Shown piece by piece: positions 1-64,000 of a stretch of 64,000 nt of DNA. The notes beneath the pieces were generated by a model. It was not told the origin of the DNA, searched no databases, and saw nothing but the letters and a program-made list of their open reading frames with translations. The DNA is from Desulfobacterales bacterium (GTDB lineage Bacteria; Desulfobacterota; Desulfobacteria; Desulfobacterales; C00003060). Location of the stretch: positions 6,845-70,844 of the forward strand of contig JAUWXF010000001.1 in the NCBI GenBank assembly GCA_030616475.1, in the 5' to 3' direction. The stretch's first letter is position 1. The number at the start of each line of letters is the position of its first letter. The position numbers and the translations under genes were made by a program.

Positions 1-1635
1 GTTGACGTAGCGCGGCTTTTTCCGGATTTTGACCTTGTAGTTGCCGACGAACCCCGATATCTCCACCACTTCGCTATAGGTATGCAGCTCGATATTTGGG
101 TTTTGCCCCACGGAGACCATCTTAGGGGTCCCGATGCAGGCAGCACAATCGAGGGTGGGAAAGGTCTTGTCAAACTGAAGCATATGGCCGCCAATGGTAG
201 GATCCCTTTCCACCAGATATGCCTTATGGCCGGAATCGGCTATGTCCAGCGCTGCCTGCATGCCCGCGATTCCGCCGCCCACAACCAGAACATCAGGATG
301 TACGCTCACCTCTCGGGGAGTAAAGGTTCGATGATATTTCACCCGGTGGATAGCCGCTGCGACCAATGTCTTTGCCTTCCTGGTAGCCTCGGCAGGATCC
401 TCGGTGACCCATGAAACCTGTTCGCGCACAGAGGCCATCTGTAGATGGTGAGGTTTGAGGCCTGCTCGTTGGCAGGCATCCTGAAAGATCTTTTCGTAAG
501 GTTTTGGGCTACAGGCAGCAACGACCACCCGATTCAGGCCAAGCTCTCTAATGTCCTTTTCAATCATCTCCACGCCAGGATCGTAACACATGAACTTATT
601 ATCCCTGGCCACCACCACATTCGGTTGCTTCCGGGCAAAGGCAATCACCTCCTCCACAGAGACCTTTTCCGGGATGTCAATCCCGCAATGACAGATATAG
701 AATCCTGTTTTGACGACCTCTCCAATTTCAGTCACAACGGGCCCAAGGATTTCTTTGGTGAGGGCTTCTCGTCTCTCCTTCAGGGCCCTCTCGACCCTTG
801 CCATGAACTCCTCCTCTGTGAATGGCTTGGGCAGATACTCGGCGACCCCTGTCTTCATGGCTTCGACCGCCGAGGGGATGCTTCCATATCCCGTGATGAC
901 GATAACCTCTGTTTCGGGTCTCTCACCCTTCAGCCGTTTGATCACCTCCATGCCATCCATATCTGGCAACCGGAGATCGGCTACCAATAAGTCAAAACTT
1001 TTGTGACTCAAGGTATCGATGGCGCTCTGTCCTGTCATGGCCAAATCCACGCCATAACCCTCTTCTCTGAGGACCATCCGAAGCCCCTGTGCTACACTCG
1101 ACTCATCATCCATAACGAGGACCTGGGGCCGACCGGCAGTATCATCCTCCATGGTTTCCTTTACTTGATCCATTTCCATCCCTGCATCCGCGGTCTCAAC
1201 AGGCTCAAGGATCTCTTTTGAGAGGGCTTCTCGTCTCTCCTTCATGGCCTTCTCGACCCTTGCCATGAACTCCTCCTCCGTGAAGGGCTTGGGCAGGTAG
1301 TCGGCGACCCCTGCCTTCATGGCTTCGACCGCGGAGGGGACGCTTGCATATCCCGTAATGACGATAACCCCGGTCTCGGGCCTCTCAGCCTTTATCCGTT
1401 TGATCACATCCATGCCGTCCATATCGGGCAACCGGAGATCGGCTACCAGGAGATCAAACTCTTTGTGACTCAAGGTATCGATGGCACTCTGTCCTGTCAT
1501 GGCCAAATCCACGCCATAACCCTGTTCCCGGAGGACCATCTGAAGTCCCTGTGCCACACTGGACTCATCATCCACCAGAAGGATTTGGGGCTGACCAGCG
1601 GCATCATCCCTAACGGCTTCACCTAACTGATTCAC
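1..1635 (-). CDS. REC-REC-HdrA-like fusion: two tandem receiver domains fused to the N-terminus of an HdrA/HdrL-type FAD/FeS oxidoreductase. The 3' part lies beyond the left window edge.
   Basis: Absent from the ORF track because there is no stop inside the window. My minus-strand translation is open from 1635 to 1. GTG at 1633-1635 is preceded by GGGGGA. Sequence reads ..ILLVDDESSVAQGL..DLRLPDMDGMDVIK..ITGYASV..LPKPF, then a second near-identical REC, then [43 protein letters not shown]. This is collinear with the N-terminus of the 12344..15757 product. Confidence 0.85.
   Translation of the reverse strand, partial: MNQLGEAVRDDAAGQPQILLVDDESSVAQGLQMVLREQGYGVDLAMTGQSAIDTLSHKEFDLLVADLRLPDMDGMDVIKRIKAERPETGVIVITGYASVPSAVEAMKAGVADYLPKPFTEEEFMARVEKAMKERREALSKEILEPVETADAGMEMDQVKETMEDDTAGRPQVLVMDDESSVAQGLRMVLREEGYGVDLAMTGQSAIDTLSHKSFDLLVADLRLPDMDGMEVIKRLKGERPETEVIVITGYGSIPSAVEAMKTGVAEYLPKPFTEEEFMARVERALKERREALTKEILGPVVTEIGEVVKTGFYICHCGIDIPEKVSVEEVIAFARKQPNVVVARDNKFMCYDPGVEMIEKDIRELGLNRVVVAACSPKPYEKIFQDACQRAGLKPHHLQMASVREQVSWVTEDPAEATRKAKTLVAAAIHRVKYHRTFTPREVSVHPDVLVVGGGIAGMQAALDIADSGHKAYLVERDPTIGGHMLQFDKTFPTLDCAACIGTPKMVSVGQNPNIELHTYSEVVEISGFVGNYKVKIRKKPRYVN
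745..1612 (-). repeat. Tandem duplication of the REC-coding segment (copies about 745..1150 and 1207..1612; period 462 nt = 154 codons)
   Basis: GAGGGCTTCTCGTCTCTCCTTCA starts at 760 and again at 1222. The two units stay alignable without gaps, with scattered substitutions (high identity by eye). Confidence 0.9.
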
Positions 1636-1714
1636 AGTGATTCCCCCTTTTTCAAAAAGATTGGGTTACATTTGAAAGACTTTCTCAACTGTTGAACTGT
1701 TGTGAAAGTATTAG

Positions 1715-1730
1715 AGCAAGTTTTGTTCCA
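1715..1730 (-). promoter_or_regulatory. Candidate sigma54 (-24/-12) promoter upstream of the REC-REC-HdrA gene
   Basis: The minus-strand reading is TGGAACAAAACTTGCT. GG and GC have the spacing of TGGCAC-N5-TTGCW. It lies about 80 nt upstream of GTG 1635 and downstream of an NtrC-type activator gene. Confidence 0.6.
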
Positions 1731-1906
1731 AATGAGTCGGTGCTAAGGATAGAAAAGCGGTCGGATGGTTTTATCAATTATATGAGGGAGTTAAGGCCAA
1801 CGAGGGAAAAGTTTACTAAAACCCCGAGGGGGCAAAGCGTATGAGACCTTATACGTCAAAAGGGAGTTAAAATATGAATCTGTGTATCATTTCAAGGGGT
1901 TGGGGC

Positions 1907-1930
1907 TGTATGGCCAAATATACACCTGGT
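1907..1930. promoter_or_regulatory. Candidate enhancer (UAS) for the NtrC-type activator
   Basis: Imperfect palindrome TGTATGGCCAAATATACA. AAATATACACCTGGT (1916..1930) recurs as AAATATACACCTTGGT at 19795..19810, upstream of the second sigma54 promoter. Confidence 0.4.
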
Positions 1931-1970
1931 GCCATGGTTTAGGGCTTACCAGCGACGTAACCGTTCACGT

Positions 1971-2080
1971 GGTGTTGGAGTGTTGGAGTACTGGAGTACT
2001 GGAGTGTTGGGAAAAGACATGAAATCCCGGAGGTTCTTATGCATTTGGTTTCCATTACTCCATTACTCCATCACTCCATT
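1971..2080. repeat. Stutter-hairpin element (GGAGTACTGG arm / CCATTACTCC arm)
   Basis: Left arm GGTGTTGGAGTGTTGGAGTACTGGAGTACTGGAGTGTTGG (1971..2010). Right arm CCATTACTCCATTACTCCATCACTCCATT (2052..2080) is its imperfect reverse complement. Confidence 0.8.
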
Positions 2081-2143
2081 GCCGCCAGGACTCACGGCAA
2101 TGCCAGACAACTAAGAATAACCAACTGTGACCTCAAGGCGCGC

Positions 2144-3586
2144 CTATTCGGTCTCTGCTTTGGTGGTTTTGGTCGGCAGGTGACGCTTTTTCATCAAGGC
2201 AGAAAAGTTGGGCCTCTGCATACCAACCCTCTGGGCTGCATGCGTGATGTTGCCATTGCAAGCCTTGAGGGCCTTGATAAGAAAGGCCTTTTCTATTTGC
2301 CCATAATGTTCTTCCAGGAGTTGCTTTTTAACGGCCTTGAGATCTTCCAGGGTCTCCGGGATTGAATCCCCCTTCAAGAATAGTTTCATTTGTGGCGGTT
2401 CCAACAGATCGAGGCTGTCTAGAATAACGCGATCAGCGCTGTCTAGAATAACGCGATCAGCCATGATCACCAGGCGTTCAATCACATTTTTGAGCTGACG
2501 CACGTTACCCGGCCATTCATGGTTCACCAGAATCTCCAGGGCATCGTGGGAGAATCCGTCGATCTTTTTTCCGGTCTTCCTGGAGAAATGTCTCAAAAAG
2601 TGGTAGGCGAGTTTAGGGATGTCTTTTTTTCTTTCCCGCAGCGGGGGGAGGAAAAGGGGAAATACGTTCAACCGGTAGAAGAGGTCTTCCCTGAAACTTC
2701 CCTCATCCACCATGGCCTTCAGATCCTTATTGGTGGCAGCAATGATCCTCGCATTAGTCTTTTTGAAATGACTTACACCTACAGGTTTGTACTCGTGTAC
2801 CTCCAGCACCCGTAGGAGCTTTCCCTGGATCTCCATGTTCAGGTTCGCCACATCGTCCAGAAAGAGGGTCCCGTCGTGAGCCACCTCAAAGATACCCGCT
2901 TTGTTTTGAATGGCCCCGGTGAAGGCCCCCTTGACGTGACCGAACAGTTCGCTTTCCAGGAGACCTGGAGATAGAGTGCTACAGTCCACAGCCACGAATT
3001 GCCTGGCAGCCCGCTCGCTGTGGACATGAATGGCCCTGGCGAATAGTTCCTTTCCGGTTCCACTGTCTCCATATATGAGCACCGTGCTGTCGGTAGGGGC
3101 AACCTTTCCAATCTGATCGAATATACTGAGGATCTTGGGGGTCTCTCCCACGATGTTGCTAAAGCCGAACCGATCAACGAGCTCTCTTCGGAGGAAAAGG
3201 TTTTCCTCCACCAGCCGTTTTTTCTCCATAGCCCTTTCCACGGCCAGCACGAGTTCATCGTCGGAGAAGGGCTTAGCGATGTAATCGACAGCCCCCGACT
3301 TCATGGCCTCTACCGCATTCTTGACAGTGGAATAACCGGTCATGACAATAACATACACGCCCCGTTTTTCCTTTCGGAGAGTCCGCAGGATCTCCATGCC
3401 GTCCAGATCAGGAAGCTTCATATCCAGCAGGATCAATTCGTATTCACCCTCCCTGATCGCTTCAAGACCGGCTCTGCCGTTCATTCGAAAGTCCACGACC
3501 GAATAGCCTCCCTCCGAAAGCGCCAGTCGGCATCCCTCGCACATGACTTGTTCATCGTCAATGATCAGAATTTTCACGGAATTCAT
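2144..3586 (-). CDS. Sigma54-dependent response regulator (NtrC family: REC + AAA+ + Fis-type HTH)
   Basis: 480-aa ORF with REC (ILIIDDE..LLDMKLPDLDG..KPF), Walker A GDSGTGKE, the GAFTGA loop (GHVKGAFTGA) and a C-terminal HTH ITHAAQRVGMQRPNF. Confidence 0.95.
   Translation of the reverse strand: MNSVKILIIDDEQVMCEGCRLALSEGGYSVVDFRMNGRAGLEAIREGEYELILLDMKLPDLDGMEILRTLRKEKRGVYVIVMTGYSTVKNAVEAMKSGAVDYIAKPFSDDELVLAVERAMEKKRLVEENLFLRRELVDRFGFSNIVGETPKILSIFDQIGKVAPTDSTVLIYGDSGTGKELFARAIHVHSERAARQFVAVDCSTLSPGLLESELFGHVKGAFTGAIQNKAGIFEVAHDGTLFLDDVANLNMEIQGKLLRVLEVHEYKPVGVSHFKKTNARIIAATNKDLKAMVDEGSFREDLFYRLNVFPLFLPPLRERKKDIPKLAYHFLRHFSRKTGKKIDGFSHDALEILVNHEWPGNVRQLKNVIERLVIMADRVILDSADRVILDSLDLLEPPQMKLFLKGDSIPETLEDLKAVKKQLLEEHYGQIEKAFLIKALKACNGNITHAAQRVGMQRPNFSALMKKRHLPTKTTKAETE
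2414..2461 (-). repeat. Perfect 24-nt tandem duplication inside the NtrC-type gene (duplicates ADRVILDS)
   Basis: GCTGTCTAGAATAACGCGATCAGC occurs at 2414..2437 and again at 2438..2461. The protein reads MADRVILDSADRVILDSLDLL. Confidence 0.95.
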
Positions 3587-3603
3587 TTTCGTGACCCTTT
3601 GAT

Positions 3604-4815
3604 TTACTGTCTGAGAGGGATGTCAACGGTAAAGCGGGTTCCATGCCCCGGTTCGCTCCGGACCTGGATATTCCCCTCGTGTTTCTGGACGATTGCATAA
3701 CTCACGGACAGCCCCAGGCCGGTCCCGTTCGTCTTGGTGGAGAAGAAGGGTTCAAAGATTGTGGGCATATCATCTTGTGCGATACCACATCCGGTGTCCT
3801 TAATCTCGATCCTCTGGCTGTCTTGGTCCGAACTCATACGGCTCCGGATGCTGATCACTCCATTTTCTTGAATCGCTTCCACGGCGTTGATCAAAAGGTT
3901 CACAAAAACCTGCTGCAACTGGTTGGGGTCAAGCAGAGTGTCCGGCATCTTGCTATATAAATCCTTCTCCACCTGTATGTGATGGAGGCGAAACTCGTTA
4001 TCCAAAACTCTCACAGCCTTGTTGATAATGTGATTGATGTTGGCCAAAACCACTACTGGCTCCCTATCCCTGGAGAATTCCAAAAGATCCTGGATAATGA
4101 CTTTACACCGTTGGGTCTCGCGAATGATGACGTCCAGGCCTTCTGCAAGTGGCCCCTCATCCGGGACTTTTTTGCGCATATTTGTGCTGAAAAGCAGGAT
4201 ACCACCCAGAGGGTTGTTGATCTCATGAGCAATCCCTGCCGCCATTCGGCACAGGGCTGAAAGCTTTTCAGTATGGGAGGATAGCTGTTGGTATTGGGCC
4301 CGCTGCTCTTCGATCAAGCGGGCCTTATCGATCGCGCAGGCACATTGCTCACCTACGGCCACTACGAAATCGAGTTCCTCGCTGGAAAACTCCCTTGGTT
4401 CCTCGAAACAGACTCGAATGATCCCGATGATATCATCTTTGAGGGTGAGGGGGACATCCAATACCATACGGATCCCTTCTTCCAATGCCTCATCAGGGTA
4501 CATAATACGAGGGTCTGCCAGAATATCATCTATGACAATGACCTTGTTTTCCCGGCATAAATCCGTGATGATTTTATGGCTGAAGACGGGTCCTTTGGCA
4601 AGGTATTTCTCGCTCAATCCATATGCAGCGAACAGTTCCAACTTGTCTGTTGCGAGGTTGAGGATCCGGAGGATGGCGCCTTTAGCGCCGAGGACTTTGG
4701 TGGACTTCCAGACCACCAGCTCCATTACTTCCGTCAAATCCGTGCTGGAATGCACCACTTTGCTGATATCCCGAAAGATAGCGTAATATGTCTTGAAATC
4801 CATCGAAGAGTTCAT
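3604..4815 (-). CDS. Sensor histidine kinase with an N-terminal GAF-like domain
   Basis: 403-aa ORF with H-box AAGIAHEINNPLGG and N/G boxes NLLINAVEA, DTGCGI, GTGLGLS. It ends 18 nt upstream of the NtrC-type gene on the same strand. Confidence 0.9.
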   Translation of the reverse strand: MNSSMDFKTYYAIFRDISKVVHSSTDLTEVMELVVWKSTKVLGAKGAILRILNLATDKLELFAAYGLSEKYLAKGPVFSHKIITDLCRENKVIVIDDILADPRIMYPDEALEEGIRMVLDVPLTLKDDIIGIIRVCFEEPREFSSEELDFVVAVGEQCACAIDKARLIEEQRAQYQQLSSHTEKLSALCRMAAGIAHEINNPLGGILLFSTNMRKKVPDEGPLAEGLDVIIRETQRCKVIIQDLLEFSRDREPVVVLANINHIINKAVRVLDNEFRLHHIQVEKDLYSKMPDTLLDPNQLQQVFVNLLINAVEAIQENGVISIRSRMSSDQDSQRIEIKDTGCGIAQDDMPTIFEPFFSTKTNGTGLGLSVSYAIVQKHEGNIQVRSEPGHGTRFTVDIPLRQ

Positions 4816-4833
4816 GACAAACCTCTTTCAAAA

Positions 4834-4909
4834 CCCTGGCCCAGACCCTGGCCCAGACCGGGTTTTTCTCTCTGTGGCATGCTCCAGCTTCTGTCGCGCC
4901 AGGGCGGGC
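4834..4909 (-). repeat. Family-1 element (GCCCGCCCTGGCGCGACAGAAGCTGGAGCATGCCACAGAGAGAAAAACCCGGTCTGGGCCAGGG), reverse orientation
   Basis: This is the reverse complement of the copies at 45449..45532, 46486..46550 and 53288..53408. Confidence 0.85.
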
Positions 4910-5102
4910 AGGTTTAGGGGGATTTTTATGTTTGCGCAATGCAACTTTGACGGAGCCCTGCCCTTTTTCGGTAGTAGAGTATAGGAAGAAACGGCCTTAT
5001 GTGTCAACGAAAATACAGCCGCCACCGGCAACTACGATCTCGCGCCTTGCATCTGGAGCTTTCTACTTTGCCGTCCATTTTTGGATCTTTTGCGAAGCCG
5101 TC

Positions 5103-5139
5103 AAAAAAGGGGTGCTGGAACACCAAGCACCCCTTTTCC
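5103..5139 (-). terminator. Rho-independent terminator downstream of hdrB-like
   Basis: The minus strand reads GGAAAAGGGGTGCTTGGTGTTCCAGCACCCCTTTTTT: a GC-rich stem followed by a T-run. It is paralogous to the terminator at 27025..27059. Confidence 0.75.
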
Positions 5140-5192
5140 TTTATTCGTGGCTGGCTGAAGCCCTGACCTGTTTGTTGGTACTCCTCTTCTTC

Positions 5193-5325
5193 TAGCTCGA
5201 TACCGTCCATTTCATACTGGGCATCTCGTTCTTCATGGGACTTCTTGATCTCGTCCTCACTCCAAGGTTCGATGATCAGGGCTTCTGATACCAGCTCCCA
5301 GATGTAGAAGGTTTCAAAGGTTTCA
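5193..5325 (-). pseudogene. Remnant of the C-terminal tail of a CCG-domain (HdrD-like) gene
   Basis: Translation FYIWELVSEALIIEPWSEDEIKKSHEERDAQYEMDGIELEEEE matches the last ~45 aa of the 27092..28438 product (FYLWEMVAEALIIEPWSEEEVKKAHEERDAQYERDGVEIEEEE). No upstream part is present. It lies directly after the hdrB-like TAG. Confidence 0.7.
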
Positions 5326-5327
5326 TG

Positions 5328-6203
5328 CTATTTCTCCGTCTTCAGTTTGGCCCGAAACGAGTCGGTGAAGGCAAGATTGAGGTTCAGTTTCAGCTCTTTC
5401 TCAGACAGACCAAGTGCAAGCCCCATGAGCTGAGGAAGATACAGGATAGAGATATCCAACGCCTCACCGCGCGTCTTCGAGACCTTGGCTTGATAACCTT
5501 CCAGGTTGATCTGGCACATGGGACATACTGTGACGATGCAGTCGGCCCCCCTGGCTGCCGCAAGGATGCCGGTCACACGCTCTATGGCAACATTTTTCTT
5601 GGTTGACATCAACGCCGCACCACAACACTTGGCCCCCACGGTCCAGGGATGGACTTCAGCACCCAGGGCCTCGATCAAAGGTTCCATGGATTGGGGTTGC
5701 TCCGGATCATCAAAGGAGCAGTAAGGGCGCAGGGCCTGACAGCCGTAGTAAGGGGCTACTCGCACACCCGAGAGCTTTCGCTTCACCCGGGCATCGATAT
5801 CCTCAGGATCAAAATCAGTGGCCACCACGTCCAGGAGATGGCGTGCCTTGATCCCGCCTTTGTAGCTCAAACCTTCTTCACTCAGAACCTCATTGATCTT
5901 ATTTAGGAGTTCCGGGTCCTGCTTGACGTGTTCTCCAACCCTTGCAAGATTTAAATAGCAGGCGCTGCACGGAATCAAGAAATCGGCCCCAACTTCCATC
6001 CGCTCTCCCAGGGCCAGATTGCGAGCAGCCAGGACGATGGCGAGCAGATAGCTGGTCGCCTCGGCAGCGCTGGCCCCACAGCACGTCCAGTCTTCTAACT
6101 CCACCAATTCTGAACCGAGCGCCTGCATCGCGGCCCGAGTCGACACGTTATATTCGAGGGCCGTGCCCTGCAGGGAACAGCCTGAATAGTAAATGTACTT
6201 CAT
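5328..6203 (-). CDS. HdrB-like subunit (two CCG domains)
   Basis: 291-aa ORF with DWTCCGAS and GAKCCGAA CCG motifs plus PCSACY and VCPMCQ. It overlaps the preceding hdrC-like stop by 4 nt. Confidence 0.9.
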   Translation of the reverse strand: MKYIYYSGCSLQGTALEYNVSTRAAMQALGSELVELEDWTCCGASAAEATSYLLAIVLAARNLALGERMEVGADFLIPCSACYLNLARVGEHVKQDPELLNKINEVLSEEGLSYKGGIKARHLLDVVATDFDPEDIDARVKRKLSGVRVAPYYGCQALRPYCSFDDPEQPQSMEPLIEALGAEVHPWTVGAKCCGAALMSTKKNVAIERVTGILAAARGADCIVTVCPMCQINLEGYQAKVSKTRGEALDISILYLPQLMGLALGLSEKELKLNLNLAFTDSFRAKLKTEK

Positions 6204-6778
6204 CGCTTCGCCTCCAGCTCCTCCACCTTGCGAAACATCGCATCAAGCCTCCCTTTTCCAAAGAACTTCGGCATCTCAAGGGAGACCTTGCCTTTGCCCA
6301 TGAGCTTCAGCCCCAGAGAAGCAAACTTGAAGGGGAGAAAAGGGTTTTTCATGGCGAGGAAATAGCGGTTCATGAACTCCATCTCCCTCACCCGGCCATA
6401 GCGCCGCACAGTATCCATGAAACTCTTATAGAATTGAATGCTGCTTTTGTACATCTCTATGCCTTCGGCTGCGGCTATCCTCTTAAGAGCACCAATGGTC
6501 TCCGTCAGAGGAAGGCCACGCGGACAGCGGAGCGTACAGAAATAGCACGCTGAGCAAAGGTAAAAGGTTTTGCTGTTGAAGATCTCGTCTTTCTGTCCTA
6601 GTTGGGCCAACCGCCACAACTGCCTGGGCGTATAGTCCATGGCAGAAGCATTGGGACAAGAGCCACTACAGGTACCGCACTGCATACAGGCCTGAATCTT
6701 TTCCTGGATAGATGCCATGGCATCCGATGCAGCCGATTCATAAGCCTGGCTGGTTAGATCTAGCTGCTGGGCGCTCAT
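6200..6778 (-). CDS. HdrC-like subunit (2x[4Fe-4S])
   Basis: 192-aa ORF with CMQCGTCSGSCP and CSACYFCTLRCP motifs, immediately upstream of hdrB-like. Confidence 0.9.
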   Translation of the reverse strand: MSAQQLDLTSQAYESAASDAMASIQEKIQACMQCGTCSGSCPNASAMDYTPRQLWRLAQLGQKDEIFNSKTFYLCSACYFCTLRCPRGLPLTETIGALKRIAAAEGIEMYKSSIQFYKSFMDTVRRYGRVREMEFMNRYFLAMKNPFLPFKFASLGLKLMGKGKVSLEMPKFFGKGRLDAMFRKVEELEAKR

Positions 6779-6812
6779 TGAGCATAGTCTCCTATCTTCT
6801 TCAAACTATATG

Positions 6813-7062
6813 GTAGTCTGGGCATCTTTCATTTTCGCCGTAAAGTAGTTTACACCTATTGACCAGTGTTCAGGTTTCAGTGTTCAGGTTTCAGGTCTTG
6901 CTTTTTCAGTTTCTGACACCTGGTGCCTGGTTTCAGGTTTCAGTGTTCAGCTCTTGCGTTTATTCACTCCTGACACCTGACACCTGATTCGATCTCGCAC
7001 ACGATCTCCGGCAAAAAGCGTAAACTACGAAATGAAGGATGCCGTAGTCTGGATGAATCCTC
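6813..7062. repeat. Nested long hairpin between the giant hdrA-like gene and hdrC-like
   Basis: Outer arms are 6813..6853 (GTAGTCTGGGCATCTTTCATTTTCG..TAGTTTAC) and 7030..7062 (GTAAACTACGAAATGAAGGATGCCGTAGTCTGG). The inner part is a TCAGGTGTCAGG / CCTGACACCTGA stutter hairpin (6866..6988). Confidence 0.8.
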
Positions 7063-7066
7063 TCAT

Positions 7067-10000
7067 CTAAAAAGCCCCTTCCAGGGCGTCATCAATGACC
7101 TCAAACATCTGCTGGTCCCGATACCCCAGAAGCACCGAGGCGCTGTTGGGACACACTGCCGCACAAGAACCGCACCCCTGGCACATAAGCGTGTCCACCA
7201 GGATCTTCTCCTGCTCCTCATCATGCCATCTGGCCCCATAGGGACAGGCAGCAATGCACTGTTCGCACAGGGAGCAAAGACTGTGACGCACTTCGGCCAC
7301 GATGCCGCCTGCGGCCACCTGTTCGCTGCTCAGGATCCTGAGGGCACGCTGGGCGGCCGCCTCGGCCATGGCAATGGACTCTTTTATGGAACGGGGCGAA
7401 TGTGCCATGCCGCACGTAAAGATCCCTTCCTTCAGGAAATCCACCGGACGCCATTTAGATTCGGCTTCCTGGAAAAAGCCGTCCTCGTCCACCTCAACCC
7501 CGAATATCTCTGCGAGCTTTTTGTGGTCGCCCGGGATGACTCCAGTGCTGGGCACAAGTGCGAGCTTTTTCTGGTCGCCAGCAACGATCCCTGTGCTGAG
7601 CACAAGCAGGTCTGGCCGCAGCACAATTTCCCGGCCAAGGATTGGATCAATGGCGGAAATGCGTGGGCGGCCATTTTCAACCGTTACCTGGGGCTTTTCG
7701 CTCACTTCGTACTGTATAAAGAGCACCCCGGCCTGACGGGCCCTGGTATAATAAGCCTCCATGAACCCATAGGCCATGATGTCTCTGTAAAAGATGTAAA
7801 CCTGGATCTCAGGGTTTTGTTCCTTGAGGTAGAGGGCATTTTTCAGGGCCGAGGCACAGCAGATCCGGCTACAGTAATTGCGTGGTTCTTCCCTGGAGTC
7901 CACGCACTGGATCATTGCCACCACACCAAGGCCGGCAGGGGCCAGGGTTCCATCTGCAAGCTTCTGCTCAAATTCGTGCTGGGTGACGATCGCCTCGCTT
8001 TGTCCATAAGAGTAAGATTCGGTCTTGGCTTCATGAGCGCCGGTAGCCAGCACCGCCACGCCGTGCTCCAGGGTTTCGCCTGCCCCCTCCGCCTTCTCAA
8101 TGGTCGTGATAAAACGGCCGACTCGCCCCTCGGAGTGGATCACCCGCGCCTTCTTATAAACATGGATCTGCGGATGCTTTTCCACCCCGGAGATTGTCTT
8201 CTCCAGAAGCTCCTGGGGTGAATCCCCTTCAAGAGTCCGATGCAACAAGCGGACATTGCCTCCCAATTCATCTGCCTGTTCCACCAGGCCCACCTCAAAG
8301 CCGTGGTCGGCAATGGCAAGGGCTGCGGTCATCCCCGCAATACCGCCTCCCACAACCAGCGCCTTCTGGATGACCGGAGTAGTGGGTACTGGCAATGGGT
8401 CCTTGCCCTTCAGCTTGCCAACGCCCATGGCTATCGTGGCACGAATATCCCGACCTGCCTGCTCCTTATCCGCATCGTGGCCGGGAAATACCGCGGTTCG
8501 GATGTCCACCACATCCATGAGCGCCGGGTGAAGCCCAACCGCCCCACCCAATTCCTGAAGTTTTTTCGTATACACGTAGGGCATACAAGCGCCAATCAGA
8601 ACTCGATTCGCCTTGGTGTCCTGCAATTTCTCTTGAAGTTCATTCCAGCCCTCCTGGGTACAGACGCGCTCGATGCGCTGAACTGGACCCACGGAGTTAA
8701 GATCTGTGAGGCTTGCTTCCAGTGCTTCTATATTGACTACTTCTGTTAGGGCATCTCCGCAGGTACAAAGCGCTACAAAGACCTGCGGCGGTTCCCGTGA
8801 AACATCGCGAAACTCTGGTTGCCCCGGAGGCACCTCCGCCAGGCTGCCCCCCTTGGCATGAATCAGGCTGGATGCTGTTAGGGCGGCTGAACTTGCCTGG
8901 ATAACCGACTCGGAGATATCCTTTAGGCCGGAGAAGGACCCCCCAACAAGGATTCCTTCCTGGGCGGTGCGGCTTAAGGAAAAGCTTTCGGGGTGGCAGA
9001 AACCCCATGGATTCAGATCAAGTCCGGCGATTTCCGCCAAGGTCTCGGTCCCTTTAGAGGGCCTCTGGCCCGCTGCAAGTACCACCAGGTCGAAAACCTC
9101 TTCATGTAGCTCGCCGGCCACATCCGCATACCGAATTGCCAGGTCGCCATCCGTGCCTGCGTCTACAACCGAATGGACCCGGCATCTTTGAAAGCGGACC
9201 CCTTGTTCCTTTTCAGCCTGATCCCTGTAACGCTGGAAGTTCTTCCCAAAGGTGCGCATGTCCATATAAAAGATGGTCGTTTCCGCTTCACCCCCGCTAC
9301 GCTCCTTTGCCAGCAACGCTTCTTTGATAGCGAACATGCAGCAGGCAGAGGAGCAGAAGTCGGCATTGTGCTGCGGATCGCGTGACCCTACACACTGGAG
9401 CCAGGCCACCCTGCGGACCTCTTTGCCGTCGCTTGGCCGCAAGAGCCTTCCCTGATTTGGCCCGCTGCCGCTGACCCCCCGCTCGAACTCAACACTGGTA
9501 ACAACATTGGGAAGCACACCGTATCCGTAAGTGTTCGTGCCCGTGGCCGGGTCAAAGGAGGCAAACCCCGCAGCAAGAACCACTGCCCCAACTTCAATTT
9601 GCCGCTCTCCGGCGCGCTCAATTTTCTGGTGAAGTTCAACCACCAACGGAACCAGGGTATCCGGGTCAAAAGGCTTCATCAAGTACTCAAGGGCGCCGAT
9701 CTTCATCGCTTCCACGGCCGTCTCCACCGTGGCATAGGCGGTCATCATTACGACCGGGAGATCAGGGCGCATCTCTTTGGTCCGTTTTAGGACCTCCACA
9801 CCATCAATGCCCGGCATCTTGATGTCCAGCAGCACCAGATTGAAGGCCTCTTCCCGCAGCTTGTCCAGGGTTTCAGTTCCCGATTCGGCAGTATCCACCC
9901 GGAAGCCCTCATCCTCCAACCACTCTTTGAGTGAATCACGAACAACCAGTTCATCGTCCACGACCAGAATACGAAATGCCCGGCGCACCTCCACACCGAA

Positions 10001-10543
10001 GTCAATGGCATTGGTGGGACAGACCTTTTCACATTCTCCGCACAGGGTGCAAGAGGCCATGTCCACCACATAAGTGTTTGGAATATTATGGGGTACCGGC
10101 AGGTAAATCGCCTTTCTCCTGGTCAGACCGGCATTAAACTCATCAGGGGCCTCCGCCGGACAGACCCGGGAACACTCCCCGCAGCCGATACAACGCTCGG
10201 GATCCACCATGGTCGGTTTCTGACGCAGGGTGACCAGGAATTTTCCCGGCTCTCCTTCCATTGCCGACAGTTCTGTTGAAAGTAAGATATCAATGTTCTC
10301 GTGAAAGAGGCCCTTACGGAGACAATATTGTGAGGATCTATCGCGCTCCACCAGGGGAAGCATCCTGCACATTCCGCAGTGGTCGCTTGGAAACTGGTAA
10401 TCGAGTTGCATCAGGGTACCGCCCAGATTCGGGGCCTTGTCGATGAGTGTTACATGGTAGCCCACTTCTGCCAGGTCAAGAGCTGAACGGATGCCGCTGA
10501 TTCCGGCTCCCACCACCAAAGCTGAGCCAATCTTTTTCTTCAT
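7067..10543 (-). CDS. Giant double HdrA-like flavoprotein (QmoA-like + QmoB-like halves) with an internal receiver (REC) domain
   Basis: 1158-aa ORF. The N-terminal half has GAGISG, DHCGMC and two CxxCxxCxxxCP motifs. A complete REC (ILVVDDE..LLDIKMPGIDG..MTAY..KPF, about nt 9614..9976) is inserted. The C-terminal half has [19 protein letters not shown] and two terminal 4Fe-4S motifs. Confidence 0.9.
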   Translation of the reverse strand: MKKKIGSALVVGAGISGIRSALDLAEVGYHVTLIDKAPNLGGTLMQLDYQFPSDHCGMCRMLPLVERDRSSQYCLRKGLFHENIDILLSTELSAMEGEPGKFLVTLRQKPTMVDPERCIGCGECSRVCPAEAPDEFNAGLTRRKAIYLPVPHNIPNTYVVDMASCTLCGECEKVCPTNAIDFGVEVRRAFRILVVDDELVVRDSLKEWLEDEGFRVDTAESGTETLDKLREEAFNLVLLDIKMPGIDGVEVLKRTKEMRPDLPVVMMTAYATVETAVEAMKIGALEYLMKPFDPDTLVPLVVELHQKIERAGERQIEVGAVVLAAGFASFDPATGTNTYGYGVLPNVVTSVEFERGVSGSGPNQGRLLRPSDGKEVRRVAWLQCVGSRDPQHNADFCSSACCMFAIKEALLAKERSGGEAETTIFYMDMRTFGKNFQRYRDQAEKEQGVRFQRCRVHSVVDAGTDGDLAIRYADVAGELHEEVFDLVVLAAGQRPSKGTETLAEIAGLDLNPWGFCHPESFSLSRTAQEGILVGGSFSGLKDISESVIQASSAALTASSLIHAKGGSLAEVPPGQPEFRDVSREPPQVFVALCTCGDALTEVVNIEALEASLTDLNSVGPVQRIERVCTQEGWNELQEKLQDTKANRVLIGACMPYVYTKKLQELGGAVGLHPALMDVVDIRTAVFPGHDADKEQAGRDIRATIAMGVGKLKGKDPLPVPTTPVIQKALVVGGGIAGMTAALAIADHGFEVGLVEQADELGGNVRLLHRTLEGDSPQELLEKTISGVEKHPQIHVYKKARVIHSEGRVGRFITTIEKAEGAGETLEHGVAVLATGAHEAKTESYSYGQSEAIVTQHEFEQKLADGTLAPAGLGVVAMIQCVDSREEPRNYCSRICCASALKNALYLKEQNPEIQVYIFYRDIMAYGFMEAYYTRARQAGVLFIQYEVSEKPQVTVENGRPRISAIDPILGREIVLRPDLLVLSTGIVAGDQKKLALVPSTGVIPGDHKKLAEIFGVEVDEDGFFQEAESKWRPVDFLKEGIFTCGMAHSPRSIKESIAMAEAAAQRALRILSSEQVAAGGIVAEVRHSLCSLCEQCIAACPYGARWHDEEQEKILVDTLMCQGCGSCAAVCPNSASVLLGYRDQQMFEVIDDALEGAF
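7511..7606 (-). repeat. Imperfect 48-nt tandem duplication inside the giant hdrA-like gene
   Basis: TGCGAGCTTTTTGTGGTCGCCCGGGATGACTCCAGTGCTGGGCACAAG (7511..7558) compares with TGCGAGCTTTTTCTGGTCGCCAGCAACGATCCCTGTGCTGAGCACAAG (7559..7606). The protein reads STGIVAGDQKKLALVPSTGVIPGDHKKLAEIF. Confidence 0.85.
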
Positions 10544-10566
10544 AGCTGAAAAACCCCACTTTCACT

Positions 10567-11712
10567 CTATTCCTTGCCGCCAGTGAGCTCTAGAAACTCT
10601 CCTTCGCGAAAGATGGAAAGGGGCGGATCGTCCTCCACACTGCGCCCAGGCTCGTATTCAAAGGCTTTTTGGGTGTGACTCGAAACGGTTCGGAAAAGCT
10701 GCATCACGGGAATATTGTTGGGACACGCATTGGAGCACTGGCCGCAGCCGATACAGGCCGTGCTCATGTGGGCCAAACGGGTAATATGGAAAAAGACCGT
10801 GTCAGTAGGCATCTTGATGATACCTTTCCGCTTGGCCCAACGCAGATACTGCGTGGGTTCGTGGTCGAACACATCGGTGACAAAGACACACTCCTTGCAG
10901 TAGCAAACGGGGCAGGCCACCCGGCAGTTGAAACAGTTAACGCAGTTGGCCAGATAGCTCGTGAGCTTCTCAATGTTTGAAGTGGCCTCAGTGGTTTCCG
11001 CAAACATCTTGTCACGGTACTCGACGCGCTGGGCTACCAGGCTGTCGATTGCCTTTTTGCGGCCGTCCGGCTCCTTGGCCTCCGGCAGTTTCAGCTTTTC
11101 CAGCAGGGCCTCACCCTGGGGTGTGTTGGCCTTGACAAGCATTTGCTGATTGATGTCCACGCCCACCAGACCGATGAGCACATCAGCATTTTCCGGAACT
11201 GGATACTCGCAGGCCTTGCATGCCGGGGAGAGATCAAAATCCTCGACGGCCGTGCTTTTTCCTGCCAGGACATTCTGGCAAAACCGGAGTGTGGCCTCGG
11301 CGCCGTCATCCCCGACAAAACGGCGATAATCGACATTGGTGTAAGCTCCCAGGCAGTCTATACCCACCAGTACGACTTCCTCCATGCGCCCCTGTTTGAG
11401 CTTCACCAGTTCAATGAAGGCCCGAATCTCGCAGGGCCTGAGAACGACAGCCACACTCCCTCCCAGTGGTTTCCCGGTGAGTCTGGAAACTACCTTGGCT
11501 GCGTTCATTGGAAAGACAGGCGCCAGGGGATCAGTGCCGTTCAGCTTTTCCGGGTCGGTCACCAGGGTAGGCATGACCACGTCTTTCATTGGAAGATGCT
11601 GTGGCACCAGGATGGCGCTTATCTCTTCTTGTTCAAGAAGTGTCTTGAAAAACCCTTGCAACGAGTTGAGCGGGTTCTGCTCTTTCACCTCAATCTTCGC
11701 TATCTTCGCCAT
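10567..11712 (-). CDS. FeS protein with a C-terminal 2x[4Fe-4S] domain; the N-terminal part resembles FrhB/FdhB-type subunits (assignment tentative)
   Basis: 381-aa ORF with CVNCFNCRVACPVCYC and CIGCGQCSNACP motifs, lying between mvhD and the giant hdrA-like gene. The family call is from memory only. Confidence 0.75.
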   Translation of the reverse strand: MAKIAKIEVKEQNPLNSLQGFFKTLLEQEEISAILVPQHLPMKDVVMPTLVTDPEKLNGTDPLAPVFPMNAAKVVSRLTGKPLGGSVAVVLRPCEIRAFIELVKLKQGRMEEVVLVGIDCLGAYTNVDYRRFVGDDGAEATLRFCQNVLAGKSTAVEDFDLSPACKACEYPVPENADVLIGLVGVDINQQMLVKANTPQGEALLEKLKLPEAKEPDGRKKAIDSLVAQRVEYRDKMFAETTEATSNIEKLTSYLANCVNCFNCRVACPVCYCKECVFVTDVFDHEPTQYLRWAKRKGIIKMPTDTVFFHITRLAHMSTACIGCGQCSNACPNNIPVMQLFRTVSSHTQKAFEYEPGRSVEDDPPLSIFREGEFLELTGGKE

Positions 11713-11732
11713 TTTTTCTCTCCGTCCATGTC

Positions 11733-12155
11733 CTATAATACCATCTGATTCCTCACTTCATTTGGGCCCAGGGCCTTGAGCTCGGGCACCATCTCTGTAA
11801 TGGTTTCGGCAAATTGAATACCATCACTGGCACCGATCCAGGTAAGCTTCACCCGCTGTTCGTCAAAGCCGAACCTGGGCAGGAGCTCTTTCAGCAACTT
11901 GACGCGCCTGCGGGCCTTGAGGTTACCGTTCATGTAATGGCAGTCGCCTATGTGACATCCGCTGATAAGTACGGCGTCTGCGCCTTCCAGCAGGGCCTTG
12001 ATGACGTACTTGGGATCGACCATCCCGGTGCACATTACCCGGATCAATCGCACGTTGGGGGGATAGGACAACCTGGAGGTCCCTGCCAGGTCAGCCGCCG
12101 TATACGTGCACCAGTTGCACACAAAAGCAATGATGGTTGGTTGGTAGTCTTCCAT
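11733..12155 (-). CDS. mvhD: MvhD-like [2Fe-2S] protein (all-Cys version)
   Basis: 140-aa ORF with the motifs IIAFVCNWCTYTAADLAG, RVMCTG and ISGCHIGDCHY. Confidence 0.9.
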   Translation of the reverse strand: MEDYQPTIIAFVCNWCTYTAADLAGTSRLSYPPNVRLIRVMCTGMVDPKYVIKALLEGADAVLISGCHIGDCHYMNGNLKARRRVKLLKELLPRFGFDEQRVKLTWIGASDGIQFAETITEMVPELKALGPNEVRNQMVL

Positions 12156-12179
12156 GCTCTCCCTCCCGAGATAATTTTC

Positions 12180-12210
12180 CGTTGCGCAAATTCTACAAGC
12201 TATTTAGGCC
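12180..12210 (-). promoter_or_regulatory. Motif A copy (degenerate) upstream of mvhD
   Basis: CGTTGCGCAAATTCTACAAGCTATTTAGG aligns with the copies at 15766, 16838, 31082 and 63238. Confidence 0.35.
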
Positions 12211-12246
12211 ACAGGTTTCTTGTGCTTTCTTCTCCCGCCTCACACC

Positions 12247-12346
12247 TGGAATAATGGAATGTTGGAATATTGGAATATTGGAAACAAAAGCCGCAATCAG
12301 TTGTTCCCGATGCTACATTCCGCATTCCGCATTCCGCATTCCATTA
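12247..12346. repeat. Stutter-hairpin element (GGAATATTGG arm / CATTCCG arm) at the 3' end of the hdrL-like gene
   Basis: The arms are TGGAATAATGGAATGTTGGAATATTGGAATATTGGAAAC and CATTCCGCATTCCGCATTCCGCATTCCATTA. In the minus (mRNA) sense the mismatches become G-U pairs. Confidence 0.8.
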
Positions 12347-15300
12347 TATACCCACCGCACTGAGCGCATCCATGATGCCGTCGAGCTCTGCAAAGATTTG
12401 CTTCTCTTTGAAATGTCTGACCTGCGCAGCGCCGCTCGGGCAGAATCCGGCACAGCTCCCGCATCCCTTACAAAGGGCTTCGTTTACTACCGAGACTCCT
12501 CTTCGTGCATCAAACTCAATGGCGGTGTAAGGACACAGCCCGATGCAGGTCTGGCAGCCAGCGCATATATTCGGGTCTATCCAGGAAATGGTAGACGGAA
12601 TCTCCACACGTCCCAGCGTAGCCATGGCAAGGGCCTTGGCGGCTGCCCCGGATGCCTGGGCAACCGCGTCCGGAATATCTTTGGGTCCCTGGCAGGCGCC
12701 GGCCAAAAATACTCCGTCCGTAGCAGTATTCAGCGGTCCCAGCTTGGGGTGTTCCTCCAGGAAAAACCCATCTGCTCCCTGGCTGACCCCAAAAATCCTG
12801 CCTACATCAAGAGCATCCTTGCGGGCCTGCATGGCAACGCACAGGACCGCCATATCCACAGGCACTCTTAAACGCTTGCCCAGAAGGGTGTCTTCGCTGA
12901 TCATGATGAGCTTGTCTTCCTCTTCCGGTGTGATGGCCTGGTCGGTGATCTCGGCCACTTTGCCTCTGATGAAGGTGGTACCTTCTTCCTGACACCTCAG
13001 GTAAAACTCCTCGTAGCCTTTGCCAAAGCAGCGCATGTCAATGTAAAAATCATAGACTGGTGTTTCGTGTCCGACCTTTTCCTTGATCAGGTGGGTGTAC
13101 TTGATTGCATACATGCAGCAGACCCGTGAGCAGTATTCGTGGTAGTGCACATCCCGGCTGCCGATGCAGTGGACAATGGCCACGCTCTCCGGGGGCTTCG
13201 TAAGTTCTCCATTTTCGTCTCTGATAAGGATCTTGCCGCCGGTGGGCCCTGTGGCATTGCTGAGGCGCTCGAACTCGAGGCTGGTATAGACATTGGGATA
13301 GGTGCCGTAGCCAAACTGTTTCATGGGGGTGGGATCCAGGATGTCGTATCCGGTCGTCAGGATGATGCTGCCAACCTTGACCTCCATCTCTTCTTCCTTC
13401 ATGGTGTGGTCAACTGCCTTTGCCTCGCAGGCCTGCACGCACTCCATACATTCGCAGCAGATGCCGCAGTTGAGGCAGCGGTTTGCCTCCCGTTGTGCAT
13501 CTTCTTCTGAAAAGCCAAGCTCCACCTCGTCAAAGGAAGACGCCGCTTCCTTGGCGTCCCGATGCTGCGCCTTTGCCCGGGCTTCTGTGGCAAGGCCCTC
13601 AGGGATTTCTTTCCAATCCTGGCCCGGGGGTTCCTGGGCTGCCAACTCCTCGGCATAGAGGTCAAGATCCTCGCCATTGACGTAGCGGTGAATAGCCTCG
13701 ACCGCCTTGTGACCGTCTGCCACTGCCTCGATCACCGTTGCCGGGCCGGTGACCGCATCGCCCGCAGCAAACACATGGGGAATGGACGTCTGCATGGTGT
13801 GGCGGTTCACCACCAGAGTGCTCCGGCCGGTAACCTCCAAAGCGGCGCCATCTATGGCCCAGCCTACGTCTGTCTGCTGGCCAATGGCGGGAATGACCCC
13901 ATCGCAGTCGATCACAAACTCGGAGCCCTCCACAGGCACTGGTCGCCGCCTGCCGCTCTCATCAGGTGGTCCGAGTTCGGTGCGCACGCACTCGATGCCA
14001 GTGGCCTTTCCATCCGCACCAAGGATGCGCACAGGCGCGGTCAGGTAATGAATCTTGACACCTTCGGCCAGGGCGCCCTCGATCTCTTCGGCGAAAGCGG
14101 GCATCTCTTTTCGGCTGCGTCGATAGACCATACTCACCTCCTCACAGCCAAGCCGCTTGGCAACCCGGGCAGCATCAACGGCCACATTTCCGCCGCCAAT
14201 GATTACCGCGCGCCTGCCGGGCCGCTCCCGGCTACCCAAATTCACCTCCCTGAGAAAATCGACTGCATTCACCACACCCTCGAACTCATCCTCACCAGGG
14301 ACATTCGATTTCGTCCCGAGGTGCGCGCCAATCGCGAGGAAAACTGCGTTGAAGCCCTGCTTTTTGAGATCATCCAGCGTGAAGTCCGTACCTAAACGTT
14401 TGCCGGTTTCAGTCTCGATTCCCAGTCGGAGAATGTAATTTATCTCCCGGTCCAATACCTCCGGGGGCAGCCGGTAATCCGGGATACCCACCCGGAGCAT
14501 ACCGCCCAGCACCGGAAGCGCTTCAAAGATTGTCACCTGGTAGCCCTTAAGACGGAGATAGTAGGCCACAGTCAGCCCGGCCGGACCCGAACCAACCACA
14601 GCCACCTTTTCTGTGCGGTCCTCGATTTCCGGCAAAGGGAGATCATCAAGATTCACCTGGTCAGAGGCAAAACGCTTCAAATCCCTGATGGCAATCGCTT
14701 CATCCACATCCATCCTTCGGCATTTAGATTCGCACGGATGCGGGCAGACCCGTCCCAGGACCCCGGGCAAAGGGAGGCGCTCCATGATCAACTGGATAGC
14801 CTCCTTGTATTTGCCCTGGCCAATGAGCTGCACATAGCCCTGAATATTGATGCCTGCCGGACAGGTGGTCACGCAGGGGGCCCGGTCTTTCTTATCAACA
14901 CAGAAGGTGATCGGCACTGCCTGCGGAAAGGATCTGTAGATGGCCTTTCTCATCGCCAGACCCTCATCCCATTTGCTGGGCATTTCAACAGGACAGACCT
15001 TGGCGCATTCACCGCAGCCCGTGCAGACACCTTCTGTTACATACCGGGGCTTCCTGCGAATCTTCACAGTGAAGTTGCCAATATATCCCGATACCTCCTT
15101 AACCTCGCTATACGAGAGCAGCTCGACATTCGGATCCTGTGCCACAGAAACCATCTTTGGCGTTCCGATACAGGCAGCGCAGTCAAGTGTGGGAAAGGTC
15201 TTATCGAACTGGAGCATATGCCCGCCGATGGTGGTTTCTCTTTCCACCAGGTATACCTTATGGCCAGAGGCGCCTATGTCGAGCGATGCCTGCATGCCAG

Positions 15301-15757
15301 CAATGCCGCCACCAACCACCATGATATCAGGATGGACACCCACCTCACGGGTGGCAAGACGCTCATGATAGTTGACCCGGTTGATGGCCGCTGCCACCAA
15401 TGTTTTTGCCTTCCTGGTCGCCTCGTCTTCATCCAGGGTTACCCAGGAAACCTGTTCGCGCACAGAAGCCATCTGGAAAAGGTAAGGGTTGAGCCCGGCC
15501 CGCTGACAGGCGCCCTGAAAGGTCTTTTCATGGAGTCTTGGCGAACAGGAGGCCACCACGACCCTGTCCAGGCCAAATTCCCTGATGTCGCTTTCAATCA
15601 TCTCCTGCCCTGGATCTGAACACATGAACTTGTAGTCTCGGGCCACCACCACATTCCTCAGAGCCCTGGCAAATTCCGCCACCTCTTCCACGCGGACCCT
15701 ATAGGCAATGTTGATGCCGCAATGGCAGATATAAAATCCGATTTTCGTAGCCATCAT
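12344..15757 (-). CDS. Large HdrA-like flavoprotein with an inserted NfnB/GltD-like NAD(P)H module (HdrL-type architecture)
   Basis: 1137-aa ORF. It reads [36 protein letters not shown]. The insertion carries CPHPCESKC, VVGSGPAGL, GGGNVAVD and DESGRRRP. The HdrA C-terminal part follows (CIGSRD and two terminal 4Fe-4S motifs). Confidence 0.9.
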   Translation of the reverse strand: MMATKIGFYICHCGINIAYRVRVEEVAEFARALRNVVVARDYKFMCSDPGQEMIESDIREFGLDRVVVASCSPRLHEKTFQGACQRAGLNPYLFQMASVREQVSWVTLDEDEATRKAKTLVAAAINRVNYHERLATREVGVHPDIMVVGGGIAGMQASLDIGASGHKVYLVERETTIGGHMLQFDKTFPTLDCAACIGTPKMVSVAQDPNVELLSYSEVKEVSGYIGNFTVKIRRKPRYVTEGVCTGCGECAKVCPVEMPSKWDEGLAMRKAIYRSFPQAVPITFCVDKKDRAPCVTTCPAGINIQGYVQLIGQGKYKEAIQLIMERLPLPGVLGRVCPHPCESKCRRMDVDEAIAIRDLKRFASDQVNLDDLPLPEIEDRTEKVAVVGSGPAGLTVAYYLRLKGYQVTIFEALPVLGGMLRVGIPDYRLPPEVLDREINYILRLGIETETGKRLGTDFTLDDLKKQGFNAVFLAIGAHLGTKSNVPGEDEFEGVVNAVDFLREVNLGSRERPGRRAVIIGGGNVAVDAARVAKRLGCEEVSMVYRRSRKEMPAFAEEIEGALAEGVKIHYLTAPVRILGADGKATGIECVRTELGPPDESGRRRPVPVEGSEFVIDCDGVIPAIGQQTDVGWAIDGAALEVTGRSTLVVNRHTMQTSIPHVFAAGDAVTGPATVIEAVADGHKAVEAIHRYVNGEDLDLYAEELAAQEPPGQDWKEIPEGLATEARAKAQHRDAKEAASSFDEVELGFSEEDAQREANRCLNCGICCECMECVQACEAKAVDHTMKEEEMEVKVGSIILTTGYDILDPTPMKQFGYGTYPNVYTSLEFERLSNATGPTGGKILIRDENGELTKPPESVAIVHCIGSRDVHYHEYCSRVCCMYAIKYTHLIKEKVGHETPVYDFYIDMRCFGKGYEEFYLRCQEEGTTFIRGKVAEITDQAITPEEEDKLIMISEDTLLGKRLRVPVDMAVLCVAMQARKDALDVGRIFGVSQGADGFFLEEHPKLGPLNTATDGVFLAGACQGPKDIPDAVAQASGAAAKALAMATLGRVEIPSTISWIDPNICAGCQTCIGLCPYTAIEFDARRGVSVVNEALCKGCGSCAGFCPSGAAQVRHFKEKQIFAELDGIMDALSAVGI

Positions 15758-15765
15758 TCAACCTC

Positions 15766-15801
15766 ACGTTTCGGAATTTCTACAACCGATTGAGATCATA
15801 G
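15766..15801 (-). promoter_or_regulatory. Motif A copy, 9 nt upstream of the hdrL-like start
   Basis: ACGTTTCGGAATTTCTACAACCGATTGAGATCATAG. The core GTTGTAGAAATTCCGAAAC (minus sense) is a 19-bp imperfect palindrome, GTT-N3-GAA-N-TTC-N3-AAC. Confidence 0.45.
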
Positions 15802-15821
15802 TTTTTCTCTGGTATCTATTT

Positions 15822-15882
15822 ATGCCATCGCCACGCACAGTACACAGCTTTTATGCCAATATTCATGGCAATGGCGGGCAGG
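15822..15882. repeat. Family-6 hairpin (GCCATCGCC ... GGCAATGGCGGGCAGG)
   Basis: Related to CCTGCCCGCCATTGCC...GGCGATGGCAGGCGGG at 45868..45933 and to 56302..56367. Confidence 0.6.
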
Positions 15883-16062
15883 TAAAACCATCACTCTCTC
15901 CGAGGCGTAGGCTCTCCGAGCCGGAGGCCGGTACTCCAATTGGGCCGAAGCCCCTAAGTTCAATTACCACCACCAGAGGTAGTGGGTTGTATTGTTAATC
16001 CTTAAATCCGCCTGAGGCGGACTGGTCTAAGTGAGCTAAAGTGCCTAAAGTCCCTAAAATGC

Positions 16063-16368
16063 CTAAAGTTTAAGTGTTAACCTGCAACAGCAGACAAGGT
16101 TACTTGAATAGAATTGCCAGGTTGTATGATCTAATTGCGGTTCAGGCAGGGACTGGCCCGGACGGATATTTAGCATCTTCTGATAATGCAAGAAATTCTT
16201 CTTGGCTATGGCCGAGAGTATGACTGGAATGTGCTTCAATTGACCGTCGCTTTTGAGTTGCCGGCACATCTCAATGCCGCCGCCTTTTTTGGCAACATCA
16301 CGTCCGGAATGATGATGGGCAATGTCGAATATCCACCTGAATATGCGACATTTTTTGCCTTTGAACAA
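16063..16368 (-). pseudogene. Possible receiver-domain remnant
   Basis: GGGIEMCRQLKSDGQLKHIPVILSAIAKK resembles the central part of REC domains. The N-terminal acidic pocket and the C-terminal KPF are missing, and the ORF is isolated among repeats. Confidence 0.3.
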
Positions 16369-16474
16369 TGTGAGTATGAAGTGGCTTTCTTATACTAGTC
16401 TGGCTAAAATGTCAACAAAAAAAAAGAATTCCCCTCCCCTAGGGGCAATGCTGTTGAATTAAGGAGTTGGCTGG

Positions 16475-16523
16475 AAAAAATCAACCCCTCCTCAAAATCT
16501 GTCTTAGCCTTAAGACCAAAATC
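16475..16523 (-). repeat. Roughly 45-nt repeat shared with 22945..22989 (remnant of an epimerase/dehydratase 3' end)
   Basis: ATCAACCCCTCCTCAAAATCTGTCTTAGCCTTAAGACC occurs here and, with 2 substitutions, at 22950..22987. The minus-sense translation is GLKAKTDFEEGLI. Confidence 0.7.
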
Positions 16524-16714
16524 TTTCTTTGCTTTCTCAGTTTCCGGCCTCGGGCCCGTCAGGCCTACGCCCTCTCCGAGCTGTAGGCTTTCCGAGCCGG
16601 AGGCCTACGCCTGGTTTATTGTTGTCAAGAGTTTATTTGTTTATGAGTGTATTCTCCTGCGGAGAGGGAGGCGGTGCTAACGGAGGGAGCCAGTAGGGTG
16701 ACCGGGTATTAGTT

Positions 16715-16802
16715 CTGGTCATTTGGTCATTCGGTATTCGAATTTGTTTGCGGCGTGCGCCTTGAGAAGAGTACGGATTTCGGGTTTCGATACTCGGATT
16801 TT
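16715..16802. repeat. Partial copy of the ~220-bp element (40725..40941, 61989..62206)
   Basis: It shares TGGTCATTTGGTCATT and TTTGCGGCGTGCGCCTTGAGAAGAGTACGGATTTCGG with those elements (reverse-complement match to TTCTCAAGGCGTGAGCCGCAAA). Confidence 0.6.
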
Positions 16803-16837
16803 GCCTGAATATGACTTTTCGTTCAGGCACTAATTGG

Positions 16838-16873
16838 ACGTTTCGGAAATTCTACAACTTATTGAAGTTAAAG
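16838..16873 (-). promoter_or_regulatory. Motif A copy (orphan, no convincing downstream gene)
   Basis: ACGTTTCGGAAATTCTACAACTTATTGAAGTTAAAG. Confidence 0.35.
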
Positions 16874-16905
16874 ATATTTATTCGTGCTATTGCAAGTTCG
16901 ATCAG

Positions 16906-17071
16906 GGACACGAAGTGAAGCTTGCGCTCATAATGGAATGATGGAATATTGGAATTATGTAAAAGAAAAAAAGACTGAAATCCTCTTAAACCCAACATGA
17001 GCGCAAGCTTCACTTCGTGTCCAACATGAGCGCAAGCTTCACTTCGTGTCCAATATTCCAGTATTCCAATT
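16906..17071. repeat. Composite element: a 26-nt perfect inverted repeat with a tandemly duplicated right arm, interleaved with GGAATGATGG/CCAATATTCC arms
   Basis: GGACACGAAGTGAAGCTTGCGCTCAT (16906..16931) has its exact reverse complement at 16997..17022 and again at 17026..17051 (29-nt period). AATGGAATGATGGAATATTGGAATT (16932..16956) faces CAATATTCCAGTATTCCAATT (17051..17071). Confidence 0.85.
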
Positions 17072-17150
17072 GTGAGCGAAGCGAACTAACTTGGGTTATC
17101 AGCCGGGGGTAATGGGGGCCATCCTTGTACAGTTGTTCCATAAGGATTCT

Positions 17151-18215
17151 CTACTCGGCTTTGGTATCGTTGTGCCTTTTGTTGATCGGCAGTCTGATTG
17201 TGAAAGTCGTCCCCTGGCCTAATTTGCTCTTCACATCTATGGTTCCACCATGCTGTTCAATGATGCCAAGAGTTATGGCCAATCCCAGACCGGTTCCACC
17301 TTTTTGGGTCGTAAAAAAAGGCTCGAAGATTTTATCTGTTTCATCTTTAGCAATACCTTTCCCCGTGTCGCTCATTGCAATCTCGATTACTTCATCCACG
17401 GGAAAGAATCTGGTGGTAACGATGATCCTTCCACCTGGATCGGTTGCCTCTATAGCGTTTAGGGCAAGGTTAATAAGACACTGTAGAATCTGATTTTTAT
17501 TCACACTAATGATCGGAATATCCTCAGACAAGTCATGCGTTAGGGCGATGTCTTTAAATTCTGCCTTTTTTTGGGTCAGGTGCATACTTGCAATAACAAT
17601 ATCATTGATATGATGTTCCTCTCTATCCGATTCTGTTTGACGAGCGAAATCGAGTAGACTGGTTACTATCTTGCGACAACGAAGCGTTTCACTGCTAATT
17701 GTTTCCAATTCTTGGAAATTTGGATCATCCGGGTCGATATCCTCTTGCATCAACATTGCTGTGGTTAAGATGGTGGTCAAAGGGTTATTTATTTCATGAG
17801 CAACTCCTGCGGCTATGCGACCGACGGCCTCCATTTTCTGAACTTGCCGGAGTTGGGCTTCGAGTCGCTTTATGTCGGTCATGTCGCGGATGAATCCCTG
17901 CTTTCCGATAATACTTCCGTGATTAGCCCGCCGCAGGGTCGCAGTGAGCAAGCAGTCCATCTGCGTTCCATCTTTCCTGCGAAACTTCACCTCAAAGTCT
18001 CTCACAGATCCTTTCTCTTCTATCTCCTGCTCAAACCGGTACCTGTCATCAGGATTCATACATATCTCTTCGATGTCCAGACGCATCATCTCTTCTCTTA
18101 TATAGCCAAAGAGGTCGAGGGAAGACTGGTTGACGTCAATTGCAACGTTAAGTATCTTATCTTGTACCATCTTTTTGCCATAAAGAGATTCGAGAATTGC
18201 AACGTTATTTTGCAA
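17151..18215 (-). CDS. Sensor histidine kinase (PAS + HisKA + HATPase)
   Basis: 354-aa ORF with H-box AAGVAHEINNPLTT and the boxes NLALNAIEA, DTGKGI, GTGLGLA. Confidence 0.9.
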   Translation of the reverse strand: MQNNVAILESLYGKKMVQDKILNVAIDVNQSSLDLFGYIREEMMRLDIEEICMNPDDRYRFEQEIEEKGSVRDFEVKFRRKDGTQMDCLLTATLRRANHGSIIGKQGFIRDMTDIKRLEAQLRQVQKMEAVGRIAAGVAHEINNPLTTILTTAMLMQEDIDPDDPNFQELETISSETLRCRKIVTSLLDFARQTESDREEHHINDIVIASMHLTQKKAEFKDIALTHDLSEDIPIISVNKNQILQCLINLALNAIEATDPGGRIIVTTRFFPVDEVIEIAMSDTGKGIAKDETDKIFEPFFTTQKGGTGLGLAITLGIIEQHGGTIDVKSKLGQGTTFTIRLPINKRHNDTKAE

Positions 18216-18224
18216 TCTTTGTAA

Positions 18225-19547
18225 CTAGGCTGCACGGCGGAAAGCCTGTTCAGTTGCGTCGCGAATTTCATCCGGAGTAAATGGTTTGCGTACGTAATCG
18301 ATAGCCCCCGATCTACCGGTTTCCACAGCCGACTCTATGCTGGCATATCCGGTAATAATAATGACCGAGGTGTCTGGATCCTTATCACGAATAGCCTCCA
18401 TAAGCTCCAAACCTCTTACCTCCGGAATTCTCAAGTCTAACAGAACAACGTTGTAGGCTGTTTCTTCAATTTTTTGAAGAGCCTCGTTCTTGGTGACGGC
18501 CTGATCTACATGGTAACCCGTCTTGGAAAGTATTTTCCTGATATTGTTACTGATAGCAACTTCGTCGTCGATAACCAATACGTCTTTGTAGGCAGGTTCT
18601 GGCATAACTTCAGGGTAGATTGGTATGGGCTCAGGCTCTTTTTCCATCAGTCGAGCAACGTCTTTCTTTAGTTCCTCATAAGACTTCAGCTCGTCATAAG
18701 GGATAAAAGAGATGCCATCACGGTGCAAGTTCTGAACATATTCAGGTCCGGTTATCGAGACCACCTCTGCGTAATTAAAGGGATGATCTATGCCGATTAG
18801 TCTTTTTGCATCAAACGCTTTTTCTATCCTAGCAGCCTTTTTCTTTCTTGCCTTTTTCTCGGGACATTCCGCGGTCTTAGCCCCTGCCTTACATGTATGC
18901 ATTAACTTTTTGTATATTTTGCACACCTTCCCTCCCACTTCACAGAAATTCTCCAGAGTTTCTGGTGCTGGCATTTCAACAACCGGCATATCCGAAGGGC
19001 CAAGCATCCTGGCATATTCTTCACCGGTATATTTCGCCACCTCATCTCTGTCAAAAGGCATATCAACATCTATGATATCAACACCTTCTCTTTCTTTTTC
19101 TTCTTTTTCCGCAGCAGAGACTTCAACTGTAATATCAATAGCCTCTCTCTCTTTTTCCGCAGTAGAGGCTTCAACCAATTCCCCTGCCAGGGCCCGTTCC
19201 ACCTTAGATCTTAACTCATCCGGGGTGAATGGCTTGGGGATGTAGTCCACGGCTCCCAACCGCATTGCTTTCAGTGCTGTATCGGTGGTTGCATAGGCTG
19301 TAATCATCATAACCTTGGTGAGTGGCCATTGGTCCTTAACAAGTTTCAAGAATTCAAGGCCATTCATTCCTGGCATGACGACATCGGAAATAAGAAGGGA
19401 ATACGCTTCCTTGGCCATTTTTTCCATGGCTTCTTCCGCACTTATGGCATAACTTACCTCATAATTACTTTTGGACAGGACCTTTTCCATGTTTTGACAG
19501 ATTAGCTTTTCATCATCGACTACCATAATCTTGGCTGTTGTTTCCAT
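18225..19547 (-). CDS. Dual-receiver protein (REC - ~200-aa unknown middle region - REC), with no recognisable output domain
   Basis: 440-aa ORF. REC1 is IMVVDDE..LLISDVVMPGMNG..ITAY..KPF and REC2 is VLVIDDE..VLLDLRIPEVRG..ITGY..KPF. The middle holds an internal repeat (DMPFDRDEVAKYTGEEYARML / DHPFNYAEVVSITGPEYVQNL) and a Cys cluster CEVGGKVCKIYKKLMHTCKAGAKTAEC. Confidence 0.85.
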   Translation of the reverse strand: METTAKIMVVDDEKLICQNMEKVLSKSNYEVSYAISAEEAMEKMAKEAYSLLISDVVMPGMNGLEFLKLVKDQWPLTKVMMITAYATTDTALKAMRLGAVDYIPKPFTPDELRSKVERALAGELVEASTAEKEREAIDITVEVSAAEKEEKEREGVDIIDVDMPFDRDEVAKYTGEEYARMLGPSDMPVVEMPAPETLENFCEVGGKVCKIYKKLMHTCKAGAKTAECPEKKARKKKAARIEKAFDAKRLIGIDHPFNYAEVVSITGPEYVQNLHRDGISFIPYDELKSYEELKKDVARLMEKEPEPIPIYPEVMPEPAYKDVLVIDDEVAISNNIRKILSKTGYHVDQAVTKNEALQKIEETAYNVVLLDLRIPEVRGLELMEAIRDKDPDTSVIIITGYASIESAVETGRSGAIDYVRKPFTPDEIRDATEQAFRRAA

Positions 19548-19693
19548 TTTTTCCTCCTTTTATTTTGATGAATTGTTAATTACTTTGGCTCCGCTTCGTC
19601 CGACTTAGGCGGAGTTGAGTGGTTGAGTCGTCGAGTAGTTGAGTGGTATTGCATCTAGCCATCAGGACCTGTTTGTGTTTGTCAACAGAACAT

Positions 19694-19709
19694 AGCAGGT
19701 TGCGTGCCA
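19694..19709 (-). promoter_or_regulatory. Candidate sigma54 (-24/-12) promoter upstream of the dual-REC gene
   Basis: The minus-strand reading is TGGCACGCAACCTGCT: a perfect TGGCACG -24 box with TGC at the -12 spacing. It lies about 150 nt upstream of ATG 19547 and downstream of the second NtrC-type gene. Confidence 0.65.
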
Positions 19710-19783
19710 AAAGAATTCAAATTAGGTAACTATCAGATATCTCTGAGGAAAGTTTCATGCGTAGGATTAACGCAAAAGATGAA

Positions 19784-19810
19784 GTGTATAAGAAAAATAT
19801 ACACCTTGGT
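19784..19810. promoter_or_regulatory. Candidate enhancer (UAS): GTGTATA-N7-TATACAC palindrome
   Basis: GTGTATAAGAAAAATATACAC spans 19784..19804. Further GTATAC-type half-sites lie at 19808..19816, 19892..19899 and 19908..19919. AAATATACACCTTGGT is shared with 1916..1930. Confidence 0.45.
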
Positions 19811-19923
19811 ATACGGAAGGATATTAACGGAGTGACTTTAAGTAGGCGAGATTAGAGGTTGATTATTGATATAAAGCTGAAAATTCAACGGGTGTATACA
19901 AAAAAAATACAGGGTATAAGTTT

Positions 19924-21369
19924 TTACCGAGAAGAGCCCAGGCTCCTGTTTTTGCTTAATCTACGATCAAGCGGGAGACTAATGCCATGTTTTTTCATAA
20001 GATTCTGAAAGTTGGTTCTCTGGAGTCCCACTTTTTTTGCTGCACGGGTAACGGTCCAGTTGCTTTGCATCAGGGCATTCAGAACGAAGTTCTTTTCAAC
20101 CGTGCTAACCGCCTTCTGTCTGATCTCCTTCTTGATTCTCTTGAGTTCTTCATTGGTTGAAGGAATGCGGTCAATCAATTGCTCGATATCATTTAGAAAG
20201 GGGAGCTCCTTTGGGCTGATTTGCTCTTTTTCGCAAAGAATGATCGCTCTTTCAGTCACATTTCTCAATTGCCTTACGTTTCCGGGCCAGTCATATTGTC
20301 TTAATCTATTCACTGCGTCGTTGTCAAAACCTGCGATATTCTTTCCCAAACTGCGGGTGAACTGCCTCATGAAATGATATGCGATGGGCAAGATATCCAT
20401 TTTTCTTTCCCTTAATGGAGGCATAATTATGGGGTATACGAATATTCGATAATAGAAGTCTTCTCTGAAAGAACCCCCGGATACCATTTTCTTAAGATCC
20501 TGATTGGTGGCAAGTATCAGGCGATTGTCCGCCTTCTGTGGGGATGTGCTACCCAGAGGTAAAAACTCGCGGTCCTCTAAGAAGCGAAGAAGTTTGGCCT
20601 GGACTTCTAACGACATATTACTTATCTCATCCAAAAAAACGGTGCCTCCATCCGCCAACTTGAAAATACCGGGTTTGTCTTTATGAGCCCCGGTAAATGC
20701 TCCTTTGGTATGACCAAATAGCTCACTCTCCAAAAGGTTGCTTGATAAAGTCCCGCAGTCAACGGCAAAAAAGACCTCGTCTTTCCTTCTGCTATTGGCA
20801 TGTATTGCCCGTGCGATCAATTCTTTTCCTGTTCCGCTCTCACCACAGATAAGAACCGTAGAATGTGTTGGTGCCACTTTTTTCACCATATCGATAACTT
20901 TTCTTATCTTAGGACTCTCTCCTATGAGTTGGTGAGAAAATGATTTTAAATCTCCTTTTTGTTGCCTCAGTTTTTGGTCTTGGAGTCGGACTTCTCTTTC
21001 AGTCACGGCTTGACGGACAATAGCGCGAAGCTCATCTGGCGTAAACGGTTTTGGAAGGTAGTCAAAGGCCCCCATTTTCATTACCTCGACGGCAGAAGAA
21101 ACGCTGGCGTAGCCAGTAATCACAATAACTATCGTGTCAGGATGGCCCTCTTTCACCCGACGAAGTACTTCCATGCCGCCAAGGCTACTCATTTTCAAGT
21201 CAGTTATTATTACATCAAACCCTTTCTCCTCCACTATTTTCAGGGCATCATATCCGTTCAGAGCATATTCAACTTCACATTCCATTTGTGACAATATCTT
21301 TACGCAATTCTGGCAGATAGGGAGTTCATCATCTATGACCAGGATACGAGGTGTAGAATCAATGTACAT
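19924..21369 (-). CDS. Sigma54-dependent response regulator (NtrC family)
   Basis: 481-aa ORF with REC (ILVIDDE..VIITDLKMSSLGG..KPF), GESGTGKE, GHTKGAFTGA and the HTH VTRAAKKVGLQRTNF. Confidence 0.95.
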   Translation of the reverse strand: MYIDSTPRILVIDDELPICQNCVKILSQMECEVEYALNGYDALKIVEEKGFDVIITDLKMSSLGGMEVLRRVKEGHPDTIVIVITGYASVSSAVEVMKMGAFDYLPKPFTPDELRAIVRQAVTEREVRLQDQKLRQQKGDLKSFSHQLIGESPKIRKVIDMVKKVAPTHSTVLICGESGTGKELIARAIHANSRRKDEVFFAVDCGTLSSNLLESELFGHTKGAFTGAHKDKPGIFKLADGGTVFLDEISNMSLEVQAKLLRFLEDREFLPLGSTSPQKADNRLILATNQDLKKMVSGGSFREDFYYRIFVYPIIMPPLRERKMDILPIAYHFMRQFTRSLGKNIAGFDNDAVNRLRQYDWPGNVRQLRNVTERAIILCEKEQISPKELPFLNDIEQLIDRIPSTNEELKRIKKEIRQKAVSTVEKNFVLNALMQSNWTVTRAAKKVGLQRTNFQNLMKKHGISLPLDRRLSKNRSLGSSR

Positions 21370-22798
21370 CTATATCTCCCAGGTCGAGAGGCAGTCTGAT
21401 TGTGAAAGTCGTCCCCTGGCCTAATTTGCTCTGCACATCTATGGTTCCACCATGCTGTTCAATGATGCCATGAGTTATGGCCAATCCCAGACCGGTTCCA
21501 TTTTTCGTGGTTGTAAAAAAGGGATCAAAGATTTTATCCATATCTTCATATGGAATACCCCTCCCTGAGTCGCTGACCGTAATTTCGAACGTTTCAGTTT
21601 CCGGAACAAATTTCACAGAAAGGGTGACTTTTCCTCCGGGATCAGTCGCTTCTATTGCATTAAGTGCCAGGTTGATCAGAGCCTGTTCGATCTTATCTTT
21701 ATCTATATTAATGAGCGGCAGATCCTCCGAAAGGCTCTCCTCTATAGCCACATTATTGAACGCCGCCTGTTTTCTGGTCAGTACAATACATTCCATGACA
21801 AGATCGCTGAGGTTATGTGCTGTCTTAGACGGTTTCATCTGGCGAGCAAAATCGAGAAGGCTGGTAACGATTTTGGAACAGCGCAGGGTTTCGTCGGTAA
21901 TAGTTTGCAATTCCTGGTATCTTGGATCACCATGGTCGGTATCCTCCTGCATCAACATGACGCTGGTCAAGATTGTGGTCATCGGATTATTGATTTCATG
22001 GGCTACGCCGGCTGCCAACCGACCAATGGAAGCCAATTTCTCTTGCTGCATCATGACCTTCTGAATATTGACATCCTTTGTGATGTTCCTTGATATTCCT
22101 ACCACCCCGATCACCTCACCGTTTTCAAAGAGAGGATAGCAGGAAACTGCATAAAAAAGCTCTCTATTATCCTTGTCTAAGTGAATATGGGTTGTCTGGG
22201 AAGGCTTCTGGCTTTTGAGGGCTTCGGGCAGTGGACAGGGTTGTCTTTCGCCGGAGCATGGTGCGTTACGATGGTGTGAAACTTCGTAGCAGTATCGACC
22301 AATGGCCTCCTCCCGTTCAAGGCCCACTTTCTTCAACAGGGTCTCATTGACATCCAGAATTCGGTAATCAGGCGCGATAACCATAACGTCTTCGTTAATG
22401 GCCACATTCATTATCACATCGTACCTTGCTCTTGTCTCTCTAAGCTCCTGTTGTGTTAAATTCTGGTCGTCGTAAACAACAGAAATCTCTCTTAAAAGTA
22501 GTGCAATCCGGTGGTCGACGGCCCGAACCGTTTTTTTCTTTTTATCACAGATATCATTGTAGATATCCTGATTGCCCGTCAATTCCATTATAAGATCAAT
22601 ATCGTCTCTATCAAAAAGATCATTATAATCGTTTGTGACGAACAGACCTTTTTTTCTTGCCTTGACCAGACCGGCAGCGTTGTCTCTTTTGTCGGCCACG
22701 GCCACTACTTTGGGAAATATCTCTTGAAAAGAGTGTCTTTCAATCAAATCCAACAGGTTACGACACCGAGTACCTCCACCTACGACAGCAATGTTCAT
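21359..22798 (-). CDS. Sensor histidine kinase with an N-terminal Rossmann-like domain and a Cys/His-rich PAS domain
   Basis: 479-aa ORF. The N-terminus is MNIAVVGGGTRCRNLL..VVAVAD. The PAS region has CYEVSHHRNAPCSGERQPCPLP. The H-box is AAGVAHEINNPMTT. It overlaps the NtrC-type start by 11 nt. Confidence 0.9.
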   Translation of the reverse strand: MNIAVVGGGTRCRNLLDLIERHSFQEIFPKVVAVADKRDNAAGLVKARKKGLFVTNDYNDLFDRDDIDLIMELTGNQDIYNDICDKKKKTVRAVDHRIALLLREISVVYDDQNLTQQELRETRARYDVIMNVAINEDVMVIAPDYRILDVNETLLKKVGLEREEAIGRYCYEVSHHRNAPCSGERQPCPLPEALKSQKPSQTTHIHLDKDNRELFYAVSCYPLFENGEVIGVVGISRNITKDVNIQKVMMQQEKLASIGRLAAGVAHEINNPMTTILTSVMLMQEDTDHGDPRYQELQTITDETLRCSKIVTSLLDFARQMKPSKTAHNLSDLVMECIVLTRKQAAFNNVAIEESLSEDLPLINIDKDKIEQALINLALNAIEATDPGGKVTLSVKFVPETETFEITVSDSGRGIPYEDMDKIFDPFFTTTKNGTGLGLAITHGIIEQHGGTIDVQSKLGQGTTFTIRLPLDLGDIDVH

Positions 22799-22876
22799 GG
22801 TAAATCTCCTATTTCAAAAGGTTGGTGAATTTTCCTTAATTTCTGCCCCTTATGGAAACCAACGATTGATTCAATA

Positions 22877-22987
22877 TTAGCTAGCCCGACAAATAAAATC
22901 AACTTTTGAATCCTTAACTTTTTCCTTATACCATTTTTCTATTGTTTTTATCAACCCCTCCTCAAAATCTGTCTCAGCCTTAAAACC
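22877..22987 (-). pseudogene. 3'-terminal remnant of an NAD-dependent epimerase/dehydratase gene
   Basis: The minus-sense translation GFKAETDFEEGLIKTIEKWYKEKVKDSKVDFICRAS* resembles the C-terminal signature of this family (..feeGl..Ti.WY..). In-frame stops lie immediately upstream. Confidence 0.5.
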
Positions 22988-23035
22988 ACTATTTTTTGAC
23001 CAGATTCACAGGATTCACAGGATTTTTCGTAATAG

Positions 23036-23224
23036 TTCAGTCTGGCCGACTATTGGGATCAGACCCAGGAAGTTGAATTCGAAGTCAGGGCCAAACGTAG
23101 ACGGCGTGTAACCCTTGCTCCGGAAGTCTACGCACGAATTGAGGCTCAGGCCCGTGCACGTGGTATTTTGCCAGAAACATTGGTCAACTTGTGGCTAGTT
23201 GAACGGCTGCAGGAGATACGGTAG
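23036..23224 (+). pseudogene. 5'-truncated BrnA/CopG-like antitoxin fragment
   Basis: An open frame without ATG reads ..LADYWDQTQEVEFEVRAKRRRRVTLAPEVYARIEAQARARGILPETLVNLWLVERLQEIR*. This resembles the C-terminal ribbon-helix-helix part of such antitoxins. No toxin partner is present. Confidence 0.45.
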
Positions 23225-23261
23225 GACTTGTCCAGCTTGACCTCAATAGCTCCTTCATGCT

Positions 23262-23486
23262 TCAGGCCTTCTCGAGCAAGGGTTCCATTTCCGGATGACT
23301 CGACCTGTCCACCTTTATTCTTCCTTCCTTGATATATTTTATCATCAGGTCAAGACCGTGTACACGCCGTATTTGTTGAAGAAGTTTCATATCGCAGCTT
23401 CCGAAGCACCTTTGTTTGCAGAAACCGGAAAGAAGATGACAGAGCGTGCTAGAGATATGGGGCCAAATCCGTTGAGGGACGGTCAT
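23262..23486 (-). pseudogene. Possible remnant of a CCG-domain gene
   Basis: MIKYIKEGRIKVDRSS resembles VLKEYLETGRIKVDKSK of the 27092..28438 product. The rest of the ORF has no recognisable motif. Confidence 0.25.
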
Positions 23487-23710
23487 TGGTCATTAGTCAG
23501 ACTTAAGAAGGGTATTAACTCCGGAAGATCCAGCTTAGGTAGTTCAGATATAAGCTTTACTATTCTGCGGAGTTCAGGCATAAGCCTTTTAATTGGAACC
23601 TGTAGACCTAAAATCTTTTTCTTGAGGCCTGTAGAAACATGATGCAATCCTTGGCAAGGTACAACCAATGGCCAGTGACTAATGATCAATGACCAGTGAC
23701 CAATGACTAA
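23481..23710. repeat. Stutter-hairpin element (GGTCATTGGTCATT arm / CAATGACCAGTGACCAATGAC arm)
   Basis: GGTCATTGGTCATTAGTCAG (23481..23500) faces CCAATGGCCAGTGACTAATGATCAATGACCAGTGACCAATGACTAA (23665..23710). Confidence 0.7.
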
Positions 23711-23726
23711 ACCGGGGGTAGCATAA

Positions 23727-23945
23727 ATGATTGTAGCCAAGAGAAAACCCTTTAATGAGATCAAAGAATCGATTTCCGGTGCGAATAAGATTCTTGTTCT
23801 CGGATGTGGCACCTGTGTGGCAGTGTGTCTGGCCGGAGGTGAAAAGGAGGTGGCCATTCTGGCCTCGCAGTTGAGGATGGCCCTCCAGTTGGAAGGTCAG
23901 AATGCGCACGTTGACGAACTCACCATTGGATGGAAAAATGCGTGA
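23727..23945 (+). pseudogene. Truncated MetV-like (methylene-THF reductase C-terminal-domain-like) gene fragment
   Basis: MIVAKRKPFNEIKESISGANKILVLGCGTCVAVCLAGGEKEVAILASQLRMAL.. resembles the N-terminus of MetV-type proteins (from memory). The frame stops after 72 aa, where such proteins continue. Confidence 0.4.
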
Positions 23946-23999
23946 AGATCGCAGGCGATCTTCTCAAGGAGATAAAGTCCGCCAAGTTGGTTTTCACGA

Positions 24000-24280
24000 T
24001 AGCGTCTTGAACCGCCATGTGAAGCTGATACCCGACATGGTGGTGGTTGAGGAGGCCTTCCGCCCTCATCCAGATGCCGCACGTGTGTCGCGAGTGCTGC
24101 GGATCGACACCGATTCTGAAGGTTTTTTTTCAGCAGGATAATGTTCACTATCTTCCGATCCGTACCAACCGGGAAGGGATCTTTGTGATTGGTTCGGCAA
24201 TGCAACCGCGCAATCTGATGCACGGGTGGACGGATAAGGAGCTGGGACCCAATCGCATAAAAAAACAGGCTGCTGCCTAA
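24000..24280 (+). pseudogene. Frameshifted remnants of an HdrA C-terminal region
   Basis: Two different frames give RIDTDSEGFFSAG and IRTNREGIFVIGSAMQPRNL. Compare the intact paralogues: G..DGFFLEEH and TATDGVFLAGACQGPKDI. Confidence 0.45.
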
Positions 24281-24347
24281 CCACCTTCATGAATCTCTTG
24301 GTTAATCAGGCGGCGAAGGGGCTCATCAAGGACGGGACGTAAACGTT

Positions 24348-26003
24348 ATGTTTTACACAATCACCCTATATGCTTCCCTGGCCATTTTCGGTATTGGTTT
24401 GGTCTACAAGATATCGGCCTGGTTCCGATACAAGATCGGCCGAGATGCCAGAAATATTTCGGTCTCAACCAGGATTTCTGCAGCCATAAAGGGGATTCTA
24501 TCGACTCTTTTCAGTGCAAAGATCGGTATACTGCTTAAGGTCTTTATCCTGGATGTACTCCTTCAGACATGGTTATTGAGGAAGGACTTTGTCCGGTGAT
24601 TGGCCCACATATGTATCTTCGGCGGTTTTATGTTGCTCCTTTTGATGCATGCGCTGGAGAAGTACATTACCTCGGTTCTATTTGCAGAGTATTATTCGAC
24701 CCTGAACCCTTTTATGTTCTTAAGAGACCTCTTTGGCGCCATGGTGATCGTGGGGTTAGCCCTTGTCCTTTATCGAAGATTTTTTTCTAAGAAAGCCCGT
24801 CCCACAACGAGTGGTATGGATTACTACGCCATCATCATCCTGGCTGCCATTATGATCCTTGGTGTTCTGTTGGAGGCAACCAAAATAGTATCGCATTCCA
24901 GGTATGAGGAGATGGTGGAAGAATACGCCATGTTGGAAGAAGAAGAGGCGATGTCTCTTGAGGCCTACTGGGTCGAAAAATTCAGTGTGATTTCCCCTGA
25001 CGTAAAAGGGCCTTTTGATAAGGATACCCTGGAAGAGGGTAAGGGATTGCACGAAATGAGCTGTGCCGACTGCCACTCCCGTCCCCAATGGGCATTCATG
25101 GGCTATGCCGTAGCCAAGGTAATTCAGCCTGTATACTTTGCCCATACTTTCATGTGGTATCTACATTTCTTAGCCTGCTTCATTGGCCTGGCCTATCTTC
25201 CTTTCAGCAAATTTTTCCACATCTTTGCCACCCCTGTGACCCTCCTTCTCAATGCTGTGATGGAGCGAGGAAAATCAGATCCGGCCAATATGGCCACCAA
25301 GCAGGCTATTGAACTGGACGCCTGCATCCGCTGTGGCGACTGCACGACGCGGTGTTCTGTTGCCGTGGCTTTTAAACAAATTCCCAATCCGAACATCCTT
25401 CCGTCTGAGAAAATGGCTGCATTAAGGGCCCTGGTCTCTGGCAAGAAACTGAGTGAAAAAGAACTTCGGACTATTCAGGAAGGGAGCCATATCTGCACAG
25501 ATTGTCATCGTTGCACGGATGTCTGTATGGTAGGCATCAACCTGGAGGACCTGTGGTTCAGCATGAGAGATAATCTGGCTCAACTGGGGTATCCGAAACC
25601 CGAGGCTTGGGCCAGAGAGGCCATGCGTGCTGATTACGGTTTGACAAAGATGAAGGACAAGACTTTATCCCTTACACCTGCTGACAGAGGATTCTTAGGG
25701 GAATTAACCGGCTCGGCACAGGCCAGTACCTTCTCTGTCTGCTTTGGGTGTGAGAATTGCACCAATGTGTGCCCTGTGGTAGGCAACTATGAGAACCCGC
25801 AGGAGGTCGTGGGTTTAATGCCGCATCAGATCATGCACACCCTTGCGTTGGGCTGCAGAGATCTCGCTTTAGGCTCCAGTATGCTGTGGGACTGTGTGAC
25901 CTGCTACACATGTCAGGAGTACTGTCCCCAGGGGGTATGTATAACCGATGTGCTTTATGAGCTGAAGAACCTGGCATTTCGTCAGTTGAAGAAGGTGGCC
26001 TAA
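24348..26003 (+). CDS. Membrane NarI/HdrE-like domain fused to an HdrC-like FeS domain with four Cys-cluster motifs. The frame is interrupted by an in-frame TGA at 24597..24599.
   Basis: Track ORFs 24348..24599 and 24600..26003 share one frame. Hydrophobic helices with conserved His are present (LAHICIFGG, MHALEKY, HFLACF). Cluster motifs are CIRCGDCTTRC, CTDCHRCTDVC, CFGCENCTNVCP and CVTCYTCQEYCP. Confidence 0.7.
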
Positions 26004-26023
26004 CTTGTTAGGCACTTTTTATC

Positions 26024-26869
26024 ATGAAATATGCACTATTTCTGGGCTGTACCATTCCTGCCCGCCTGAAAGCGTATGAGTCTTCTTCAAGGGCTGTCTT
26101 AGGGAAGCTGGATGTCACCCTGGTGGATATCGACGAATTCAAGTGTTGTGGATATCCATTGAGAAACATCGACTTCAAGGCCTTTGTGCTCTCTTCAGCC
26201 AGGAATTTGGCCCTGGCTAAAAAGGAAGGCTTAGAGGTTATGACGCTGTGCAAGTGTGGCTACGGGACCTTGAAGAAGGCAGCGCATCTCATGAAGGAGA
26301 ATACTTCCTTACGAGAAGAGATCAATGCGATCTTGGCCGAGGAGGGCTTGCAATATGAGGCAGGGATTGACATCATGCATCTTCTCACGGTGCTTTATAA
26401 GGAGGTGGGGCTTGAGGCCATAAAGGAAAAGATAACGAGGCCTTATGAAAACCTCAAGGTTGCCACCCACTACGGTTGCCATGCCTTGCGCCCAAGTCAA
26501 GTCACCCAATTTGATGATCCTGTAGCCCCGACCCTCTTTGATGAACTTGTCAACATCACCGGTGCCAAGAGTATAGAGTGGTCCACCAAGCTCGAATGTT
26601 GCGGGGGCCCGTTGCTCGGGCTAAATGACGAGCTTTCTTTTGTTTTCAGAGACAAAAAGCTGTTAGATGCCAAAAAAGCGGGGGCTGACTATCTAACCAC
26701 CGGATGCCCATTTTGTCAGATTCAGTTCGACACGGTCCAAAACCACCACATCCCCTCCATTCTCTATTCCCAACTCCTGGGGCTTTGTCTGGGGTTGGAC
26801 AAACAGGCTCTTGGGCTCGACAGCAAGCGTACAGACATAGCAAAGATAGAGAATTTTTTGGCGCCGTAG
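26024..26869 (+). CDS. HdrB-like subunit (two CCG domains)
   Basis: 281-aa ORF with FKCCGYP and LECCGGP CCG motifs plus GCPFCQ. It starts 20 nt after the preceding gene. Confidence 0.9.
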   Translation: MKYALFLGCTIPARLKAYESSSRAVLGKLDVTLVDIDEFKCCGYPLRNIDFKAFVLSSARNLALAKKEGLEVMTLCKCGYGTLKKAAHLMKENTSLREEINAILAEEGLQYEAGIDIMHLLTVLYKEVGLEAIKEKITRPYENLKVATHYGCHALRPSQVTQFDDPVAPTLFDELVNITGAKSIEWSTKLECCGGPLLGLNDELSFVFRDKKLLDAKKAGADYLTTGCPFCQIQFDTVQNHHIPSILYSQLLGLCLGLDKQALGLDSKRTDIAKIENFLAP

Positions 26870-27024
26870 AGACGCCTGCCTGCCCCACACAATAAGCCGA
26901 TACACTGGTGAAGAGTTGTCCAAGGTCGGCACATGTCATCTGTCGCATAAAACACCCTTTCACGATTGGCACCCAGTGCCGTTGGCGGGCGGTGCGAAGC
27001 GATGAACGAACCTTCGGGCAAACG

Positions 27025-27059
27025 AAAAAGGGATGCTCGAAAACCAAGCATCCCTTTTC
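27025..27059. terminator. Bidirectional hairpin terminator between convergent genes
   Basis: AAAAAGGGATGCTCGAAAACCAAGCATCCCTTTT: a GGGATGCT/AGCATCCC stem flanked by A- and T-runs. Confidence 0.7.
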
Positions 27060-27091
27060 GTCTGTTCAGAGTTAGCTGAAAGTCCGGCTTG

Positions 27092-28438
27092 CTATTCTTC
27101 CTCTTCTATCTCAACACCGTCCCTTTCATACTGGGCATCTCGTTCTTCATGGGCCTTCTTGACCTCTTCCTCGCTCCACGGTTCGATGATCAGGGCCTCT
27201 GCCACCATCTCCCAGAGATAGAAGACCCTGGCGGTAACATTGAACTCCTTGCTGAGGGCCTTCATGATCTGGTCCCGGCAGTTGTGGCAGGGGGCGCAGA
27301 GCAGTTCGGCGCCTGTCGCGTTGATCTGGTCAGCCTTCCACTTGCCGTAGTCGAGCCGCTCCTTTGTATAAGGCATGGCCCAGGCCCCGCCGCCTGCACC
27401 GCAGCAAATGCCGTTTAGCCCGTGGGGTTCCATCTCAACTATATCTTCGTCATTGAACAAATGCTTGATTATGTACCGATACTCTTCCATGTAGTGCTGG
27501 CCAAAAGACATTTGTGACTTTCTAAAATAATTGCACGGCTCGTGCAGGGTTACCTTCTTGCCGGCAAACTTTGACTTATCTACCTTGATCCTGCCTGTTT
27601 CAAGGTATTCTTTTAAGACGTCATAAATACTTACACATCTGAATTCTTCAAAGGCCTCTGGAAACCATTTCGTGAAACCCAACCGGGTCGCAAAGTATGC
27701 ATGGCCTCATTCCGGATATAGGAGCGTCTTGGCACCTACCTTTCTGGCATTCTCAATCACGCGACCGACCTGCTCTTTCATGGCCTCATCATCACCGGAA
27801 AAAAGGCCCCAGTTGACCCCCTCCCAATTCTGCTTGGGCACCGTCCAGCTCTCTTTGGCCGCATAAAAGATCCGCCACCAGAACATCATGTCGTACGGCT
27901 CGCCCATGGGCTCCTTGGAGTTGATGGTGACAATAATGTTTGCCCCTTCCTTATCGACAGGGCAATAAAATCCCGGGTAGGGAGGATATTCCTCAGCGTC
28001 TTCTTCTTCCAGCTCAACAGTTCCTTCTTCCATCTCCTTGCTCAGATCGGCAAGCAAAAAGAGATAATCGAACTCGGGAATCCCAAGGTTGTTCCCCCTT
28101 TCCAGGTTCATGACAACCCCTTTGTGGATGACACCGGGGACCTTGTCGCGCTCACGATGCGTGCGCGCATTTCTCAAAAGTGACAACAGTTGAACCCCCT
28201 GGGGGCACGCATACTGGCACCGGCCGCACAGGGTGCAGATCCAGGGCCACCGGGAGTCGATCAGCTCCTGTTCCAGGCCCAGAAGCACGGCACGGACCGC
28301 CTTTCTCGGGTCCCAGCCGTCCACGCCCGTGACCGCGCAGCCGCTGGCACAGGTGCCGCACGTAAAGCATACGTCTGCCCACTCGGGCTGTACTGCCAGC
28401 TTGTTCTTTGGTCGTTTGGTCAGGTCTAAAGCTTCCAT
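27092..28438 (-). CDS. HdrD-like FeS/CCG-domain protein with an in-frame TGA (predicted selenocysteine) at 27707..27709
   Basis: Track ORFs 27707..28438 and 27092..27682 share one frame and are joined through ..LLYPE-TGA-GHAYFATRLGFTKW. The N-terminus has CFTCGTCASGC and CTLCGRCQYACP. The C-terminus has GICCGAGGG and CAPCHNC. The hairpin ACCCGGUUGGGU (27677..27688) lies 18 nt 3' of the UGA. Confidence 0.8.
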
Positions 28439-28488
28439 ACAAATCCTCCTAGGTCATCAAGGTTTCGTGGAAAAAATCGCATATACAT

Positions 28489-29376
28489 TTATACATTCTG
28501 GGCCAGCACAACACCGGGCTTGTCGGTTTCGACTATCTCTCCAGGCTTGCCCAGGAAGCTGGCATAATCGACTTCAACGCCTAACCGCTTTGCTGCTCCT
28601 TCGATGATGGGCGGAAGCTGGGGCTGGGTCAAGAGCACAAGGAGGTCAAAGGTTTCGGTCTTTTCACTGCCGTCTGCCTCATACTTGAGTTCAATGTCTT
28701 TGTTTTCGCCCACCTCGGCAGCATCAACCACCGTGCCATTGATGAACGTTATGCCGGAAACCTTGTCCAGGTCGCTGCCTGCACTCGTTTTAAAGGCGTC
28801 CATATTCGGGGATACAAAACTGATTTCGACTCCGTCTATTCTCTTCTGGGCAATGACGGCCTCATTGATCCCAAGGATAAGGGCGGCATCCCGGACCTTA
28901 TCATCAACCGATCCAAAGGTCTGTACAAACCCAATTTTTTTCGGAATCTCACCGTCCTGGGGGCGGAGGATGAACCCGTTGCTCGCCCCTGTGTCGGCCA
29001 GCATCCGCTCCACCTGTAGATCGGTGACCACGTTCATATGTCTGTTGCCATAGCTGCCGGCTATGGGCCTGATCTTTCGCTGCATCCCGGAACTAAGGAT
29101 AACTTCGTCCACTTCGAGGTCAAGATCTTCGTCCTGCATCTCAAAGTTGATCGCCTCAGGCTTGCACTCGGCCCAGCACAGGGCGCATCCGAGACATCGC
29201 CGGCAGGAAAAGCACCGCTTGGCCTCGGCAACGGCCACCTCTTCAGGGAACCCGGTTTCAACTTCCTTAAAGTTTCCCTGACGTTCTTCAACCTCAATCT
29301 CCGGCATCTCTGCCCGCTCGGCCGGAATATCCTGGAAGTCTATGATGTAGCGTCCCTTTTTCTCGTAGATATACAT
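28489..29376 (-). CDS. HdrA C-terminal-half-like protein (second part of a split HdrL-type enzyme)
   Basis: 295-aa ORF. FPEEVAVAEAKRCFSCRRCLGCALCWAEC aligns with FSEEDAQREANRCLNCGICCECMECVQAC of 12344..15757. It starts 1 nt after the stop of 29378..31048. Confidence 0.8.
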   Translation of the reverse strand: MYIYEKKGRYIIDFQDIPAERAEMPEIEVEERQGNFKEVETGFPEEVAVAEAKRCFSCRRCLGCALCWAECKPEAINFEMQDEDLDLEVDEVILSSGMQRKIRPIAGSYGNRHMNVVTDLQVERMLADTGASNGFILRPQDGEIPKKIGFVQTFGSVDDKVRDAALILGINEAVIAQKRIDGVEISFVSPNMDAFKTSAGSDLDKVSGITFINGTVVDAAEVGENKDIELKYEADGSEKTETFDLLVLLTQPQLPPIIEGAAKRLGVEVDYASFLGKPGEIVETDKPGVVLAQNV

Positions 29377-29377
29377 T

Positions 29378-31048
29378 CTACTTCTTCCCTCTCAGATATT
29401 TGTGAATCGATTCCGCTGCGGTTTTGCCACCTGCACAGGCCCGGACAGCAATATTTGCACCTGTGGCAGCATCGCCTGATGCAAACACCCCTTCCACATT
29501 GGTCTCAAAGGTCTTGGGGTTCACCTCAAAATTGAACTTTCTGCCGATCTTAAACCCGTGCTTTTCTTCAACCACACTGGTGTCCGTGACCTGGCCAATG
29601 GCGGCAAAGACGGTATCAGCGTCCATGACAAATTCCGAACCCTCAATCGGCACAGGTCTTCGCCTGCCGCTGGCGTCAGGTTCGCCAAGCTCCATTTTCA
29701 AACATTGCATCCCCACGGCCTTGCCATCCTTGACGACAACTTCCTGGGGGGCTACCAGAAAGTGAAACTTGATCCCCTCGTGCTCTGCCGCGTCTACTTC
29801 CCACGGGCTTGCCGGCATCTCCTTACGGGTTCGACGGTACAGCAGATTGACCTCGTCAAAGCCTACACGGAGACCAGTCCTTGCAACGTCCATGGCCACA
29901 TTGCCGCCGCCAACCACGATCGCTATACCCTTGTTGGGGACCTCATTGCCGAGGCCCGCGTCCCTCAAGAACTTAACACCCTCAAAGACGCCCTCGGCAT
30001 CCTCGTTCTTGACCCGCATGCTCATGCCCATATGGGCGCCAATGGCAACGAGAACCGCGTCATAGTCCTTTCGGATATCATCAAAGCTGATGTCCTTTCC
30101 AATCCGGACACCGCACTTGATCTCCACCCCGTGTTTTTCGACAAATTCAACATCCTTGGCCAGAATCGCCTTGGGAAGCCTGTATTCGGGAATCCCCACC
30201 AGAAACATCCCGCCGGGTTTGGGGAGGGCCTCAAAAACCGTTATGTTATTCTGATATCCGAGCAGTGCCAGGTGATAGGCACAGGTCAACCCGCTGGGGC
30301 CCCCTCCGATAATCGCGATCTTTTCAGGATAGGTCTCATCAGAAACGGTGATCGTGGGCTCAATGTCATTATAAACCTCGTGGTCGGCCACAAAACGCTT
30401 CAAGAAACAGATGCTGATCGGCTCATCCTTGTACCCGCGGTTGCACTCGAACTCGCACGGATGGGGGCACACACGCCCTATACTCAAGGGAAAGGGGAGC
30501 TTCTTTCGGATGGCGGCCAGAGACTCGGCATACTTCCCGTCTGCAATGTAGCCAACATATGTGCGAATATCTAAATTGATCGGACAGGTCCGCTGGCAAA
30601 CAGGCATATCCTCCTTGAACACATTGTAGTTGCCCGAACCTTTGTTGAAAAAATCAACAGCAGTGCGCCATTCAAGGGCCTCATTGTAGTCATCATACAT
30701 GTGGATCGGGCATACCTTGATACACTCCCCACAGTCATCACATTTCTCACGGTCAACCCGGGGTGTTCGACGGTGGATCTTGACCTTGTATTTGCCGTTT
30801 TCCCCGACCAGCGATCGCAGCTCAGCGCTATCTATGACCTGTATTGCCTTGTTTTCTTTTACTGCTGCCAAATCAGGCGCCGTGAAGAAATCACCATCAT
30901 TTATTATCCTGTCCTGCGAAATCCTTTCCCCGCCAATGCTGGGAAAGTCTTCCACCATAAAAACCTTATTGCCGGCATCGGCCTGGGCCAACGCCGCCCT
31001 AACGCCTGCAATACCGCCACCAATGATCAATACATTTTTCTCAGCCAC
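29378..31048 (-). CDS. HdrA-N-terminal-like + NfnB/GltD-like NAD(P)H:FAD module (first part of a split HdrL-type enzyme); GTG start
   Basis: 556-aa ORF with IIGGGIAGVRAAL, CDDCGECIKVCP, CPHPCEFEC, IIGGGPSGL, GGGNVAMD and DASGRRRP. Confidence 0.85.
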   Translation of the reverse strand: MAEKNVLIIGGGIAGVRAALAQADAGNKVFMVEDFPSIGGERISQDRIINDGDFFTAPDLAAVKENKAIQVIDSAELRSLVGENGKYKVKIHRRTPRVDREKCDDCGECIKVCPIHMYDDYNEALEWRTAVDFFNKGSGNYNVFKEDMPVCQRTCPINLDIRTYVGYIADGKYAESLAAIRKKLPFPLSIGRVCPHPCEFECNRGYKDEPISICFLKRFVADHEVYNDIEPTITVSDETYPEKIAIIGGGPSGLTCAYHLALLGYQNNITVFEALPKPGGMFLVGIPEYRLPKAILAKDVEFVEKHGVEIKCGVRIGKDISFDDIRKDYDAVLVAIGAHMGMSMRVKNEDAEGVFEGVKFLRDAGLGNEVPNKGIAIVVGGGNVAMDVARTGLRVGFDEVNLLYRRTRKEMPASPWEVDAAEHEGIKFHFLVAPQEVVVKDGKAVGMQCLKMELGEPDASGRRRPVPIEGSEFVMDADTVFAAIGQVTDTSVVEEKHGFKIGRKFNFEVNPKTFETNVEGVFASGDAATGANIAVRACAGGKTAAESIHKYLRGKK

Positions 31049-31081
31049 TTTTTATCCCTCTTGTTCAACATAGTTTAATGT

Positions 31082-31114
31082 CTCGTAAATTCTACGGCCT
31101 ATTGAAATCATAAC
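31082..31114 (-). promoter_or_regulatory. Motif A copy (degenerate) upstream of 29378..31048
   Basis: CTCGTAAATTCTACGGCCTATTGAAATCATAAC. Confidence 0.3.
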
Positions 31115-31188
31115 TCATCGTTCGCTTAATAAATTCGTACTTAGTACTTAGATTAATTCTTATATGGACCTAAATCTTTATCCCGTTT

Positions 31189-31402
31189 TGGTTTCAGGTT
31201 TCAGGGCACATGTAGGTTTCAGGTGTCAGTGTTCAGGTGTCAGGAAAGTAAAACGGCAGTGCTGAAACCTGATTGTCCCTGACACCTTTATATGTCCTGA
31301 CACCTGACACCTGACACCTCAATCCTCGGGTACGGGCCAGCCTTGAGGGAGGGGTTCATCATTGTCACTGCGTTCTCCCCTGAAACCCGAAACCTGAAAC
31401 CA
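31189..31402. repeat. Stutter-hairpin element of the TCAGGTGTCAGG / CCTGACACCTGA family
   Basis: GGTTTCAGGTTTCAGGG..GGTTTCAGGTGTCAGTGTTCAGGTGTCAGG faces CCTGACACCTGACACCTGACACC and CCTGAAACCCGAAACCTGAAACC. The same family occurs at 6866..6988 and 37533..37604. Confidence 0.8.
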
Positions 31403-31497
31403 GAGGAATATATATATCTTTTTATAGATTCTCAAAATTAACAAAAGTCTATCCCTATTAAGCGAATGATAAGATTCCATTAATCCATTAATTCCAA

Positions 31498-32280
31498 TTA
31501 GGGCGAAGCCCCTAACTTGTATAAAGGTGTATGATCCTTTACACTCTCCATCTCCACAAAGCCACGCCGCTTCAAACCGAGTATGTATTTCAAGGTCTCC
31601 GGAGGAGGAATTTCAAGCTCCTTCGCCAACTGCTTGACTGAGGCCGATTTGTTCTGCAAGGCTGCCAGAATGGAATGGGTGGCCATCTCGTCAATAACAA
31701 TGCCGCTTAAGGTGCGGTTTATCTCGTGCTCGGTAAAAACCTCATGATACTTGTTGCCTGTATCAACGAAGACAGGCTTTTTCCCAACGACCCACCGCAA
31801 TTTGGGCCCTGCAAGGGCCGTTTTGGCAATTTCAAGGTTCTCCTTGAGCTTTGGCAAGGGGACCTTGTCAGCCTCGCCTCCTAGTGGGCCGAGTTCTCTT
31901 ATCTCTGTGGAAAAATCGGTGACATGTTTCACAAAAAGCTCACTCTCCGCAGAAGAGAGGTTGCGAAATGACAACCGTCCCGGATTCATCCCTGCATAAG
32001 CGAGCATTTCCCCGGTCATGTTTATCTTGTGCCTGGCATTAAAATTCCCGCTCACATAATGACATTCGCCAAAAAGACAGCCGAGCACCAACAACCCATC
32101 AAGACCGTGAATAAAGGCATCAGCCATAATGACAGGGTCCATCCTGCCCGTGCACATAAGACGAATGACCCTGATATCCGTTGTGTATTGCATCCTGGAC
32201 ACGCCAGCGAGGTCACCTGCCGAGTAACCTCACCACGTGCAGCAAAAGGTCAATATCTTAGGGGTAAAATCCTCTGCCAT
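31498..32280 (-). CDS. MvhD-like domain (in-frame TGA, predicted Sec, at 32230..32232) fused to a C-terminal winged-helix-like domain
   Basis: ATG at 32278-32280 lies 8 nt after AGGAGG. My translation is [36 protein letters not shown].., continuing in frame into track ORF 31498..32202. The C-terminus ASVKQLAKELEIPPPETLKYILGLKRRGFVEM looks like a wHTH. Confidence 0.75.
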
Positions 32281-32296
32281 CAGGGATCCCTCCTTT

Positions 32297-32321
32297 TATA
32301 AAATCGCTCCGCGATTTTATA
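32297..32321. repeat. Family-5 mini-hairpin (TATAAAATCGC-TCC-GCGATTTTATA) directly 3' of the 32324 stop
   Basis: A perfect 11-bp stem. The same module occurs at 35785..35809, 46631..46655 and 53107..53129. Confidence 0.8.
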
Positions 32322-32323
32322 TG

Positions 32324-34000
32324 TTAAGCTGCCAGAAAACCGTGTATCTGGGCTTGTATTTGTTCGTCCGTAAACGAATTAATACCAAGGGCATGTCGGA
32401 AACAGGTCGCTGCACACACACCGCATCCCTTACATGCCACGGTAATAATGTTAGCCTTACGCCCTTCGTCAGTCTCCTCTATCTCCAGCGCACCGTAAGG
32501 ACAGAGCGCTACGCAGAGGCCACATCCGCGGCAGGCATCCCTGTCTACAAAAGTGGAGATAATCGGTTCGATCTTGATCTCGCCCTGTGCTAACGGAATA
32601 GAGGCACGGGATGCCGCTCCCAGGGCCTGCAAAATGCTTTCACGAACATCCTTGGGATAGTGGGCGCTGCCACAAAGGAAAATACCGTCTGTCGCACAAT
32701 CAAGCGGCCTTAGCTTCACGTGGGCCTCAAGGAAAAACTTGTTTTCATCCAGGGTAACCCTGAAGAGATTGGCAATCTTGACCGCGTCTTCACTGGCTAT
32801 CAGCGGCGTTGAGAGGACGACCATGTCCTGGGGTAGTTCAAGCTCTTTGCCCATAAGGTGATGGAAAACAGTCACCTTATCCTCTTCCACCACCGGCGGC
32901 CTTTCAGGATCATACTTGACAAACCGGACGCCAAGCTGTTTTGCCTTACGCAGCTCCTCTTCGTTCTCAACCCCGTACGCCATGATATCTCGATAGAGGA
33001 TATAAACCTTTGCGGCCGGATTCATCTGCTTGATCAGAATGGCATTCTTGATAGCTACCGCGCAGCATATACGAGAGCAATATTGTCTCTCCGCGCTTCT
33101 CGCCCCAACGCACTGGATCATCACCACATTGTTCCCATCGATCTTGCCGATCTTTAGTTTTTCCTCCAATTCCCACTGGGTAATAACCTTCTGGCCGTCA
33201 TATTGATACATACCTTCCGGCACAAGGTTGCCGGCCCCAGTGGCGATAATAACCACACCCAGCCTGACGTCTTTGGTGGTCCCGTTGGCGCTAAAGGTTA
33301 CATCAAACTTGCCGATAAATCCCTCCACCTTATCAATGGCGGCACCGGTATAAACATCGATATTGGGGTGGTCTTCAGCCTCTTTGATCTTCTTGCTTAT
33401 GACCTCAGAGGCATCCACATCCATTGGGGCCAGCCTGTTCAAAGATCTAAGCATGCCTCCCAGTTCTTTTTCCTTTTCCAGCAGTATCACCGGGAAACCC
33501 CGATTAGCCAGAGACGTGGCGGCTGTCAGACCGGCGATGCCGCCGCCAATAACAAGTGCCCTGACCTCCACCTCCGATGTAATGATCTCCTGAGGTTCAA
33601 GAAGTGCGGCCTTGGCTACACCCATGCGGATAAGATCCCTGGCCTTGGCCATAGCCGGTTCTCTTTCGTTCATGTGGACCCATGAGCATTGGTCTCTGAT
33701 ATTGACCATCTCAAACAGGTATGGGTTGAGCTCCGCCTCTGCACAGATTGACCGGAAAAGGGGCTCGTGGGTACGGGGTGAACAAGAGGCTACCACAACC
33801 CGATTAAGATTCTGCTCCTTGATCCCCTTCTTGATTTCATCGAGACCGACGTCTGAACAGGTATAAAGATTCCATTGGGTAAACACGACATTGGGCAAAG
33901 CAGAGGCATATTCATCCAGTGCCTCTACATCCAGATAGCCTGCGATATTGCTGCCGCACTTACAAACAAATACGCCTATTCTCAATTCTTCTTTTTCCAA
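32324..34000 (-). CDS. QmoB/HdrA-like flavoprotein (N-terminal HdrA-type Cys domain, FAD domain, C-terminal 2x[4Fe-4S])
   Basis: 558-aa ORF with [43 protein letters not shown] and CKGCGVCAATC. Confidence 0.9.
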   Translation of the reverse strand: MEKEELRIGVFVCKCGSNIAGYLDVEALDEYASALPNVVFTQWNLYTCSDVGLDEIKKGIKEQNLNRVVVASCSPRTHEPLFRSICAEAELNPYLFEMVNIRDQCSWVHMNEREPAMAKARDLIRMGVAKAALLEPQEIITSEVEVRALVIGGGIAGLTAATSLANRGFPVILLEKEKELGGMLRSLNRLAPMDVDASEVISKKIKEAEDHPNIDVYTGAAIDKVEGFIGKFDVTFSANGTTKDVRLGVVIIATGAGNLVPEGMYQYDGQKVITQWELEEKLKIGKIDGNNVVMIQCVGARSAERQYCSRICCAVAIKNAILIKQMNPAAKVYILYRDIMAYGVENEEELRKAKQLGVRFVKYDPERPPVVEEDKVTVFHHLMGKELELPQDMVVLSTPLIASEDAVKIANLFRVTLDENKFFLEAHVKLRPLDCATDGIFLCGSAHYPKDVRESILQALGAASRASIPLAQGEIKIEPIISTFVDRDACRGCGLCVALCPYGALEIEETDEGRKANIITVACKGCGVCAATCFRHALGINSFTDEQIQAQIHGFLAA

Positions 34001-34020
34001 TTTGATTCTCCGTGTGTTAG

Positions 34021-34132
34021 TTATTCGTTATTGGTTATTGGTTATTTGATTGTCGATTGTTGATTGTCGACTTTCGATTTGTTTTATTCAATCGTCAATC
34101 GTCAATCGTCAATCCAAAAATCATCAATCCAA
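34021..34132. repeat. Stutter-hairpin element (GATTGTCGATTG arm / CAATCGTCAATC arm)
   Basis: TTGGTTATTTGATTGTCGATTGTTGATTGTCGAC faces CAATCGTCAATCGTCAATCGTCAATCC. The same family occurs at 50900..50997, 59407..59618 and 62934..63008. Confidence 0.8.
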
Positions 34133-34174
34133 AGGTTCACGGTCTCATTCCGCATTCCGCACTCCGCATTCGAT

Positions 34175-35695
34175 TTAGGCTTTTCCCGCAACCGCCTCGG
34201 CGGCCCGGGAAGCAGCACTGCTGGCCTGGGCCACCGACTCTGGTATATCCATCGGCCCCTGGGCGCACCCGCACACAAAGATGCCGGGCACGGTAGTATC
34301 CAAAGGATTGAGCGGATCTGTCTTAAAAAACCTGTTATGGTCTAACTCCACGCCGACCATCTCAGCTATTTTTTCTATCCCCTTTGGAGCTTCACACGCC
34401 ACAGCCAGGATGGCCAGGTCAACTGTTAAGCTCTTTGGGGTCTGAGAGGTGGTCTCTTCATACCAGATAATGGGGTTTTCGTTTTCATCCTGGGTAATTT
34501 CAGCCACACGCCCACGAACGTAATTAAGACCGGTCTTTTCTGCCCCCCGTACCTTGTATTCTTCAAAACCCTTGCCAACCGTGCGCAGGTCCATGTTGAA
34601 GATATATGCATCGGTTCTGGCTTCATGGTCCTTGGCAATCATCGCCTCTTTAATGGAATGCATACAGCAATAACTTGAGCAGTACTTATTAAAGCGAAAG
34701 TCCCGGGAACCCACACACTGGATAAAGGCCAGCCTGGTGGCAACGTCAAACTTCTCCGCCTTGGCCTTCAGGGCCTCCAGTTTCTTGGTCGCCTCCTGTA
34801 CGCTCTCATACTGCTTTGCCCATTTTGCAAACTCATCCCCGTCCGATATGTTCCCTGCCGTGAATTCCTTATAGAAATCAGCAGATGACTTCTTGTGTTT
34901 CTTTTCGTATTTACCGAGGGTCTTTGTTGCCTTCTTCAGCTTCTTCTCCCCGCTGTGGATAAGCTCGTGATCTCTTAGATCCGAGAGCCTTTCCACGTGG
35001 CCTTCCGTGGGGCCGCTGGCGCTCAGCAGGCGTTCAAATTCGAGGGCATTGATCACATTTGTAATCCGCCCATAGCCGTATTCCGGCAACTTCGCGGCAT
35101 CAAAAAGGTCATACCCGACCGCCAAAACGATAGCGCCCACCTTTAACTCAAGGATTTTATCCTCCTGCTTGTAATCTATGGCTTTGGCCTGGCATATCTT
35201 TTCACAGACACCGCACTTTTTCCCCTTTTGAAAGGTCCGACAATGAACGGCATCTATACAGAAGGTAGAAGGGATACCCTGAGTATAGTACTTGTAGATC
35301 GCCTTTCGCTTCCCCAGCCCCATGTTAAATTCATCTGGTACCGTGGTTGGACATTTTTCGGCACATGCGCCGCACCCCGTACACAAATCTTCGTCAACGT
35401 AGCGGGCCTTTTTCCTCACGGTAACTGCAAAATCACCATTGCTGCCCGTTACTTTTTCCACAACGCTGTATGCCAAGAGATTGATCTTAGGATGCCGACC
35501 GACATCCTGTAACTTTGGCCCGATAATTCACATAGCACAGTCATTTGTGGGAAAGGTCTTGTCCAACTGGGCCATCTTGCCGCCGATGCAAGGGAGCTTT
35601 TCGACCATATGGACCTGAAGGCCCATATCCGCCAGATCAAGCGATGCCTGCATACCGGCTATCCCCCCGCCAATGACCAATATATCTTTGCTCAC
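34175..35695 (-). CDS. QmoA/HdrA-like flavoprotein with an in-frame TGA (predicted Sec) at 35528..35530
   Basis: GTG at 35693-35695 lies 9 nt after GGAGG. My translation is [48 protein letters not shown].., continuing in frame into track ORF 34175..35476. The hairpin AGGAUGUCGGUCGGCAUCCU (35489..35508) lies 19 nt 3' of the UGA. Confidence 0.85.
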
Positions 35696-35737
35696 GACAA
35701 CCTGCCTCCTTACCCGGTTTCCTGATACTTGCTCAAC

Positions 35738-35762
35738 AACTTGATAGTATAGGAATTTCCTT
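35738..35762 (-). promoter_or_regulatory. Motif B (AACTTGATAGTATAGGAATTTCCTT) in the leader of the Sec-hdrA/qmoA-like gene
   Basis: The same 25-mer with one substitution occurs at 45143..45167, upstream of the 41845..45126 gene. Confidence 0.4.
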
Positions 35763-35768
35763 TTTCAA

Positions 35769-35809
35769 GCGGCGTAGCCGCGTTATATAAAATCGCGTAG
35801 CGATTTTAT
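35769..35809. repeat. Family-5 double mini-hairpin (GCGGC-GTA-GCCGC + ATAAAATCGC-GTA-GCGATTTTAT) overlapping the 35806 stop
   Basis: GCGGCGTAGCCGCGTTATATAAAATCGCGTAGCGATTTTAT. Copies occur at 46615..46655 and, inverted, at 53107..53147. Confidence 0.8.
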
Positions 35810-36936
35810 CCACCGTTCATGGCAGAAACGACCATTTCAGTGAGATCTTTAATCTTGATATCAATACCCTCTATAAAACTTGCAGCACAACTAAAATGAA
35901 TATTACACTTGGGACAGGCAGTAATCAAAGTGTCCGCCCCGGTTGCCATCGACTCTTTCAATCTGTTGCCTTGAATCTCCTTTGAGCAGGTAGAACAGTT
36001 CATCCATCCGGTAGTCCCGCAGCAAACAGAATTTTCGCCGTTCCTTTCCATCTCCACAAAGGAGGCCGCAACCCCGTTAATGATGTCGCGCGGGCTCTCA
36101 TATATACCTGCCAGCCGCCCCAGCCGGCACGGATCCTGGTACGTCACCACGCCATTCGATTTTTCTAATGTTAATTCCCCGGCCTTTAACCTTTCCGCCA
36201 GAAAATCGTAGAAGTGAATAACCTCAAAATCGAGATCTCCGAAATACTTTGTATAGTAATTCTTGAAGATATAATATCCTTCAGGGCAATGGAAGATGAC
36301 CTTCTTACTCCCCGCCTCTTTGATTACTTCAATATTGGCCGCAGCCAACTTCTTGAAGGTTTCAACCTCGCCATTCCAGAGCATATCATGTCCGCAGCAT
36401 TTTTCGTCGTTGCTAACCACCGGCTCAATGCCCAATTTATTCAAAATCTTGATGACATTTCGTCCGATATCTAATGGCTGCGAAGGAAAATTTGCAAAAA
36501 TGACATTGAAATAGGGTAAGCAGCCCACAAAATAGAAATACTCCCCCTTGTCTGCAATACTGCCTGCCTCTTTTGCCCAGGTAATCCTGTCCTGCTTGAT
36601 TCCGGATGACTGTATCTCCATAATCGATTGGAACATACCACTGTGTGCAGGGCTGCCCTTATTGCCAAGCCTCAGTGCCTCCTCTCTGATCCCCCTGGCA
36701 AATTCCAGGTAGTCGATGTTAGCCGGGCACCTGTGGGTACACCGTGCACAGGTCAGACAGGACCATACATCGGGATCCGTCAGGAAATCTTCGGCCTTGC
36801 CCATAAGAGCCTTTTCAACCATCAGGCGGGGCGAGAATCCGGGTGAATACCGCGCCACCGGGCAGCTACCTGTACAAACGCCGCAGTCCAAACAGTAGTA
36901 AGCCTTGGTTTCATCTACTAATGCTTCAATGTTCAT
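35806..36936 (-). CDS. HdrD-like protein (HdrC-type 2x[4Fe-4S] + two CCG domains)
   Basis: 376-aa ORF with CLDCGVCTGSCP, CLTCARCTHRCP, EKCCGHD, SVCCGTTG and CPKCN. Confidence 0.9.
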   Translation of the reverse strand: MNIEALVDETKAYYCLDCGVCTGSCPVARYSPGFSPRLMVEKALMGKAEDFLTDPDVWSCLTCARCTHRCPANIDYLEFARGIREEALRLGNKGSPAHSGMFQSIMEIQSSGIKQDRITWAKEAGSIADKGEYFYFVGCLPYFNVIFANFPSQPLDIGRNVIKILNKLGIEPVVSNDEKCCGHDMLWNGEVETFKKLAAANIEVIKEAGSKKVIFHCPEGYYIFKNYYTKYFGDLDFEVIHFYDFLAERLKAGELTLEKSNGVVTYQDPCRLGRLAGIYESPRDIINGVAASFVEMERNGENSVCCGTTGWMNCSTCSKEIQGNRLKESMATGADTLITACPKCNIHFSCAASFIEGIDIKIKDLTEMVVSAMNGG

Positions 36937-37018
36937 TCTTTAGCCCCCATTGGTATTCTCTGGGCAATCGATTCATCTCATCCACCCAATACTCCATCAC
37001 TCCATTACTCCAATTCAA

Positions 37019-37438
37019 CTAAGCGGCTAGCCGCAGCGAAGACATCCCCAGATCCTTGATCTTCTGGGTAAAAGAGGTGACGACTTCGGCAAAACGGCCC
37101 CCTTCGGCAGACGAAACCCACTCCAGGGCCAGGCGCTCATTGTCGATGCCCAGCAGGGCCAGCAATTGACGCGTCATCTCAATCATCAGTGTTGCTTTCT
37201 TGTTACCTTCCAGGTAACGACAGTCGCCGATGTGTCAGCCACTCACCAGTACCCCATCGGCGCCCAGTTGAAACGCCTTCAGAATGAAATTAGGGTCGAC
37301 CCGGCCAGAGCACATCAGCCGGATCACTCGAATGTTGGGGGGATATTGCATGCGGCTGACTCCAGCCAGATCTGCCGCGCCATAGGCGCACCAGTTGCAG
37401 CAAAAAGCAATAATTGTTGGCTCGTACTCTGCACTCAT
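37019..37438 (-). CDS. mvhD: MvhD-like protein with an in-frame TGA (predicted Sec) at 37235..37237
   Basis: Track ORF 37235..37438 ends ..GVLVSG. My continuation is [74 protein letters not shown], with the stop at 37019. The hairpin GUUACCUGGAAGGUAAC (37202..37218) lies 16 nt 3' of the UGA. Confidence 0.85.
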
Positions 37439-37532
37439 GATCTCTCTTCCTTCATATTGACCGAGTGTAAATCACGGCTGTTGGCAATGAGAAAATCCGT
37501 GTCCGTCTGCTGCGTATTTAGTTTTGGGGAAA

Positions 37533-37604
37533 AGGTGTCAGGCTTCGGGTTTCAGGTGTCAGGATTGAGAAACTTAAAGAGCTGAAACCTGAACACTGAC
37601 ACTT
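37533..37604. repeat. Stutter-hairpin element of the TCAGGTGTCAGG family
   Basis: GGTGTCAGGCTTCGGGTTTCAGGTGTCAGG faces CTGAAACCTGAACACTGACAC. Confidence 0.75.
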
Positions 37605-37630
37605 GGCCATTGAACTCAATAACCAACAAT

Positions 37631-37668
37631 CTTGATTTACACCCATATTCTTGATTTACACCCATATT
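37631..37668. repeat. Perfect 19-nt tandem direct repeat (CTTGATTTACACCCATATT x2) just 3' of the 37672 stop
   Basis: Copies lie at 37631..37649 and 37650..37668. An inverted partial copy GTGTAAATCA lies at 37465..37474. Confidence 0.9.
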
Positions 37669-37671
37669 AAT

Positions 37672-40600
37672 CTACCCGCCGAGGCCGGCCTCGACCATGG
37701 CAAGCACTTGGCTGTCCATAAAATGACGAAGGCCTGCGGCCCCGGTAGGACAGGCCACCGAGCAAGCACCGCAGCCCTTGCACAACGCCCCCTCAACATA
37801 GGCTGCTCTCCTGCCCTCTTCGCGTTCCGCAACAGCAATGGCACCAAAAGGGCAGGCATCTTCACACTTGCCGCAACCGCGGCACAAAATCTCATTTACG
37901 TGGGATATAACGCCTTCGATCGTGAGTTCATCCTTGGAGAGTACTACCGACGCCCTCGAAGCTGTTGCTTTGGCTTGCGCGATGCTTTCATCAATCGGCT
38001 TCGGGTAATGGGCCATGCCAGCCAGGAAAATCCCTTCTGTAGCGGACTCTACCGGCCTGAGTTTGGCATGGGCCTCCATGAAGAACCCTTCCTCGTTGAG
38101 GGCCAGCTTATACATCTGGGCCAGGGGTGTGTTATCTCTGGGTACAATGGCACACGCGAGGACCACCAGGCCAGGTTTAATCTCAATATCCCGACCGAGT
38201 ATAGGATCTTTGACCGCCACTGAGATCCCGTCTCCGTTTTTCTTAACATCAGGTTTTTGCTCCAGATCGTACCTGATAAAAATGACACCGCGGCTTCTCG
38301 CCTCTCTATATAGCTCCTCTCGCTGGCCATAGGTGCGAATGTCCCGGTAAAGGATATAGATATCCATTTCCGGGTTCATTTCCTTTAGTTCCAAAGCTGA
38401 ATGGATTGTATGGGTGCAGCAGAGCTTGGAGCAGTAAGGCCTTTCCGGTTCCCGTGATCCCACACACTGGATAAATACGGCGGTTTTGGCCTTTGTTATC
38501 CGTTCTTCTTTACTGGCAACGGCCGAATCGAGGTCCAGGTGGGTCAAGACCCTGTCATCTTCGCCATAAAGGTATTCACTCGGCTTGTATTCCTCGGCAC
38601 CGACCGCCACGATCACAGCCCCATGTTTCAGGGTAACATCTGTGCCGTTCTGTGAGACGGTGGTTTCAAAGTTTCCAACAAATCCGGTGGCCTCTTTGAT
38701 ATTCGATCCTTTGTACACATCAATCAAGGGATGATCCTCCACCTGGCGCACCATCTCTTCAACGCCATCTGCAATCTTCTCTCCCCTCCACGTGCTGACG
38801 AGCTTAAGGGCGTTTCCACCCAGTTCATTTGCTTGCTCCACAAGATATGTGTGGAAGCCCTGATCGGCGAGACCAAGAGCCGCTGCCATACCGGAGACAC
38901 CGCCTCCTACCACAAGGGCCTTGTGGTCCACCGAGATGGTAGGCTGTGGTAATGACTGTATCAATCGAGCCCTGGCAACCGCCATGCGCACCAGATCCTT
39001 TGCCTTCTCGGTAGCCTTCTCCCCTTCCTTGAAGTGGACCCAGGAGCACTGATTGCGAATATTGGCCATTTCGAACAGATACTGGTTCAGACCTGCATCC
39101 TTCAGGGTCTCCTGAAACATGGGCTCATGGGTCCTGGGTGAGCAGGAAGCCACCACCACCCGGTTCAACCCCTCCTGTTTGATCACCTCTGTTATCTTCT
39201 CCTGAGTATCCTGCGAACAGGTGAAGAGGTTATGCTCAGCGTAGACCACCGCGGGGAGTGTTCGGACGTATTCGGTCACCGCGGGCACGTCCACGATTCC
39301 CCCGATGTTGATACCACAGTTGCACACGAAGACTCCGACCCGTGGTTCTTCAGAGGATACGTCTTTCTCTTCAGGATAGCTCTTTTCCTTAACCAGCGTG
39401 CCCCGGGCATCCGACAGAATTTCTTCTGCCCCGCAGGCAGCACCACTCGCTTCCATAACCGAATAGGGAATATCCTTGGGTTCCAGGAAGGTTCCGCAGA
39501 CGTAAACCCCCTTTCTGGATGTCTCTACAGGAGTAAATGTTGCTGTCTCAACAAAATGGTCCTTGTCCAGGTCGATATCGAGACGTTTGGCCAGCTCCTT
39601 GAGCTCTTTGGGAGTTTCAAGTCCTACGGAAAGTATCACCATATCGAATTTCTCGACCTGGATGTTACCGCTTTCATCCGCATACCGAAGGATCAGGTCA
39701 TTGGTATCAGGGTCCTCTTCAATGGAATGGATCCGGGAGCGAACGTACCTGACCCCCACCTCTTCCCTGGCACGGTTATAATATTTCTCGAAGTCCTTAC
39801 CATAGGTCCTCATGTCCATGAAAAAGATAGCCGTGTCGAGTGGATGCTCGGAATGTTCCTTGGCAATAACCGCCTCTTTAGTGGCATACATACAACAGAC
39901 CGATGAACAATAGGGATTGTCACATTGGTTCATATCCCTGGAACCGATGCACTGGAGCCAGGCAATCTTTTCAGGTTCCTTCAGGTCCGAGGGCCGGTGG
40001 ACGTGCCCCAGATAGGGGCCTGTGGCGCTCAAAATGCGCTCAAATTCCATACTGGTAACCACATTAGGAAATTCGGCATACTTGTAAACATCCAGGTTGC
40101 CCGGATTGAATACATCATTGCCCAGGGCCAGGATTACTGCTCCTGCTTCCAGCTCCGTCCTTCTCGGTTCATCATCATAGCGAATTGCTTCAGCCAGACA
40201 GACCTTTTCACATAGCCCGCAGCCGATGCACAGGTCCCTATCAATGGTATAGGCCAGGGGTACGGCTTGAGCGTACTTGATGTAAATGGCGGCCCTGAAA
40301 TCAAAACCGCGGTTGAATTCATTCCCGGCGGTCACAGGGCAGGCCTGGGCGCACACCCCACAGCCGGTACATCTAGCAGGATCAATGTGCCGGGGAACAT
40401 TCTTTAGTGTTGCCTTGAAATGTCCGGGTTCGCCTTCAAGGGATTCAACCTGGGTGTTCGTAATGATATTGATGTTAAGATGCCGGCCGACCTCGACCAG
40501 TTTGGGCGAGATAAGTCACATGGTGCAATCATTTGTTGGAAAGGTCTTATCCAACTGTGCCATTAATCCGCCGATGGTCGGCGATCGATCAACCAGATGC

Positions 40601-40695
40601 ACGTAATAACCTGAGTCTGCCAGATCGAGGGAAGCCTGCATCCCTGCGATCCCGCCCCCGATGACAATCACGCTACCTATCTTCTCATTTGTCAT
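37672..40695 (-). CDS. Double HdrA-like flavoprotein (QmoA-like + QmoB-like fusion, 1007 aa) with an in-frame TGA (predicted Sec) at 40516..40518
   Basis: ATG at 40693-40695. A codon-by-codon check gave [52 protein letters not shown].., in frame with track ORF 37672..40356. The hairpin GAGGUCGGCCGGCAUCUU (40477..40494) lies 21 nt 3' of the UGA. Confidence 0.9.
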
Positions 40696-40724
40696 GACAA
40701 TCCCTCAATATCGCTTTTTAAAAC

Positions 40725-40941
40725 AAATCCGAAATCCGTATATCGTACTGTTCTCAAGGCGTGAGCCGCAAATCCGAAACAAATCCGACACGAAGTGAAG
40801 CCTGCGCTCAATTCAAATGTCTAAATGTTCAAAACTCTATTTACGCTGAGTGCTCTCCTTGAGCTATTCGGGTTTGTTTTGAATTTTGTATTTTGGTCAT
40901 TTGATATTGTTTCGAATTTCGTGCTTCGAATTTCGAATTTT
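40725..40941. repeat. Roughly 220-bp composite repeat element, copy 1
   Basis: AAATCCGAAATCCGTATATCGTACTGTTCTCAAGGCGTGAGCCGCAAATCCGAAACAAATCCGACACGAAGTGAAGCCTGCGCTCAATTCAAAT ... TTTTGGTCATTTGATATTGTTTCGAATTTCGTGCTTCGAATTTCG. It is largely alignable with 61989..62206, and its ends are imperfect inverted repeats. Confidence 0.85.
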
Positions 40942-41013
40942 CCCTGTTGTTTCTGTGAAATTTAATTTCTGAGAATCTTTAGCATATTGGAACGTTATTT
41001 TGGAGTCCTCATA

Positions 41014-41775
41014 CTATGCTGCCAGAGCGACGAACTTTGGGGTAGTCTCGTCATACCCCTTTATCTCCGCCTGGCCGGAATTCTTCAAATGACTCAACCA
41101 GAAAGAAACCCTTGGCTTCGGCAATCCGATCCTTCCGGAAATCTCCCGCACTAACTGGGGACTTTCCTTGATTGCCTCCAAGACCAGGGCCTTTTCATAC
41201 TCCTCTTCAATGGCCTGGTGAAGGAGTCTTGTGTACTCTTCCTCGTTCAGTTTTTCATGATAGACGTTCTCACGCTCGGTGAGCTGCCTGCTCATTCCCA
41301 TCAGCCATCGGATGCGAGGCGAGGTCAGGGTTTGTTCAACAGCAGCCAGCGGAAGCTTAAATTGGTCCAGATCAAAAGGCCCCAATTCCCGAGTCAAGTC
41401 ACTAAATTGCGTCACATAATCTGCGAACAACTGCCCTTCAGCCGAACTGACCCAACGAAGCTGCATCCGATTTCGTCCAATGCCGGAGAGATCGAGCAGA
41501 TATTCCACCACATGCATCCTTTTAGAAGCATAGACATTACCATCCAGGTAATGACAGTCTCCAAGGTGTCATCCGGACACAAAGACGCTATCAAACCCGC
41601 TCTTTAAACCGTTCACTATATAAAGGGGATCAACCCTGCCGGAACACATCACCCGAATTACACGGATCGCAGGGGGATATTGGAGGCGGGATACACCCGC
41701 TAAATCTGCACCTGCATAGGCGCACCAGTTGCACAAAAATGCGAGGATTTTCGGTTCAAATGGTTCACTCATCAC
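41014..41775 (-). CDS. MvhD-like domain (in-frame TGA, predicted Sec, at 41569..41571) fused to a C-terminal winged-helix-like domain
   Basis: Track ORFs 41569..41775 and 41014..41517 share one frame: ..SVFVSG-TGA-HLGDCHYLDGNVYASKRMHVVEYLL... The hairpin CAUUACCUGGAUGGUAAUG (41535..41553) lies 15 nt 3' of the UGA. The C-terminus SPQLVREISGRIGLPKPRVSFWLSHLKNSGQAEI looks like a wHTH. Confidence 0.85.
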
Positions 41776-41844
41776 TTCTCTCCTGCTGTACCCGTTAGGA
41801 GTTTCATTTACTCCAACACTCCATTACTCCAATACTCCATCGCA

Positions 41845-44800
41845 TTACCCCCTTGCACCGCCTGCCTGAATCGCTGCAAATATCTGCCGATCGCGGAAAT
41901 GCTGCATATCAATAGCCTTTTGCGGGCAAGCCGCGGCACAGCTCCCACAACCCTTACATACTGCTGAGATATTTTCGGCTCTATACCCTTTCCCGGGTAT
42001 CTTCTCAAGGCGTATAGCGCCAAAAGGACACGATGTCTCACACAAGCCGCATCCAATACAGAGATCCTGGTCAACGACCGATACAATAGGTTCTATTTCC
42101 ACATATTTTTGCGCCAGGATGGTAGCAGCTCGAGCTGCTGCCGCCTCAGCCTGGGCGATGCTTTCCTCAATCGGTTTGGGGTAATGGGCCATGCCGCACA
42201 CAAAAATACCATCCGTGGCAAAGTCCACAGGCCGGAGCTTCATGTGAGCCTCGAGGAAGAAATTGTCCTGGCTGATGGACACCTTGAAGATCTGGGCCAA
42301 TTCCTCAATCCCACGGGTATAGATGGCTGTGGCCAGGGTGATAAAGTCCGGCTTGAGGGTGATGGGCCGCTGGAGCACGTGATCCATTACCGTAACCTCC
42401 AGGGTGCCTCCCTCGGTTTCCCTGACGACCGGTTTATTCTCCAGGTCATAGCGAATAAAAATCACACCGAGGGCCCGGGCTTCTTTGTACAGATCTTCAC
42501 GTTCCCCGTAGGTTCGCATGTCCCGGTAGAGGATGTAGACATCTATGTCCGGGTTGCGTTTCTTTAGCTCCACCGCCTTCTGAACCGAGAAGGTGCAGCA
42601 AATCTTGCTGCAGTGAGGGCGCTCCGGTTCCCGGGAGCCGACACATTGAATGAAGACTGCACTGCCGGCGTTTTTGACCTGATCACTCTCCCATGCCTTG
42701 TCAAGCTCGTGCCACCGGAAGACCCGGTCATTCTTGCCGTAAAGGTACTCATCCGGCTTGATAGAATGGGCGCCGGTTGCCAGCACTGTTACGCCGTGCT
42801 CCACCTCGCGAACGTCCCCTCCACCATTCAGAGTGATGGCTGTCTTGAAGTTGCCGATGAAACCGGAAGCCTCCTTGACCTTAGCGTTGAGGTGCACCTC
42901 GATATTGTCGTGCCCGGTTACGTCATCTACGAGCTTGCTCACAAACTCCGGGACACCTTCGCCCTTCCACGTTTTCTTTAGCTTCAGGGCATGGCCACCC
43001 AGGTGTTCCTTCTCCTCGACAATGTGCACCTTGAATCCTTGCTGGGCCAGATTGAGGCCGCACACCATCCCGGCCACACCACCGCCCACCACCAAAGCCG
43101 CCGGGGTAACCGGCGCCGAGGGCACGGGCAGGGGCTCGATGAGTGAAGCCCGGGAAACTGCCATCCGCACCAGGTCCTTGGCCTTTTCAGTGGCAGCATC
43201 AGGATCACTCGAATGCACCCAGGAGCACTGGTCGCGGATATTGGCCTGCTCGAAAAGGTACTTGTTCAGGCTGCTGTTGCGCAAGGTTTCCTGGAAGAGC
43301 GGCTCATGGGTGCGCGGCGAGCAGGCGGATACTACCACCCGGTTGAGGTTCTGCTCCTTGATTACTTCAACCAATTGCTCAAGGGCATCCTGGGAACAGG
43401 AGAAGAGGTTCTCCTGAACATAGGTCACGTTCGGAAGCGTTTTGGCGTATTCGGCCACTTCAGGAACCCGCACCACACCGCCTATGTTCACCCCGCAATT
43501 GCAAACAAAAACACCGATACGGGCTGGCTCAGCACTGATATCCCGCTCCTCGGGGAAAGTCTTTTCCTTTACCAGGGTGTGACGCGCCCCGGCAAGCCTG
43601 CTCCCTGCCGCACCCGCGGCAGCCGAGGCCTCCATCACCGAATAAGGAATATCTTTGGGGCCCTGCAAGGCTCCGCAGGCATAGATCCCGGGAACAGACG
43701 TATTCACAGGGGCAAAGCTGGCGGTGCGGGCAAATCTGTAATGATCCAGATCGATTCCCAGCTTCTCTGCCAGCTCTGCTGCACCAGGAGGGGACTCAAG
43801 CCCGACAGAGAGCACCACCATGTCAAACTCTTCTGTTTCGGCCCTGCCGTCTTCCGTAGCGTAGCGAATCTTCAGGTTATCTGAACCGGCCACAGGGTCA
43901 ATAGTGTGCACCCGGCAGCGTATGAAACGGACACCACTTTCTTTTGCCCGGTTGTAATACTGATCGAATTCCTTCCCATAAGTGCGCATGTCCATGAAAA
44001 AGATGGCCGTCTCCAGCCCGTCTTTGGCATGCTCCCTGGCAATGACCGCCTCCTTGATTGCGTACATGCAACAGACACCTGAACAGTAAGCATTGTCACA
44101 GCGGTTGATGTCTCGGGAGCCCACGCACTGGAGCCAGGCAATCTTTCTGGGGGCATGGGACGCTGCCTCTTTCTCTTTTAGCGCGGCGAGCTTGCCGTCC
44201 GAGGCGGCAAACTTTTCAGCCAGCGAGGCCCAGCTTTTATAATCCTCGTCCTCGGCTCCCGCTTTGAACTGCTCGACTACCTCGGCAGTGGGCTTGCCGT
44301 GCTTTTTTTCCAGTTGTTTCAACTGGCGGTCCAGTTTTTTCAGCCCTTTCTCCGCCTTAACAATCTCTTCCCGGAGGGCCAGGTCAGAAGGTCTCTCCAC
44401 GTGACCGGCAGTAGGACCGCCTGCACTCAAGAGTCGTTCAAACTCCATGGAGGTGATCACATTGGGTTGACTGGCATAAGCGTAAGCCTCAAACTGGCGG
44501 GGATCGAAGGTCTTAAAGCCGGTGGCCAGGATAACGGAACCGACTTCCAGGTTCAGAAGCTGCTCTTTTTGCTCGAAGTCAATCGCATCGGAGGGACAGA
44601 GCTTGGCACAGACCTCGCACTTTTTTCCGTCGCCCAAAAGGCGGCACTTCTCAGCGTCGATAGCATAGCCCGACGGAATCGCCTGGGGATAGAGCTTGTA
44701 AATTGCCTTGCGCTTGGCAAGGCCTTCATTGAATTTGTCCACCACCACCTTCGGGCACTTTTCCGCACAAGTGCCACAGGCGGTGCATTTGTCCAGATCG

Positions 44801-45126
44801 ACGTACCGGGGTTTCTCCCGAACCGTTACCTGGAAATGGCCTTCTTCACCGGTGACGCTTTCCAGCTCCGCAGAGGTAATCAGATTGATATTGAGATGCC
44901 GGCCGACCTCGACCAGCTTGGGGGAGATGATTCACATGGCGCATTCGTTGGTGGGGAAGGTCTTATCAAGCTGTGCCATGCCCCCACCGATAGCGGAGTT
45001 TTTTTCCAGAAGATGAACATAATAGCCTGAATTGGCCAGATCCAGGGAAGCCTGCATCCCGGCTATGCCACCGCCCACGACTAAAACCGACCCGACGGCC
45101 CCTTTGCCAGGTTCTTTGTTTTTCAT
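41845..45126 (-). CDS. Double HdrA-like flavoprotein (QmoA-like + QmoB-like fusion, 1093 aa) with an in-frame TGA (predicted Sec) at 44932..44934
   Basis: Track ORFs 44932..45126 (..[11 protein letters not shown]) and 41845..44748 share one frame. The bridging translation is [65 protein letters not shown]. The hairpin GAGGUCGGCCGGCAUCUC (44893..44910) lies 21 nt 3' of the UGA. Confidence 0.9.
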
Positions 45127-45142
45127 GTTTTCTCCTGCCTCG

Positions 45143-45167
45143 AACTTGATAGTATGGGAATTTCCTT
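45143..45167 (-). promoter_or_regulatory. Motif B (AACTTGATAGTATGGGAATTTCCTT) in the leader of the 41845..45126 gene
   Basis: Matches 35738..35762 with one substitution. Confidence 0.4.
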
Positions 45168-45448
45168 CCGTTATTCCAATTACCGGAAAGCCACTAAATT
45201 CGCGCCTCGGCAGCGCGTCCCCACCTAAAATTCCTGTGCTTCAAACCTTGACCCCCATAGCATTCAGGCTGATCGTTGTCAAGCAAAAAAAAGGCAAAGA
45301 TCTGGCGTAGCCTCTCCAGGCCTGAGACCAGCCGCGACGGTCGCGGCAAGCCCGCCCTGCCTGCCCTGGACTCCGGCTCGTAGAGGCACGAGCCTACGCC
45401 TCGGAGAGCGCGATAGCCTTAGCATTGATGTCCGTCCCCATCATCCCG

Positions 45449-45532
45449 GCCCGCCCTGCCCGCCCTGGCGCGACAGAAGCTGGAGCATGCCACAGAGAGA
45501 AAAACCCGGTCTGGGCCAGGGTCTGGGCTAGG
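45449..45532 (+). repeat. Family-1 element
   Basis: GCCCGCCCTGCCCGCCCTGGCGCGACAGAAGCTGGAGCATGCCACAGAGAGAAAAACCCGGTCTGGGCCAGGGTCTGGGCTAGG. Confidence 0.85.
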
Positions 45533-45867
45533 GGCGCTACCTCCTTAAATTAATCTACTAAGCCTATAATGCCGGTCTGGGCCAGGGAATGCCGCTCCGA
45601 CATAACACCTGTTGATAGGATGAAAATAGACCTACTTTTTCCTTGACACCTCCCTTGATATTTGCTAATGCCTTGCGCAATTTTTTGCTATCTGGAGGCC
45701 GTGAACGCCGACAATAGTTCTTGGTGTCGTTAGGCGCTTAAGAGTAAAGTTCGTGTTCTTACTGGCAGAAAATTATAAAAAACAATCACGCCTTTTCTCA
45801 AGGCGAAAAGCCGCAAAGCACGAAATAGAACAACTTTCAGACTTTCGTGTCTTCGTCCTTTCGTGCT

Positions 45868-45933
45868 CCTGCCCGCCATTGCCACGTATGCTAGCATTGA
45901 AGCTGTATGCCGTGCCAGGCGATGGCAGGCGGG
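45868..45933. repeat. Family-6 hairpin
   Basis: CCTGCCCGCCATTGCCACG...GCCAGGCGATGGCAGGCGGG. Confidence 0.7.
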
Positions 45934-46094
45934 TTCGTGAAAAATTTATTTTTCTTGTTCCGGCTTGTCCGGGTTAGGTTTCTGAAAACCCAACATGATA
46001 ATGAAATTGCTGGCATGTCACAGGAGTAATAGTATTAGAATCTTTAAGCGGTCAGCCAAGCGAACAAAGAGAGAAAGGAACGTGAGGTAATAAG

Positions 46095-46460
46095 ATGACA
46101 TCAAAGGGAGAACAAGCGTTCGCATTTGCCCTTGCGGCGATATTACTCGTCGTAGGCGTTGTATGCTATGCCGCCTTTCCGCAAGAAGAACCTGAAGAAC
46201 CTGTAAGACTCATGTTCAAGAGCACTGCTGGAAAGATCTTGTTTGATCACAAAACCCATACTGCCGACGCAGGGTATGGCATTGCGTGCGATGATTGCCA
46301 TCACGAAGAGCAGGAAGGTTCCAGCTCGTGTAGTGGTGAGGACTGCCATGGCCCGGACAGCGACCCAAAAAGGGGCGATGCCCTGCACACCAATTGCAAA
46401 GGCTGCCACGAAGAGAGCGGGGCAGGTCCGGTCGAATGTGCGACATGTCATGTTATGTAG
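46095..46460 (+). CDS. Small membrane-anchored tetraheme cytochrome c (c3-type)
   Basis: 121-aa ORF with an N-terminal hydrophobic helix AFAFALAAILLVVGVVCYAAF. Heme motifs are CDDCH, CSGEDCH (Cx4CH), CKGCH and CATCH, with extra His residues (FDHKTH). Confidence 0.85.
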   Translation: MTSKGEQAFAFALAAILLVVGVVCYAAFPQEEPEEPVRLMFKSTAGKILFDHKTHTADAGYGIACDDCHHEEQEGSSSCSGEDCHGPDSDPKRGDALHTNCKGCHEESGAGPVECATCHVM

Positions 46461-46485
46461 CGGGCACCTGGGATAATGGAATGTT

Positions 46486-46550
46486 GGCCCGCCCTGGCGC
46501 GACATGAGAATAATAAGCGGTGCCATGTAAAAACCCGGTCTGGGCCAGGG
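46486..46550 (+). repeat. Family-1 element (variant loop)
   Basis: GGCCCGCCCTGGCGCGACATGAGAATAATAAGCGGTGCCATGTAAAAACCCGGTCTGGGCCAGGG. Confidence 0.8.
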
Positions 46551-46614
46551 AATACTGGGCACGAAGTGAAGCTGCGCGCTATATTGGGTTAAGAGGAACT
46601 TTCTTAATTTTCGA

Positions 46615-46655
46615 GCGGCGAAGCCGCGTTACATAAAATCGCGAAGCGATTTTAT
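46615..46655. repeat. Family-5 double mini-hairpin upstream of rnfC
   Basis: GCGGCGAAGCCGCGTTACATAAAATCGCGAAGCGATTTTAT, with both loops reading GAA. Confidence 0.8.
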
Positions 46656-46668
46656 AAAGGGTTAAGCT

Positions 46669-47934
46669 ATGATAAAGAGATCTTTTTTAGGTTTGGCCAA
46701 GCCGAGGTTACAGTACAATCTGGTTCCAGATCCGATCCAGGAGCTTCCAATTCCAGGCACTGTTACATTGTTGTTGAAAGAGCCGCAAAACGGAGGGGGT
46801 GCAACCGCTCTCAAAGTTGGCGATGCTGTCAAGACGGCCCAGAGACTCGCCGCATCACCGGACAGTGCCGAATATGTCATTTCATCGGTGACGGGAACCG
46901 TATCGGCCATGGCCCCTTATATTGATGCCTATGGCCAGAAATACACTGCCATCACCATCCAGGCCAGCGGCCAGGACGACTGGGATGATGAGTTCAAAAA
47001 GGAACAGACCATTGATACGGCCCTGAAGTTTTTTGAATACGCCCCCGGAAGCCCTTCTTTCAAGCCGTTTGCCGATCCCGAAAAGAGCATACGGACCATC
47101 GTCGTAAATGGGATGGATCAGGATTTACTCCTTACAGCCAATCAATATGCTGTCCAGAATGAGGCCGCTGAGATCAAGAGCGGTGTTCAAGCCTTAAGAA
47201 AGATGACAGGCGTGGACCGGATTGTTATCACAGTGCCAGACATCTTAGTTCAGCAAGCCAATACCACAGGTGCAGAAGTTAAGACTGTCAGCGCCACCTA
47301 TCCTGACGGCCTCCCTCATATGATCATGAAAGAGGTGGTCGGCCAGGTGGTCCCAGGTGGTAACACCCCGGAGGACCAGGGTGTTTCCTTTATAAGCGCT
47401 GAAGCCGCGGCGGCATTAGGGGCTGCTTTTGAGACCGGCCAGCTTCGCGTTACTAAGGTCGTGACCGTGGTGGGAAAAGACGGCAAGACTACCAATGTTA
47501 GGACCCGAATCGGCACGCCCTTGAGGGATGTCCTTCAAGCTTGTAATGTCTCGCTGAACGATCGGGATCGTCTCATCCTGGGGGGGGCAATGAGAGGCGC
47601 CGCCACCTATTCCGTAGACCTGCCAATAGAACCCCGCACAGACGGCATCGTGGTTCAGGATGAGGCCGATAGCGCCCAGACCACGAATTATCCGTGCATC
47701 AACTGTGGTGAATGTATCAGGATCTGTCCGGTTAAGATCCCGGTGAACATGCTCGTCAGGTTCCTGGAGGCTCGCCTTTATGAAGACGCGGCGGCCATGT
47801 ACGATCTGGAATGCTGTATCGAGTGCGGGTTATGCTCGTATGTCTGTATATCCAGAATTCCTATTTTCCAATATATTATGCTCGGAAAGTATGAACTTGG
47901 CCTGATCAAGACAGCGGAGGCAGCATCAGCCTGA
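46669..47934 (+). CDS. rnfC: RnfC-like subunit with a degenerate nucleotide/FMN-binding region
   Basis: 421-aa ORF, first in the C-D-G-E-A-B order, with C-terminal CINCGECIRICP and CIECGLCSYVC. The region where RnfC normally has G-G-A-G-F-P-T and N-G-A-E-C-E-P-Y reads APGSPSFKPF and NGMDQDLL (about nt 47041..47142). Confidence 0.8.
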   Translation: MIKRSFLGLAKPRLQYNLVPDPIQELPIPGTVTLLLKEPQNGGGATALKVGDAVKTAQRLAASPDSAEYVISSVTGTVSAMAPYIDAYGQKYTAITIQASGQDDWDDEFKKEQTIDTALKFFEYAPGSPSFKPFADPEKSIRTIVVNGMDQDLLLTANQYAVQNEAAEIKSGVQALRKMTGVDRIVITVPDILVQQANTTGAEVKTVSATYPDGLPHMIMKEVVGQVVPGGNTPEDQGVSFISAEAAAALGAAFETGQLRVTKVVTVVGKDGKTTNVRTRIGTPLRDVLQACNVSLNDRDRLILGGAMRGAATYSVDLPIEPRTDGIVVQDEADSAQTTNYPCINCGECIRICPVKIPVNMLVRFLEARLYEDAAAMYDLECCIECGLCSYVCISRIPIFQYIMLGKYELGLIKTAEAASA

Positions 47935-47953
47935 TCGAAACTCTGGAGGCACT

Positions 47954-48922
47954 ATGAATAATGAAAAGAAACTTGTTGTTGCTCACGCCCCTTATTGGCA
48001 TGACGGCAGCAAGATATCGACAAAGAATTACAATATCATAATTGCCGCACTTCCGGCCGTGTTGATGGGCATTAGCCAGTACGGAGCACCGGCTCTCGCG
48101 GTGATTGCCTTTGCCATGGCCTGTGCCATGATCTGGGAAGTCATCATGAATCTTGTCCTGAGAAGGCCTATTCCCATTGGCGACGGCAGCGCTGCGGTGA
48201 CCGGGCTGCTCCTGGGGATGCTTATGCCTGCCACTGCGCCCTGGTGGGTAATTGCCCTGGGAACCTTTATTGCCATTATCGTGGGCAAACAGATATTCGG
48301 CGGAATCGGGTTTAATCCATTGAATCCTCCCCTACTCGCCCTGGCTATGCTCGTCATCTCGTTCAAGGGTGTCTTTGATTTTAACGTAGCCCTTCGCCAT
48401 TATGATCTGGGTTTTGTCATGACTTATCCCCTGGCCGATCTAAAGTACTTTGGCACAGAGGCCATTGCAAAGTTTAGCCTGGGCGATCTCATTATGGGCA
48501 GACAGGCAGGGGCCGTTGGATCCACATTCGGCCTGGGACTCATTGTAGGGGGCCTCTACCTTATGTTAAGAGGATATACGCGATGGGAGATCTCCCTTTC
48601 TTTCCTGGCAGGCGTGTTTATTACCGCCCTCCTGTTTAACCTCTCCGATCCCGCAAAATACGCCGGGCCGTTTTTCCACCTGTTTACGGGTTATACATTG
48701 ATCGCGGCCTTTTTCCTGGTGCCCGAGGACTCTTCATCTCCGGCTAACTTTATCCCCATGCTCATCTTTGGGGCGTTGGCCGGCCTGGGGACCGTACTTA
48801 TAAGAAATGTCGGGGTTTATGTGGATGGTATTCCTTTTTCCATCCTCCTCATGAATCTTGCTAATCCGCTTTTTGACAGAATTAGACCCAAAGCGATTGG
48901 AAAGGTGGTAGAAAATGCGTGA
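47954..48922 (+). CDS. rnfD: RnfD-like integral membrane subunit
   Basis: 322-aa polytopic hydrophobic ORF between rnfC and rnfG. Confidence 0.85.
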   Translation: MNNEKKLVVAHAPYWHDGSKISTKNYNIIIAALPAVLMGISQYGAPALAVIAFAMACAMIWEVIMNLVLRRPIPIGDGSAAVTGLLLGMLMPATAPWWVIALGTFIAIIVGKQIFGGIGFNPLNPPLLALAMLVISFKGVFDFNVALRHYDLGFVMTYPLADLKYFGTEAIAKFSLGDLIMGRQAGAVGSTFGLGLIVGGLYLMLRGYTRWEISLSFLAGVFITALLFNLSDPAKYAGPFFHLFTGYTLIAAFFLVPEDSSSPANFIPMLIFGALAGLGTVLIRNVGVYVDGIPFSILLMNLANPLFDRIRPKAIGKVVENA

Positions 48923-49508
48923 TGTCATCAGGATGATTGTGGTTCTGGCCACTCTGGCGGCCGTTTCCGGATTCGTGCTGTGGGGTGTTAAAACAGGCAC
49001 TGCGGCAAAAATCGAATACCAGCAGCTAAAGTTTGTAAAAGGCCCTGCCATAATAGAGATCTTGCAAGGATGCACCAACGACCCGATCGTTGATCGTTTC
49101 AAGATCAAAGACGGTGAAATAGAGAGGAGCTTTTATGTCGGGGTATTCGATGGCAAGGCGAATGCCGTAGCCTATGAGACCTTTGGCAAAGGCTTTGGCG
49201 GAGACATTGGCGTCATGGTGGGTGTCAACCTTGAGACGGATGAATTATTGGGTATGGGTGTCACCACCCACGCTGAGACCCCGGGCCTCGGTTCCAGGGC
49301 AAAAGATGATCCGTCTTTCAGGGCGCAGTTCAAGGGTTTGTCCATCACTGAGCCTATGAAGGTTAAACCGGACGGGGGGCAGATAGATGCAGTATCAGGC
49401 GCTACGATAACATCAAGGGGTGTGTGCCAGGGTGTTACGGACAGCGCAGAATTGTATAGCAGACTGAAGCCGCAAATCATAGAGCAAGCCAGGACCTTTG
49501 CTCAATAG
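48915..49508 (+). CDS. rnfG: RnfG-like FMN-binding subunit
   Basis: 197-aa ORF with an N-terminal anchor and the SGATITS flavinylation-type motif. It overlaps the rnfD stop by 8 nt. Confidence 0.85.
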   Translation: MRDVIRMIVVLATLAAVSGFVLWGVKTGTAAKIEYQQLKFVKGPAIIEILQGCTNDPIVDRFKIKDGEIERSFYVGVFDGKANAVAYETFGKGFGGDIGVMVGVNLETDELLGMGVTTHAETPGLGSRAKDDPSFRAQFKGLSITEPMKVKPDGGQIDAVSGATITSRGVCQGVTDSAELYSRLKPQIIEQARTFAQ

Positions 49509-49652
49509 TGTCCATCCAGAAATGGTAAGTTTTGTCACAAGACAAGGCCGCACAAAGGTTTCTACCGCAGTCGTAGCAACGCTACGTCGAGGATAGAAAC
49601 CTGCGGAGAACGCAGTATTGGGGCAAAAGATGCCGTTTCTGGATAGACACTA
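49506..49652 (+). other. Highly structured intercistronic element between rnfG and rnfE
   Basis: A 20-nt outer stem pairs UAGUGUCCAUCCAGAAAUGG (49506..49525) with CCGUUUCUGGAUAGACACUA (49633..49652): 18 Watson-Crick pairs, 1 G-U and 1 mismatch. It encloses small hairpins TTGTC-ACAA-GACAA, CGTAGC-AAC-GCTACG and CTGCG-GAGAA-CGCAG. Confidence 0.7.
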
Positions 49653-49668
49653 AATAGGGAGAAGAGTA

Positions 49669-50307
49669 ATGGCCAAAACAGTTGTTCAAGAATTTACCAA
49701 GGGGTTATGGGAGGAGGTCCCGCCTTTCAGACTTGTCCTCGGGCTGTGTCCGGTGTTGGCGGTGACCAAAACGGTGGCAAATGGCATCGGCATGGGGATT
49801 GCGACCACCTTTGTTCTTGTGTGTTCGAATATCCTGGTCTCTGTGCTTCGTAAGATCATACCAAGCCAGGTGAGGGTGCCCATTTTCATCATCATCATCG
49901 CGACCTTTGTGGTGGTCGTGGAACTCGTGATGCAGGCAGTAGCCTATGAGCTTTTTCTGCTGCTTGGGATCTTTATCCCCTTAATTGTGGTGAACTGTAT
50001 TATCCTTGGCCGGGCCGAGGCCTTTGCCTCCAAGAATGGCGTGTTACCATCAGCAGCAGACGGGCTCGGTATGGGCATCGGATTTACGATTTCCCTCGGT
50101 GTGCTGTCCGCTATTCGTGAGGCCTTCGGTAGTGGTACCTTCTCCATTCCATTCCCAGAGCAACTCGCTCCACTATTCGGGATAGATCCAGTCATTCAAC
50201 TGTTCGGGCCGTCCTTTCAGCCCTTTACGTTCATGGTTGAGGCCCCTGGCGCCTTTGTCTGCCTGGGCCTAATGCTCGCTGTGATGAATCTGTTTGGAAA
50301 AAAGTAA
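49669..50307 (+). CDS. rnfE: RnfE-like membrane subunit
   Basis: 212-aa hydrophobic ORF in the conserved position before rnfA. Confidence 0.85.
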   Translation: MAKTVVQEFTKGLWEEVPPFRLVLGLCPVLAVTKTVANGIGMGIATTFVLVCSNILVSVLRKIIPSQVRVPIFIIIIATFVVVVELVMQAVAYELFLLLGIFIPLIVVNCIILGRAEAFASKNGVLPSAADGLGMGIGFTISLGVLSAIREAFGSGTFSIPFPEQLAPLFGIDPVIQLFGPSFQPFTFMVEAPGAFVCLGLMLAVMNLFGKK

Positions 50308-50322
50308 TTAAGGAGTAGTCAG

Positions 50323-50898
50323 ATGGGAGATTATATTTTACTTGCCGTAGGCGCCATCCTGGTCAACAACATCTTGCTGATTCAGTACCTGGGTAACTGC
50401 CCCTTTCTGGGCACATCCAAGAAGATGGAGACCGCTACGGGGATGGCCATGGCCGTGGTCTTTGTCCTTGCCCTGGCAGGTATTATCACGTGGATCTTCG
50501 AGGCAGTCTTCCTGAAGCCGTTGGGCCTTGAGTATATCAGGACGATCGTATTCATCGTGGTGATCGCGTCGCTGGTGCAGTTCGTGGAAACCTTCATGAA
50601 GAAGAGCATCCCGGCACTTTATGCGGGCCTGGGTATCTTTCTCCCCCTCATTACTACCAACTGTGCGGTCATGGGTGTGTGCCTGATCAATATCAAGGAA
50701 GAGTATAACTTCCTGGAGATGCTTGTCTCCGCTATAGCCTACCCGGCTGGTTTTGGCCTTGCCCTGATTCTGTTTGCCGGGGTACGCGAGAGAATCATCA
50801 TAGGACGGGTGCCCGGGCCGTTGCAGGATGTTTCGATTGCCCTGGTTACGGCTGGATTTATGTCCCTTTCGTTTCTTGGGTTTAAAGGGATGATTTAG
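50323..50898 (+). CDS. rnfA: RnfA-like membrane subunit
   Basis: 191-aa hydrophobic ORF, paralogous in pattern to rnfE. Confidence 0.85.
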   Translation: MGDYILLAVGAILVNNILLIQYLGNCPFLGTSKKMETATGMAMAVVFVLALAGIITWIFEAVFLKPLGLEYIRTIVFIVVIASLVQFVETFMKKSIPALYAGLGIFLPLITTNCAVMGVCLINIKEEYNFLEMLVSAIAYPAGFGLALILFAGVRERIIIGRVPGPLQDVSIALVTAGFMSLSFLGFKGMI

Positions 50899-50899
50899 T

Positions 50900-50997
50900 G
50901 GATTGAATATTGACGATTGATGATTGACGATTGACAATTGAATATTTGAGGATCGAGGCTTGTTTTTACAATCTTCAATCGAAAATCGTCAATTGAT
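50900..50997. repeat. Stutter-hairpin element (GATTGACGATTG family) between rnfA and rnfB
   Basis: GGATTGAATATTGACGATTGATGATTGACGATTGACAATTGAAT faces CAATCTTCAATCGAAAATCGTCAATTGATTGG. Confidence 0.75.
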
Positions 50998-51019
50998 TGG
51001 TCCGGTTTAGGAGGAAGAA

Positions 51020-53110
51020 ATGTTAGAAGCCTTACTTCTCATGATGGGTTTAGGAGGTGTCGCCGGAACATTGCTGGGGGTTGCCTCCAGGATATTTTAT
51101 GTGTGGGAGGATCCCCGCATTGCGGAGGTAGAAAACTGTTTGGCCGGTGCTAACTGCGGTGGGTGCGGCTTTACTGGATGCGCTGCCTGCGCAAAGGCTA
51201 TTGTGGAGGGTAGAGCGGATGTGGGTGCCTGTCTCGTAGCGGGCGCGGATGGTGCAGCAAAGGTGGCTGCCGTTCTGGGTTTGGAGGCCGGCGCAGCCGA
51301 GCCGCTCACGTCACAAAACACCTGTACGGGCGGATTTAGGGCGCCTGAGAAATTCTCTTATATGGGCGTTAACGATTGCCGGGCTGCCTACCTGCTTTAT
51401 GCAGGGGCCAAGGATTGCGATGTGGGTTGCCTCGGGTTTGGGAGTTGTGTGAAGGCATGCCTGTTTGACGCCCTTAAGATTGGGCCTGATGGTTATCCTG
51501 TGGTTGACGCGGAAAAATGCGTGGGTTGCGGCGCCTGCGAAAAGGCATGCCCCAAGGGGATCATGCAGGTGCGCAAACCTTCTGATCGAATTCTCCATGT
51601 GAATCTTGTTACCGATCGTCTGGCCCCATGCCGTCAGACCTGCCCTGCTGAGATCAACATTCCCAAATATATCCACCATATTAGGAATAAGGAATACGAC
51701 AAGGCCTATCTGACCATTATGGAGCGCAATCCAATGCCCCTGTCTACGGGCCGGGTCTGTCCTCATCCGTGCGAAGATGCCTGTCGCAGGGCGTTGGCCG
51801 ATGATCCGGTTTCCATCAACCAACTGAAACGGTTCTGCTCAGACTGGGTCTACGATGAAGGGGCACAGGTGAAGATCCCTGTGGCACCTGATACGGGATA
51901 CAAGGTAGCCATTGTGGGTGGAGGGCCGAGTGGTCTTACGGCTGCCTATTTCTTGCGGCGCCTCGGCCACAAGGTAAAGATCTTTGAGTGGTTGCCCAAG
52001 TTAGGGGGGATGATCTACTACGGTATTCCCGAATACCGCCTGCCTAAAGAGATCCTTTACAAAGACATTAATCGGATTCTTGATCTCGGTATTGAGGTCA
52101 AGACCGACGTAAAATTCGGTGTGGACTTTGATCTTGAATCCCTTGTGGGAGGCGGTTTTGATGCCGTCCTCATGTCGATCGGGGCCATGAATCATGCCTC
52201 TGCCAGGATACCTGACGAAGACAAGGTCAAGGGAGTGGTCCCGGCCACAGACTTTCTTAGAAAACAGGGTTTGGGAGATCCGTATCGGGTCGGAAAAAAG
52301 GTTGGGATCATCGGCGGCGGGAATGTCGCTATGGATTGCTTGAGGTCCAGCGTTCGCCTGGGCGCTGAGAAGGTCTACTGCCTCTATCGGCGGACAATCA
52401 AGGAGATGCCTGCCAATGTGGTGGAGATAGAGGCGTGTGAGCACGAGGGGATCGAGTTTATTACTTTGTGTACCCCAACCAAGTTCACAACGGATGATGA
52501 GGGAAACCTCACAGGTATTGAATACCTGAAAAATGAGTTAGGAGAACCGGATGCGAGCGGCAGGCGCAAGCCCGTACCCATCGAAGGCTCTGAGACCGTG
52601 ATCCCCCTTGATAACTTTATCCTGGCAATAGGTCAGACCACCGATTCAGCCTTTGCGGATAAAGAAGGGACCGCAGTATCGAGGCTTGAAACCAAGAGGG
52701 GCTCGATTCTGAATGATCCGGATACTCATCAGACAGCCATCCCTTACGTGTTTACCAGCGGGGACTCCGCAGGACCTCCCGGGCTTTTGGTTGCGGCCAT
52801 TGGGGCCGGTAGGCGAGCTGCCAGGGGAATCCATAAGTATCTCATGGGAGAGGATATGGCATTTCCTCCGGCAAGGCTTCGGGTGGACTCAAGGCGCATG
52901 AAAGGTCACATACCCGGTACGATCTTCGATAGCATCGAGGGCATCAAGAAAAAAGGCCGCATTGCCCAGCCCGAGCTGGAGCCAGGCTCTTACGAAAGGC
53001 AGCATACTTATGCCGAGGTGGACCTGACGGTTACCGAGGAGGAGGCCCTGAAAGAGGCCAACCGTTGCATGCGGTGCTGTCTTACGTGTTATAACAAAGA
53101 CGCTAGATAA
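51020..53110 (+). CDS. rnfB: RnfB-like FeS subunit fused to an NfnB/GltD-like NAD(P)H:FAD module
   Basis: 696-aa ORF. It has an N-terminal anchor, CGGCGFTGC and CVGCGACEKACP (RnfB-type). The fused module has CPHPCEDAC, IVGGGPSGL, GGGNVAMD, DASGRRKP and a C-terminal EANRCMRCC. Confidence 0.85.
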   Translation: MLEALLLMMGLGGVAGTLLGVASRIFYVWEDPRIAEVENCLAGANCGGCGFTGCAACAKAIVEGRADVGACLVAGADGAAKVAAVLGLEAGAAEPLTSQNTCTGGFRAPEKFSYMGVNDCRAAYLLYAGAKDCDVGCLGFGSCVKACLFDALKIGPDGYPVVDAEKCVGCGACEKACPKGIMQVRKPSDRILHVNLVTDRLAPCRQTCPAEINIPKYIHHIRNKEYDKAYLTIMERNPMPLSTGRVCPHPCEDACRRALADDPVSINQLKRFCSDWVYDEGAQVKIPVAPDTGYKVAIVGGGPSGLTAAYFLRRLGHKVKIFEWLPKLGGMIYYGIPEYRLPKEILYKDINRILDLGIEVKTDVKFGVDFDLESLVGGGFDAVLMSIGAMNHASARIPDEDKVKGVVPATDFLRKQGLGDPYRVGKKVGIIGGGNVAMDCLRSSVRLGAEKVYCLYRRTIKEMPANVVEIEACEHEGIEFITLCTPTKFTTDDEGNLTGIEYLKNELGEPDASGRRKPVPIEGSETVIPLDNFILAIGQTTDSAFADKEGTAVSRLETKRGSILNDPDTHQTAIPYVFTSGDSAGPPGLLVAAIGAGRRAARGIHKYLMGEDMAFPPARLRVDSRRMKGHIPGTIFDSIEGIKKKGRIAQPELEPGSYERQHTYAEVDLTVTEEEALKEANRCMRCCLTCYNKDAR

Positions 53111-53147
53111 AATCGCTCCGCGATTTTATATAACGCGGCTACGCCGC
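53107..53147. repeat. Family-5 double mini-hairpin (inverted orientation) overlapping the rnfB stop
   Basis: ATAAAATCGCTCCGCGATTTTATATAACGCGGCTACGCCGC. Confidence 0.8.
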
Positions 53148-53171
53148 TCAAAAGTGGAAATTGCTTAGACG

Positions 53172-53217
53172 AAAAAAAAGTCCGTCTGCCTTAATTGGAC
53201 AGGCGGACTTTTTTTTG
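53172..53217 (+). terminator. Rho-independent (bidirectional) terminator after rnfB
   Basis: AAAAAAAAGTCCGTCTGCCTTAATTGGACAGGCGGACTTTTTTTT: a 9-10-bp stem flanked by an A-run and a T-run. Confidence 0.85.
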
Positions 53218-53287
53218 ACTTTACATGGTATAATCATATATAAAGAATTAGGTTAGTTCAGCCCATGTTGTCATTTCGAACGAATGT

Positions 53288-53408
53288 GCCCGCCCTGGCG
53301 CGACAGAAGCCGGAGAATGCCCAGCAGAGAAAAACCCGGTCTGGGCCAGGGAAGCTGGAGCATGCCACAGAGAGAAAAACCCGGTCTGGGCCAGGGTCTG
53401 GGCCAGGG
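53288..53408 (+). repeat. Family-1 element with an internally duplicated core (1.5 copies)
   Basis: GCCCGCCCTGGCGCGACAGAAGCCGGAGAATGCCCAGCAGAGAAAAACCCGGTCTGGGCCAGGG is followed by AAGCTGGAGCATGCCACAGAGAGAAAAACCCGGTCTGGGCCAGGGTCTGGGCCAGGG. Confidence 0.85.
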
Positions 53409-53563
53409 AGAAATCTTGATCGGAAAGTGACAGAAAAAGCAATGGGTGCTGAACTATTACGAATATAGGTTCACGAATTATTTCAATTGATCCAGAGAGG
53501 AGGTGGTACCAACCAGGTTTACTGGTAGTAGCCATATAACAACCCTATGAAAGGAGGTTCAAT

Positions 53564-54538
53564 GTGAACAGGTTACTCGGAGAAATATCGCGCAGGGACT
53601 TCATGAAGTACTGTGCAACCACTGCGGCCGTTTTGGGTCTTTCAGAGCTTGAGTTCGCAACCAGGGTTTCAGAAGTCCTGGCTGCCGCCCCCGCAAAGCC
53701 TCCTGTAATCTGGCTTGAAGGCCAGGATTGCGCCGGGTGCTCGATTTCATTTGCAGGCTCCCTTAACCCGCCCTTTGCTTCCATGATCCTGGACAGGGTA
53801 TCGGTCAGATATCACGAGACCATCATGGCGGCTTCAGGGCATGTGGCAGAGGCGGCATATCACGAAGCCGTTGAAGCAGGCGGCTTTGTATTGGGTGTGG
53901 AAGGATCGATCCCCACGGCCGATGACCGCTTTTGCATGGTAGGGGGTCGCCCCTTCAGGGAAATGGTAGAGGAGGCCGGGGCAAAGGCGGCCGCTATTAT
54001 TGCGGTTGGTGCGTGTGCCGCATACGGTGGCATCCCGGCAGCCGGCCCAACCGGTGCTGTCGGGGTCAGCAAGATCATTAAGGACAAACCGGTCATCAAT
54101 CTTCCCACCTGTCCGGTCCATTGCGATCACCTGATAGGTACCATCCTGTACTATCTAACCACCGGATCAGTTCCACCCCTTGACAAGTTGGGCCGTCCAA
54201 AGATGTATTTTGGGGAGCTTATCCATGACAACTGCAGGCGGCGATCCTATTTTGACAATGAGCAGTTCCTGACAGACTGGAACGATCCTGCCCAGAAGAA
54301 CTGGTGTCTATATGAAAAGGGCTGTAAAGGGCCTGACACCTATGCGGACTGCCCTGTGCGCAGGTGGAACGACGGGCTGAATTTTTGCATCGACTGCGGG
54401 GCCGGGTGCATGGGGTGTGCTGAGCCGGGATTTTATGCTGAGATGAGTCCTCTGTACACGGCAGAGAGCGAGCGGTCACTGAACATTATGGCTCGAAAAG
54501 CGGCCGGGTTGATTCCGCCGCTGAAAGAAAAGGTATGA
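53564..54538 (+). CDS. Periplasmic [NiFe] hydrogenase small subunit (Tat signal; GTG start)
   Basis: 324-aa ORF. The twin-arginine motif is SRRDFMKYCATTAAVLGL. EGQDCAGCSISF and further Cys ligands are present. The GTG lies 7 nt after AAGGAGG. No C-terminal membrane anchor is evident. Confidence 0.9.
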   Translation: MNRLLGEISRRDFMKYCATTAAVLGLSELEFATRVSEVLAAAPAKPPVIWLEGQDCAGCSISFAGSLNPPFASMILDRVSVRYHETIMAASGHVAEAAYHEAVEAGGFVLGVEGSIPTADDRFCMVGGRPFREMVEEAGAKAAAIIAVGACAAYGGIPAAGPTGAVGVSKIIKDKPVINLPTCPVHCDHLIGTILYYLTTGSVPPLDKLGRPKMYFGELIHDNCRRRSYFDNEQFLTDWNDPAQKNWCLYEKGCKGPDTYADCPVRRWNDGLNFCIDCGAGCMGCAEPGFYAEMSPLYTAESERSLNIMARKAAGLIPPLKEKV

Positions 54539-54554
54539 AAGGAGGTGGTAAAAG

Positions 54555-56117
54555 ATGGGAAAGAAAATAGTTGTTGATCCGGTAACAAGGATTGAGGGAC
54601 ACCTCAAGATAACAGTTGAAGTCGAAAACGGTAAGGTCAAAGATGCCTGGAGCAGCGGCACCATGGCGCGCGGCATTGAGGCCCTTCTTCAGGGGAAAGA
54701 CCCGAGAGATGCCCCTTTTGTAACCAGCCGCTTATGCGGTGTATGCTACAGTGTTCACCAACTTACGGGGTGCTATGCGCTGGATGAAGCCTTTGGGGCC
54801 AGGGTGCCCTGGGGCGGTACGCTCCTGAGGAATCTGGCCATGGGTGCCCAGTATATCTATGACCATGTTCTCCATTTTTACCACCTCAGCGCCCTTGACT
54901 ATATCGATATCATGGCCGTAGCCGCGTATAAGGGCAAGGACAAGGCCCTGATCGCGGTAAAGGACAAGATAGTCGGCCTGGTCAAGGCAAAGGACACCTT
55001 CCCCCTCACACCCCGGTATAAACCGGACGAATTCTGTGTGACGGACCCGGAAATGGTGATTTCAGCAGTCAAGCACTATATAGACGCCCTTTCCGTGCAT
55101 GCCAAGGCCCGGAATATGGGCGCCATCTTTGGAGGCAGGCAGCCGCACTACCAGAGTATTGTGGTGGGTGGTTTTACACAGTTGCCCGACGTCAACCAGG
55201 TGGCTATGTTCCGCGCTATGCTTGATGAGCAGGCTAAGTTTGTCAACGATGTTTATATCCCGGACGTACTTGCCTTCGGGATGGGCCCGCTCTTCCCCCT
55301 GGCCAAGGCAGGCTTGGGCGGGGGCCATTACAACTATCTCTCTTATGGAGCGTTTGCCTTGGATAAGGCGGGTAAAGAGCAGGTTTTTCCGCCAGGGGTT
55401 ATCGTGGGCTTGAACCCTGCCAACATCAAGGTTGATCGATTTGATCCCAACAAGGTCACCGAATCGGTAAAATATGGCTGGTATAAGAAAGATAAACCCC
55501 GGCATCCGTACAAGGGGAAGCAGGTATTTGATCTTGACAAGAAGGACGCCTATTCTTTTGTCAAGGCCCCTCGCTATAAGGGCAAGCCCATGGAGGTTGG
55601 GCCGCTGGCACGGATGCTAATAGCCAAGAATCCGGATGTCCTGGGATTGGTAGCAAAGGGTGTAAAACCGGGTGTGGTCGCGCGTCATGCGGCCCGCGCC
55701 ATTGAGACCAAACTGGTCGTGGATGCTTGCTACAAGTGGTTGGATGAACTCCTTTCGGAAATGACCAAGCCGGGATTCAAGATCCACGATACAGCGCACT
55801 GGGAGCCTCCGAATACTGGTATGGGTGCCGGATTCTATGAGGCACCGCGCGGTGCACTGGGTCACTGGGTTAAGATCAAGGACAAAAAAACCGCCAACTA
55901 TCAAATGGTAGTCCCTTCGACCTGGAACGCATCACCCAGGTGTGAGAAAAAGCTGAGGGGGCCATATGAAGAAGCCTTGATAGGCGCGCCGGTACCAGAC
56001 CCGGACAATCCGATCAATGTGGTGCGCATAGTCCGTTCCTTTGATCCCTGTCTGGCGTGTGCCATCCACCTAATCGATCCAAAGACTAACGAAATCAAGA
56101 AATTCCTTGTAGAATGA
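54555..56117 (+). CDS. [NiFe] hydrogenase large subunit
   Basis: 520-aa ORF with N-terminal RLCGVCYSVH and C-terminal DPCLACAIH Ni-binding motifs (Cys, not Sec). Confidence 0.95.
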   Translation: MGKKIVVDPVTRIEGHLKITVEVENGKVKDAWSSGTMARGIEALLQGKDPRDAPFVTSRLCGVCYSVHQLTGCYALDEAFGARVPWGGTLLRNLAMGAQYIYDHVLHFYHLSALDYIDIMAVAAYKGKDKALIAVKDKIVGLVKAKDTFPLTPRYKPDEFCVTDPEMVISAVKHYIDALSVHAKARNMGAIFGGRQPHYQSIVVGGFTQLPDVNQVAMFRAMLDEQAKFVNDVYIPDVLAFGMGPLFPLAKAGLGGGHYNYLSYGAFALDKAGKEQVFPPGVIVGLNPANIKVDRFDPNKVTESVKYGWYKKDKPRHPYKGKQVFDLDKKDAYSFVKAPRYKGKPMEVGPLARMLIAKNPDVLGLVAKGVKPGVVARHAARAIETKLVVDACYKWLDELLSEMTKPGFKIHDTAHWEPPNTGMGAGFYEAPRGALGHWVKIKDKKTANYQMVVPSTWNASPRCEKKLRGPYEEALIGAPVPDPDNPINVVRIVRSFDPCLACAIHLIDPKTNEIKKFLVE

Positions 56118-56284
56118 TCGGTATTGACCAATTTGATACCTCTGAACGAGTTAACACCTCCTCCCAAACCCTCCTTGAAGGGGAGGGCAGGGTGGGGGTG
56201 AAAAAAGCAAATCCCTATGCAATCGACTTGGGCGGGGGCAGCAATGTCCCCCCAAAAAACTCAACGTGTGGTTACTTGGAAAAT

Positions 56285-56391
56285 TCCCCCTAACCCCCCT
56301 TCCCGCCTGCCAACGCCACGTAGGGCATGCAGCTTACATGCAAGCGTACCTGGCAATGGCGGGCAGGTCCAAAAGGGGGGAGGGGGGGATT
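56285..56391. repeat. Long hairpin (C-rich arm / family-6 core / G-rich arm) between the hydrogenase large subunit and the protease gene
   Basis: TCCCCCTAACCCCCCTTCCCGCCTGCC ... GGCGGGCAGGTCCAAAAGGGGGGAGGGGGGGAT. Confidence 0.7.
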
Positions 56392-56411
56392 TTAATGGTG
56401 TTGCTACGATT

Positions 56412-56891
56412 ATGAATGTACCAACCGCACAGGTCGAAAAAATTGTCGTCTTAGGGGTAGGCAACCTGCTATTGTCTGACGAAGGCGTAGGTGTGCATGT
56501 GGCCAATAAGATGATGGAGATGAACCTGCCTGCCGGCGTAGAGGTAGTGGAGGGGGGAACCGATGGTTTTGGGCTCATGAATGTTGTAACAGGAGCAGAA
56601 CGGGTTATAGTCGTTGATGCGGTAAAGGCCGGGGGGGCCCCTGGTTCGATCTACCGGTTTGACATCAAGGATGCGCCTTCATATCCTGATGCTTATAAGA
56701 CCTCGGTTCACCAGATTGGGATTCTGGAGGTAGTTCACCTCTCAGAACTCATCGGCCAGACCCCTGAAACCACGATCATCGGGGTTGAACCCAAATCCCT
56801 GGACATGGGCATGGAACTCTCACCCGAGGTGCAGGCCAAGCTTCCAAGGATTATCGAACTGGTCCTGGACGAGGTCAAGCGCCCTGCGTGA
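56412..56891 (+). CDS. Hydrogenase maturation endopeptidase (HyaD/HybD-type)
   Basis: The track ORF starts at 56217, but 56217..56411 is repeat DNA. The in-frame ATG at 56412 gives MNVPTAQVEKIVVLGVGNLLLSDEGVGVHV.., typical of this protease family. Confidence 0.8.
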   Translation: MNVPTAQVEKIVVLGVGNLLLSDEGVGVHVANKMMEMNLPAGVEVVEGGTDGFGLMNVVTGAERVIVVDAVKAGGAPGSIYRFDIKDAPSYPDAYKTSVHQIGILEVVHLSELIGQTPETTIIGVEPKSLDMGMELSPEVQAKLPRIIELVLDEVKRPA

Positions 56892-56955
56892 AACTTCGCT
56901 GGAGCAGCGGAGCATACGAACAGTCAGCGTAGAACTAGAGCATAAGAAAACAAGA

Positions 56956-57978
56956 TTAACAAATGCGCGGAAGCTGTTCTCCTGTAAGCATGTCCACGAT
57001 CCGGCTTCCTCCGATACGCGTTTTCATAAAGACCTTGCCGGGCGAATCGGCAACGACCTCCCCTATGATGCAGGCGTCTTTTCCGTATTTGCTCGCTTTA
57101 ATCGTCTCCAATACCTTTTCCGCATGATTTGGTCCCACAAAGGCAAGGAGTTTTCCCTCATTGCCGATATAAAGGGGATCAAATCCCAGAAGTTCACATA
57201 TTCCTGAAACTTCTTCTCGGATGGGCAAGGCTTCCTCGTAGATCTTTATTCCCACCTTTGACTGGGCGGCAATCTCGTTCAGCGAGGTTCCCACACCCCC
57301 GCGGGTCGGATCCCTCAGGGCATGAATTTGGTCGCTTGCACCGATCATTTTGCGTACCATGTGGTTTAAGGGGGCAGTATCGCTTCGTATCGGGGATTCA
57401 AAGGTCATCCCTTCCCTTTGGGTCAACACGGTAATGCCGTGATCGGCAATAGTTCCACTGATGATAACCATGTCTCCAGGACGGGCGTTATGCGCGGAAA
57501 TATTTATCCCCTCTGGGATGAGCCCGATCCCGGAGGTGTTGATAAATATCTTGTCTGCTGCCCCGTTCGGCACCACCTTGGTATCGCCGGTGACAATCAG
57601 AACATCGGCCTTTATTGCCGCTTCCTTCATCGCTCTGAGTATCTTTTTCAAGTCAGCTAAAGAAAAGCCTTCTTCGATGATCAACCCTACGCTCAGATAA
57701 AGGGGGGTTGCCCCGCACATGGCAAGATCGTTTACCGTGCCGTTGACGGCAAGGTGTCCGATGTTTCCACCCGGAAAAAAAATCGGATCAACCACATAGG
57801 TGTCGGTCGAAAAGGCGAGCCGCTTTCCTTCAATATCAAGGACGGCGCTGTCATTGAGTTCCGCAAGGATCGGGTTGTCGAACTCGGGGACCAAAAGATC
57901 GGCTATCAGGCTATGAGATGCCTTTCCTCCACTCCCGTGATCCAGAAGAATCTTATCCGTGCTCATGGGTAAATCCAT
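56956..57978 (-). CDS. hypE: Hydrogenase maturation protein HypE
   Basis: 340-aa ORF with ..DHGSGGK.. and the C-terminal PRIC motif, next to hypA/hypD. Confidence 0.9.
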   Translation of the reverse strand: MDLPMSTDKILLDHGSGGKASHSLIADLLVPEFDNPILAELNDSAVLDIEGKRLAFSTDTYVVDPIFFPGGNIGHLAVNGTVNDLAMCGATPLYLSVGLIIEEGFSLADLKKILRAMKEAAIKADVLIVTGDTKVVPNGAADKIFINTSGIGLIPEGINISAHNARPGDMVIISGTIADHGITVLTQREGMTFESPIRSDTAPLNHMVRKMIGASDQIHALRDPTRGGVGTSLNEIAAQSKVGIKIYEEALPIREEVSGICELLGFDPLYIGNEGKLLAFVGPNHAEKVLETIKASKYGKDACIIGEVVADSPGKVFMKTRIGGSRIVDMLTGEQLPRIC

Positions 57979-57986
57979 ACTATTCC

Positions 57987-58328
57987 TTACTCAGCCTCGA
58001 TATGGGTTATTTGAAGCTCTTTTCCCGAGATGATTTCACTGGCAATCCCCCCACATTCGGGACAGAGAAAAAAGAAGCTATCCACTTCAAAGTCTGTGTT
58101 GCAATTATGACATCGTCCCCTGGCAGGTACAACCTCTATGTCAAGTCCGGCCCCTTCAGCTACAGTCCTCTCTGAGATCACCTGAAAAGAAAAGGTCAGG
58201 GCCTCAGGAACAATGGCGGAAAGGGTCCCTATCCGGACACACACTCGGGTAACCCGGGAGACCCCGTGTTTTTTGCTTTCATCTTCGACGATCTTGAGCA
58301 GGCTTTGGGCAATGGAAAGTTCATGCAT
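57987..58328 (-). CDS. hypA: Hydrogenase nickel-insertion protein HypA
   Basis: The internal start MHELSIAQSLL.. gives 113 aa with CHNC..CPEC zinc motifs. The longer track ORF (to 58532) would overlap hypD. Confidence 0.85.
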   Translation of the reverse strand: MHELSIAQSLLKIVEDESKKHGVSRVTRVCVRIGTLSAIVPEALTFSFQVISERTVAEGAGLDIEVVPARGRCHNCNTDFEVDSFFFLCPECGGIASEIISGKELQITHIEAE

Positions 58329-59403
58329 GGTACTTATAATACGCAGCGCACGTTCCCTCGGTTGAAACCATACAGGGGCCCACGGGACAGCTCGGTGTGC
58401 AGGCCGTTTTGTACAGAGGACACTCCGGCGGGGTCTTGAGCCCCATGAGTATCTCACCACAGGCACACCCTTTTGGTTCTCTTGAATCAGGGACTGAAAG
58501 ATCAAACCTTTTTTCTGCGTCGAAGCGATCAAATTCCCTTCGGATCTTGAGTCCGCTTTGCGGGATCATCCCGATTCCGCGCCAGGCAGCATCAATCGGC
58601 TCAAAGACCTGATACATGATTTGTGTGGCCTTTTCGTTCCCTTCAAAAGTCACTGCCCGGCGGTATGCGTTTTCCAGTTTCGCATCTTCCACCTCGATCT
58701 GTCTTACCAGCATATAGATGGCCTGCAACATATCCGCCGGTTGAAACCCTGAGACAACGCAAGAGGTACGGTACGTTTCAACCACCGGAAGGTAGGCCCT
58801 GGTCCCGATAATCACGGAAACGTGGCCCGGACAGATAAAGCCGTCAATTTTCACGTCATCTGCTGCCACGAGGGCGGCCAGTGCCGGGGGGACCAGCTTG
58901 TGAGCGGAAAGTACGGAAAAGTTTTTTAATTTCCGCTTTTCTGCTTCCACTATTGAGGCGGCAATTGTAGGGGCAGTAGTTTCGAATCCCACGCCAAGGA
59001 AGGCCACCTCTTTTTGAGGATTTTTCTGAGCAATATCAAGGGCGTCAAATGCCGAGTAGACGATGCGAATCTCCTTCCCCTCGGCCCGTTCTTTTTGCAA
59101 TGAAGAATGGGTGCCGGGGACCCTCATAAGGTCCCCAAATGTGGCCACTATGACATCTTTTATTCCGGTCAGTTTGATAAAGGTATCGACCTCTTGCTGA
59201 GAGGTTACGCATACAGGACAGCCCGGTCCTGAAAGGAGCGTAATAGTTTCTGGCAGCAGTGCCCGGATGCCGCTCCGAAAGATGGCCATGGTGTGTGTCC
59301 CGCATACCTCCATCAATCTGACTTTTCTCCGGCTTGTTGCCTTGATCTTGTCTACTATTCTGCGGGAGAGTCCTGGGTCCCGGTATTCGTTTATATACTT
59401 CAT
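58321..59403 (-). CDS. hypD: Hydrogenase maturation protein HypD
   Basis: 360-aa ORF: MKYINEYRDP.., CGTHT, GPGCPVCV, FETT, PGHVS. Confidence 0.9.
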   Translation of the reverse strand: MKYINEYRDPGLSRRIVDKIKATSRRKVRLMEVCGTHTMAIFRSGIRALLPETITLLSGPGCPVCVTSQQEVDTFIKLTGIKDVIVATFGDLMRVPGTHSSLQKERAEGKEIRIVYSAFDALDIAQKNPQKEVAFLGVGFETTAPTIAASIVEAEKRKLKNFSVLSAHKLVPPALAALVAADDVKIDGFICPGHVSVIIGTRAYLPVVETYRTSCVVSGFQPADMLQAIYMLVRQIEVEDAKLENAYRRAVTFEGNEKATQIMYQVFEPIDAAWRGIGMIPQSGLKIRREFDRFDAEKRFDLSVPDSREPKGCACGEILMGLKTPPECPLYKTACTPSCPVGPCMVSTEGTCAAYYKYHA

Positions 59404-59406
59404 ATT

Positions 59407-59618
59407 CGATTGTTGATTGTTGATTGTTGATTGTTGATTGTCGATCGTTTTTTCCTCTGTGCCGTCTTCCTTGTTGTAATGAAAATTGATGATAGCTCAT
59501 GCGCTTCATTGAAGAGAGGAAGAACCCTTTTTCTTTCCATCAATTCTTCATCCATAATCCAGACAATCACCAATCACCAATCACCAATCATCAATCGTCA
59601 ATCACCAATCATCAATCC
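59407..59618. repeat. Stutter-hairpin element between hypF and hypD (GATTGTTGATTG x5 arm / CAATCACCAATC arm)
   Basis: CGATTGTTGATTGTTGATTGTTGATTGTTGATTGTCGATCG (59407..59447) faces CAATCACCAATCACCAATCACCAATCATCAATCGTCAATCACCAATCATCAATCC (59564..59618). The right arm runs into the hypF stop codon. Confidence 0.8.
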
Positions 59619-61921
59619 AAAGATTTGGCAATAGCGGCCGCCACAGCCGCCTGTCCCAAAGAGATCCCTCCGTCGTTGCACGGAACAACACAATGGGTGA
59701 AGACCTGAAAATGTTTTTCTTCCAGGGCCTTTTTCAGGCCGGCTAATAAGATCGCGTTTTGAAAGACCCCGCCGCTTAAGACCACATGATCCAGATCGGT
59801 CTCTTGACGCAGAACTGTGCAAAGGTCGGAAAACAATCGGATCAGGGTCATGTGAAATTTGCTGCTGATATCAGACACCTCAAGGCCATTTTCCATATCC
59901 CTTACCACACCGCGTACAATCGGGCCAACCAGCACCTGGTACGACTCTTTTCCCAGTTCCCATTCATAGTCATAAGATTCCTCTGTCTCTTCGCGTATTG
60001 CCATCTCCAGTTCCATGGCGGCCTGTCCTTCGTAAGCCACCTTCTTTCTGATACCGAGTATCGCAGCGATTCCGTCAAAAAGACGGCCGAGGCTGGAGGT
60101 TTGAGGAGCGTTGACCTTTTTGGAGATCATGTGCATGATAATTTTGATCTTTTCTTTCTCAAGACCCTGAAAGAGAGGAAGCTTCAGGCCGAGGAACCCT
60201 TCTCCAAAGGCATCGTAAAGGTAACTGATGGCCATTCGCCACGGCTCTCTAATTGCTGCTGCGCCACCCGGCATTGGGAGATACGCAAGATGGGCCGCAC
60301 GCGTAAATTGATGTGCTTCAGCGATCAGCACCTCTCCTCCCCAGATGCGACCGTCTGTTCCATAGCCTGTTCCATCAAAAGAAAGTCCCAGGACCGGCCC
60401 GTCCAACCTATTTTCCACCATACAGCTTACGATGTGTGCATGGTGATGTTGCACGGCGATATTTTTTATGCCTTTTTGTTCTTCTGCGTAGCGGGTGCTG
60501 AGATAATCAGGGTGAAGGTCGCAGGCCACGATCTGGGGATCAATGTCAAGAATTCGTTTCATATGTCGTACCGTCATCTCAAAAAACCGATATGTCTCAA
60601 GGTTTTCCAGATCCCCTATGTGCTGGCTGAGAAAGGCATTCTTTCCCTTGGTGAGGCAGACCGTATTTTTCAGTTCCGCGCCGCACGCAAGTATCTGCGG
60701 ACCCTTTTCTTTAAGGAAAATAGGGATCGGGATGTAGCCTCTTGATCGGCGAATAAATCGGGTTGCTCGGCCCACCCTCCTGACGATGGAATCGTCGCTG
60801 CGCAGATAGATGTCCCGGTTGTGGACCAGGAAATAATCGGCAATGGCGCCAAGGCGTTCAAATGCCTCCTCATTATCAATAGCGATCGGTTCCTCTCTTA
60901 TGTTTCCGCTGGTCATGACCAGTGCTGTGAAATCATAGCTCAAAAGGAGATAATGAAGCGGGGTATATGGAAGCATGACCCCGAAGTTTATATTGTGCGG
61001 CGAGATTTCATGGGAAAGCGGATTCGAATTCCTTTTTTTTACCAGCACGATTGGACGCTGTGGCGAGGTTAGAAGAACCTCTTCGTCCGGTTCGATGTAG
61101 GCATATCCACGGACCCGGTCAATGTCGTAAGACATCAGGGCGAGCGGTTTTTCTTCCCGGTGTTTCCTTTGCCTTAGACGGACGACCGCATCACTATTTT
61201 CGGCATCCACGGCCAGGTGGAATCCACCCAAACCTTTTATTGCAACAATATGGCCTTTTTTCAGAAGCTCTGCTGTCCTTTTGATGGGGTCTCGGGATAG
61301 AACATGAGTGCGACCGTTGTCATAAAGGGCGACGTTTGGGCCACAGACCGCACAGGCGTTCGGTTGGGTATGAAACCTGCGATCTGCCGGATCATCATAT
61401 TCTTTCTGGCATGGCTGACACATTGTGAAACGTTTCATGGAGGTGTTTGGCCGGTCGTAGGGGATATCGTCTATGATGGTATAGCGAGGGCCGCAGTTGG
61501 TACAGTTGATGAAAGGATATTGATAACGGCGGTCTGTTGGATCAAACAGCTCCCGAAGACAATCATCGCATATAGCCGTATCCGGTGAAATCAGTGCCCA
61601 TCGAGAAGATTGGCGTTTACTCGGCTCTATGGTAAATTCCGTATAGTTCCTGGCCGGTTCATAAGAAGTTGAAACTTCGGTAATGTGGGCAAGAGGCGGG
61701 CTCTTTTCGGCAAGATCCCGGATAAAGGCCTGAAGCTTTTCTTCGCTACCCTCAATATGGATGGTTACTCCGGAAGAGGTATTGGAAACCTCTCCTTTAA
61801 GCCCGTATTGGTGTGCCAGTTGATAGACAAAAGGGCGAAACCCAACCCCCTGCACGATACCATTTACCGCCAGTCTTCGTCCAACTATAGGTTCTTCCGG
61901 GGTGACACGGTATTTCATCAT
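59612..61921 (-). CDS. hypF: Carbamoyltransferase HypF
   Basis: 769-aa ORF with an acylphosphatase-like N-terminus, zinc-finger motifs (CDDCLREL..CTNCGPRY, CQPCQKEY..CAVCGP) and a YrdC/Kae1-like remainder. Confidence 0.95.
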   Translation of the reverse strand: MMKYRVTPEEPIVGRRLAVNGIVQGVGFRPFVYQLAHQYGLKGEVSNTSSGVTIHIEGSEEKLQAFIRDLAEKSPPLAHITEVSTSYEPARNYTEFTIEPSKRQSSRWALISPDTAICDDCLRELFDPTDRRYQYPFINCTNCGPRYTIIDDIPYDRPNTSMKRFTMCQPCQKEYDDPADRRFHTQPNACAVCGPNVALYDNGRTHVLSRDPIKRTAELLKKGHIVAIKGLGGFHLAVDAENSDAVVRLRQRKHREEKPLALMSYDIDRVRGYAYIEPDEEVLLTSPQRPIVLVKKRNSNPLSHEISPHNINFGVMLPYTPLHYLLLSYDFTALVMTSGNIREEPIAIDNEEAFERLGAIADYFLVHNRDIYLRSDDSIVRRVGRATRFIRRSRGYIPIPIFLKEKGPQILACGAELKNTVCLTKGKNAFLSQHIGDLENLETYRFFEMTVRHMKRILDIDPQIVACDLHPDYLSTRYAEEQKGIKNIAVQHHHAHIVSCMVENRLDGPVLGLSFDGTGYGTDGRIWGGEVLIAEAHQFTRAAHLAYLPMPGGAAAIREPWRMAISYLYDAFGEGFLGLKLPLFQGLEKEKIKIIMHMISKKVNAPQTSSLGRLFDGIAAILGIRKKVAYEGQAAMELEMAIREETEESYDYEWELGKESYQVLVGPIVRGVVRDMENGLEVSDISSKFHMTLIRLFSDLCTVLRQETDLDHVVLSGGVFQNAILLAGLKKALEEKHFQVFTHCVVPCNDGGISLGQAAVAAAIAKSLD

Positions 61922-61988
61922 TTGTAACGGTTCCCTATGCTATGATATGTACTACAATCTTTCTAAGTTTGTGGAACCGCTGTCTTAA

Positions 61989-62206
61989 ACCCGAAATCCG
62001 AATATCGTACTGTTCTCAAGGCGTGAGCCGCAAATGCGAAACAAATCCGACACGAAGTGATGCCTGCGCTCAATTCAAATTTCAAATTTTCAAAACGTTT
62101 ACTCTGTGTGCTATAGTTTTCGTGATTTGTATTTGTTTAATGTCTTGGGTTTGATATTTTGGTCATTTGATATTGTTTCGAATTTCGTGCTTCGAATTTC
62201 GTATTT
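61989..62206. repeat. Roughly 220-bp composite repeat element, copy 2
   Basis: Aligns with 40725..40941: CCGAAATCCGAATATCGTACTGTTCTCAAGGCGTGAGCCGCAAATGCGAAACAAATCCGACACGAAGTGATGCCTGCGCTCAATTCAAAT ... TTTTGGTCATTTGATATTGTTTCGAATTTCGTGCTTCGAATTTCG. Confidence 0.85.
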
Positions 62207-62271
62207 TCATGGTTGCGTCATTGTGGCTCACAAATAACTCTCTCGGACATCACAGATTAGCGATCCATGTC

Positions 62272-62919
62272 TCATGTCTTAATATGGTCTGAAACCCATT
62301 GGAACCAGTTATGAAGTCCCTCTTTTGTCTGGCAGGAGATTTCAAAGATCGCAATGTTGGGGTTGATCTTTAAGACCGTCTCGCGAATCTTGTTCATATC
62401 ACAATTCACATAGGGCAGAAGATCGATCTTGTTAATCAGGAGGACAGATGCCTCGTGAAACATCAGGGGATATTTTTCCGGTTTGTCATCCCCTTCGGCG
62501 ACGCTCAATATCATCACCTTGTAATTCTCACCCAGATCAAATTCTGCAGGGCAGACTAGGTTTCCCACATTTTCGATAAACAGGAGATCTGTTTCTTCAA
62601 TGTTGATAGCGGGAAGGGCAGCTTTTATCATGTTTGCGTCCAGGTGGCACGCACCGTCCGTATTGATCTGTACGGCGACGGCTCCTGCCCGGAGGATTCT
62701 TTCAGCGTCTGCCGAAGACTGGATGTCTCCTTCAATGACTCCAATACGGATTGTTTCCTTCAGATGTCCGATGGTATGTTCCAGCAATGCGGTCTTCCCG
62801 GCCCCAGGCGCACTCGTAAGGTTGAGGACCAGAAGGTTGTTTTTCCGAAACAACTCCCTGTGTTCGTTCGCAATACGATCGTTGACCTCAAGAATGTCGC
62901 GTACAACAGGTATTTTCAA
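62272..62919 (-). CDS. hypB: Hydrogenase nickel-incorporation GTPase HypB
   Basis: 215-aa ORF with P-loop SAPGAGKT, ENVGNLVCP and NKIDL motifs. Confidence 0.9.
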   Translation of the reverse strand: MKIPVVRDILEVNDRIANEHRELFRKNNLLVLNLTSAPGAGKTALLEHTIGHLKETIRIGVIEGDIQSSADAERILRAGAVAVQINTDGACHLDANMIKAALPAINIEETDLLFIENVGNLVCPAEFDLGENYKVMILSVAEGDDKPEKYPLMFHEASVLLINKIDLLPYVNCDMNKIRETVLKINPNIAIFEISCQTKEGLHNWFQWVSDHIKT

Positions 62920-62933
62920 AGTAAAACCCCCTT

Positions 62934-63008
62934 CAATTGACTATTGACTATTGACGATTGAAGATTGATTTCTGATTCCCTTTCGATTGTCACTTGTCAA
63001 TAGTCAAT
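62934..63008. repeat. Stutter-hairpin element (GATTGAC family) between hypC and hypB
   Basis: CAATTGACTATTGACTATTGACGATTGAAGATTGAT faces GATTGTCACTTGTCAATAGTCAATATTCAATT. Confidence 0.75.
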
Positions 63009-63015
63009 ATTCAAT

Positions 63016-63234
63016 TCATTGTGCTGCTGCCAATTCTCGAAGGAGCCTAAGAGATTCTTGCGCTTCTTCCGGATCTACCCTGTGTATGGCAAACCCTGCA
63101 TGAACAATGACGTAATCTCCCAGAACCACATCAGTAACGAGCATAAGAGAGGCAGAACGTGTTACACCGCCAACCTTGATTGTGGCCATATCACCATCGA
63201 TTTTCGTTACTTTTGCAGGTATGGCAAGACACAT
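63016..63234 (-). CDS. hypC: Hydrogenase assembly chaperone HypC
   Basis: 72-aa ORF starting MCLAIPAKV.., typical of HypC/HupF. Confidence 0.9.
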   Translation of the reverse strand: MCLAIPAKVTKIDGDMATIKVGGVTRSASLMLVTDVVLGDYVIVHAGFAIHRVDPEEAQESLRLLRELAAAQ

Positions 63235-63237
63235 TAG

Positions 63238-63273
63238 ACGTTTCGGAATTTCTACAACTTATTGAACTTATAG
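63238..63273 (-). promoter_or_regulatory. Motif A copy, 3 nt upstream of the hypC ATG
   Basis: ACGTTTCGGAATTTCTACAACTTATTGAACTTATAG. No Shine-Dalgarno sequence lies between the motif and the ATG. Confidence 0.45.
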
Positions 63274-63305
63274 CACATCATTAACCTGGCTGCAGTCTCA
63301 AGAAA

Positions 63306-63392
63306 GGAATGATGGAATGATGTAGAAGTCAAAAAGACCAAAACCCTCTTAAACCCATTATTCCATCATTCCATCATTCCATTATTCCAATT
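63306..63392. repeat. Stutter-hairpin element (GGAATGATGG arm / CCATCATTCC arm) with a conserved loop
   Basis: The loop AAAAAGACCAAAACCCTCTTAAACCCA resembles the loop AAAAAGACTGAAATCCTCTTAAACCCA of the 16932..17000 element. Confidence 0.8.
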
Positions 63393-63398
63393 GAGGAG

Positions 63399-63614
63399 CT
63401 AAGTTCCATCCGGCTTCTCTATGAGTAAACGCCAAATGAAAAGCTTTCCCAACACTTTTCTGAAAAGCCAAACACGGACAAGGCCTATGGACTTGAAAAA
63501 ACGTTTGATCGCATGAGAAGAAGCCATTGTTTCCGGACTCTGTTCGATAGTACCAGCGTATGCTTCATCTTTTATCTTGCTAATCCTGATTTGCTGGTCT
63601 TGTGCTTTCAACAA
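63399..63614 (-). pseudogene. Possible N-terminal fragment of a DDE transposase (IS1380/IS4-like)
   Basis: The 71-aa ORF ..ETMASSHAIKRFFKSIGLVRVWLFRKVLGKLFIWRLL.. resembles the N-terminal region of such transposases (from memory). No catalytic domain follows. Confidence 0.3.
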
Positions 63615-63814
63615 CTTTTTCCTTTCACCCAGTGGGTTAATAACTCTACATTACCTAACGGGATGATATTGCACATAATGCCACCAAAAACAAGCAAAAA
63701 TCGCTCAACTTAGGTTTCAGCTTCTTCAAAATCAACCAGCCCCTTGAGAAAAAGTAGCTTGCTGTTTAACAGAACTTCATATCAGAAAACAAAGGCTCCT
63801 CGATGAGCTTCACG

Positions 63815-64000
63815 CTACAATTCTTTGGAAAGCAATTCGTAAAAAGGAAGAAAGTACAGCATGGTTTTGCCGATTCTAACTGCTTTTCGAAAATCAAGAT
63901 TAACAATATATGCCTCAGAAGGATCATACTTTTCAATGAAACTACGCAAAGAACGCGTAATCTCTTGTTTTTTTAAAGATTTAAACTTTACTTCTATCGG
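63815..64000 (-). CDS. C-terminal end of an AAA-ATPase-associated DUF4143-like protein; the 5' part lies beyond the right window edge
   Basis: My minus-strand translation from the edge is PIEVKFKSLKKQEITRSLRSFIEKYDPSEAYIVNLDFRKAVRIGKTMLYFLPFYELLSKEL*, with the stop at 63815..63817. The pattern ..iEvK......f......vv......i.f.P.. is typical of that family. Confidence 0.5.
   Translation of the reverse strand, partial: PIEVKFKSLKKQEITRSLRSFIEKYDPSEAYIVNLDFRKAVRIGKTMLYFLPFYELLSKEL

Follow-up and report, generated by a model that had tools for sequence, protein, structure and literature searches.

We confirmed that one portable NADPH-binding flavin/iron-sulfur module is put to four uses in this genome of the sulfate-reducer type: in two HdrA-type enzymes, in RnfB and in an MvhD adaptor. 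Three of the copies lie within 40 kb of one contig, inside the window (the whole 64-kb stretch of DNA analysed here). The original prediction that the module is deployed three times holds for the window, but the assembly contains a fourth copy on another contig.

A module common to Hdr, Rnf and MvhD proteins

The module, hereafter the cassette, is ∼470-500 aa long and consists of a Fer4_20 domain, an FAD Rossmann domain, an NAD(P)H Rossmann domain and a C-terminal EAxRCxxC tail. Pfam detected Fer4_20 (PF14691), which accounts for two [4Fe-4S] clusters, and Pyr_redox_2 (PF07992) in all four copies, and thus in the HdrA, the split gene pair and the RnfB that had been proposed to share one homologous module; the open reading frames assigned to these proteins were recovered exactly (Table 1). 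A tblastn search with the HdrL cassette as query returned exactly three copies in the 64-kb window, with the two others at 46% and 45% identity (E values of 1e-119 and 3e-113, far beyond chance), and four in the 3.79-Mb assembly. Among themselves, the three copies of the window are 43-46% identical. Canonical GltD/NfnB had no tblastn match in the assembly, although a sequence in 360 contigs may miss a gene. In NCBIfam, the cassettes had their best matches to one common pair of models, PRK12771 and PRK12814. The motifs quoted in the original prediction are present in every copy, among a common set of C...CP and GRVCxHPCExxC on the N-terminal side, the FAD/NAD(P)H motifs GxGPxGL, GGGNxAxD, YRR(S/T)xxEMPA and SGRRxP, and the EAxRCxxC tail. 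In HdrL these are C295xxxC299P, GRVC338PHPC342ESKC346 and K361 (within LKRF), followed by GSGPAGL, GGGNVAVD, YRRS, SGRRRP, a linker and the tail EANRC760LNC763. In a survey of the family, in which architectures were labelled by crude phmmer domain queries, dozens of architectures carried the cassette.

Table 1. Cassette copies, their host genes and neighbouring genes (window positions unless a contig is given)
Feature	Position	Strand	Remarks
Paralogous HdrA, front half	1..1635	(-)	NuoE/NuoF/NuoG-N at the break point instead of the cassette
Partners downstream of hdrL	5328..12155	(-)	five genes
hdrB	5328-6203	(-)	downstream of hdrL
hdrC	6200-6778	(-)	downstream of hdrL
Double HdrA	7067-10543	(-)	1158 aa; internal receiver domain; downstream of hdrL
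FrhB/FdhB-like FeS protein	10567-11712	(-)	downstream of hdrL
mvhD	11733-12155	(-)	downstream of hdrL
hdrL	12344..15757	(-)	1137 aa; complete HdrA with cassette inside the inserted ferredoxin domain
Cassette copy 1	13469..14884	(-)	HdrL residues ∼292-763
HdrD-like protein (Fer4_8 + CCG)	27092..28438	(-)	directly downstream of split pair
Split variant, gene 2	28489..29376	(-)	295 aa; 1 nt after gene 1
Cassette tail in gene 2	29203-29328	(-)	residues ∼17-58
Split variant, gene 1	29378..31048	(-)	556 aa
Cassette core without tail in gene 1	29381-30607	(-)	residues ∼148-556
Long MvhD	31498..32202	(-)	234 aa; directly upstream of split pair
Membrane-anchored tetraheme cytochrome c3-family gene	46095..46460	(+)	PF02085; directly upstream of rnfC
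rnfC	46669..47934	(+)	degenerate FMN/NADH site; both 4Fe-4S motifs kept
rnfD	47954-48922	(+)	
rnfG	48915-49508	(+)	
rnfE	49669-50307	(+)	
rnfA	50323-50898	(+)	
Large RnfB	51020..53110	(+)	696 aa
Cassette copy 3	51620-53089	(+)	RnfB residues ∼201-690; tail at the very C-terminus
Cassette copy 4	C17:5542..7617		fused to MvhD domain; adjoins metFV-hdrABC; other contig

Circular permutation, subfamily and age of the copies

Compared with NfnB, the cassette is by sequence a circular permutant, in which the N-terminal ∼45 residues of NfnB, a helix and RCxxC, have come to lie at the C-terminus. In phmmer alignments, the core matched residues 46-462 of Thermotoga maritima NfnB (4ylf_B) and the tail separately matched residues 9-42; the corresponding ranges in Pyrococcus furiosus NfnL (5jca_L) were 49-473 and 6-46. 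In five canonical NCBIfam models, the tail segment of the 295-aa protein of the split variant falls immediately before the start of the core, and in the Pfam Fer4_20 profile positions 2-38 correspond to the tail and positions 29/30-113 to the N-terminal side. The top solved structures, with the alignment running through the tail, were 9bov_A (E value of 8e-128), 9n5u_A and 8oh5_C, and Foldseek with an AF2 model ranked the structures as the sequence search did.

These structures belong to the NfnA of Bfu-type NfnABC (9BOV from C. saccharolyticus, 9N5U from T. sibiricus) and to StnC of the S. ovata StnABC complex (8OH5). They contain the same permuted module with a C-terminal EAxRCxxC(G)C tail, a lysine at the proximal cluster (LK[RS]F) and the FAD and NADPH motifs, they are the best matches by both sequence and fold, and their module is likewise inserted into a host Fe-S protein. 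The copies are about 47-58% identical to StnC/NfnA and about 37-45% identical to NfnB/NfnL, which have the same fold. The host differs, being a NuoG/FdhF-like subunit on a NuoEF-type bifurcating module in StnC/NfnA, and HdrA, a reduced split HdrA, RnfB or MvhD here; our copies lack an equivalent of Cys114 of StnC. At the column of the proximal-cluster ligand all four copies read LKRF, whereas NfnB/NfnL have LERF and GltD has IERY, and at least 144 of the 166 family members have lysine here. The FAD-proximal cluster is ligated by K170 in StnC (PMC10482914) and by K165 in Tsi NfnA (PMC12018979); we did not find a cluster-ligand list or residue numbers for 8OH5 in the text of PMC10482914.

We then placed the copies in a phylogenetic tree, with outgroup sequences from PDB alignments and E. 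coli records and GltD as the outgroup. In this tree, which came from a quick search with SH-aLRT support only and has much of its backbone unresolved, all tail-bearing cassettes formed one clade (166 rows, SH-aLRT 97) and NfnB/NfnL a separate one (SH-aLRT 99). The four copies fell inside the tail-bearing clade together with the solved StnC/NfnA members, apart from NfnB/NfnL and GltD. The original prediction had named such a phylogeny as its check, with unrelated clades and different cofactor motifs as the result that would speak against it; a single clade with identical cofactor motifs was found. Its label for the module, NfnB/GltD-like, is right as to the homologous fold but not as to NfnB or GltD proper, and the sequence features assign the cassette to the permuted, lysine-ligated StnC/NfnA(Bfu) type. 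Canonical NfnB and GltD share the fold (target-normalised TM-score of 0.78-0.81), the FAD/NADPH motifs and two [4Fe-4S] clusters with the cassette. Unlike it, they have an N-terminal RCxxC segment and a glutamate in place of the lysine and form a separate clade, and this rules out membership in NfnB/NfnL. Membership in GltD was likewise rejected, with E. coli GltD outside the clade and Hdr, Mvh and Rnf genes as the neighbours of the copies; against TIGR01317 they score 200-229 bits, well under the cut-off of 447.7. Canonical NfnB and GltD work with NfnA or GltB partners, and such partners were not seen here among the neighbour genes scanned, none of which has the domains of an NfnA-like protein ([2Fe-2S] and FAD, PyrK-like).

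The presence of three copies so close together could point to recent duplication and shuffling within this genome. However, identity is only 43-48% between the copies and rises to 82-89% between a copy and its orthologs elsewhere. The four fall in separate context-specific subclades with strong support (100 for both RnfB and the split form), and each architecture is kept across orders. The tree led us to reject a recent intragenomic duplication, which is extremely improbable. The sequences instead indicate an ancient exchange, of which the copies are four old, context-specific descendants.

The host proteins and their loci

By domain content and gene order, hdrL encodes the HdrL of sulfate reducers, an HdrA/GltD fusion composed of a complete HdrA with a GltD-like insertion and followed by mvhD. 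Its HdrA parts are the N-terminal domain, a TrxR-like FAD domain with the 4-Cys cluster and a C-terminal ferredoxin domain; the HdrA2 model covers residues 5-296 and 767-1131, on either side of PRK12771 at 288-797. More than 120 clusters of ∼1136 aa resemble this protein at 74-98% identity. HdrL of Desulfobacterium autotrophicum (PMC2702500), HdrABC/HdrL of Syntrophobacter fumaroxidans (PMC5947623) and HdrA9-11 of ANME-1 (PMC9012536) likewise have a ∼500-aa GltD/NfnB-like insertion. It interrupts the inserted ferredoxin domain, and mvhD and an FdhB/FrhB-like FeS protein follow beside hdrABC, as they do at window positions 5328-15757. The gene set is that of the published S. fumaroxidans locus, whose complex is abundant with sulfate (PMC5947623). 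Unlike those systems, the HdrL described here lacks selenocysteine and its adjacent HdrA has a receiver domain. Neither the permutation nor the lysine ligand is described in these three papers.

At the left edge of the window, a paralogous HdrA has NuoE/F/G at the break point where HdrL has the cassette. Both of its flanks match HdrL at 72-74% identity; its front half has the order REC-REC-HdrA (N-terminal domain, TrxR part 1, first ferredoxin motif) and the rest lies to the left of the window (contig C61:1-6844). The occupation of one HdrA break point by either the cassette or NuoEFG provides direct evidence for an exchange of pyridine-nucleotide ports on a common scaffold. The proposed modular exchange of such a port is supported by this swap, and the single clade and many architectures agree with it, with the qualifications that the exchange is old and that its parts are largely published. 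No description of this paralog was found in the literature searched.

The split version has the predicted architecture, with its genes 1 nt apart. Gene 1 starts with the HdrA FAD-binding region and the first ferredoxin motif (residues 1-∼147) and ends with the cassette core. [quoted passage not shown] The spacing of the two frames might suggest a fused HdrL-like gene that was broken by a frameshift or an assembly error, or that has become a pseudogene. We regard this as having practically no likelihood, because the homologues are unfused down to 57% identity: the best 120 homologues of gene 1 (57-93% identity) are all 423-581 aa long, with none fused, so the fusion that had been sought in relatives was not found among them. 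The two-gene order is also kept in Desulforhabdus and Desulfoferrobacter, in which the partner gene lies 63-86 nt after gene 1 and has a conserved N-terminus (MxYEKKGR..FQDIP). The HdrD-like neighbour is a single 449-aa selenoprotein if an in-frame TGA is read as selenocysteine (U244), and the position of the long MvhD is kept in relatives L003-L005. No description of this degenerate split variant, or of the cassette as a permutant, was found in the literature searched.

In RnfB, residues 1-∼195 comprise a TM helix, the RnfB FeS domain and a 2x[4Fe-4S] domain, and the cassette forms the C-terminal two thirds, as predicted. The RnfB model of NCBIfam matches residues 3-195 and PRK12771 residues 196-692. 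The tail cysteines are invariant in 54 RnfB fusions; the AF2 model has pLDDT values of 86-89 at residues 651-680 and of 51-60 in the tail cysteine stretch itself. Compared with E. coli RsxC, RnfC has lost its flavin-site motifs (GLGGAGFP reads APGSPSFK and NAAECEPY reads NGMDQDLL), retains only a weak Complex1_51K match (E value of 1e-10) and gave no Pfam match for an SLBB domain. These motifs are lost in a Syntrophales relative too, and the cytochrome c3-family gene is also present in the Syntrophales relative L008. By these features the cluster is a Tol2-type Rnf (Rnf2). As described in Wöhlbrand 2013 for Desulfobacteraceae, in the form cited in PMC5109826, the Rnf of Desulfobacula toluolica Tol2 likewise has an RnfB enlarged to ∼700 aa by an NAD(P)-binding module, the order rnfCDGEAB and an RnfC without NADH/FMN and SLBB features, and that account contains no essential difference from the cluster studied here. 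What our analysis adds is that the RnfB module is a StnC-type permuted cassette, nested in the tree within NuoG-inserted forms (SH-aLRT 98). Ca. Desulfarcum epimagneticum encodes its large RnfB outside any rnf operon, and hence linkage to such an operon is not universal.

Proposed electron transfer and alternatives

The observations as a whole are probably best explained by a self-contained, permuted NADP(H) port that feeds the Fe-S chain of its host, with the activity read from motifs and from the StnC/NfnA homologues. Each copy would be a GltD/NfnL-fold flavoprotein that holds a single FAD, a single NADPH site and a pair of [4Fe-4S] clusters. It would accept a hydride from NADPH or donate one to NADP+, and the clusters would relay electrons one at a time into the host. 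By virtue of the permutation, both ends of the module would meet at the distal cluster, so that a ferredoxin-like domain could receive it as an internal insertion or as a terminal extension. In HdrL, electrons from NADP(H) may enter the inserted ferredoxin domain, reach the flavin of HdrA and continue to MvhD and HdrBC, with a DsrC-type disulfide and/or ferredoxin as the probable onward acceptor. In the split variant, ligation of the distal cluster by both polypeptides would force a heterodimer, which could serve the MvhD, HdrA and HdrD-like proteins encoded nearby as their NADPH adaptor. For Rnf, the site that binds the pyridine nucleotide would have moved from RnfC to RnfB. The result would be a pump linked to NADP(H), and its other partner may be a protein docking on the RnfC clusters or the cytochrome c3 of the operon.

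One point counts against this explanation. In the HdrA of methanogens, electrons leave for ferredoxin at low potential through the inserted ferredoxin domain, and the joining of a -320 mV couple at this domain is thermodynamically unexplained. Alternatively, the cassette FAD could itself be an NfnB-type bifurcating flavin, a possibility that Chadwick et al. 2022 raised for the ANME-1 HdrA-NfnB fusions, and HdrL would then have two bifurcation sites. The identity to NfnB/NfnL and the common fold are compatible with this, and the Arg of IPxYRLP, equivalent to R201 of NfnB, is conserved in the copies, but non-bifurcating enzymes have this Arg too. The lysine in all four copies and their clade are shared with StnC/NfnA(Bfu), whose FAD is non-bifurcating and serves as an NADPH input wire according to cryo-EM structures and mutants (PMC10482914, PMC12018979). 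These features, with no NfnA-like partner among the scanned neighbours, suggest that the cassette FAD does not bifurcate and make a bifurcating flavin quite improbable. It is marginally less improbable, though still unlikely, that the module binds NADH, as the original descriptions of HdrL and the Tol2-type RnfB assumed. The terms 'NADH binding site' and 'NAD+-binding sites' in Strittmatter 2009 and Dörries 2016 rest on generic Rossmann-domain matches, whereas YRR(S/T)xxEMPA and GGGNxAxD are common to our copies and the NADPH-dependent NfnB, NfnL, StnC, Tsi NfnA and GltD. NADPH is bound in the StnC structure (PMC10482914), and conservation of YRR(S/T) with NADPH-bound StnC and NfnL favours NADPH over NADH; the four family members that depart from it, with CLE(S/D), include none of the local copies.

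Returning to the NADP(H) port, we tentatively suggest, as a possibility with somewhat less than even chances, that the permutation was the enabling invention that made the module a plug-in for any ferredoxin-like loop. The genome would then hold three natural experiments on this plug-in: the swap of an NADPH port and a NuoEFG NADH port on the HdrA scaffold, a distal cluster made by two polypeptides on a stripped-down HdrA, and the shift of the nucleotide site in Rnf.

Several of the parts have been published before, namely HdrL (2009), the NfnB-like insertion in the inserted ferredoxin domain of HdrA (2022), NfnL-like domain shuffling (Xiao et al. 2025) and, as far as the cited accounts go, the large RnfB of the Tol2-type Rnf with its degenerate RnfC (2013/2016). 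A search for a paper dedicated to RnfB fused to glutamate synthase or NfnB found none, the fusion being described within Dörries 2016 and Xiao 2025. With the main facts already in the literature, the gain lies in synthesis and detail rather than in discovery. Anaerobes living near the thermodynamic limit balance their NADPH, NADH, ferredoxin and thiol/disulfide pools by modular flavin/iron-sulfur enzymes, and the window is a compact case of one NADPH port that serves both soluble machines of the Hdr type and membrane machines of the Rnf type. The sequence markers, lysine versus glutamate and the position of the tail, separate simple NADPH wires from bifurcating NfnB. They could improve on the present annotations 'FAD-dependent oxidoreductase', 'glutamate synthase beta subunit-like' and 'formate dehydrogenase beta subunit', and they point to testable enzymes in cultivable Desulfobacterales.

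Cassette copies and their relatives

This genome deploys a single permuted, Lys-type NfnL/GltD-like module in four places, each of its architectures is conserved, and the flavin site of RnfC is lost. The original prediction described one NfnB/GltD-like NAD(P)H cassette in three contexts, inserted in HdrA, split across two genes and fused to RnfB, and we found the loci exactly as stated, with the motifs in every copy. Fer4_20 (PF14691) and Pyr_redox_2 are present at all three window loci (Pfam), and the NCBIfam models PRK12771 and PRK12814 scored highest for the cassette parts of all three. HdrA models cover the flanks in HdrL, the HdrA with the inserted cassette, and in the split protein, and RnfB models cover residues 3-195 of the 696-aa protein. 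Using HdrL residues 286-800 as a tblastn query, we detected exactly three copies in the window (46% and 45% identity, E 1e-119 and 3e-113) and four in the assembly (3.79 Mb, 360 contigs). The fourth copy, on contig C17, is part of a protein consisting of cassette, tail, 2x[4Fe-4S] domain and MvhD-like (FlpD) domain. Its gene neighbors metV/metF, mvhD, a gene for a 1024-aa double HdrA and hdrB/C-like genes; the locus is a MetFV-Hdr-type methylene-THF reductase cluster carrying its own predicted NADPH port. A four-way alignment showed that the copies are homologous end to end, and all four have CxxxCP, GRVCxHPCExxC, LKRF, GxGPxGL, IPxYRLP, GGGNxAxD, YRR(S/T)xxEMPA, SGRRxP and the tail motif EAxRCxxC.

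Cassette copies and neighboring features (window positions unless a contig is named)
Feature	Position	Strand	Remarks
HdrA-like ORF, HdrL	12344..15757	-	1137 aa
Split pair, gene 1	29378..31048	-	556 aa
Split pair, gene 2	28489..29376	-	295 aa, 1 nt after 556-aa ORF
RnfB-like ORF	51020..53110	+	696 aa
Fourth cassette copy	C17:5542-7617 (L001:5542-7617)	-	691 aa
HdrA paralog, front half	1..1635	-	REC-REC-HdrA_N
HdrA paralog, part left of window	C61:1-6844		
Double HdrA adjoining hdrCB	7067-10543	-	1158 aa
HdrD-like reading frame	27092-28438	-	449 aa
Large HdrA-like genes without cassette	32324-35707, 37672-40671, 41845-45126	-	
Membrane-anchored tetraheme cytochrome c3-family gene	46095-46460	+	121 aa, directly upstream of rnfC
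[NiFe] hydrogenase, then hyp maturation genes	53564-56117	+	immediately downstream of rnfB

Among solved structures the cassette is closest to long subunits of Bfu-type transhydrogenases, not to NfnB or GltD, the best matches being C. saccharolyticus Nfn-ABC (9bov_A, E 8e-128), T. sibiricus NfnA (9n5u_A) and S. ovata StnC (8oh5_C), with alignments that extend through the tail. Foldseek with the AF2 model ranked the solved relatives in the same order. In Bfu-type enzymes a NuoG-like protein hosts the module as an insertion. The module binds NADPH and FAD and passes electrons singly through two clusters, the FAD being non-bifurcating (PMC10482914; PMC12018979). The FAD-proximal cluster has a lysine ligand in StnC (K170; PMC10482914) and Tsi NfnA (K165; PMC12018979) and a glutamate in NfnL. 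In each of the four local copies this position is the LKRF lysine (K361 in HdrL), and it is lysine in at least 144 of 166 sampled family members, whereas NfnB and NfnL have glutamate (LERF); E. coli GltD has IERY. YRR(S/T) is common to the cassettes and the NADPH-dependent references. The original observation is real and its interpretation holds at the level of domains; StnC/NfnA-type describes the module more precisely than NfnB/GltD. Each module would act as a non-bifurcating NADP(H) port, wired via two clusters into its host.

Origin of the tail

Judged by alignment, the tail corresponds to the start of canonical NfnB, relocated to the C-terminus. In phmmer alignments the core matched residues 46-462 of T. 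maritima NfnB (4ylf_B) and the tail separately residues 9-42; the corresponding ranges in P. furiosus NfnL (5jca_L) are 49-473 and 6-46. The Fer4_20 profile of Pfam matched the N side of the cassette only from position 29/30 and the tail of the 295-aa protein at positions 2-38, and five canonical NCBIfam models (TIGR01316, TIGR01318, PRK12778, PRK13984 and PRK12775) put this tail just N-terminal of the core start. The core and tail alignments therefore place a cut in the canonical CxxC-x4-C-x3-CP after the second cysteine. As read from the sequence, the N side of the cassette retains CxxxCP, and RCxxC comes from the tail. Because the canonical cluster motif is divided in this way, both chain ends of the module would meet at one cluster. 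This arrangement is supported by the invariance of the tail cysteines in 54 RnfB fusions and by the pLDDT of 86-89 for the tail helix in the AF2 model (mean pLDDT 79, pTM 0.72). The StnC authors end the GltD-like domain at residue 565 (PMC10482914), which by our residue count is the second tail cysteine, also consistent with meeting chain ends; the same count makes the tail cysteines of StnC C562 and C565 and those of its N-side CxxxCP C104 and C108. Neither canonical GltD nor canonical NfnB was detected by tblastn with the cassette query across the assembly (3.79 Mb in 360 contigs), which may be incomplete; the four permuted cassettes were the only superfamily members detected.

Distribution and phylogeny

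We searched 1.84 billion cluster representatives exhaustively and obtained 5,427 matches at E ≤ 1e-30. For about 143 of the best 150 representatives the match extends at least as far as query residue 479, beyond the tail RCxxC; the exceptions are two partial matches and five with cores ending at 410-416, like the split type. The proteins are 378-1504 aa long, with cassettes starting anywhere from residue 1 to ∼645. By rough count, of the top 150, 37 are stand-alone, ∼10 are fused to MvhD, ∼33 are inserted in NuoG-like proteins, ∼9 are fused after NuoF, and ∼50 have an HdrA context, fused TrxR1-[cassette]-HdrA_C forms among them.

We built a tree of 169 cassette cores (IQ-TREE, LG+G4, quick search, SH-aLRT support) from 145 of the 150 top representatives (five partial cores were left out), 8 RnfB-type, 6 split-type and 4 local sequences, with five solved structures as references and E. 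coli GltD as outgroup. In this test, which had been proposed with the original prediction, the local copies fall in one clade, which comprises all tail-bearing cassettes (support 97) and is sister to the NfnB/NfnL clade (99). RnfB-type cassettes form a clade (100) nested in NuoG-inserted forms (98), and split-type cassettes form another (100). The HdrL copy sits beside three representatives, one each of the HdrA-inserted, stand-alone and NuoG-inserted types, and the C17 copy joins the MvhD fusions (92). On well-supported branches, the HdrA-context label has to change at least 9 times, in a tree with a poorly resolved backbone and crude architecture labels; therefore, the cassette was redeployed repeatedly. 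The local copies are old lineages rather than recent duplicates, with 43-48% identity among themselves against 82-89% to their orthologs elsewhere.

Host proteins and gene neighborhoods

HdrL is a complete HdrA with the cassette within its inserted ferredoxin domain, bounded by CTGCGECAKVCP (residue 245) and the post-tail motif RC760LNC763GIC766CECMECVQAC776. In methanogen HdrA this ferredoxin domain serves as the low-potential exit, the place where HdrL would attach an NADP(H) couple. Downstream of hdrL are mvhD and genes for an FrhB/FdhB-like FeS protein and a double HdrA that contains a receiver domain (PF00072, residues 192-298), followed by hdrC and hdrB. The S. fumaroxidans HdrABC/HdrL locus has the identical gene set, and its products are abundant with sulfate present (PMC5947623). 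Besides S. fumaroxidans, cultivable carriers include Desulfobacterium autotrophicum HRM2 and Desulfococcus multivorans. HdrL proteins of ∼1136 aa are very common and tightly conserved (>120 clusters, 74-98% identity) and are known as HdrA/glutamate-synthase fusions with a nucleotide site (PMC2702500; PMC5947623).

An HdrA paralog directly left of the window is broken at the point where HdrL carries its cassette. Its front half is 74% identical to HdrL 5-258 and its back half 72% identical to HdrL 763-1137; genes of NuoE-like and NuoF-like type separate the two halves, and the back half carries a fused NuoG-like N-terminus. This gene arrangement is the most direct evidence for exchangeable pyridine-nucleotide ports. 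The modular exchange proposed originally is supported by the NuoEFG/cassette swap on an HdrA scaffold and by repeated redeployment, but not as a recent event.

The split pair, for which fusion in relatives had been suggested as a check, is fused in none of the best 120 homologs of the 556-aa protein (57-93% identity, 423-581 aa). In Desulforhabdus- and Desulfoferrobacter-type genomes, a gene for a 285-295-aa partner follows the homolog after 63-86 nt, and the upstream order HdrA, MvhD, CCG protein, HdrA pieces and long MvhD is conserved. The break between the two genes lies in the core-tail linker, so both polypeptides would contribute ligands to the distal cluster. The HdrA part is stripped down, lacking the N-terminal domain, the FPTLDCAAC cysteines, the C-terminal ferredoxin domain and the TrxR-like 4-Cys cluster (FVQTFGSVD.. 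in place of HCIGSRD..CSRVCC). In a non-exhaustive literature search we found no description of the circular permutation, of the conserved split and degenerate HdrA variant, or of the cassette/NuoEFG HdrA paralog pair; the components were largely known already, and our additions are modest.

Close to the split pair, an apparent HdrC-like and HdrB-like ORF pair reads as one HdrD-like protein via an in-frame TGA, and is probably a selenoprotein, with a predicted U244 in ...LLYPE-U-GHAYF.... The three large cassette-free HdrA-like genes show in-frame stops in standard translation and probably also encode selenocysteine-containing proteins.

In the large RnfB, the cassette is added behind a complete RnfB (TM helix, FeS domain, 2x[4Fe-4S]). 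Among the best 120 matches (55-95% identity), which stem from Desulfobacterales, Syntrophales and other Thermodesulfobacteriota, all have Fer4_20 and Pyr_redox_2, and every full-length match (at least ∼680 aa) has the RnfB FeS domain PF04060. RnfC lacks GLGGAGFP and NAAECEPY and keeps both 4Fe-4S motifs, likewise in a Syntrophales relative, where a membrane-anchored tetraheme cytochrome c3 gene is also present directly upstream of rnfC. A "D. toluolica Tol2-type Rnf" with a ∼700-aa RnfB with NAD-binding sites and an RnfC without NADH domains has been described (PMC5109826). The small subunit of the neighboring hydrogenase has a twin-arginine-like leader (RRDFMK); taken with the cytochrome c3 gene, the hydrogenase suggests a link from periplasmic H2 to Rnf. 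In Ca. Desulfarcum epimagneticum, the gene for the large RnfB stands by itself, apart from any rnfCDGEA genes, and the fusion is thus not always operon-linked to Rnf.

Follow-up and report, generated by a model that had tools for sequence, protein, structure and literature searches.

Why should seven genes in a single redox-enzyme gene cluster each carry an in-frame TGA codon? The cluster comes from an uncultured Desulfobacterales bacterium (assembly GCA_030616475.1, contig JAUWXF010000001.1, positions 6,845-70,844 of the forward strand). In what follows, the window is this whole stretch of 64,000 nt, and the cluster occupies 18 kb on its minus strand (27092-45126). The preliminary description had listed seven in-frame TGAs, each lying between two open stretches of the same frame. 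All seven were confirmed at the positions given in Table 1, one in each of the genes g1 to g7, although the open stretch upstream of the TGA in g2 is only 16 codons long. Among the 16,527 codons of the 36 Pfam-supported genes in the window, these TGAs are the sole in-frame stops. Eight of the 36 genes end in TGA, so the codon is an ordinary stop here, without genome-wide reassignment. Judged from sequence, the seven UGAs are very probably selenocysteine (Sec, U) codons of the HdrA (g3, g5, g7), MvhD/VhuD/FrhD (g2, g4, g6) and GlpC-like (g1) families.

Table 1. Features of the cluster and its surroundings (positions within the window; Sec assignments are predictions).
Feature	Position	Strand	Description
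All-Cys Hdr/Mvh cluster	5328-15757		
g1	27092-28438	-	Fe-S oxidoreductase-like, HdrD/HmcF/TmcB/DsrK-type, 448 aa, predicted Sec at residue 244 (LLYPE-U-GHAYF)
SECIS-like hairpin of g1	27676-27689	-	GACCC-GGUU-GGGUU, 17 nt past UGA
UGA (predicted Sec) codon of g1	27707-27709	-	
o1	28489-29376	-	HdrA-fragment protein, without Sec (Pfam, NCBIfam)
o2	29378-31048	-	GltD-like NAD(P)H flavoprotein, HdrA-like N-terminus, without Sec (Pfam, NCBIfam)
g2	31498-32280	-	MvhD/FlpD, 260 aa, ~120-aa C-terminal extension, predicted Sec at residue 17 (FCCTW-U-GY), VhuD site 1
Candidate SECIS region of g2	32186-32214	-	+19 to +47; includes weak hairpin CUGG-CGUGU-CCAG (32195-32207)
UGA (predicted Sec) codon of g2	32230-32232	-	
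o3	32324-34000	-	C-terminal half of split long HdrA, partner of g3, without Sec
g3	34175-35695	-	N-terminal half of split long HdrA, 506 aa, predicted Sec at residue 56 (TNDCAM-U-IIGPKL)
SECIS-like hairpin of g3	35489-35508	-	AGGAUGUC-GGUC-GGCAUCCU, 19 nt past UGA
UGA (predicted Sec) codon of g3	35528-35530	-	
o4	35806-36936	-	HdrD-like Fer4_8 plus CCG protein, Cys type (Pfam, NCBIfam)
g4	37019-37438	-	MvhD, 139 aa, predicted Sec at residue 68 (VSG-U-HIGDCRY), VhuD site 2
SECIS-like hairpin of g4	37202-37218	-	GUUACC-UGGAA-GGUAAC, 16 nt past UGA
UGA (predicted Sec) codon of g4	37235-37237	-	
g5	37672-40695	-	Long (double) HdrA, 1007 aa, predicted Sec at residue 60 (NDCTM-U-LISPKL)
SECIS-like hairpin of g5	40482-40500	-	CUGGUCG-AGGU-CGGCCGG, 15 nt past UGA
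UGA (predicted Sec) codon of g5	40516-40518	-	
g6	41014-41775	-	MvhD, 253 aa, ~115-aa C-terminal extension, predicted Sec at residue 69 (VSG-U-HLGDCHY), site 2
SECIS-like hairpin of g6	41535-41553	-	CAUUACC-UGGAU-GGUAAUG, 15 nt past UGA
UGA (predicted Sec) codon of g6	41569-41571	-	
g7	41845-45126	-	Long (double) HdrA, 1093 aa, predicted Sec at residue 65 (NECAM-U-IISPKL)
SECIS-like hairpin of g7	44898-44917	-	GCUGGUCG-AGGU-CGGCCGGC, 14 nt past UGA
UGA (predicted Sec) codon of g7	44932-44934	-	
Rnf	46669-53110		

Alignments of homologues showed that TGA replaces a conserved Cys at every one of the seven sites. The comparison of Cys- and Sec-containing homologues had been set beforehand as a check, and at all HdrA and MvhD sites it returned U in close Desulfobacterales relatives and Cys in distant homologues. 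The closest relatives of the window are uncultured Desulfobacterales/Desulfobacteria MAGs, with up to 95% protein identity. The Cys paralogues quoted earlier were likewise found in the window (DCAACI at 15184 and 150, DHCGMC at 10384, GCHIGDCHY at 11960, NWCTY at 12116). Identity between the window's Cys paralogues and the Sec forms is just 39-52%, so the two do not make up close isoform pairs. A single base separates TGA from a Cys codon (TGY), and the TGAs could in principle reflect sequencing or assembly errors of TGY, or non-specific read-through by a near-cognate Trp or Cys tRNA. This is exceedingly improbable, since identical TGAs recur across many independent assemblies and are followed by conserved hairpins (described below) that are missing from Cys-type homologues.

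Three of the affected genes encode HdrA proteins. Their homology to HdrA was seen in structural matches (PDB 9sfi_A, E=1.9e-124; 5odc_A, E=5.5e-121), and the best NCBIfam matches of g3, g5 and g7 are the HdrA2 and HdrA models. Residue 60 of g5 aligns with X197 of Methanococcus maripaludis HdrA (9sfi_A), a Sec that sits beside FAD (PMC13518236). In all three genes, the in-frame UGA falls on the second Cys of the FPTxDC-x-x-C motif (CxxU), which is the Sec197 position. Sec would take the place of the second Cys in a C-x-x-C pair near the bifurcating FAD. Between o3, the C-terminal partner of g3, and the C-halves of g5 and g7, identity is 44%. Assignment to the methanogen-type HdrABC-MvhAGD equivalog was considered and rejected: all NCBIfam HdrA models scored under their cut-offs (875 vs 1100 bits for g5), the neighbouring genes are HdrD-like and GltD-like, and MvhA/G are absent from the cluster.

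The MvhD proteins g2, g4 and g6 contain the FlpD domain (PF02662) at 142.7, 184.1 and 161.3 bits, respectively, against a Pfam cut-off of 22.3. Their UGAs match the known Sec positions of the family, C-x-x-U near the N-terminus and G-U-x-x-x-C-x-Y/F, and both sites align with the two X (Sec) residues of M. maripaludis VhuD (9sfi_K). By alignment, the UGAs thus coincide with experimentally established Sec sites, namely Sec197 of HdrA and both Sec residues of VhuD. The TGA of g2 is retained in four related loci (L004, L008, L029 and L107), and other homologues have Cys. In these proteins, Sec would replace one of two conserved Cys of a small [2Fe-2S] electron-transfer subunit. The C-terminal extensions of g2 and g6 (~120 aa) show a faint winged-helix similarity.

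The remaining gene, g1, combines Fer4_8 (E=3.9e-10) and CCG (E=5.3e-10) domains in Pfam, a 4Fe-4S dicluster plus CCG architecture. Its best NCBIfam matches are HmcF, TmcB and DsrK, all far under cut-off. The Sec column is Cys in 13 of 14 full-length homologues (PE-C-GHAYY), and all 80 metagenomic homologues (61-82% identity) carry TGA. UGH has been published as the motif of Fe-S oxidoreductase-like selenoproteins (PMC13188914). By architecture, motif and hairpin, g1 would belong to this Fe-S oxidoreductase-like (GlpC, UGH) family, whose reference is WP_174406253.1 / PTHR43551. Here, Sec would stand in for a conserved Cys in a degenerate first CCG domain.

Could the TGAs instead be true stops, leaving pseudogenes or 14 naturally split polypeptides? 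Gene callers treat them as such, and this genome does use TGA as a normal stop. The preliminary description had expected standard callers to split all of the genes; a public assembly indeed annotates g1 as two genes (243 aa and 186 aa), and the splitting was demonstrated for this gene only. However, seven independent stops would have to fall precisely on conserved Cys codons, with the TGA and both flanking frames conserved across orthologues (for g1, in all 80 metagenomic homologues) and with structured hairpins bearing compensatory changes coming after the stops. In addition, g2 would end as a 16-residue peptide and the HdrA proteins would lose their FAD-proximal Cys pair. There is hardly any likelihood that the TGAs terminate translation.

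Selenocysteine decoding in bacteria calls for an element downstream of the UGA. At six of the seven UGAs, a hairpin whose loop contains G/U comes 14-19 nt downstream, in good agreement with the six hairpins at 15-21 nt proposed earlier; g2 is the exception. The g1 hairpin was the best sampled: in 29 orthologues, pairing holds in 97.9% of cells and compensatory changes occur in three of five pairs, a level of covariation reached by 0 of 500 shuffles and by none of the slid controls. In the MvhD site-2 class (g4 and g6; 10 sequences), 92.9% are paired, with three compensatory pairs (2 of 500 shuffles). The loop of g4 folds as a GGA triloop in RNAfold and reads UGGAA in the alignment register. 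The g3-class hairpin is 100% paired across eight orthologues, among which just one side of a pair changes, and the g5 hairpin was also found in three related loci (L002, L012 and L078). No compensatory double changes were seen for the HdrA hairpins in these small orthologue sets. Folding of the +10 to +48 stretch is stronger at U-sites than at C-sites for both HdrA (-10.3 vs -5.9 kcal/mol, p=6e-5) and MvhD site 2 (-8.7 vs -6.1 kcal/mol, p=0.003), and at MvhD site 1 the folding energy does not differ between the two. Single-sequence z-scores of 63-nt stretches are modest (-0.1 to -2.1). No Rfam SECIS family matched anywhere in the window at gathering score, and no family matched at the sites at E<=10 over 27000-45200.

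The candidate element of g2 is weaker and atypical. Its hairpin has 4 bp (-2.3 kcal/mol), and the +19 to +47 stretch is near-invariant in five orthologues, third codon positions included: one of eight third positions varies in +24 to +47, compared with four to seven of eight in other bins. A 9-bp hairpin beginning within the UGA is not kept by orthologues.

How would these codons be read? From the codons themselves, the Sec/Cys alignments, the conservation of TGA and the covarying hairpins, we infer decoding by SelB and tRNA(Sec), along with the redox roles suggested above. By the standard bacterial mechanism, the in-ORF hairpin (SECIS) 14-19 nt after each UGA would bind SelB carrying Sec-tRNA(Sec), and Sec would be inserted in place of chain termination. 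The products would belong to Hdr-like modules for flavin-based electron transfer in this uncultured Desulfobacterales bacterium. Within the 64-kb window, selA, selB, selC (tRNA-Sec) and selD were not found, nor was tRNA-Sec detected in the 60 related non-archaeal loci scanned (L002-L068).

The same type of hairpin-dependent recoding might also deliver Cys. In subgroups of Desulfobacterales and Syntrophobacterales, selC*-selB*(-cysS*) loci have been reported, and SelB*-dependent delivery of Cys-tRNA has been hypothesised (Mukai et al., 2017, PMC5389517; review PMC7609411). Cys could then be inserted at some or all of the UGAs via selC* tRNA(Cys, anticodon UCA), SelB* and CysRS*, perhaps only when selenium is scarce. 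The closest relatives of the window are Desulfobacterales/Desulfobacteria MAGs, and its distinct hairpin classes (tetraloops GGUC, AGGU and GGUU; pentaloops UGGAA and UGGAU; the g2 element) would let two factors discriminate. However, the window holds no selC*, SelB* or CysRS* component, the seven sites coincide with the classical Sec positions of their families, and the target codons of SelB* are undefined in both publications (PMC5389517; PMC7609411). We consider Cys insertion very unlikely. Moreover, all selC* genomes have a complete Sec apparatus (PMC5389517), so Sec decoding would persist beside Cys recoding. A facultative scheme, in which SelB inserts Sec when selenium is available, selC*/SelB*/CysRS* insert Cys otherwise, and the hairpin classes partition the sites, is also unlikely. 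If it is true, the cluster would offer a natural system in which to test the hypothesised dual Sec/Cys recoding.

With the seven UGAs read as Sec codons, what does the cluster add? Sec genes of these families have been found clustered in deltaproteobacterial operons, with HdrA fusions and splits (PMC1794560, PMC1976440, PMC2702500, PMC13188914). The families, the operon clustering of their Sec genes, the fused and split forms of HdrA, and bacterial MvhD proteins with Sec at either site were described in 2006-2009. As families and gene arrangement are already described, the main value of the present result is correct annotation, and selenocysteine biology as known is unchanged by the cluster. 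Gene splitting hides proteins at the core of the cytoplasmic electron-transfer network in an uncultured Desulfobacterales lineage, namely three long HdrA, three MvhD and one HdrD-like protein, and it undercounts the selenium dependence of that lineage. The comparative sets, notably the 80 TGA-containing homologues of g1, yield clean family-specific SECIS consensus hairpins, which could be used to improve the automated calling of selenoproteins in metagenomes.

The elements and genes of the cluster resemble several known systems and differ from each. Like the E. coli fdhF-type bacterial SECIS, the hairpins lie within the ORF soon after the UGA, and their apical loops contain G/U; g3 has the same tetraloop, GGUC, as the fdhF minihelix. 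In contrast to fdhF, the stems here are shorter (5-8 bp), with family-specific sequences and no match to an Rfam model. In archaea, the SECIS is located in the 3'UTR, and the archaeal U-sites in our comparison (Promethearchaeota loci L021 and L022) have no in-frame hairpin.

Bacterial MvhD proteins have been reported to use a single Sec site each, out of the two known (PMC1976440). The VhuD/MvhD/FrhD proteins g2, g4 and g6 (PF02662) likewise use one site per protein, but a site-1 user (g2) and site-2 users (g4, g6) are here found within one cluster. As in the Fe-S oxidoreductase-like (GlpC) selenoprotein family, g1 has Fer4_8 plus CCG, with Sec in U-G-H, and its cluster also contains hdrA and mvhD genes of the Sec type. 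In contrast to that family, g1 is the last gene of the cluster, following o2 and o1 (both probably co-transcribed with g1, by gene spacing), and frhG/frhA are absent.

In Desulfobacterium autotrophicum HRM2, mvhD follows each of multiple hdrA/hdrL loci, and Rnf is present (Strittmatter et al., 2009, PMC2702500). Its Sec genes are hdrA1, hdrA2, hdrL1, hdrL3, hdrD4 and mvhD1, 2, 3 and 5, and the genome also encodes Cys paralogues (PMC2702500). The window similarly pairs Sec genes with an all-Cys Hdr/Mvh cluster and Rnf, but it stems from a different organism and matches best to uncultured Desulfobacteria MAGs. The HdrA proteins share fold family and Sec position (FPTNDC-x-x-U) with the Sec-containing HdrA of Methanococcus/Methanocaldococcus and Deltaproteobacteria. 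The deltaproteobacterial operons include both a double hdrA-hdrA, as in g5 and g7, and an hdrA_N/hdrA_C split, as in g3 plus o3 (Zhang et al., 2006, PMC1794560). Compared with known Sec-HdrA systems, the genes here adjoin neither an HdrB/C pair nor an MvhA/G hydrogenase. Present instead are the HdrD-like CCG proteins o4 and g1, along with o2 as a GltD-like NAD(P)H module.

Translation of the minus strand through seven in-frame TGA codons yielded seven continuous proteins, g1-g7, each interrupted once by TGA. This had been proposed in the preliminary description, and the Cys-containing paralogous motifs quoted there were all found elsewhere in the window. Besides these seven TGAs, no in-frame stop occurs in the 16,527 codons of 36 Pfam-supported genes in the window. 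TGA is the terminal codon of 8 of these 36 genes and is therefore a normal stop in this genome, which rules out a genome-wide reassignment. Pfam searches identified an FlpD (MvhD) domain, far over threshold, in g2, g4 and g6, HdrA-type FAD and Fe-S domains in g3, g5 and g7, and Fer4_8 plus CCG in g1. The top NCBIfam models, all under their equivalog cut-offs, were HdrA2 and HdrA for g3, g5 and g7, VhuD/HdrA2 C-terminal for the three MvhDs, and HmcF, TmcB and DsrK for g1. The HdrAs g5 and g7 are of double length; g3 and the adjoining non-Sec gene o3 (32324-34000) are a split form of this architecture. The window is most closely related to uncultured Desulfobacteria/Desulfobacterales MAGs (protein identity of up to 95%, for the non-Sec neighbour o4), and exact-protein matches were only short Logan contigs from a single sample (SRR14872670).

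Table. Sec-containing genes, their neighbours and repeat-bearing spacers (window positions)
Feature	Coordinates	Strand	Description
g1	27092-28438	-	448 aa, ..LLYPE-U-GHAYF..
g2	31498-32280	-	260 aa, FCCTW-U-GY
g3	34175-35695	-	506 aa, TNDCAM-U-IIGPKL
g4	37019-37438	-	139 aa, VSG-U-HIGDCRY
g5	37672-40695	-	1007 aa, NDCTM-U-LISPKL
g6	41014-41775	-	253 aa, VSG-U-HLGDCHY
g7	41845-45126	-	1093 aa, NECAM-U-IISPKL
o4	35806-36936		HdrD-like protein, non-Sec
o2 and o1	28489-31048		GltD-like NAD(P)H flavoprotein with HdrA-like pieces, non-Sec
Second Hdr/Mvh cluster	5328-15757		All-Cys
Rnf operon	46669-53110		
[NiFe] hydrogenase	53564-56117		Cys-type
Spacers with arrays	28482-28497, 31137-31492, 34020-34171, 36991-37012, 37533-37668, 40877-40940, 41808-41840, 45350-45533, 46185-46208		Short tandem arrays

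When related loci were translated with TGA written as U, all HdrA and MvhD sites carried U in close Desulfobacterales orthologues and C in more distant bacterial or archaeal homologues. The g1 column holds Cys in 13 of 14 full-length database homologues (PE-C-GHAYY), with Ser in the remaining one, and TGA in all 80 of the closest metagenomic homologues (61-82% identity, essentially full-length matches). The identical TGA in many independent assemblies excludes the explanation that these codons are assembly errors. Residue 60 of g5 was aligned to X197 of Methanococcus maripaludis HdrA (9sfi_A) and to Cys in 5odc_A. X197 is Sec197, a neighbour of the bifurcating FAD that apparently forms a selenylsulfide (PMC13518236). 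The two MvhD Sec positions (site 1 in g2, site 2 in g4 and g6) coincide exactly with the two residues given as X in M. maripaludis VhuD (9sfi_K). In two MAG contigs of Promethearchaeota (Asgard), L021 (JAUVXW010000034.1) and L022 (JBHLNZ010000055.1), the CxxU site of the encoded HdrA is a TGA; L022 also encodes a double-Sec MvhD, with TGA at each of its Sec sites. On a syntenic MAG contig, L004 (JAGMBW010000098.1), o4 is 86% identical; the sole g1-like sequence found there (~15.7-16.5 kb) is of the Cys type, PDCGGGSYGC, and only 32% identical to g1 over 112 residues.

The preliminary description reported clear hairpins with G/U-containing loops after six of the seven UGAs, and six were recovered, starting 14-19 nt on, with 5-8 bp and a loop containing G/U. 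Single-sequence folding z-scores of 63-nt stretches were weak, so comparative evidence was relied upon. In the g1 class, the helix is 97.9% paired across 29 distinct orthologues and three of five pairs show two-sided changes, such as C-G to U-A, in which the G-to-A change converts Gly to Ser. This covariation was reached by 0 of 500 shuffles, and none was seen in slid controls. The MvhD site-2 class (g4, g6 and 8 others) is 92.9% paired with 3 compensatory pairs (2/500 shuffles). The g3 class of HdrA is 100% paired in 8 sequences, with one-sided changes only, and the g5/g7 hairpin is near-invariant (-9.5 to -12.5 kcal/mol). Over +10..+48, homologues with TGA were more stably folded than those with a Cys codon for HdrA (p=6e-5) and MvhD site 2 (p=0.003); no such greater stability was found at MvhD site 1. 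The RNA element of g2 is the weak case among the seven: a 9-bp hairpin starting within the UGA is not kept in orthologues, and the +19..+47 stretch, almost invariant in five orthologues even at third codon positions (1/8 vary vs 4-7/8 in other bins), contains only a 4-bp hairpin. The archaeal TGA sites of L021 and L022 have no in-frame hairpin downstream, which fits the 3'UTR location of archaeal SECIS elements. Rfam gave no SECIS family over the whole window (gathering score) or over 27000-45200 (E<=10); the only matches, to mir-981 and SSRC8_2 (intergenic hairpin 37533-37606) and to sR2, were dismissed as spurious.

Were the TGAs real stops and the genes pseudogenes, seven out of seven would not be expected to coincide with conserved Cys codons, nor would TGA and reading frames be conserved and structured hairpins present; this explanation does not fit. 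Standard bacterial Sec insertion at the seven UGAs is the best-supported reading, given that the codons align with Cys and known Sec residues and are conserved, and given the covarying hairpins. The earlier assignment of UGA to selenocysteine was right. Each in-ORF SECIS would bring SelB with its Sec-tRNA(Sec) to the UGA. We infer these decoding factors, because the 64-kb window contains no sel gene or tRNA-Sec. ARAGORN likewise detected no tRNA-Sec in 60 related loci scanned. A selC* tRNA(Cys, UCA)-SelB*-CysRS* locus is known from some Desulfobacterales and is hypothesised to supply Cys at UGA codons (PMC5389517; PMC7609411). Its occurrence in this order speaks for such recoding, which we nevertheless consider very improbable at these seven sites; the window itself offers no evidence for or against it. 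With Sec inserted, the residue would belong to an FAD-proximal redox pair in HdrA, and in MvhD and g1 it would occupy a conserved Cys of a small electron-transfer subunit or CCG domain.

A window-wide scan for TGA-joined ORFs returned only out-of-frame noise beyond the known sites. The [NiFe] hydrogenase large subunit (54555-56117) was rejected as an eighth selenoprotein, as it has Cys (SFDPCLACAIH) and a true TGA stop at its end. An AIR-synthase-like gene (56956-57978) was considered as SelD; with its PRIC end and its neighbours hypD and hypF, also within the window, it is probably HypE instead.

The second Hdr/Mvh cluster was ruled out as a source of close Sec/Cys isoform partners, with identities of only 39-52%. 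Sigma-54 two-component systems lie on its flanks, and it includes a Cys-type double HdrA-like protein (7067-10543, minus strand, 1158 aa) with a response-regulator receiver domain (PF00072, E=9.5e-33) inserted at residues 192-298. The motif context FDKTFPTLDCAACIGTPKMVSV is identical at 15184 and 150 (window 1-150; 12344-15757, minus strand), so a second HdrL-like (HdrA plus GltD fusion) gene copy seems to begin at the window's left edge. Between the Cys-type and Sec-type clusters, a block of lower G+C (16000-24300, 43-45% vs ~51-55% elsewhere) encodes two histidine kinase/sigma-54 response-regulator pairs. Two of the three Sec-MvhDs carry C-terminal extensions of ~115-125 aa (g2, 31498-31890; g6, 41014-41380) with sub-threshold winged-helix similarity (HTH_IclR, HTH_5, TrmB; E about 1e-3).

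In every non-coding spacer of the Sec-type cluster, units of 7-8 nt (GGTTTCA, AGGTGTC, CCTGACA, GTTATTG, GATTGTC, TCAATCG, CATTCCG, TTTCGAA and ACTCCATC are examples) are repeated in short tandem arrays, and all TRF rows (22/22) fall in spacers. Heptamer arrays at 31189-31404 together make up a large inverted repeat that lies upstream of o2, and the 37533-37606 hairpin, source of the spurious mir-981 match, is built of the same words. The arrays may serve as binding sites for a regulator or represent REP/STRR-like elements. The palindrome ATAAAATCGCG-NNN-CGCGATTTTAT occurs in three copies (32292-32322, 35785-35809, 46633-46661), two directly after the o3 and o4 stops and the third 8 nt ahead of the start of rnfC. 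It may act as an operator or as a terminator-like hairpin working in both directions. Scans with promoter and terminator consensus sequences gave nothing above chance.

HdrA, FrhD/MvhD and the 'GlpC' Fe-S oxidoreductase are bacterial selenoprotein families already listed in the literature. In Syntrophobacter fumaroxidans, 7 Sec-HdrA, 8 Sec-FrhD and 3 Sec-GlpC were counted (Zhang et al., PMC1794560). FrhD has two Sec in archaea and one or the other in bacterial homologues (Zhang and Gladyshev, 2007, PMC1976440). In Desulfobacterium autotrophicum HRM2, Sec is present in hdrA1/2, hdrL1/3, hdrD4 and mvhD1/2/3/5, and Cys paralogues occur next to these Sec forms in its gene set (PMC2702500). The motifs CxxU (HdrA, MvhD) and UGH (Fe-S oxidoreductase-like) are listed in a 2026 review (PMC13188914). 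The present locus is of value for annotating an uncultured lineage correctly and for its clean family-specific SECIS alignments. Seven Sec codons within 18 kb is a density that agrees with published operons of four selenoprotein genes.

Follow-up and report, generated by a model that had tools for sequence, protein, structure and literature searches.

The Fe-S oxidoreductase (GlpC)-like family of selenoproteins has been catalogued since 2004 (Kryukov and Gladyshev, 2004, as cited in PMC13188914). The same family was reported by Zhang et al. (2006; PMC1794560) and in PMC1976440, and a 2026 review lists it with the Sec motif UGH (PMC13188914). A selenoprotein designated "Fe-S oxidoreductase (GlpC)" was described in the operon glpC-hdrA-frhD-frhG-frhA (PMC1794560), and an HdrL fusion was described in Desulfobacterium autotrophicum, in which hdrD and hdrF encode selenoproteins as well (PMC2702500). 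HdrB and HdrD of methanogens contain two non-cubane clusters that split a disulfide homolytically (Wagner et al., 2017, as cited in PMC10861901 and PMC13083937). DsrK, HmcF, and TmcB have one CCG motif and one strictly conserved cysteine in a (T/G)ECGH motif (PMC10861901). The ECGH cysteine is a remnant of the missing cluster, and was proposed to be probably catalytic in the reduction of the DsrC trisulfide or possibly a cluster ligand (PMC10861901). In the structure of EtfD, the non-cubane cluster bound by the other CCG lobe has His583 as its remaining ligand (PMC13083937). No published link between selenocysteine and the ECGH cysteine of DsrK was found in the literature.

The window, which is the whole stretch of 64,000 nucleotides that was analyzed, contained a gene on the reverse strand (28438..27092) encoding an HdrD/DsrK/HmcF-like Fe-S protein of 448 amino acids in one frame that runs through a UGA at codon 244. 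The reading that we consider probable is that the product belongs to the GlpC-like selenoproteins with a single CCG motif, that Sec244 is the equivalent of the T/GECGH cysteine, and that it would act as a nucleophile beside a single non-cubane cluster.

Gene, family and domain architecture

Translation of 28438..27092 with TGA read as U gave a 448-residue frame with only one in-frame TGA, at codon 244 (27709..27707, reverse strand), in the context ...AKTLLYPE-U-GHAYFATRLG..., and the reading YPE-U-GHAY at 27707..27709 that the earlier note had given was thus reproduced. An AGGAGG ribosome-binding site was located 6 nt 5' of the ATG. A comparison with published selenoproteomes, which had been proposed in the earlier note, found the family as Fe-S oxidoreductase (GlpC)-like with the motif UGH (PMC1794560, PMC13188914), and the protein in all likelihood belongs to it. 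The gene has homologues with cysteine, a single Sec in U-G-H, a hairpin downstream of the UGA, selA, selB, and tRNA-Sec in the genome, and clustering with hdrA and mvhD (frhD). It shares with the family the combination of Fer4 and CCG domains and a lineage of the deltaproteobacterial sulfate-reducer or syntroph type, and its hdrA and mvhD (frhD) neighbors are selenoprotein genes too. In contrast to the family, the gene comes after a split HdrA/GltD ("HdrL"-like) pair and not before a double HdrA, and its product carries an acidic insert of 10–13 amino acids. The family, its Sec motif, and the operon link to hdrA and mvhD have already been published, and the gain here is incremental: a corrected position of the Sec, a corrected view of the presumed insertion, and the correspondence of UGH to C-P-H(583) in a solved structure.

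The N-terminal part of the protein is an HdrC-like ferredoxin domain (residues 21–82, 28193..28378, reverse strand) that matched Pfam Fer4_8/Fer4_17 and solved HdrC chains (E of about 1e-12 to 1e-19). It contains two CX2CX2CX3C motifs (C24/27/30/34 and C68/71/74/78), whose eight cysteines were all conserved in the Sec orthologues, and probably provides two cubane [4Fe-4S] sites. The C-terminal part contains a complete CCG domain (residues 296–391, 27266..27553, reverse strand), which was the only Pfam CCG match of the protein (E=5e-10). Its cysteines C302, C345-C346-G347, and C384-x-x-C387 were all five invariant, and it is predicted to hold a single non-cubane [4Fe-4S] cluster.

The region between these domains had been described in the earlier note as an acidic insertion of ~150 amino acids, a description that the present analysis replaces with that of a conserved, degenerate N-terminal CCG-like lobe (about residues 150–292, 27563..27991, reverse strand), which is common to HmcF, TmcB, and DsrK. 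The lobe was delimited from the AF2 model, Foldseek, and cysteine conservation, and the match to the HmcF profile was unbroken across positions 57–451. The acidic stretch at about residues 136–152 (MEEGTVELEEEDAEEYP; 27983..28033, reverse strand) was gapped except in the closest orthologues. The insertion proper, as judged from the hhalign insert columns and the alignment, comprised only 10–13 residues (GTVELEEEDAEEY) and was shared by this protein with its nearest orthologues only. Pfam CCG did not match the isolated N-lobes (residues 140–292) of three family members at E<=10, whereas the corresponding N-terminal piece of the paralogue at 35806..36936 matched it at 1.6e-11. U244 was the sole conserved Cys or Sec of the lobe, C159 and C268 not being conserved. 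Since the other cysteines are missing, the lobe by itself should be unable to hold a cluster, which means that no second non-cubane cluster would be present for the Sec to ligate.

The AF2 model of the protein had a pLDDT of 91.2 and a pTM of 0.90, and its N-lobe retained beta-alpha topology (beta strands 168–170, 198–200, and 238–241). The best structural match found by Foldseek was EtfD (9ojn; E=2e-12, TMq 0.66), and LutA was also matched. The model furthermore matched entire HdrB chains over 284–308 columns (TMt 0.6–0.66), which suggests that residues ~150–420 form a full two-lobe HdrB-like module of which the first lobe is degenerate.

Upstream of the selenoprotein gene on the same strand were located a middle fragment of HdrA (28489..29376, reverse strand), matching HdrA positions ~270–488, and a gene for an N-terminal HdrA piece (HdrA positions ~138–273) joined to an NAD(P)H module of the GltD/NfnB kind (29378..31048, reverse strand). 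Together, these two genes resemble a split "HdrL". A gene encoding a Sec-containing MvhD (31498..32280) was found 450 nt beyond the pair, further upstream, followed by more HdrA genes and the HdrD paralogue with two CCG motifs. On the opposite strand, a NarI-like gene (24348..26003) belongs to another unit, which contains HdrB, and the same-strand neighbors of the selenoprotein gene are the soluble HdrA/GltD pieces. The order of the HdrA/GltD pair and the selenoprotein gene recurs in genomes of the same genus, and more distant orthologues directly follow mvhD. In two genomes of the same genus, a different single-CCG paralogue follows the HdrA/GltD pair, which is 81–95% identical. Full-length Cys orthologues occur in an operon of the order hycI-[glpC-like gene]-double hdrA-mvhD-mvhG-mvhA, an arrangement that corresponds to the glpC-hdrA-frhD-frhG-frhA operon of PMC1794560. 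Most full-length Cys homologues also have an N-terminal HTH_17 domain, which the present protein lacks.

The U-G-H loop and the predicted single non-cubane cluster

The best NCBIfam matches of the protein were HmcF (181 bits, cut-off 750), TmcB (140, cut-off 735), and DsrK (122, cut-off 400), all of them far below the equivalog cut-offs. It resembles these three proteins in its two cubane sites, its single complete C-terminal CCG, and the lone conserved residue in the degenerate lobe, but has Sec (E-U-GH) where they have cysteine ((T/G)ECGH). A stop-free relative that reads VVT-E-C-GHAY was a bona fide HmcF (925 bits, cut-off 750), and the cysteine of its TECGH aligned with U244. Sec244 is thus most probably the residue equivalent to the T/GECGH cysteine of HmcF, TmcB, and DsrK. 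The neighborhood of the gene differs from theirs, as it lacks an adjacent same-strand gene for a membrane cytochrome b (DsrM, HmcE, or TmcC) and includes the soluble HdrA, GltD, and MvhD instead.

HdrB and HdrD (PDB 5odc) share the two-lobe CCG fold with the protein, and its HdrC-like domain is fused N-terminally as in HdrD. They differ from it in that both of their CCG motifs are complete and two non-cubane clusters are present (Wagner et al., 2017, as cited in PMC10861901 and PMC13083937), whereas the protein would have room for one cluster only, with Sec in place of the second. Compared with a two-CCG HdrD, the protein showed a single Pfam CCG match, an unrecognized N-lobe, and U244 as the sole conserved Cys or Sec of that lobe. 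EtfD of M. smegmatis (PDB 9ojn, PMC13083937) is similar in that its N-lobe loop C581-P-H583-C584 aligned with U244-G-H246-A. Unlike the protein studied here, EtfD is membrane-bound, has an N-terminal lobe that still binds a linear [3Fe-4S] cluster, contains buried, non-catalytic clusters, and lacks Sec (PMC13083937).

By analogy with the homologous C-P-H-C loop of EtfD, in which His583 ligates the cluster, the U-G-H loop may extend from its own lobe across the interface as far as the one non-cubane cluster, and we infer that U244 and H246 are close to this cluster. Electrons would enter from the adjacent HdrA/GltD ("HdrL"-like) flavoprotein, with or without MvhD, and would reach the non-cubane cluster by way of the two cubane ones. 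Sec244 could then act as a nucleophile on a disulfide or trisulfide (similar to the DsrC trisulfide) of a protein or cofactor. The Se-S intermediate that forms would be reduced by the cluster in one-electron steps. In the resting state, Sec244 might in addition bind the special iron of the cluster as a ligand that can be displaced. The catalytic role of Sec244 and the kind of substrate are likewise inferred. The earlier note had placed the Sec at or next to the catalytic center, and its proximity to the disulfide-reducing center agrees with the present analysis; the part that did not stand is ligation of another cluster of the non-cubane type, given that no further conserved cysteines are left in the lobe. 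The presence of selenium at the lone "helper" cysteine of DsrK-type single-CCG reductases would provide natural evidence for a chemical rather than a merely structural role of this residue. The alignment of His246 with His583 likewise offers a geometric hypothesis of how one non-cubane cluster and one chalcogen might replace the two clusters of HdrB.

A role of Sec244 mainly as a metal ligand, with an Se-Fe bond to the special iron that tunes the potential or the "open" conformation and with no covalent Se-S intermediate, is possible but rather unlikely. DsrK and TmcB as isolated show an S=1/2 "open cluster" EPR signal, and the suggestion that the conserved cysteine may bind the cluster has been made (PMC10861901). 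Moreover, His583 of EtfD, which is two positions past the cysteine aligned with U244, ligates the cluster (PMC13083937). Against this role stands the general statement that Sec replaces Cys most often at redox-active nucleophile positions (PMC1794560, PMC13188914), as well as the variation at this position in nature. A search over 5.8 billion proteins found 1295 homologues, and the best 120 of these 1295, all full-length single chains of 357–534 aa, were analyzed at the U244 column. The residue was Cys in 96/120 and Ser in 15/120, and the remaining nine contained Gly, Leu, Ile, Thr, Ala, Val, or Tyr. Residue 244 thus appears to be dispensable for some family members, and its replacement by Ser, Gly, or aliphatic residues in 24 of 120 otherwise intact homologues is easier to reconcile with a helper residue than with an obligatory ligand.

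The ligand and nucleophile roles of Sec244 are not mutually exclusive. A tentative extension, which we regard as less probable than not by a clear distance, is that the single non-cubane cluster takes its remaining ligands, Sec244 and His246, from the cluster-less lobe, giving a selenium-ligated active site in which U-G-H is the counterpart of the C-P-H of EtfD. Substrate binding would open the Se-Fe bond, freeing the selenolate for attack on the disulfide or trisulfide. If true, this would be a cluster-plus-chalcogen mechanism, unlike that of HdrB, which is homolytic and uses two clusters, and the natural series of Sec, Cys, and Ser in the family would make it directly testable.

Position of residue 244 in the degenerate lobe

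The preferred reading, in which Sec244 is a nucleophile beside the cluster of the other lobe, depends on where U244 sits in the CCG fold. The earlier note had taken EKCCGHD of the paralogue at 35806..36936 as the equivalent of PE-U-GH. EKCCGHD was confirmed at residues 178–184 of the paralogue. However, BLASTP (E=1e-24) placed U244 opposite C217 (KKVIFH-C-PEG), which is the first cysteine of the CX2C end of the N-terminal CCG domain of the paralogue. Alignment of the family profiles by hhalign (73 sequences for the target family and 33 for the paralogue family) also paired U244 with C217, with a probability of 99.95% in local and 100% in global mode; the posterior was ~0.8 over the preceding helix and strand and ~0.5 at the exact U244 column. 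The C180-C181-G182 of the paralogue fell some 38 residues before U244 in the alignment. The profile of the paralogue family matched EtfD at E=1.4e-42, with C217-P-E-G opposite C581-P-H583-C584. Direct alignment of the target family with EtfD gave U244 = C581 and H246 = H583, with a low per-column confidence that was below the ~0.5 found with the paralogue. Four alignments therefore pair U244 with C217 of the paralogue or C581 of EtfD, and the resemblance to EKCCGHD is a chance look-alike (CGH).

The AF2 model placed U244 between beta strand 238–241 and helix 246–258, and C384 of the C-terminal domain is likewise located between beta strand 379–382 and helix 385–399. The spacing from U244 to C302 was 58 residues, compared with 53 for C217–C270 and 89 for C181–C270 of the paralogue. 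Comparison of the N-lobe with the C-lobe profile of the target family by hhalign found no significant self-match (probability 1.3%), and the repeat relationship was therefore bridged through the two-CCG paralogue family. In the profile search of solved structures, HdrB was matched through its C-terminal lobe only and gave no mapping of the N-lobe. The hhalign comparison with the HdrB-like protein of the window was not significant (probability 3.6%) and put U244 at the third cysteine site (LCK-C-G), not at the CCG.

These results suggest that U244 is very likely the first cysteine of a former CX2C element in the degenerate N-terminal CCG lobe. The earlier placement of the Sec in a CCG motif therefore stands insofar as residue 244 corresponds to one of the five cysteine positions of CXnCCGXnCX2C. 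Alignments, AF2 topology, and spacing place it outside the CC(G) pair, and the position is corrected here to the predicted CX2C site of a cluster-less lobe. That the Sec is one cysteine of the CC pair in a functional CCG and ligates a second non-cubane cluster as in HdrB/HdrD is very improbable: the local likeness of E-U-G-H to the C-C-G-H of the paralogue speaks for it, but U244 fell at the CX2C site in all four alignments (BLASTP, hhalign local, hhalign global, and hhalign against EtfD), the AF2 topology and the spacing to the neighboring domains favor that site, and the N-lobe has no other conserved cysteine and is not recognized by Pfam CCG.

Selenocysteine decoding at UGA-244

The source genome (3.79 Mb, 360 contigs) contained selB (389 bits, above the cut-off) and selA (627 bits) according to profile searches, as well as a tRNA-Sec with the anticodon tca. 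Of 40 related genomes searched in six frames, 37 had the gene, and 29 fetched loci with an internal TGA were parsed. In all 29, which came from ~25 genomes and had identities of 34–80%, the TGA was located at exactly the U244 column. Orthologues with 42–80% identity read PE-U-GHAY, and a distant Sec clade with ~34% identity read NTE-U-GHV. All 21 fetched stop-free relatives had TGC or TGT at this column. The eight ferredoxin cysteines and the five CCG cysteines were invariant among the Sec genes, indicating that both halves of the protein are conserved. This Sec/Cys pattern in a single column is the standard signature of a selenoprotein. Reading of UGA-244 as a genuine selenocysteine codon is thus well supported by the sequences, and the claim of the earlier note that the UGA encodes Sec was borne out by the decoding genes, the TGA loci, and the stop-free relatives.

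Translation table 11 splits the frame at the UGA into two ORFs (27707..28438 and 27092..27682), which should be fused into a single selenoprotein gene in the annotation. The part after the UGA had neither a ribosome-binding site nor a conserved start, and its earliest possible start was a TTG nine codons downstream. TGA was the stop of 13 of the 35 frames of at least 250 codons in the window, several of these being other Sec sites, and its continued use as a stop indicates that TGA is not globally reassigned. The product of 28438..27092 is thus in all probability a single, soluble, HdrD/DsrK-like polypeptide, and the same claim in the earlier note agrees with the full-length single-chain homologues that have Cys at the UGA column. 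A true stop at the UGA, which would leave a 243-aa ferredoxin-like protein and a CCG protein of roughly 196 aa, or a pseudogene, is the least credible reading of all, because the split under table 11, the usual splitting of such genes by public gene callers, and the ordinary use of TGA as a stop elsewhere in the window are outweighed by the TGA that 29 genes, some as little as 34% identical, share at this column together with purifying selection on both halves, the Cys at that column in 21/21 fetched stop-free relatives and 96/120 of the best homologues, the downstream part without a ribosome-binding site or conserved start and with its first TTG inside a hairpin, and the presence of the Sec machinery in the genome.

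The hairpin in question is SECIS-like (GACCC-GGUU-GGGUU; 27676..27689, reverse strand), with a stem that begins 17 nt past the UGA and a loop that begins with GG. A SECIS prediction, which had been suggested in the earlier note, gave a divided outcome, as this hairpin was found and Rfam returned no SECIS model. A GG-loop hairpin 17–20 nt downstream of the UGA was present in 28/28 distinct Sec genes, with the apical loops GGUU, GGUC, GGCU, and GGC and the compensatory stem variants ACCC/GGGU, ACUA/UAGU, ACCA/UGGU, GUCCG/CGGAC, and GUCCU/AGGAC. The GGUC/GGUU loop is presumably similar to the one to which SelB binds in E. coli fdhF. Between clades the hairpin shifts between two registers, which accounts for the modest pair counts in a fixed register: pairing was 78% in the first register, for which 11–12 of 500 shuffles were equally good (modest covariation), and 60% in the second. 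The search of the whole window against Rfam at gathering thresholds gave no match, and the search of a 500-nt region at E<=10 gave only chance snoRNA-like matches. The minimum free energy of the 73-nt stretch 3' of the UGA was not significant (z = -0.65).

The hairpin energy was -8.8 kcal/mol in the Sec genes vs. -5.0 kcal/mol in distant Cys paralogues (p=8e-5). The contrast was weaker with seven close Cys/Ser orthologues, whose energies at the hairpin site ranged from 0 to -9.6 kcal/mol and three of which likewise fold a hairpin at the SECIS site. The hairpin is also encoded within the conserved peptide ATR(L/S)G, and because of this peptide and the three orthologues, it is not decisive for Sec by itself. 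These results support a downstream hairpin that probably assists Sec decoding at UGA-244 and does not carry the Sec call alone. The closest orthologue (L068), which has a TGT codon, was the only one of the seven that keeps the GGUU-loop form. It has the look of a gene in which Sec was recently replaced by Cys while a trace of the SECIS stayed behind, and conversions of this kind with a leftover SECIS have been described (PMC1794560).

Cysteine and other residues at the selenocysteine position

The closest cysteine orthologue of the selenoprotein (27092..28438, minus strand) was located at L068:4013-5350 in a related genome and shared 58% identity with it. The codon aligned with Sec244 was TGT in this gene, and despite this a hairpin (AACCCG-GUU-CGGGUU) was still present at the SECIS position. 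The orthologue looks like a recent Sec-to-Cys conversion that left a SECIS remnant behind. In approximately 20% of full-length homologues (including P0004, P0014, and P0027), the Sec/Cys column was occupied by Ser, Gly, or an aliphatic residue, such as the Ser codon TCG of L071:3001-4449, and these homologues kept every cluster cysteine.

In most Cys orthologues (P0003-P0090; L069-L074), a DNA-binding domain of the HTH_17 (excisionase/MerR-like) type was fused to the N terminus of the Fe-S protein, and those bearing the domain were flanked by hycI and a double HdrA of approximately 1020 aa. The copy in the window lacked HTH_17. Foldseek searches with the AlphaFold2 model of this copy matched Asp/Glu racemases, alongside HdrB, LutA, and EtfD. 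Asp/Glu racemases are two-lobe enzymes in which each lobe carries one catalytic Cys following a β-strand, a geometry identical to the proposed arrangement of Sec and cluster in the selenoprotein.

Gene neighborhood and the catalytic subunit

Two genomes of the same genus (L042 and L047) harbored a GltD/HdrA-fragment pair that was 81-95% identical to the one within positions 27092-31048 of the window, whereas the downstream slot of the selenoprotein was occupied by another single-CCG paralogue, namely a Cys-type PDCGGGS protein in one genome and a Sec-type NTEUGHV protein in the other. The catalytic subunit seems exchangeable. A gap of approximately 450 nt (31049-31497) separated the HdrA/GltD gene from the Sec-containing mvhD gene; therefore, the three-gene unit ending in the selenoprotein may have its own promoter. 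On the other side, a gene encoding a NarI-like membrane domain and an HdrC-like ferredoxin (24348-26003, plus strand) contained a single in-frame TGA close to its 5' end when the ORFs were listed with TGA read as U, and was followed by an HdrB-like gene (26024-26869) convergent with the selenoprotein gene.

The two-CCG paralogue

The N-terminal CCG domain of the two-CCG paralogue P0122 (35806-36936, minus strand) contained four of the five cysteines. Its terminal motif was an invariant C217-P-E-G rather than CX2C, and because of this replacement the fifth ("bridging") Cys, which is Cys81 in HdrB, was absent. With these four cysteines, the domain may bind an unusual cluster, which is also the case for the N-lobe of EtfD.
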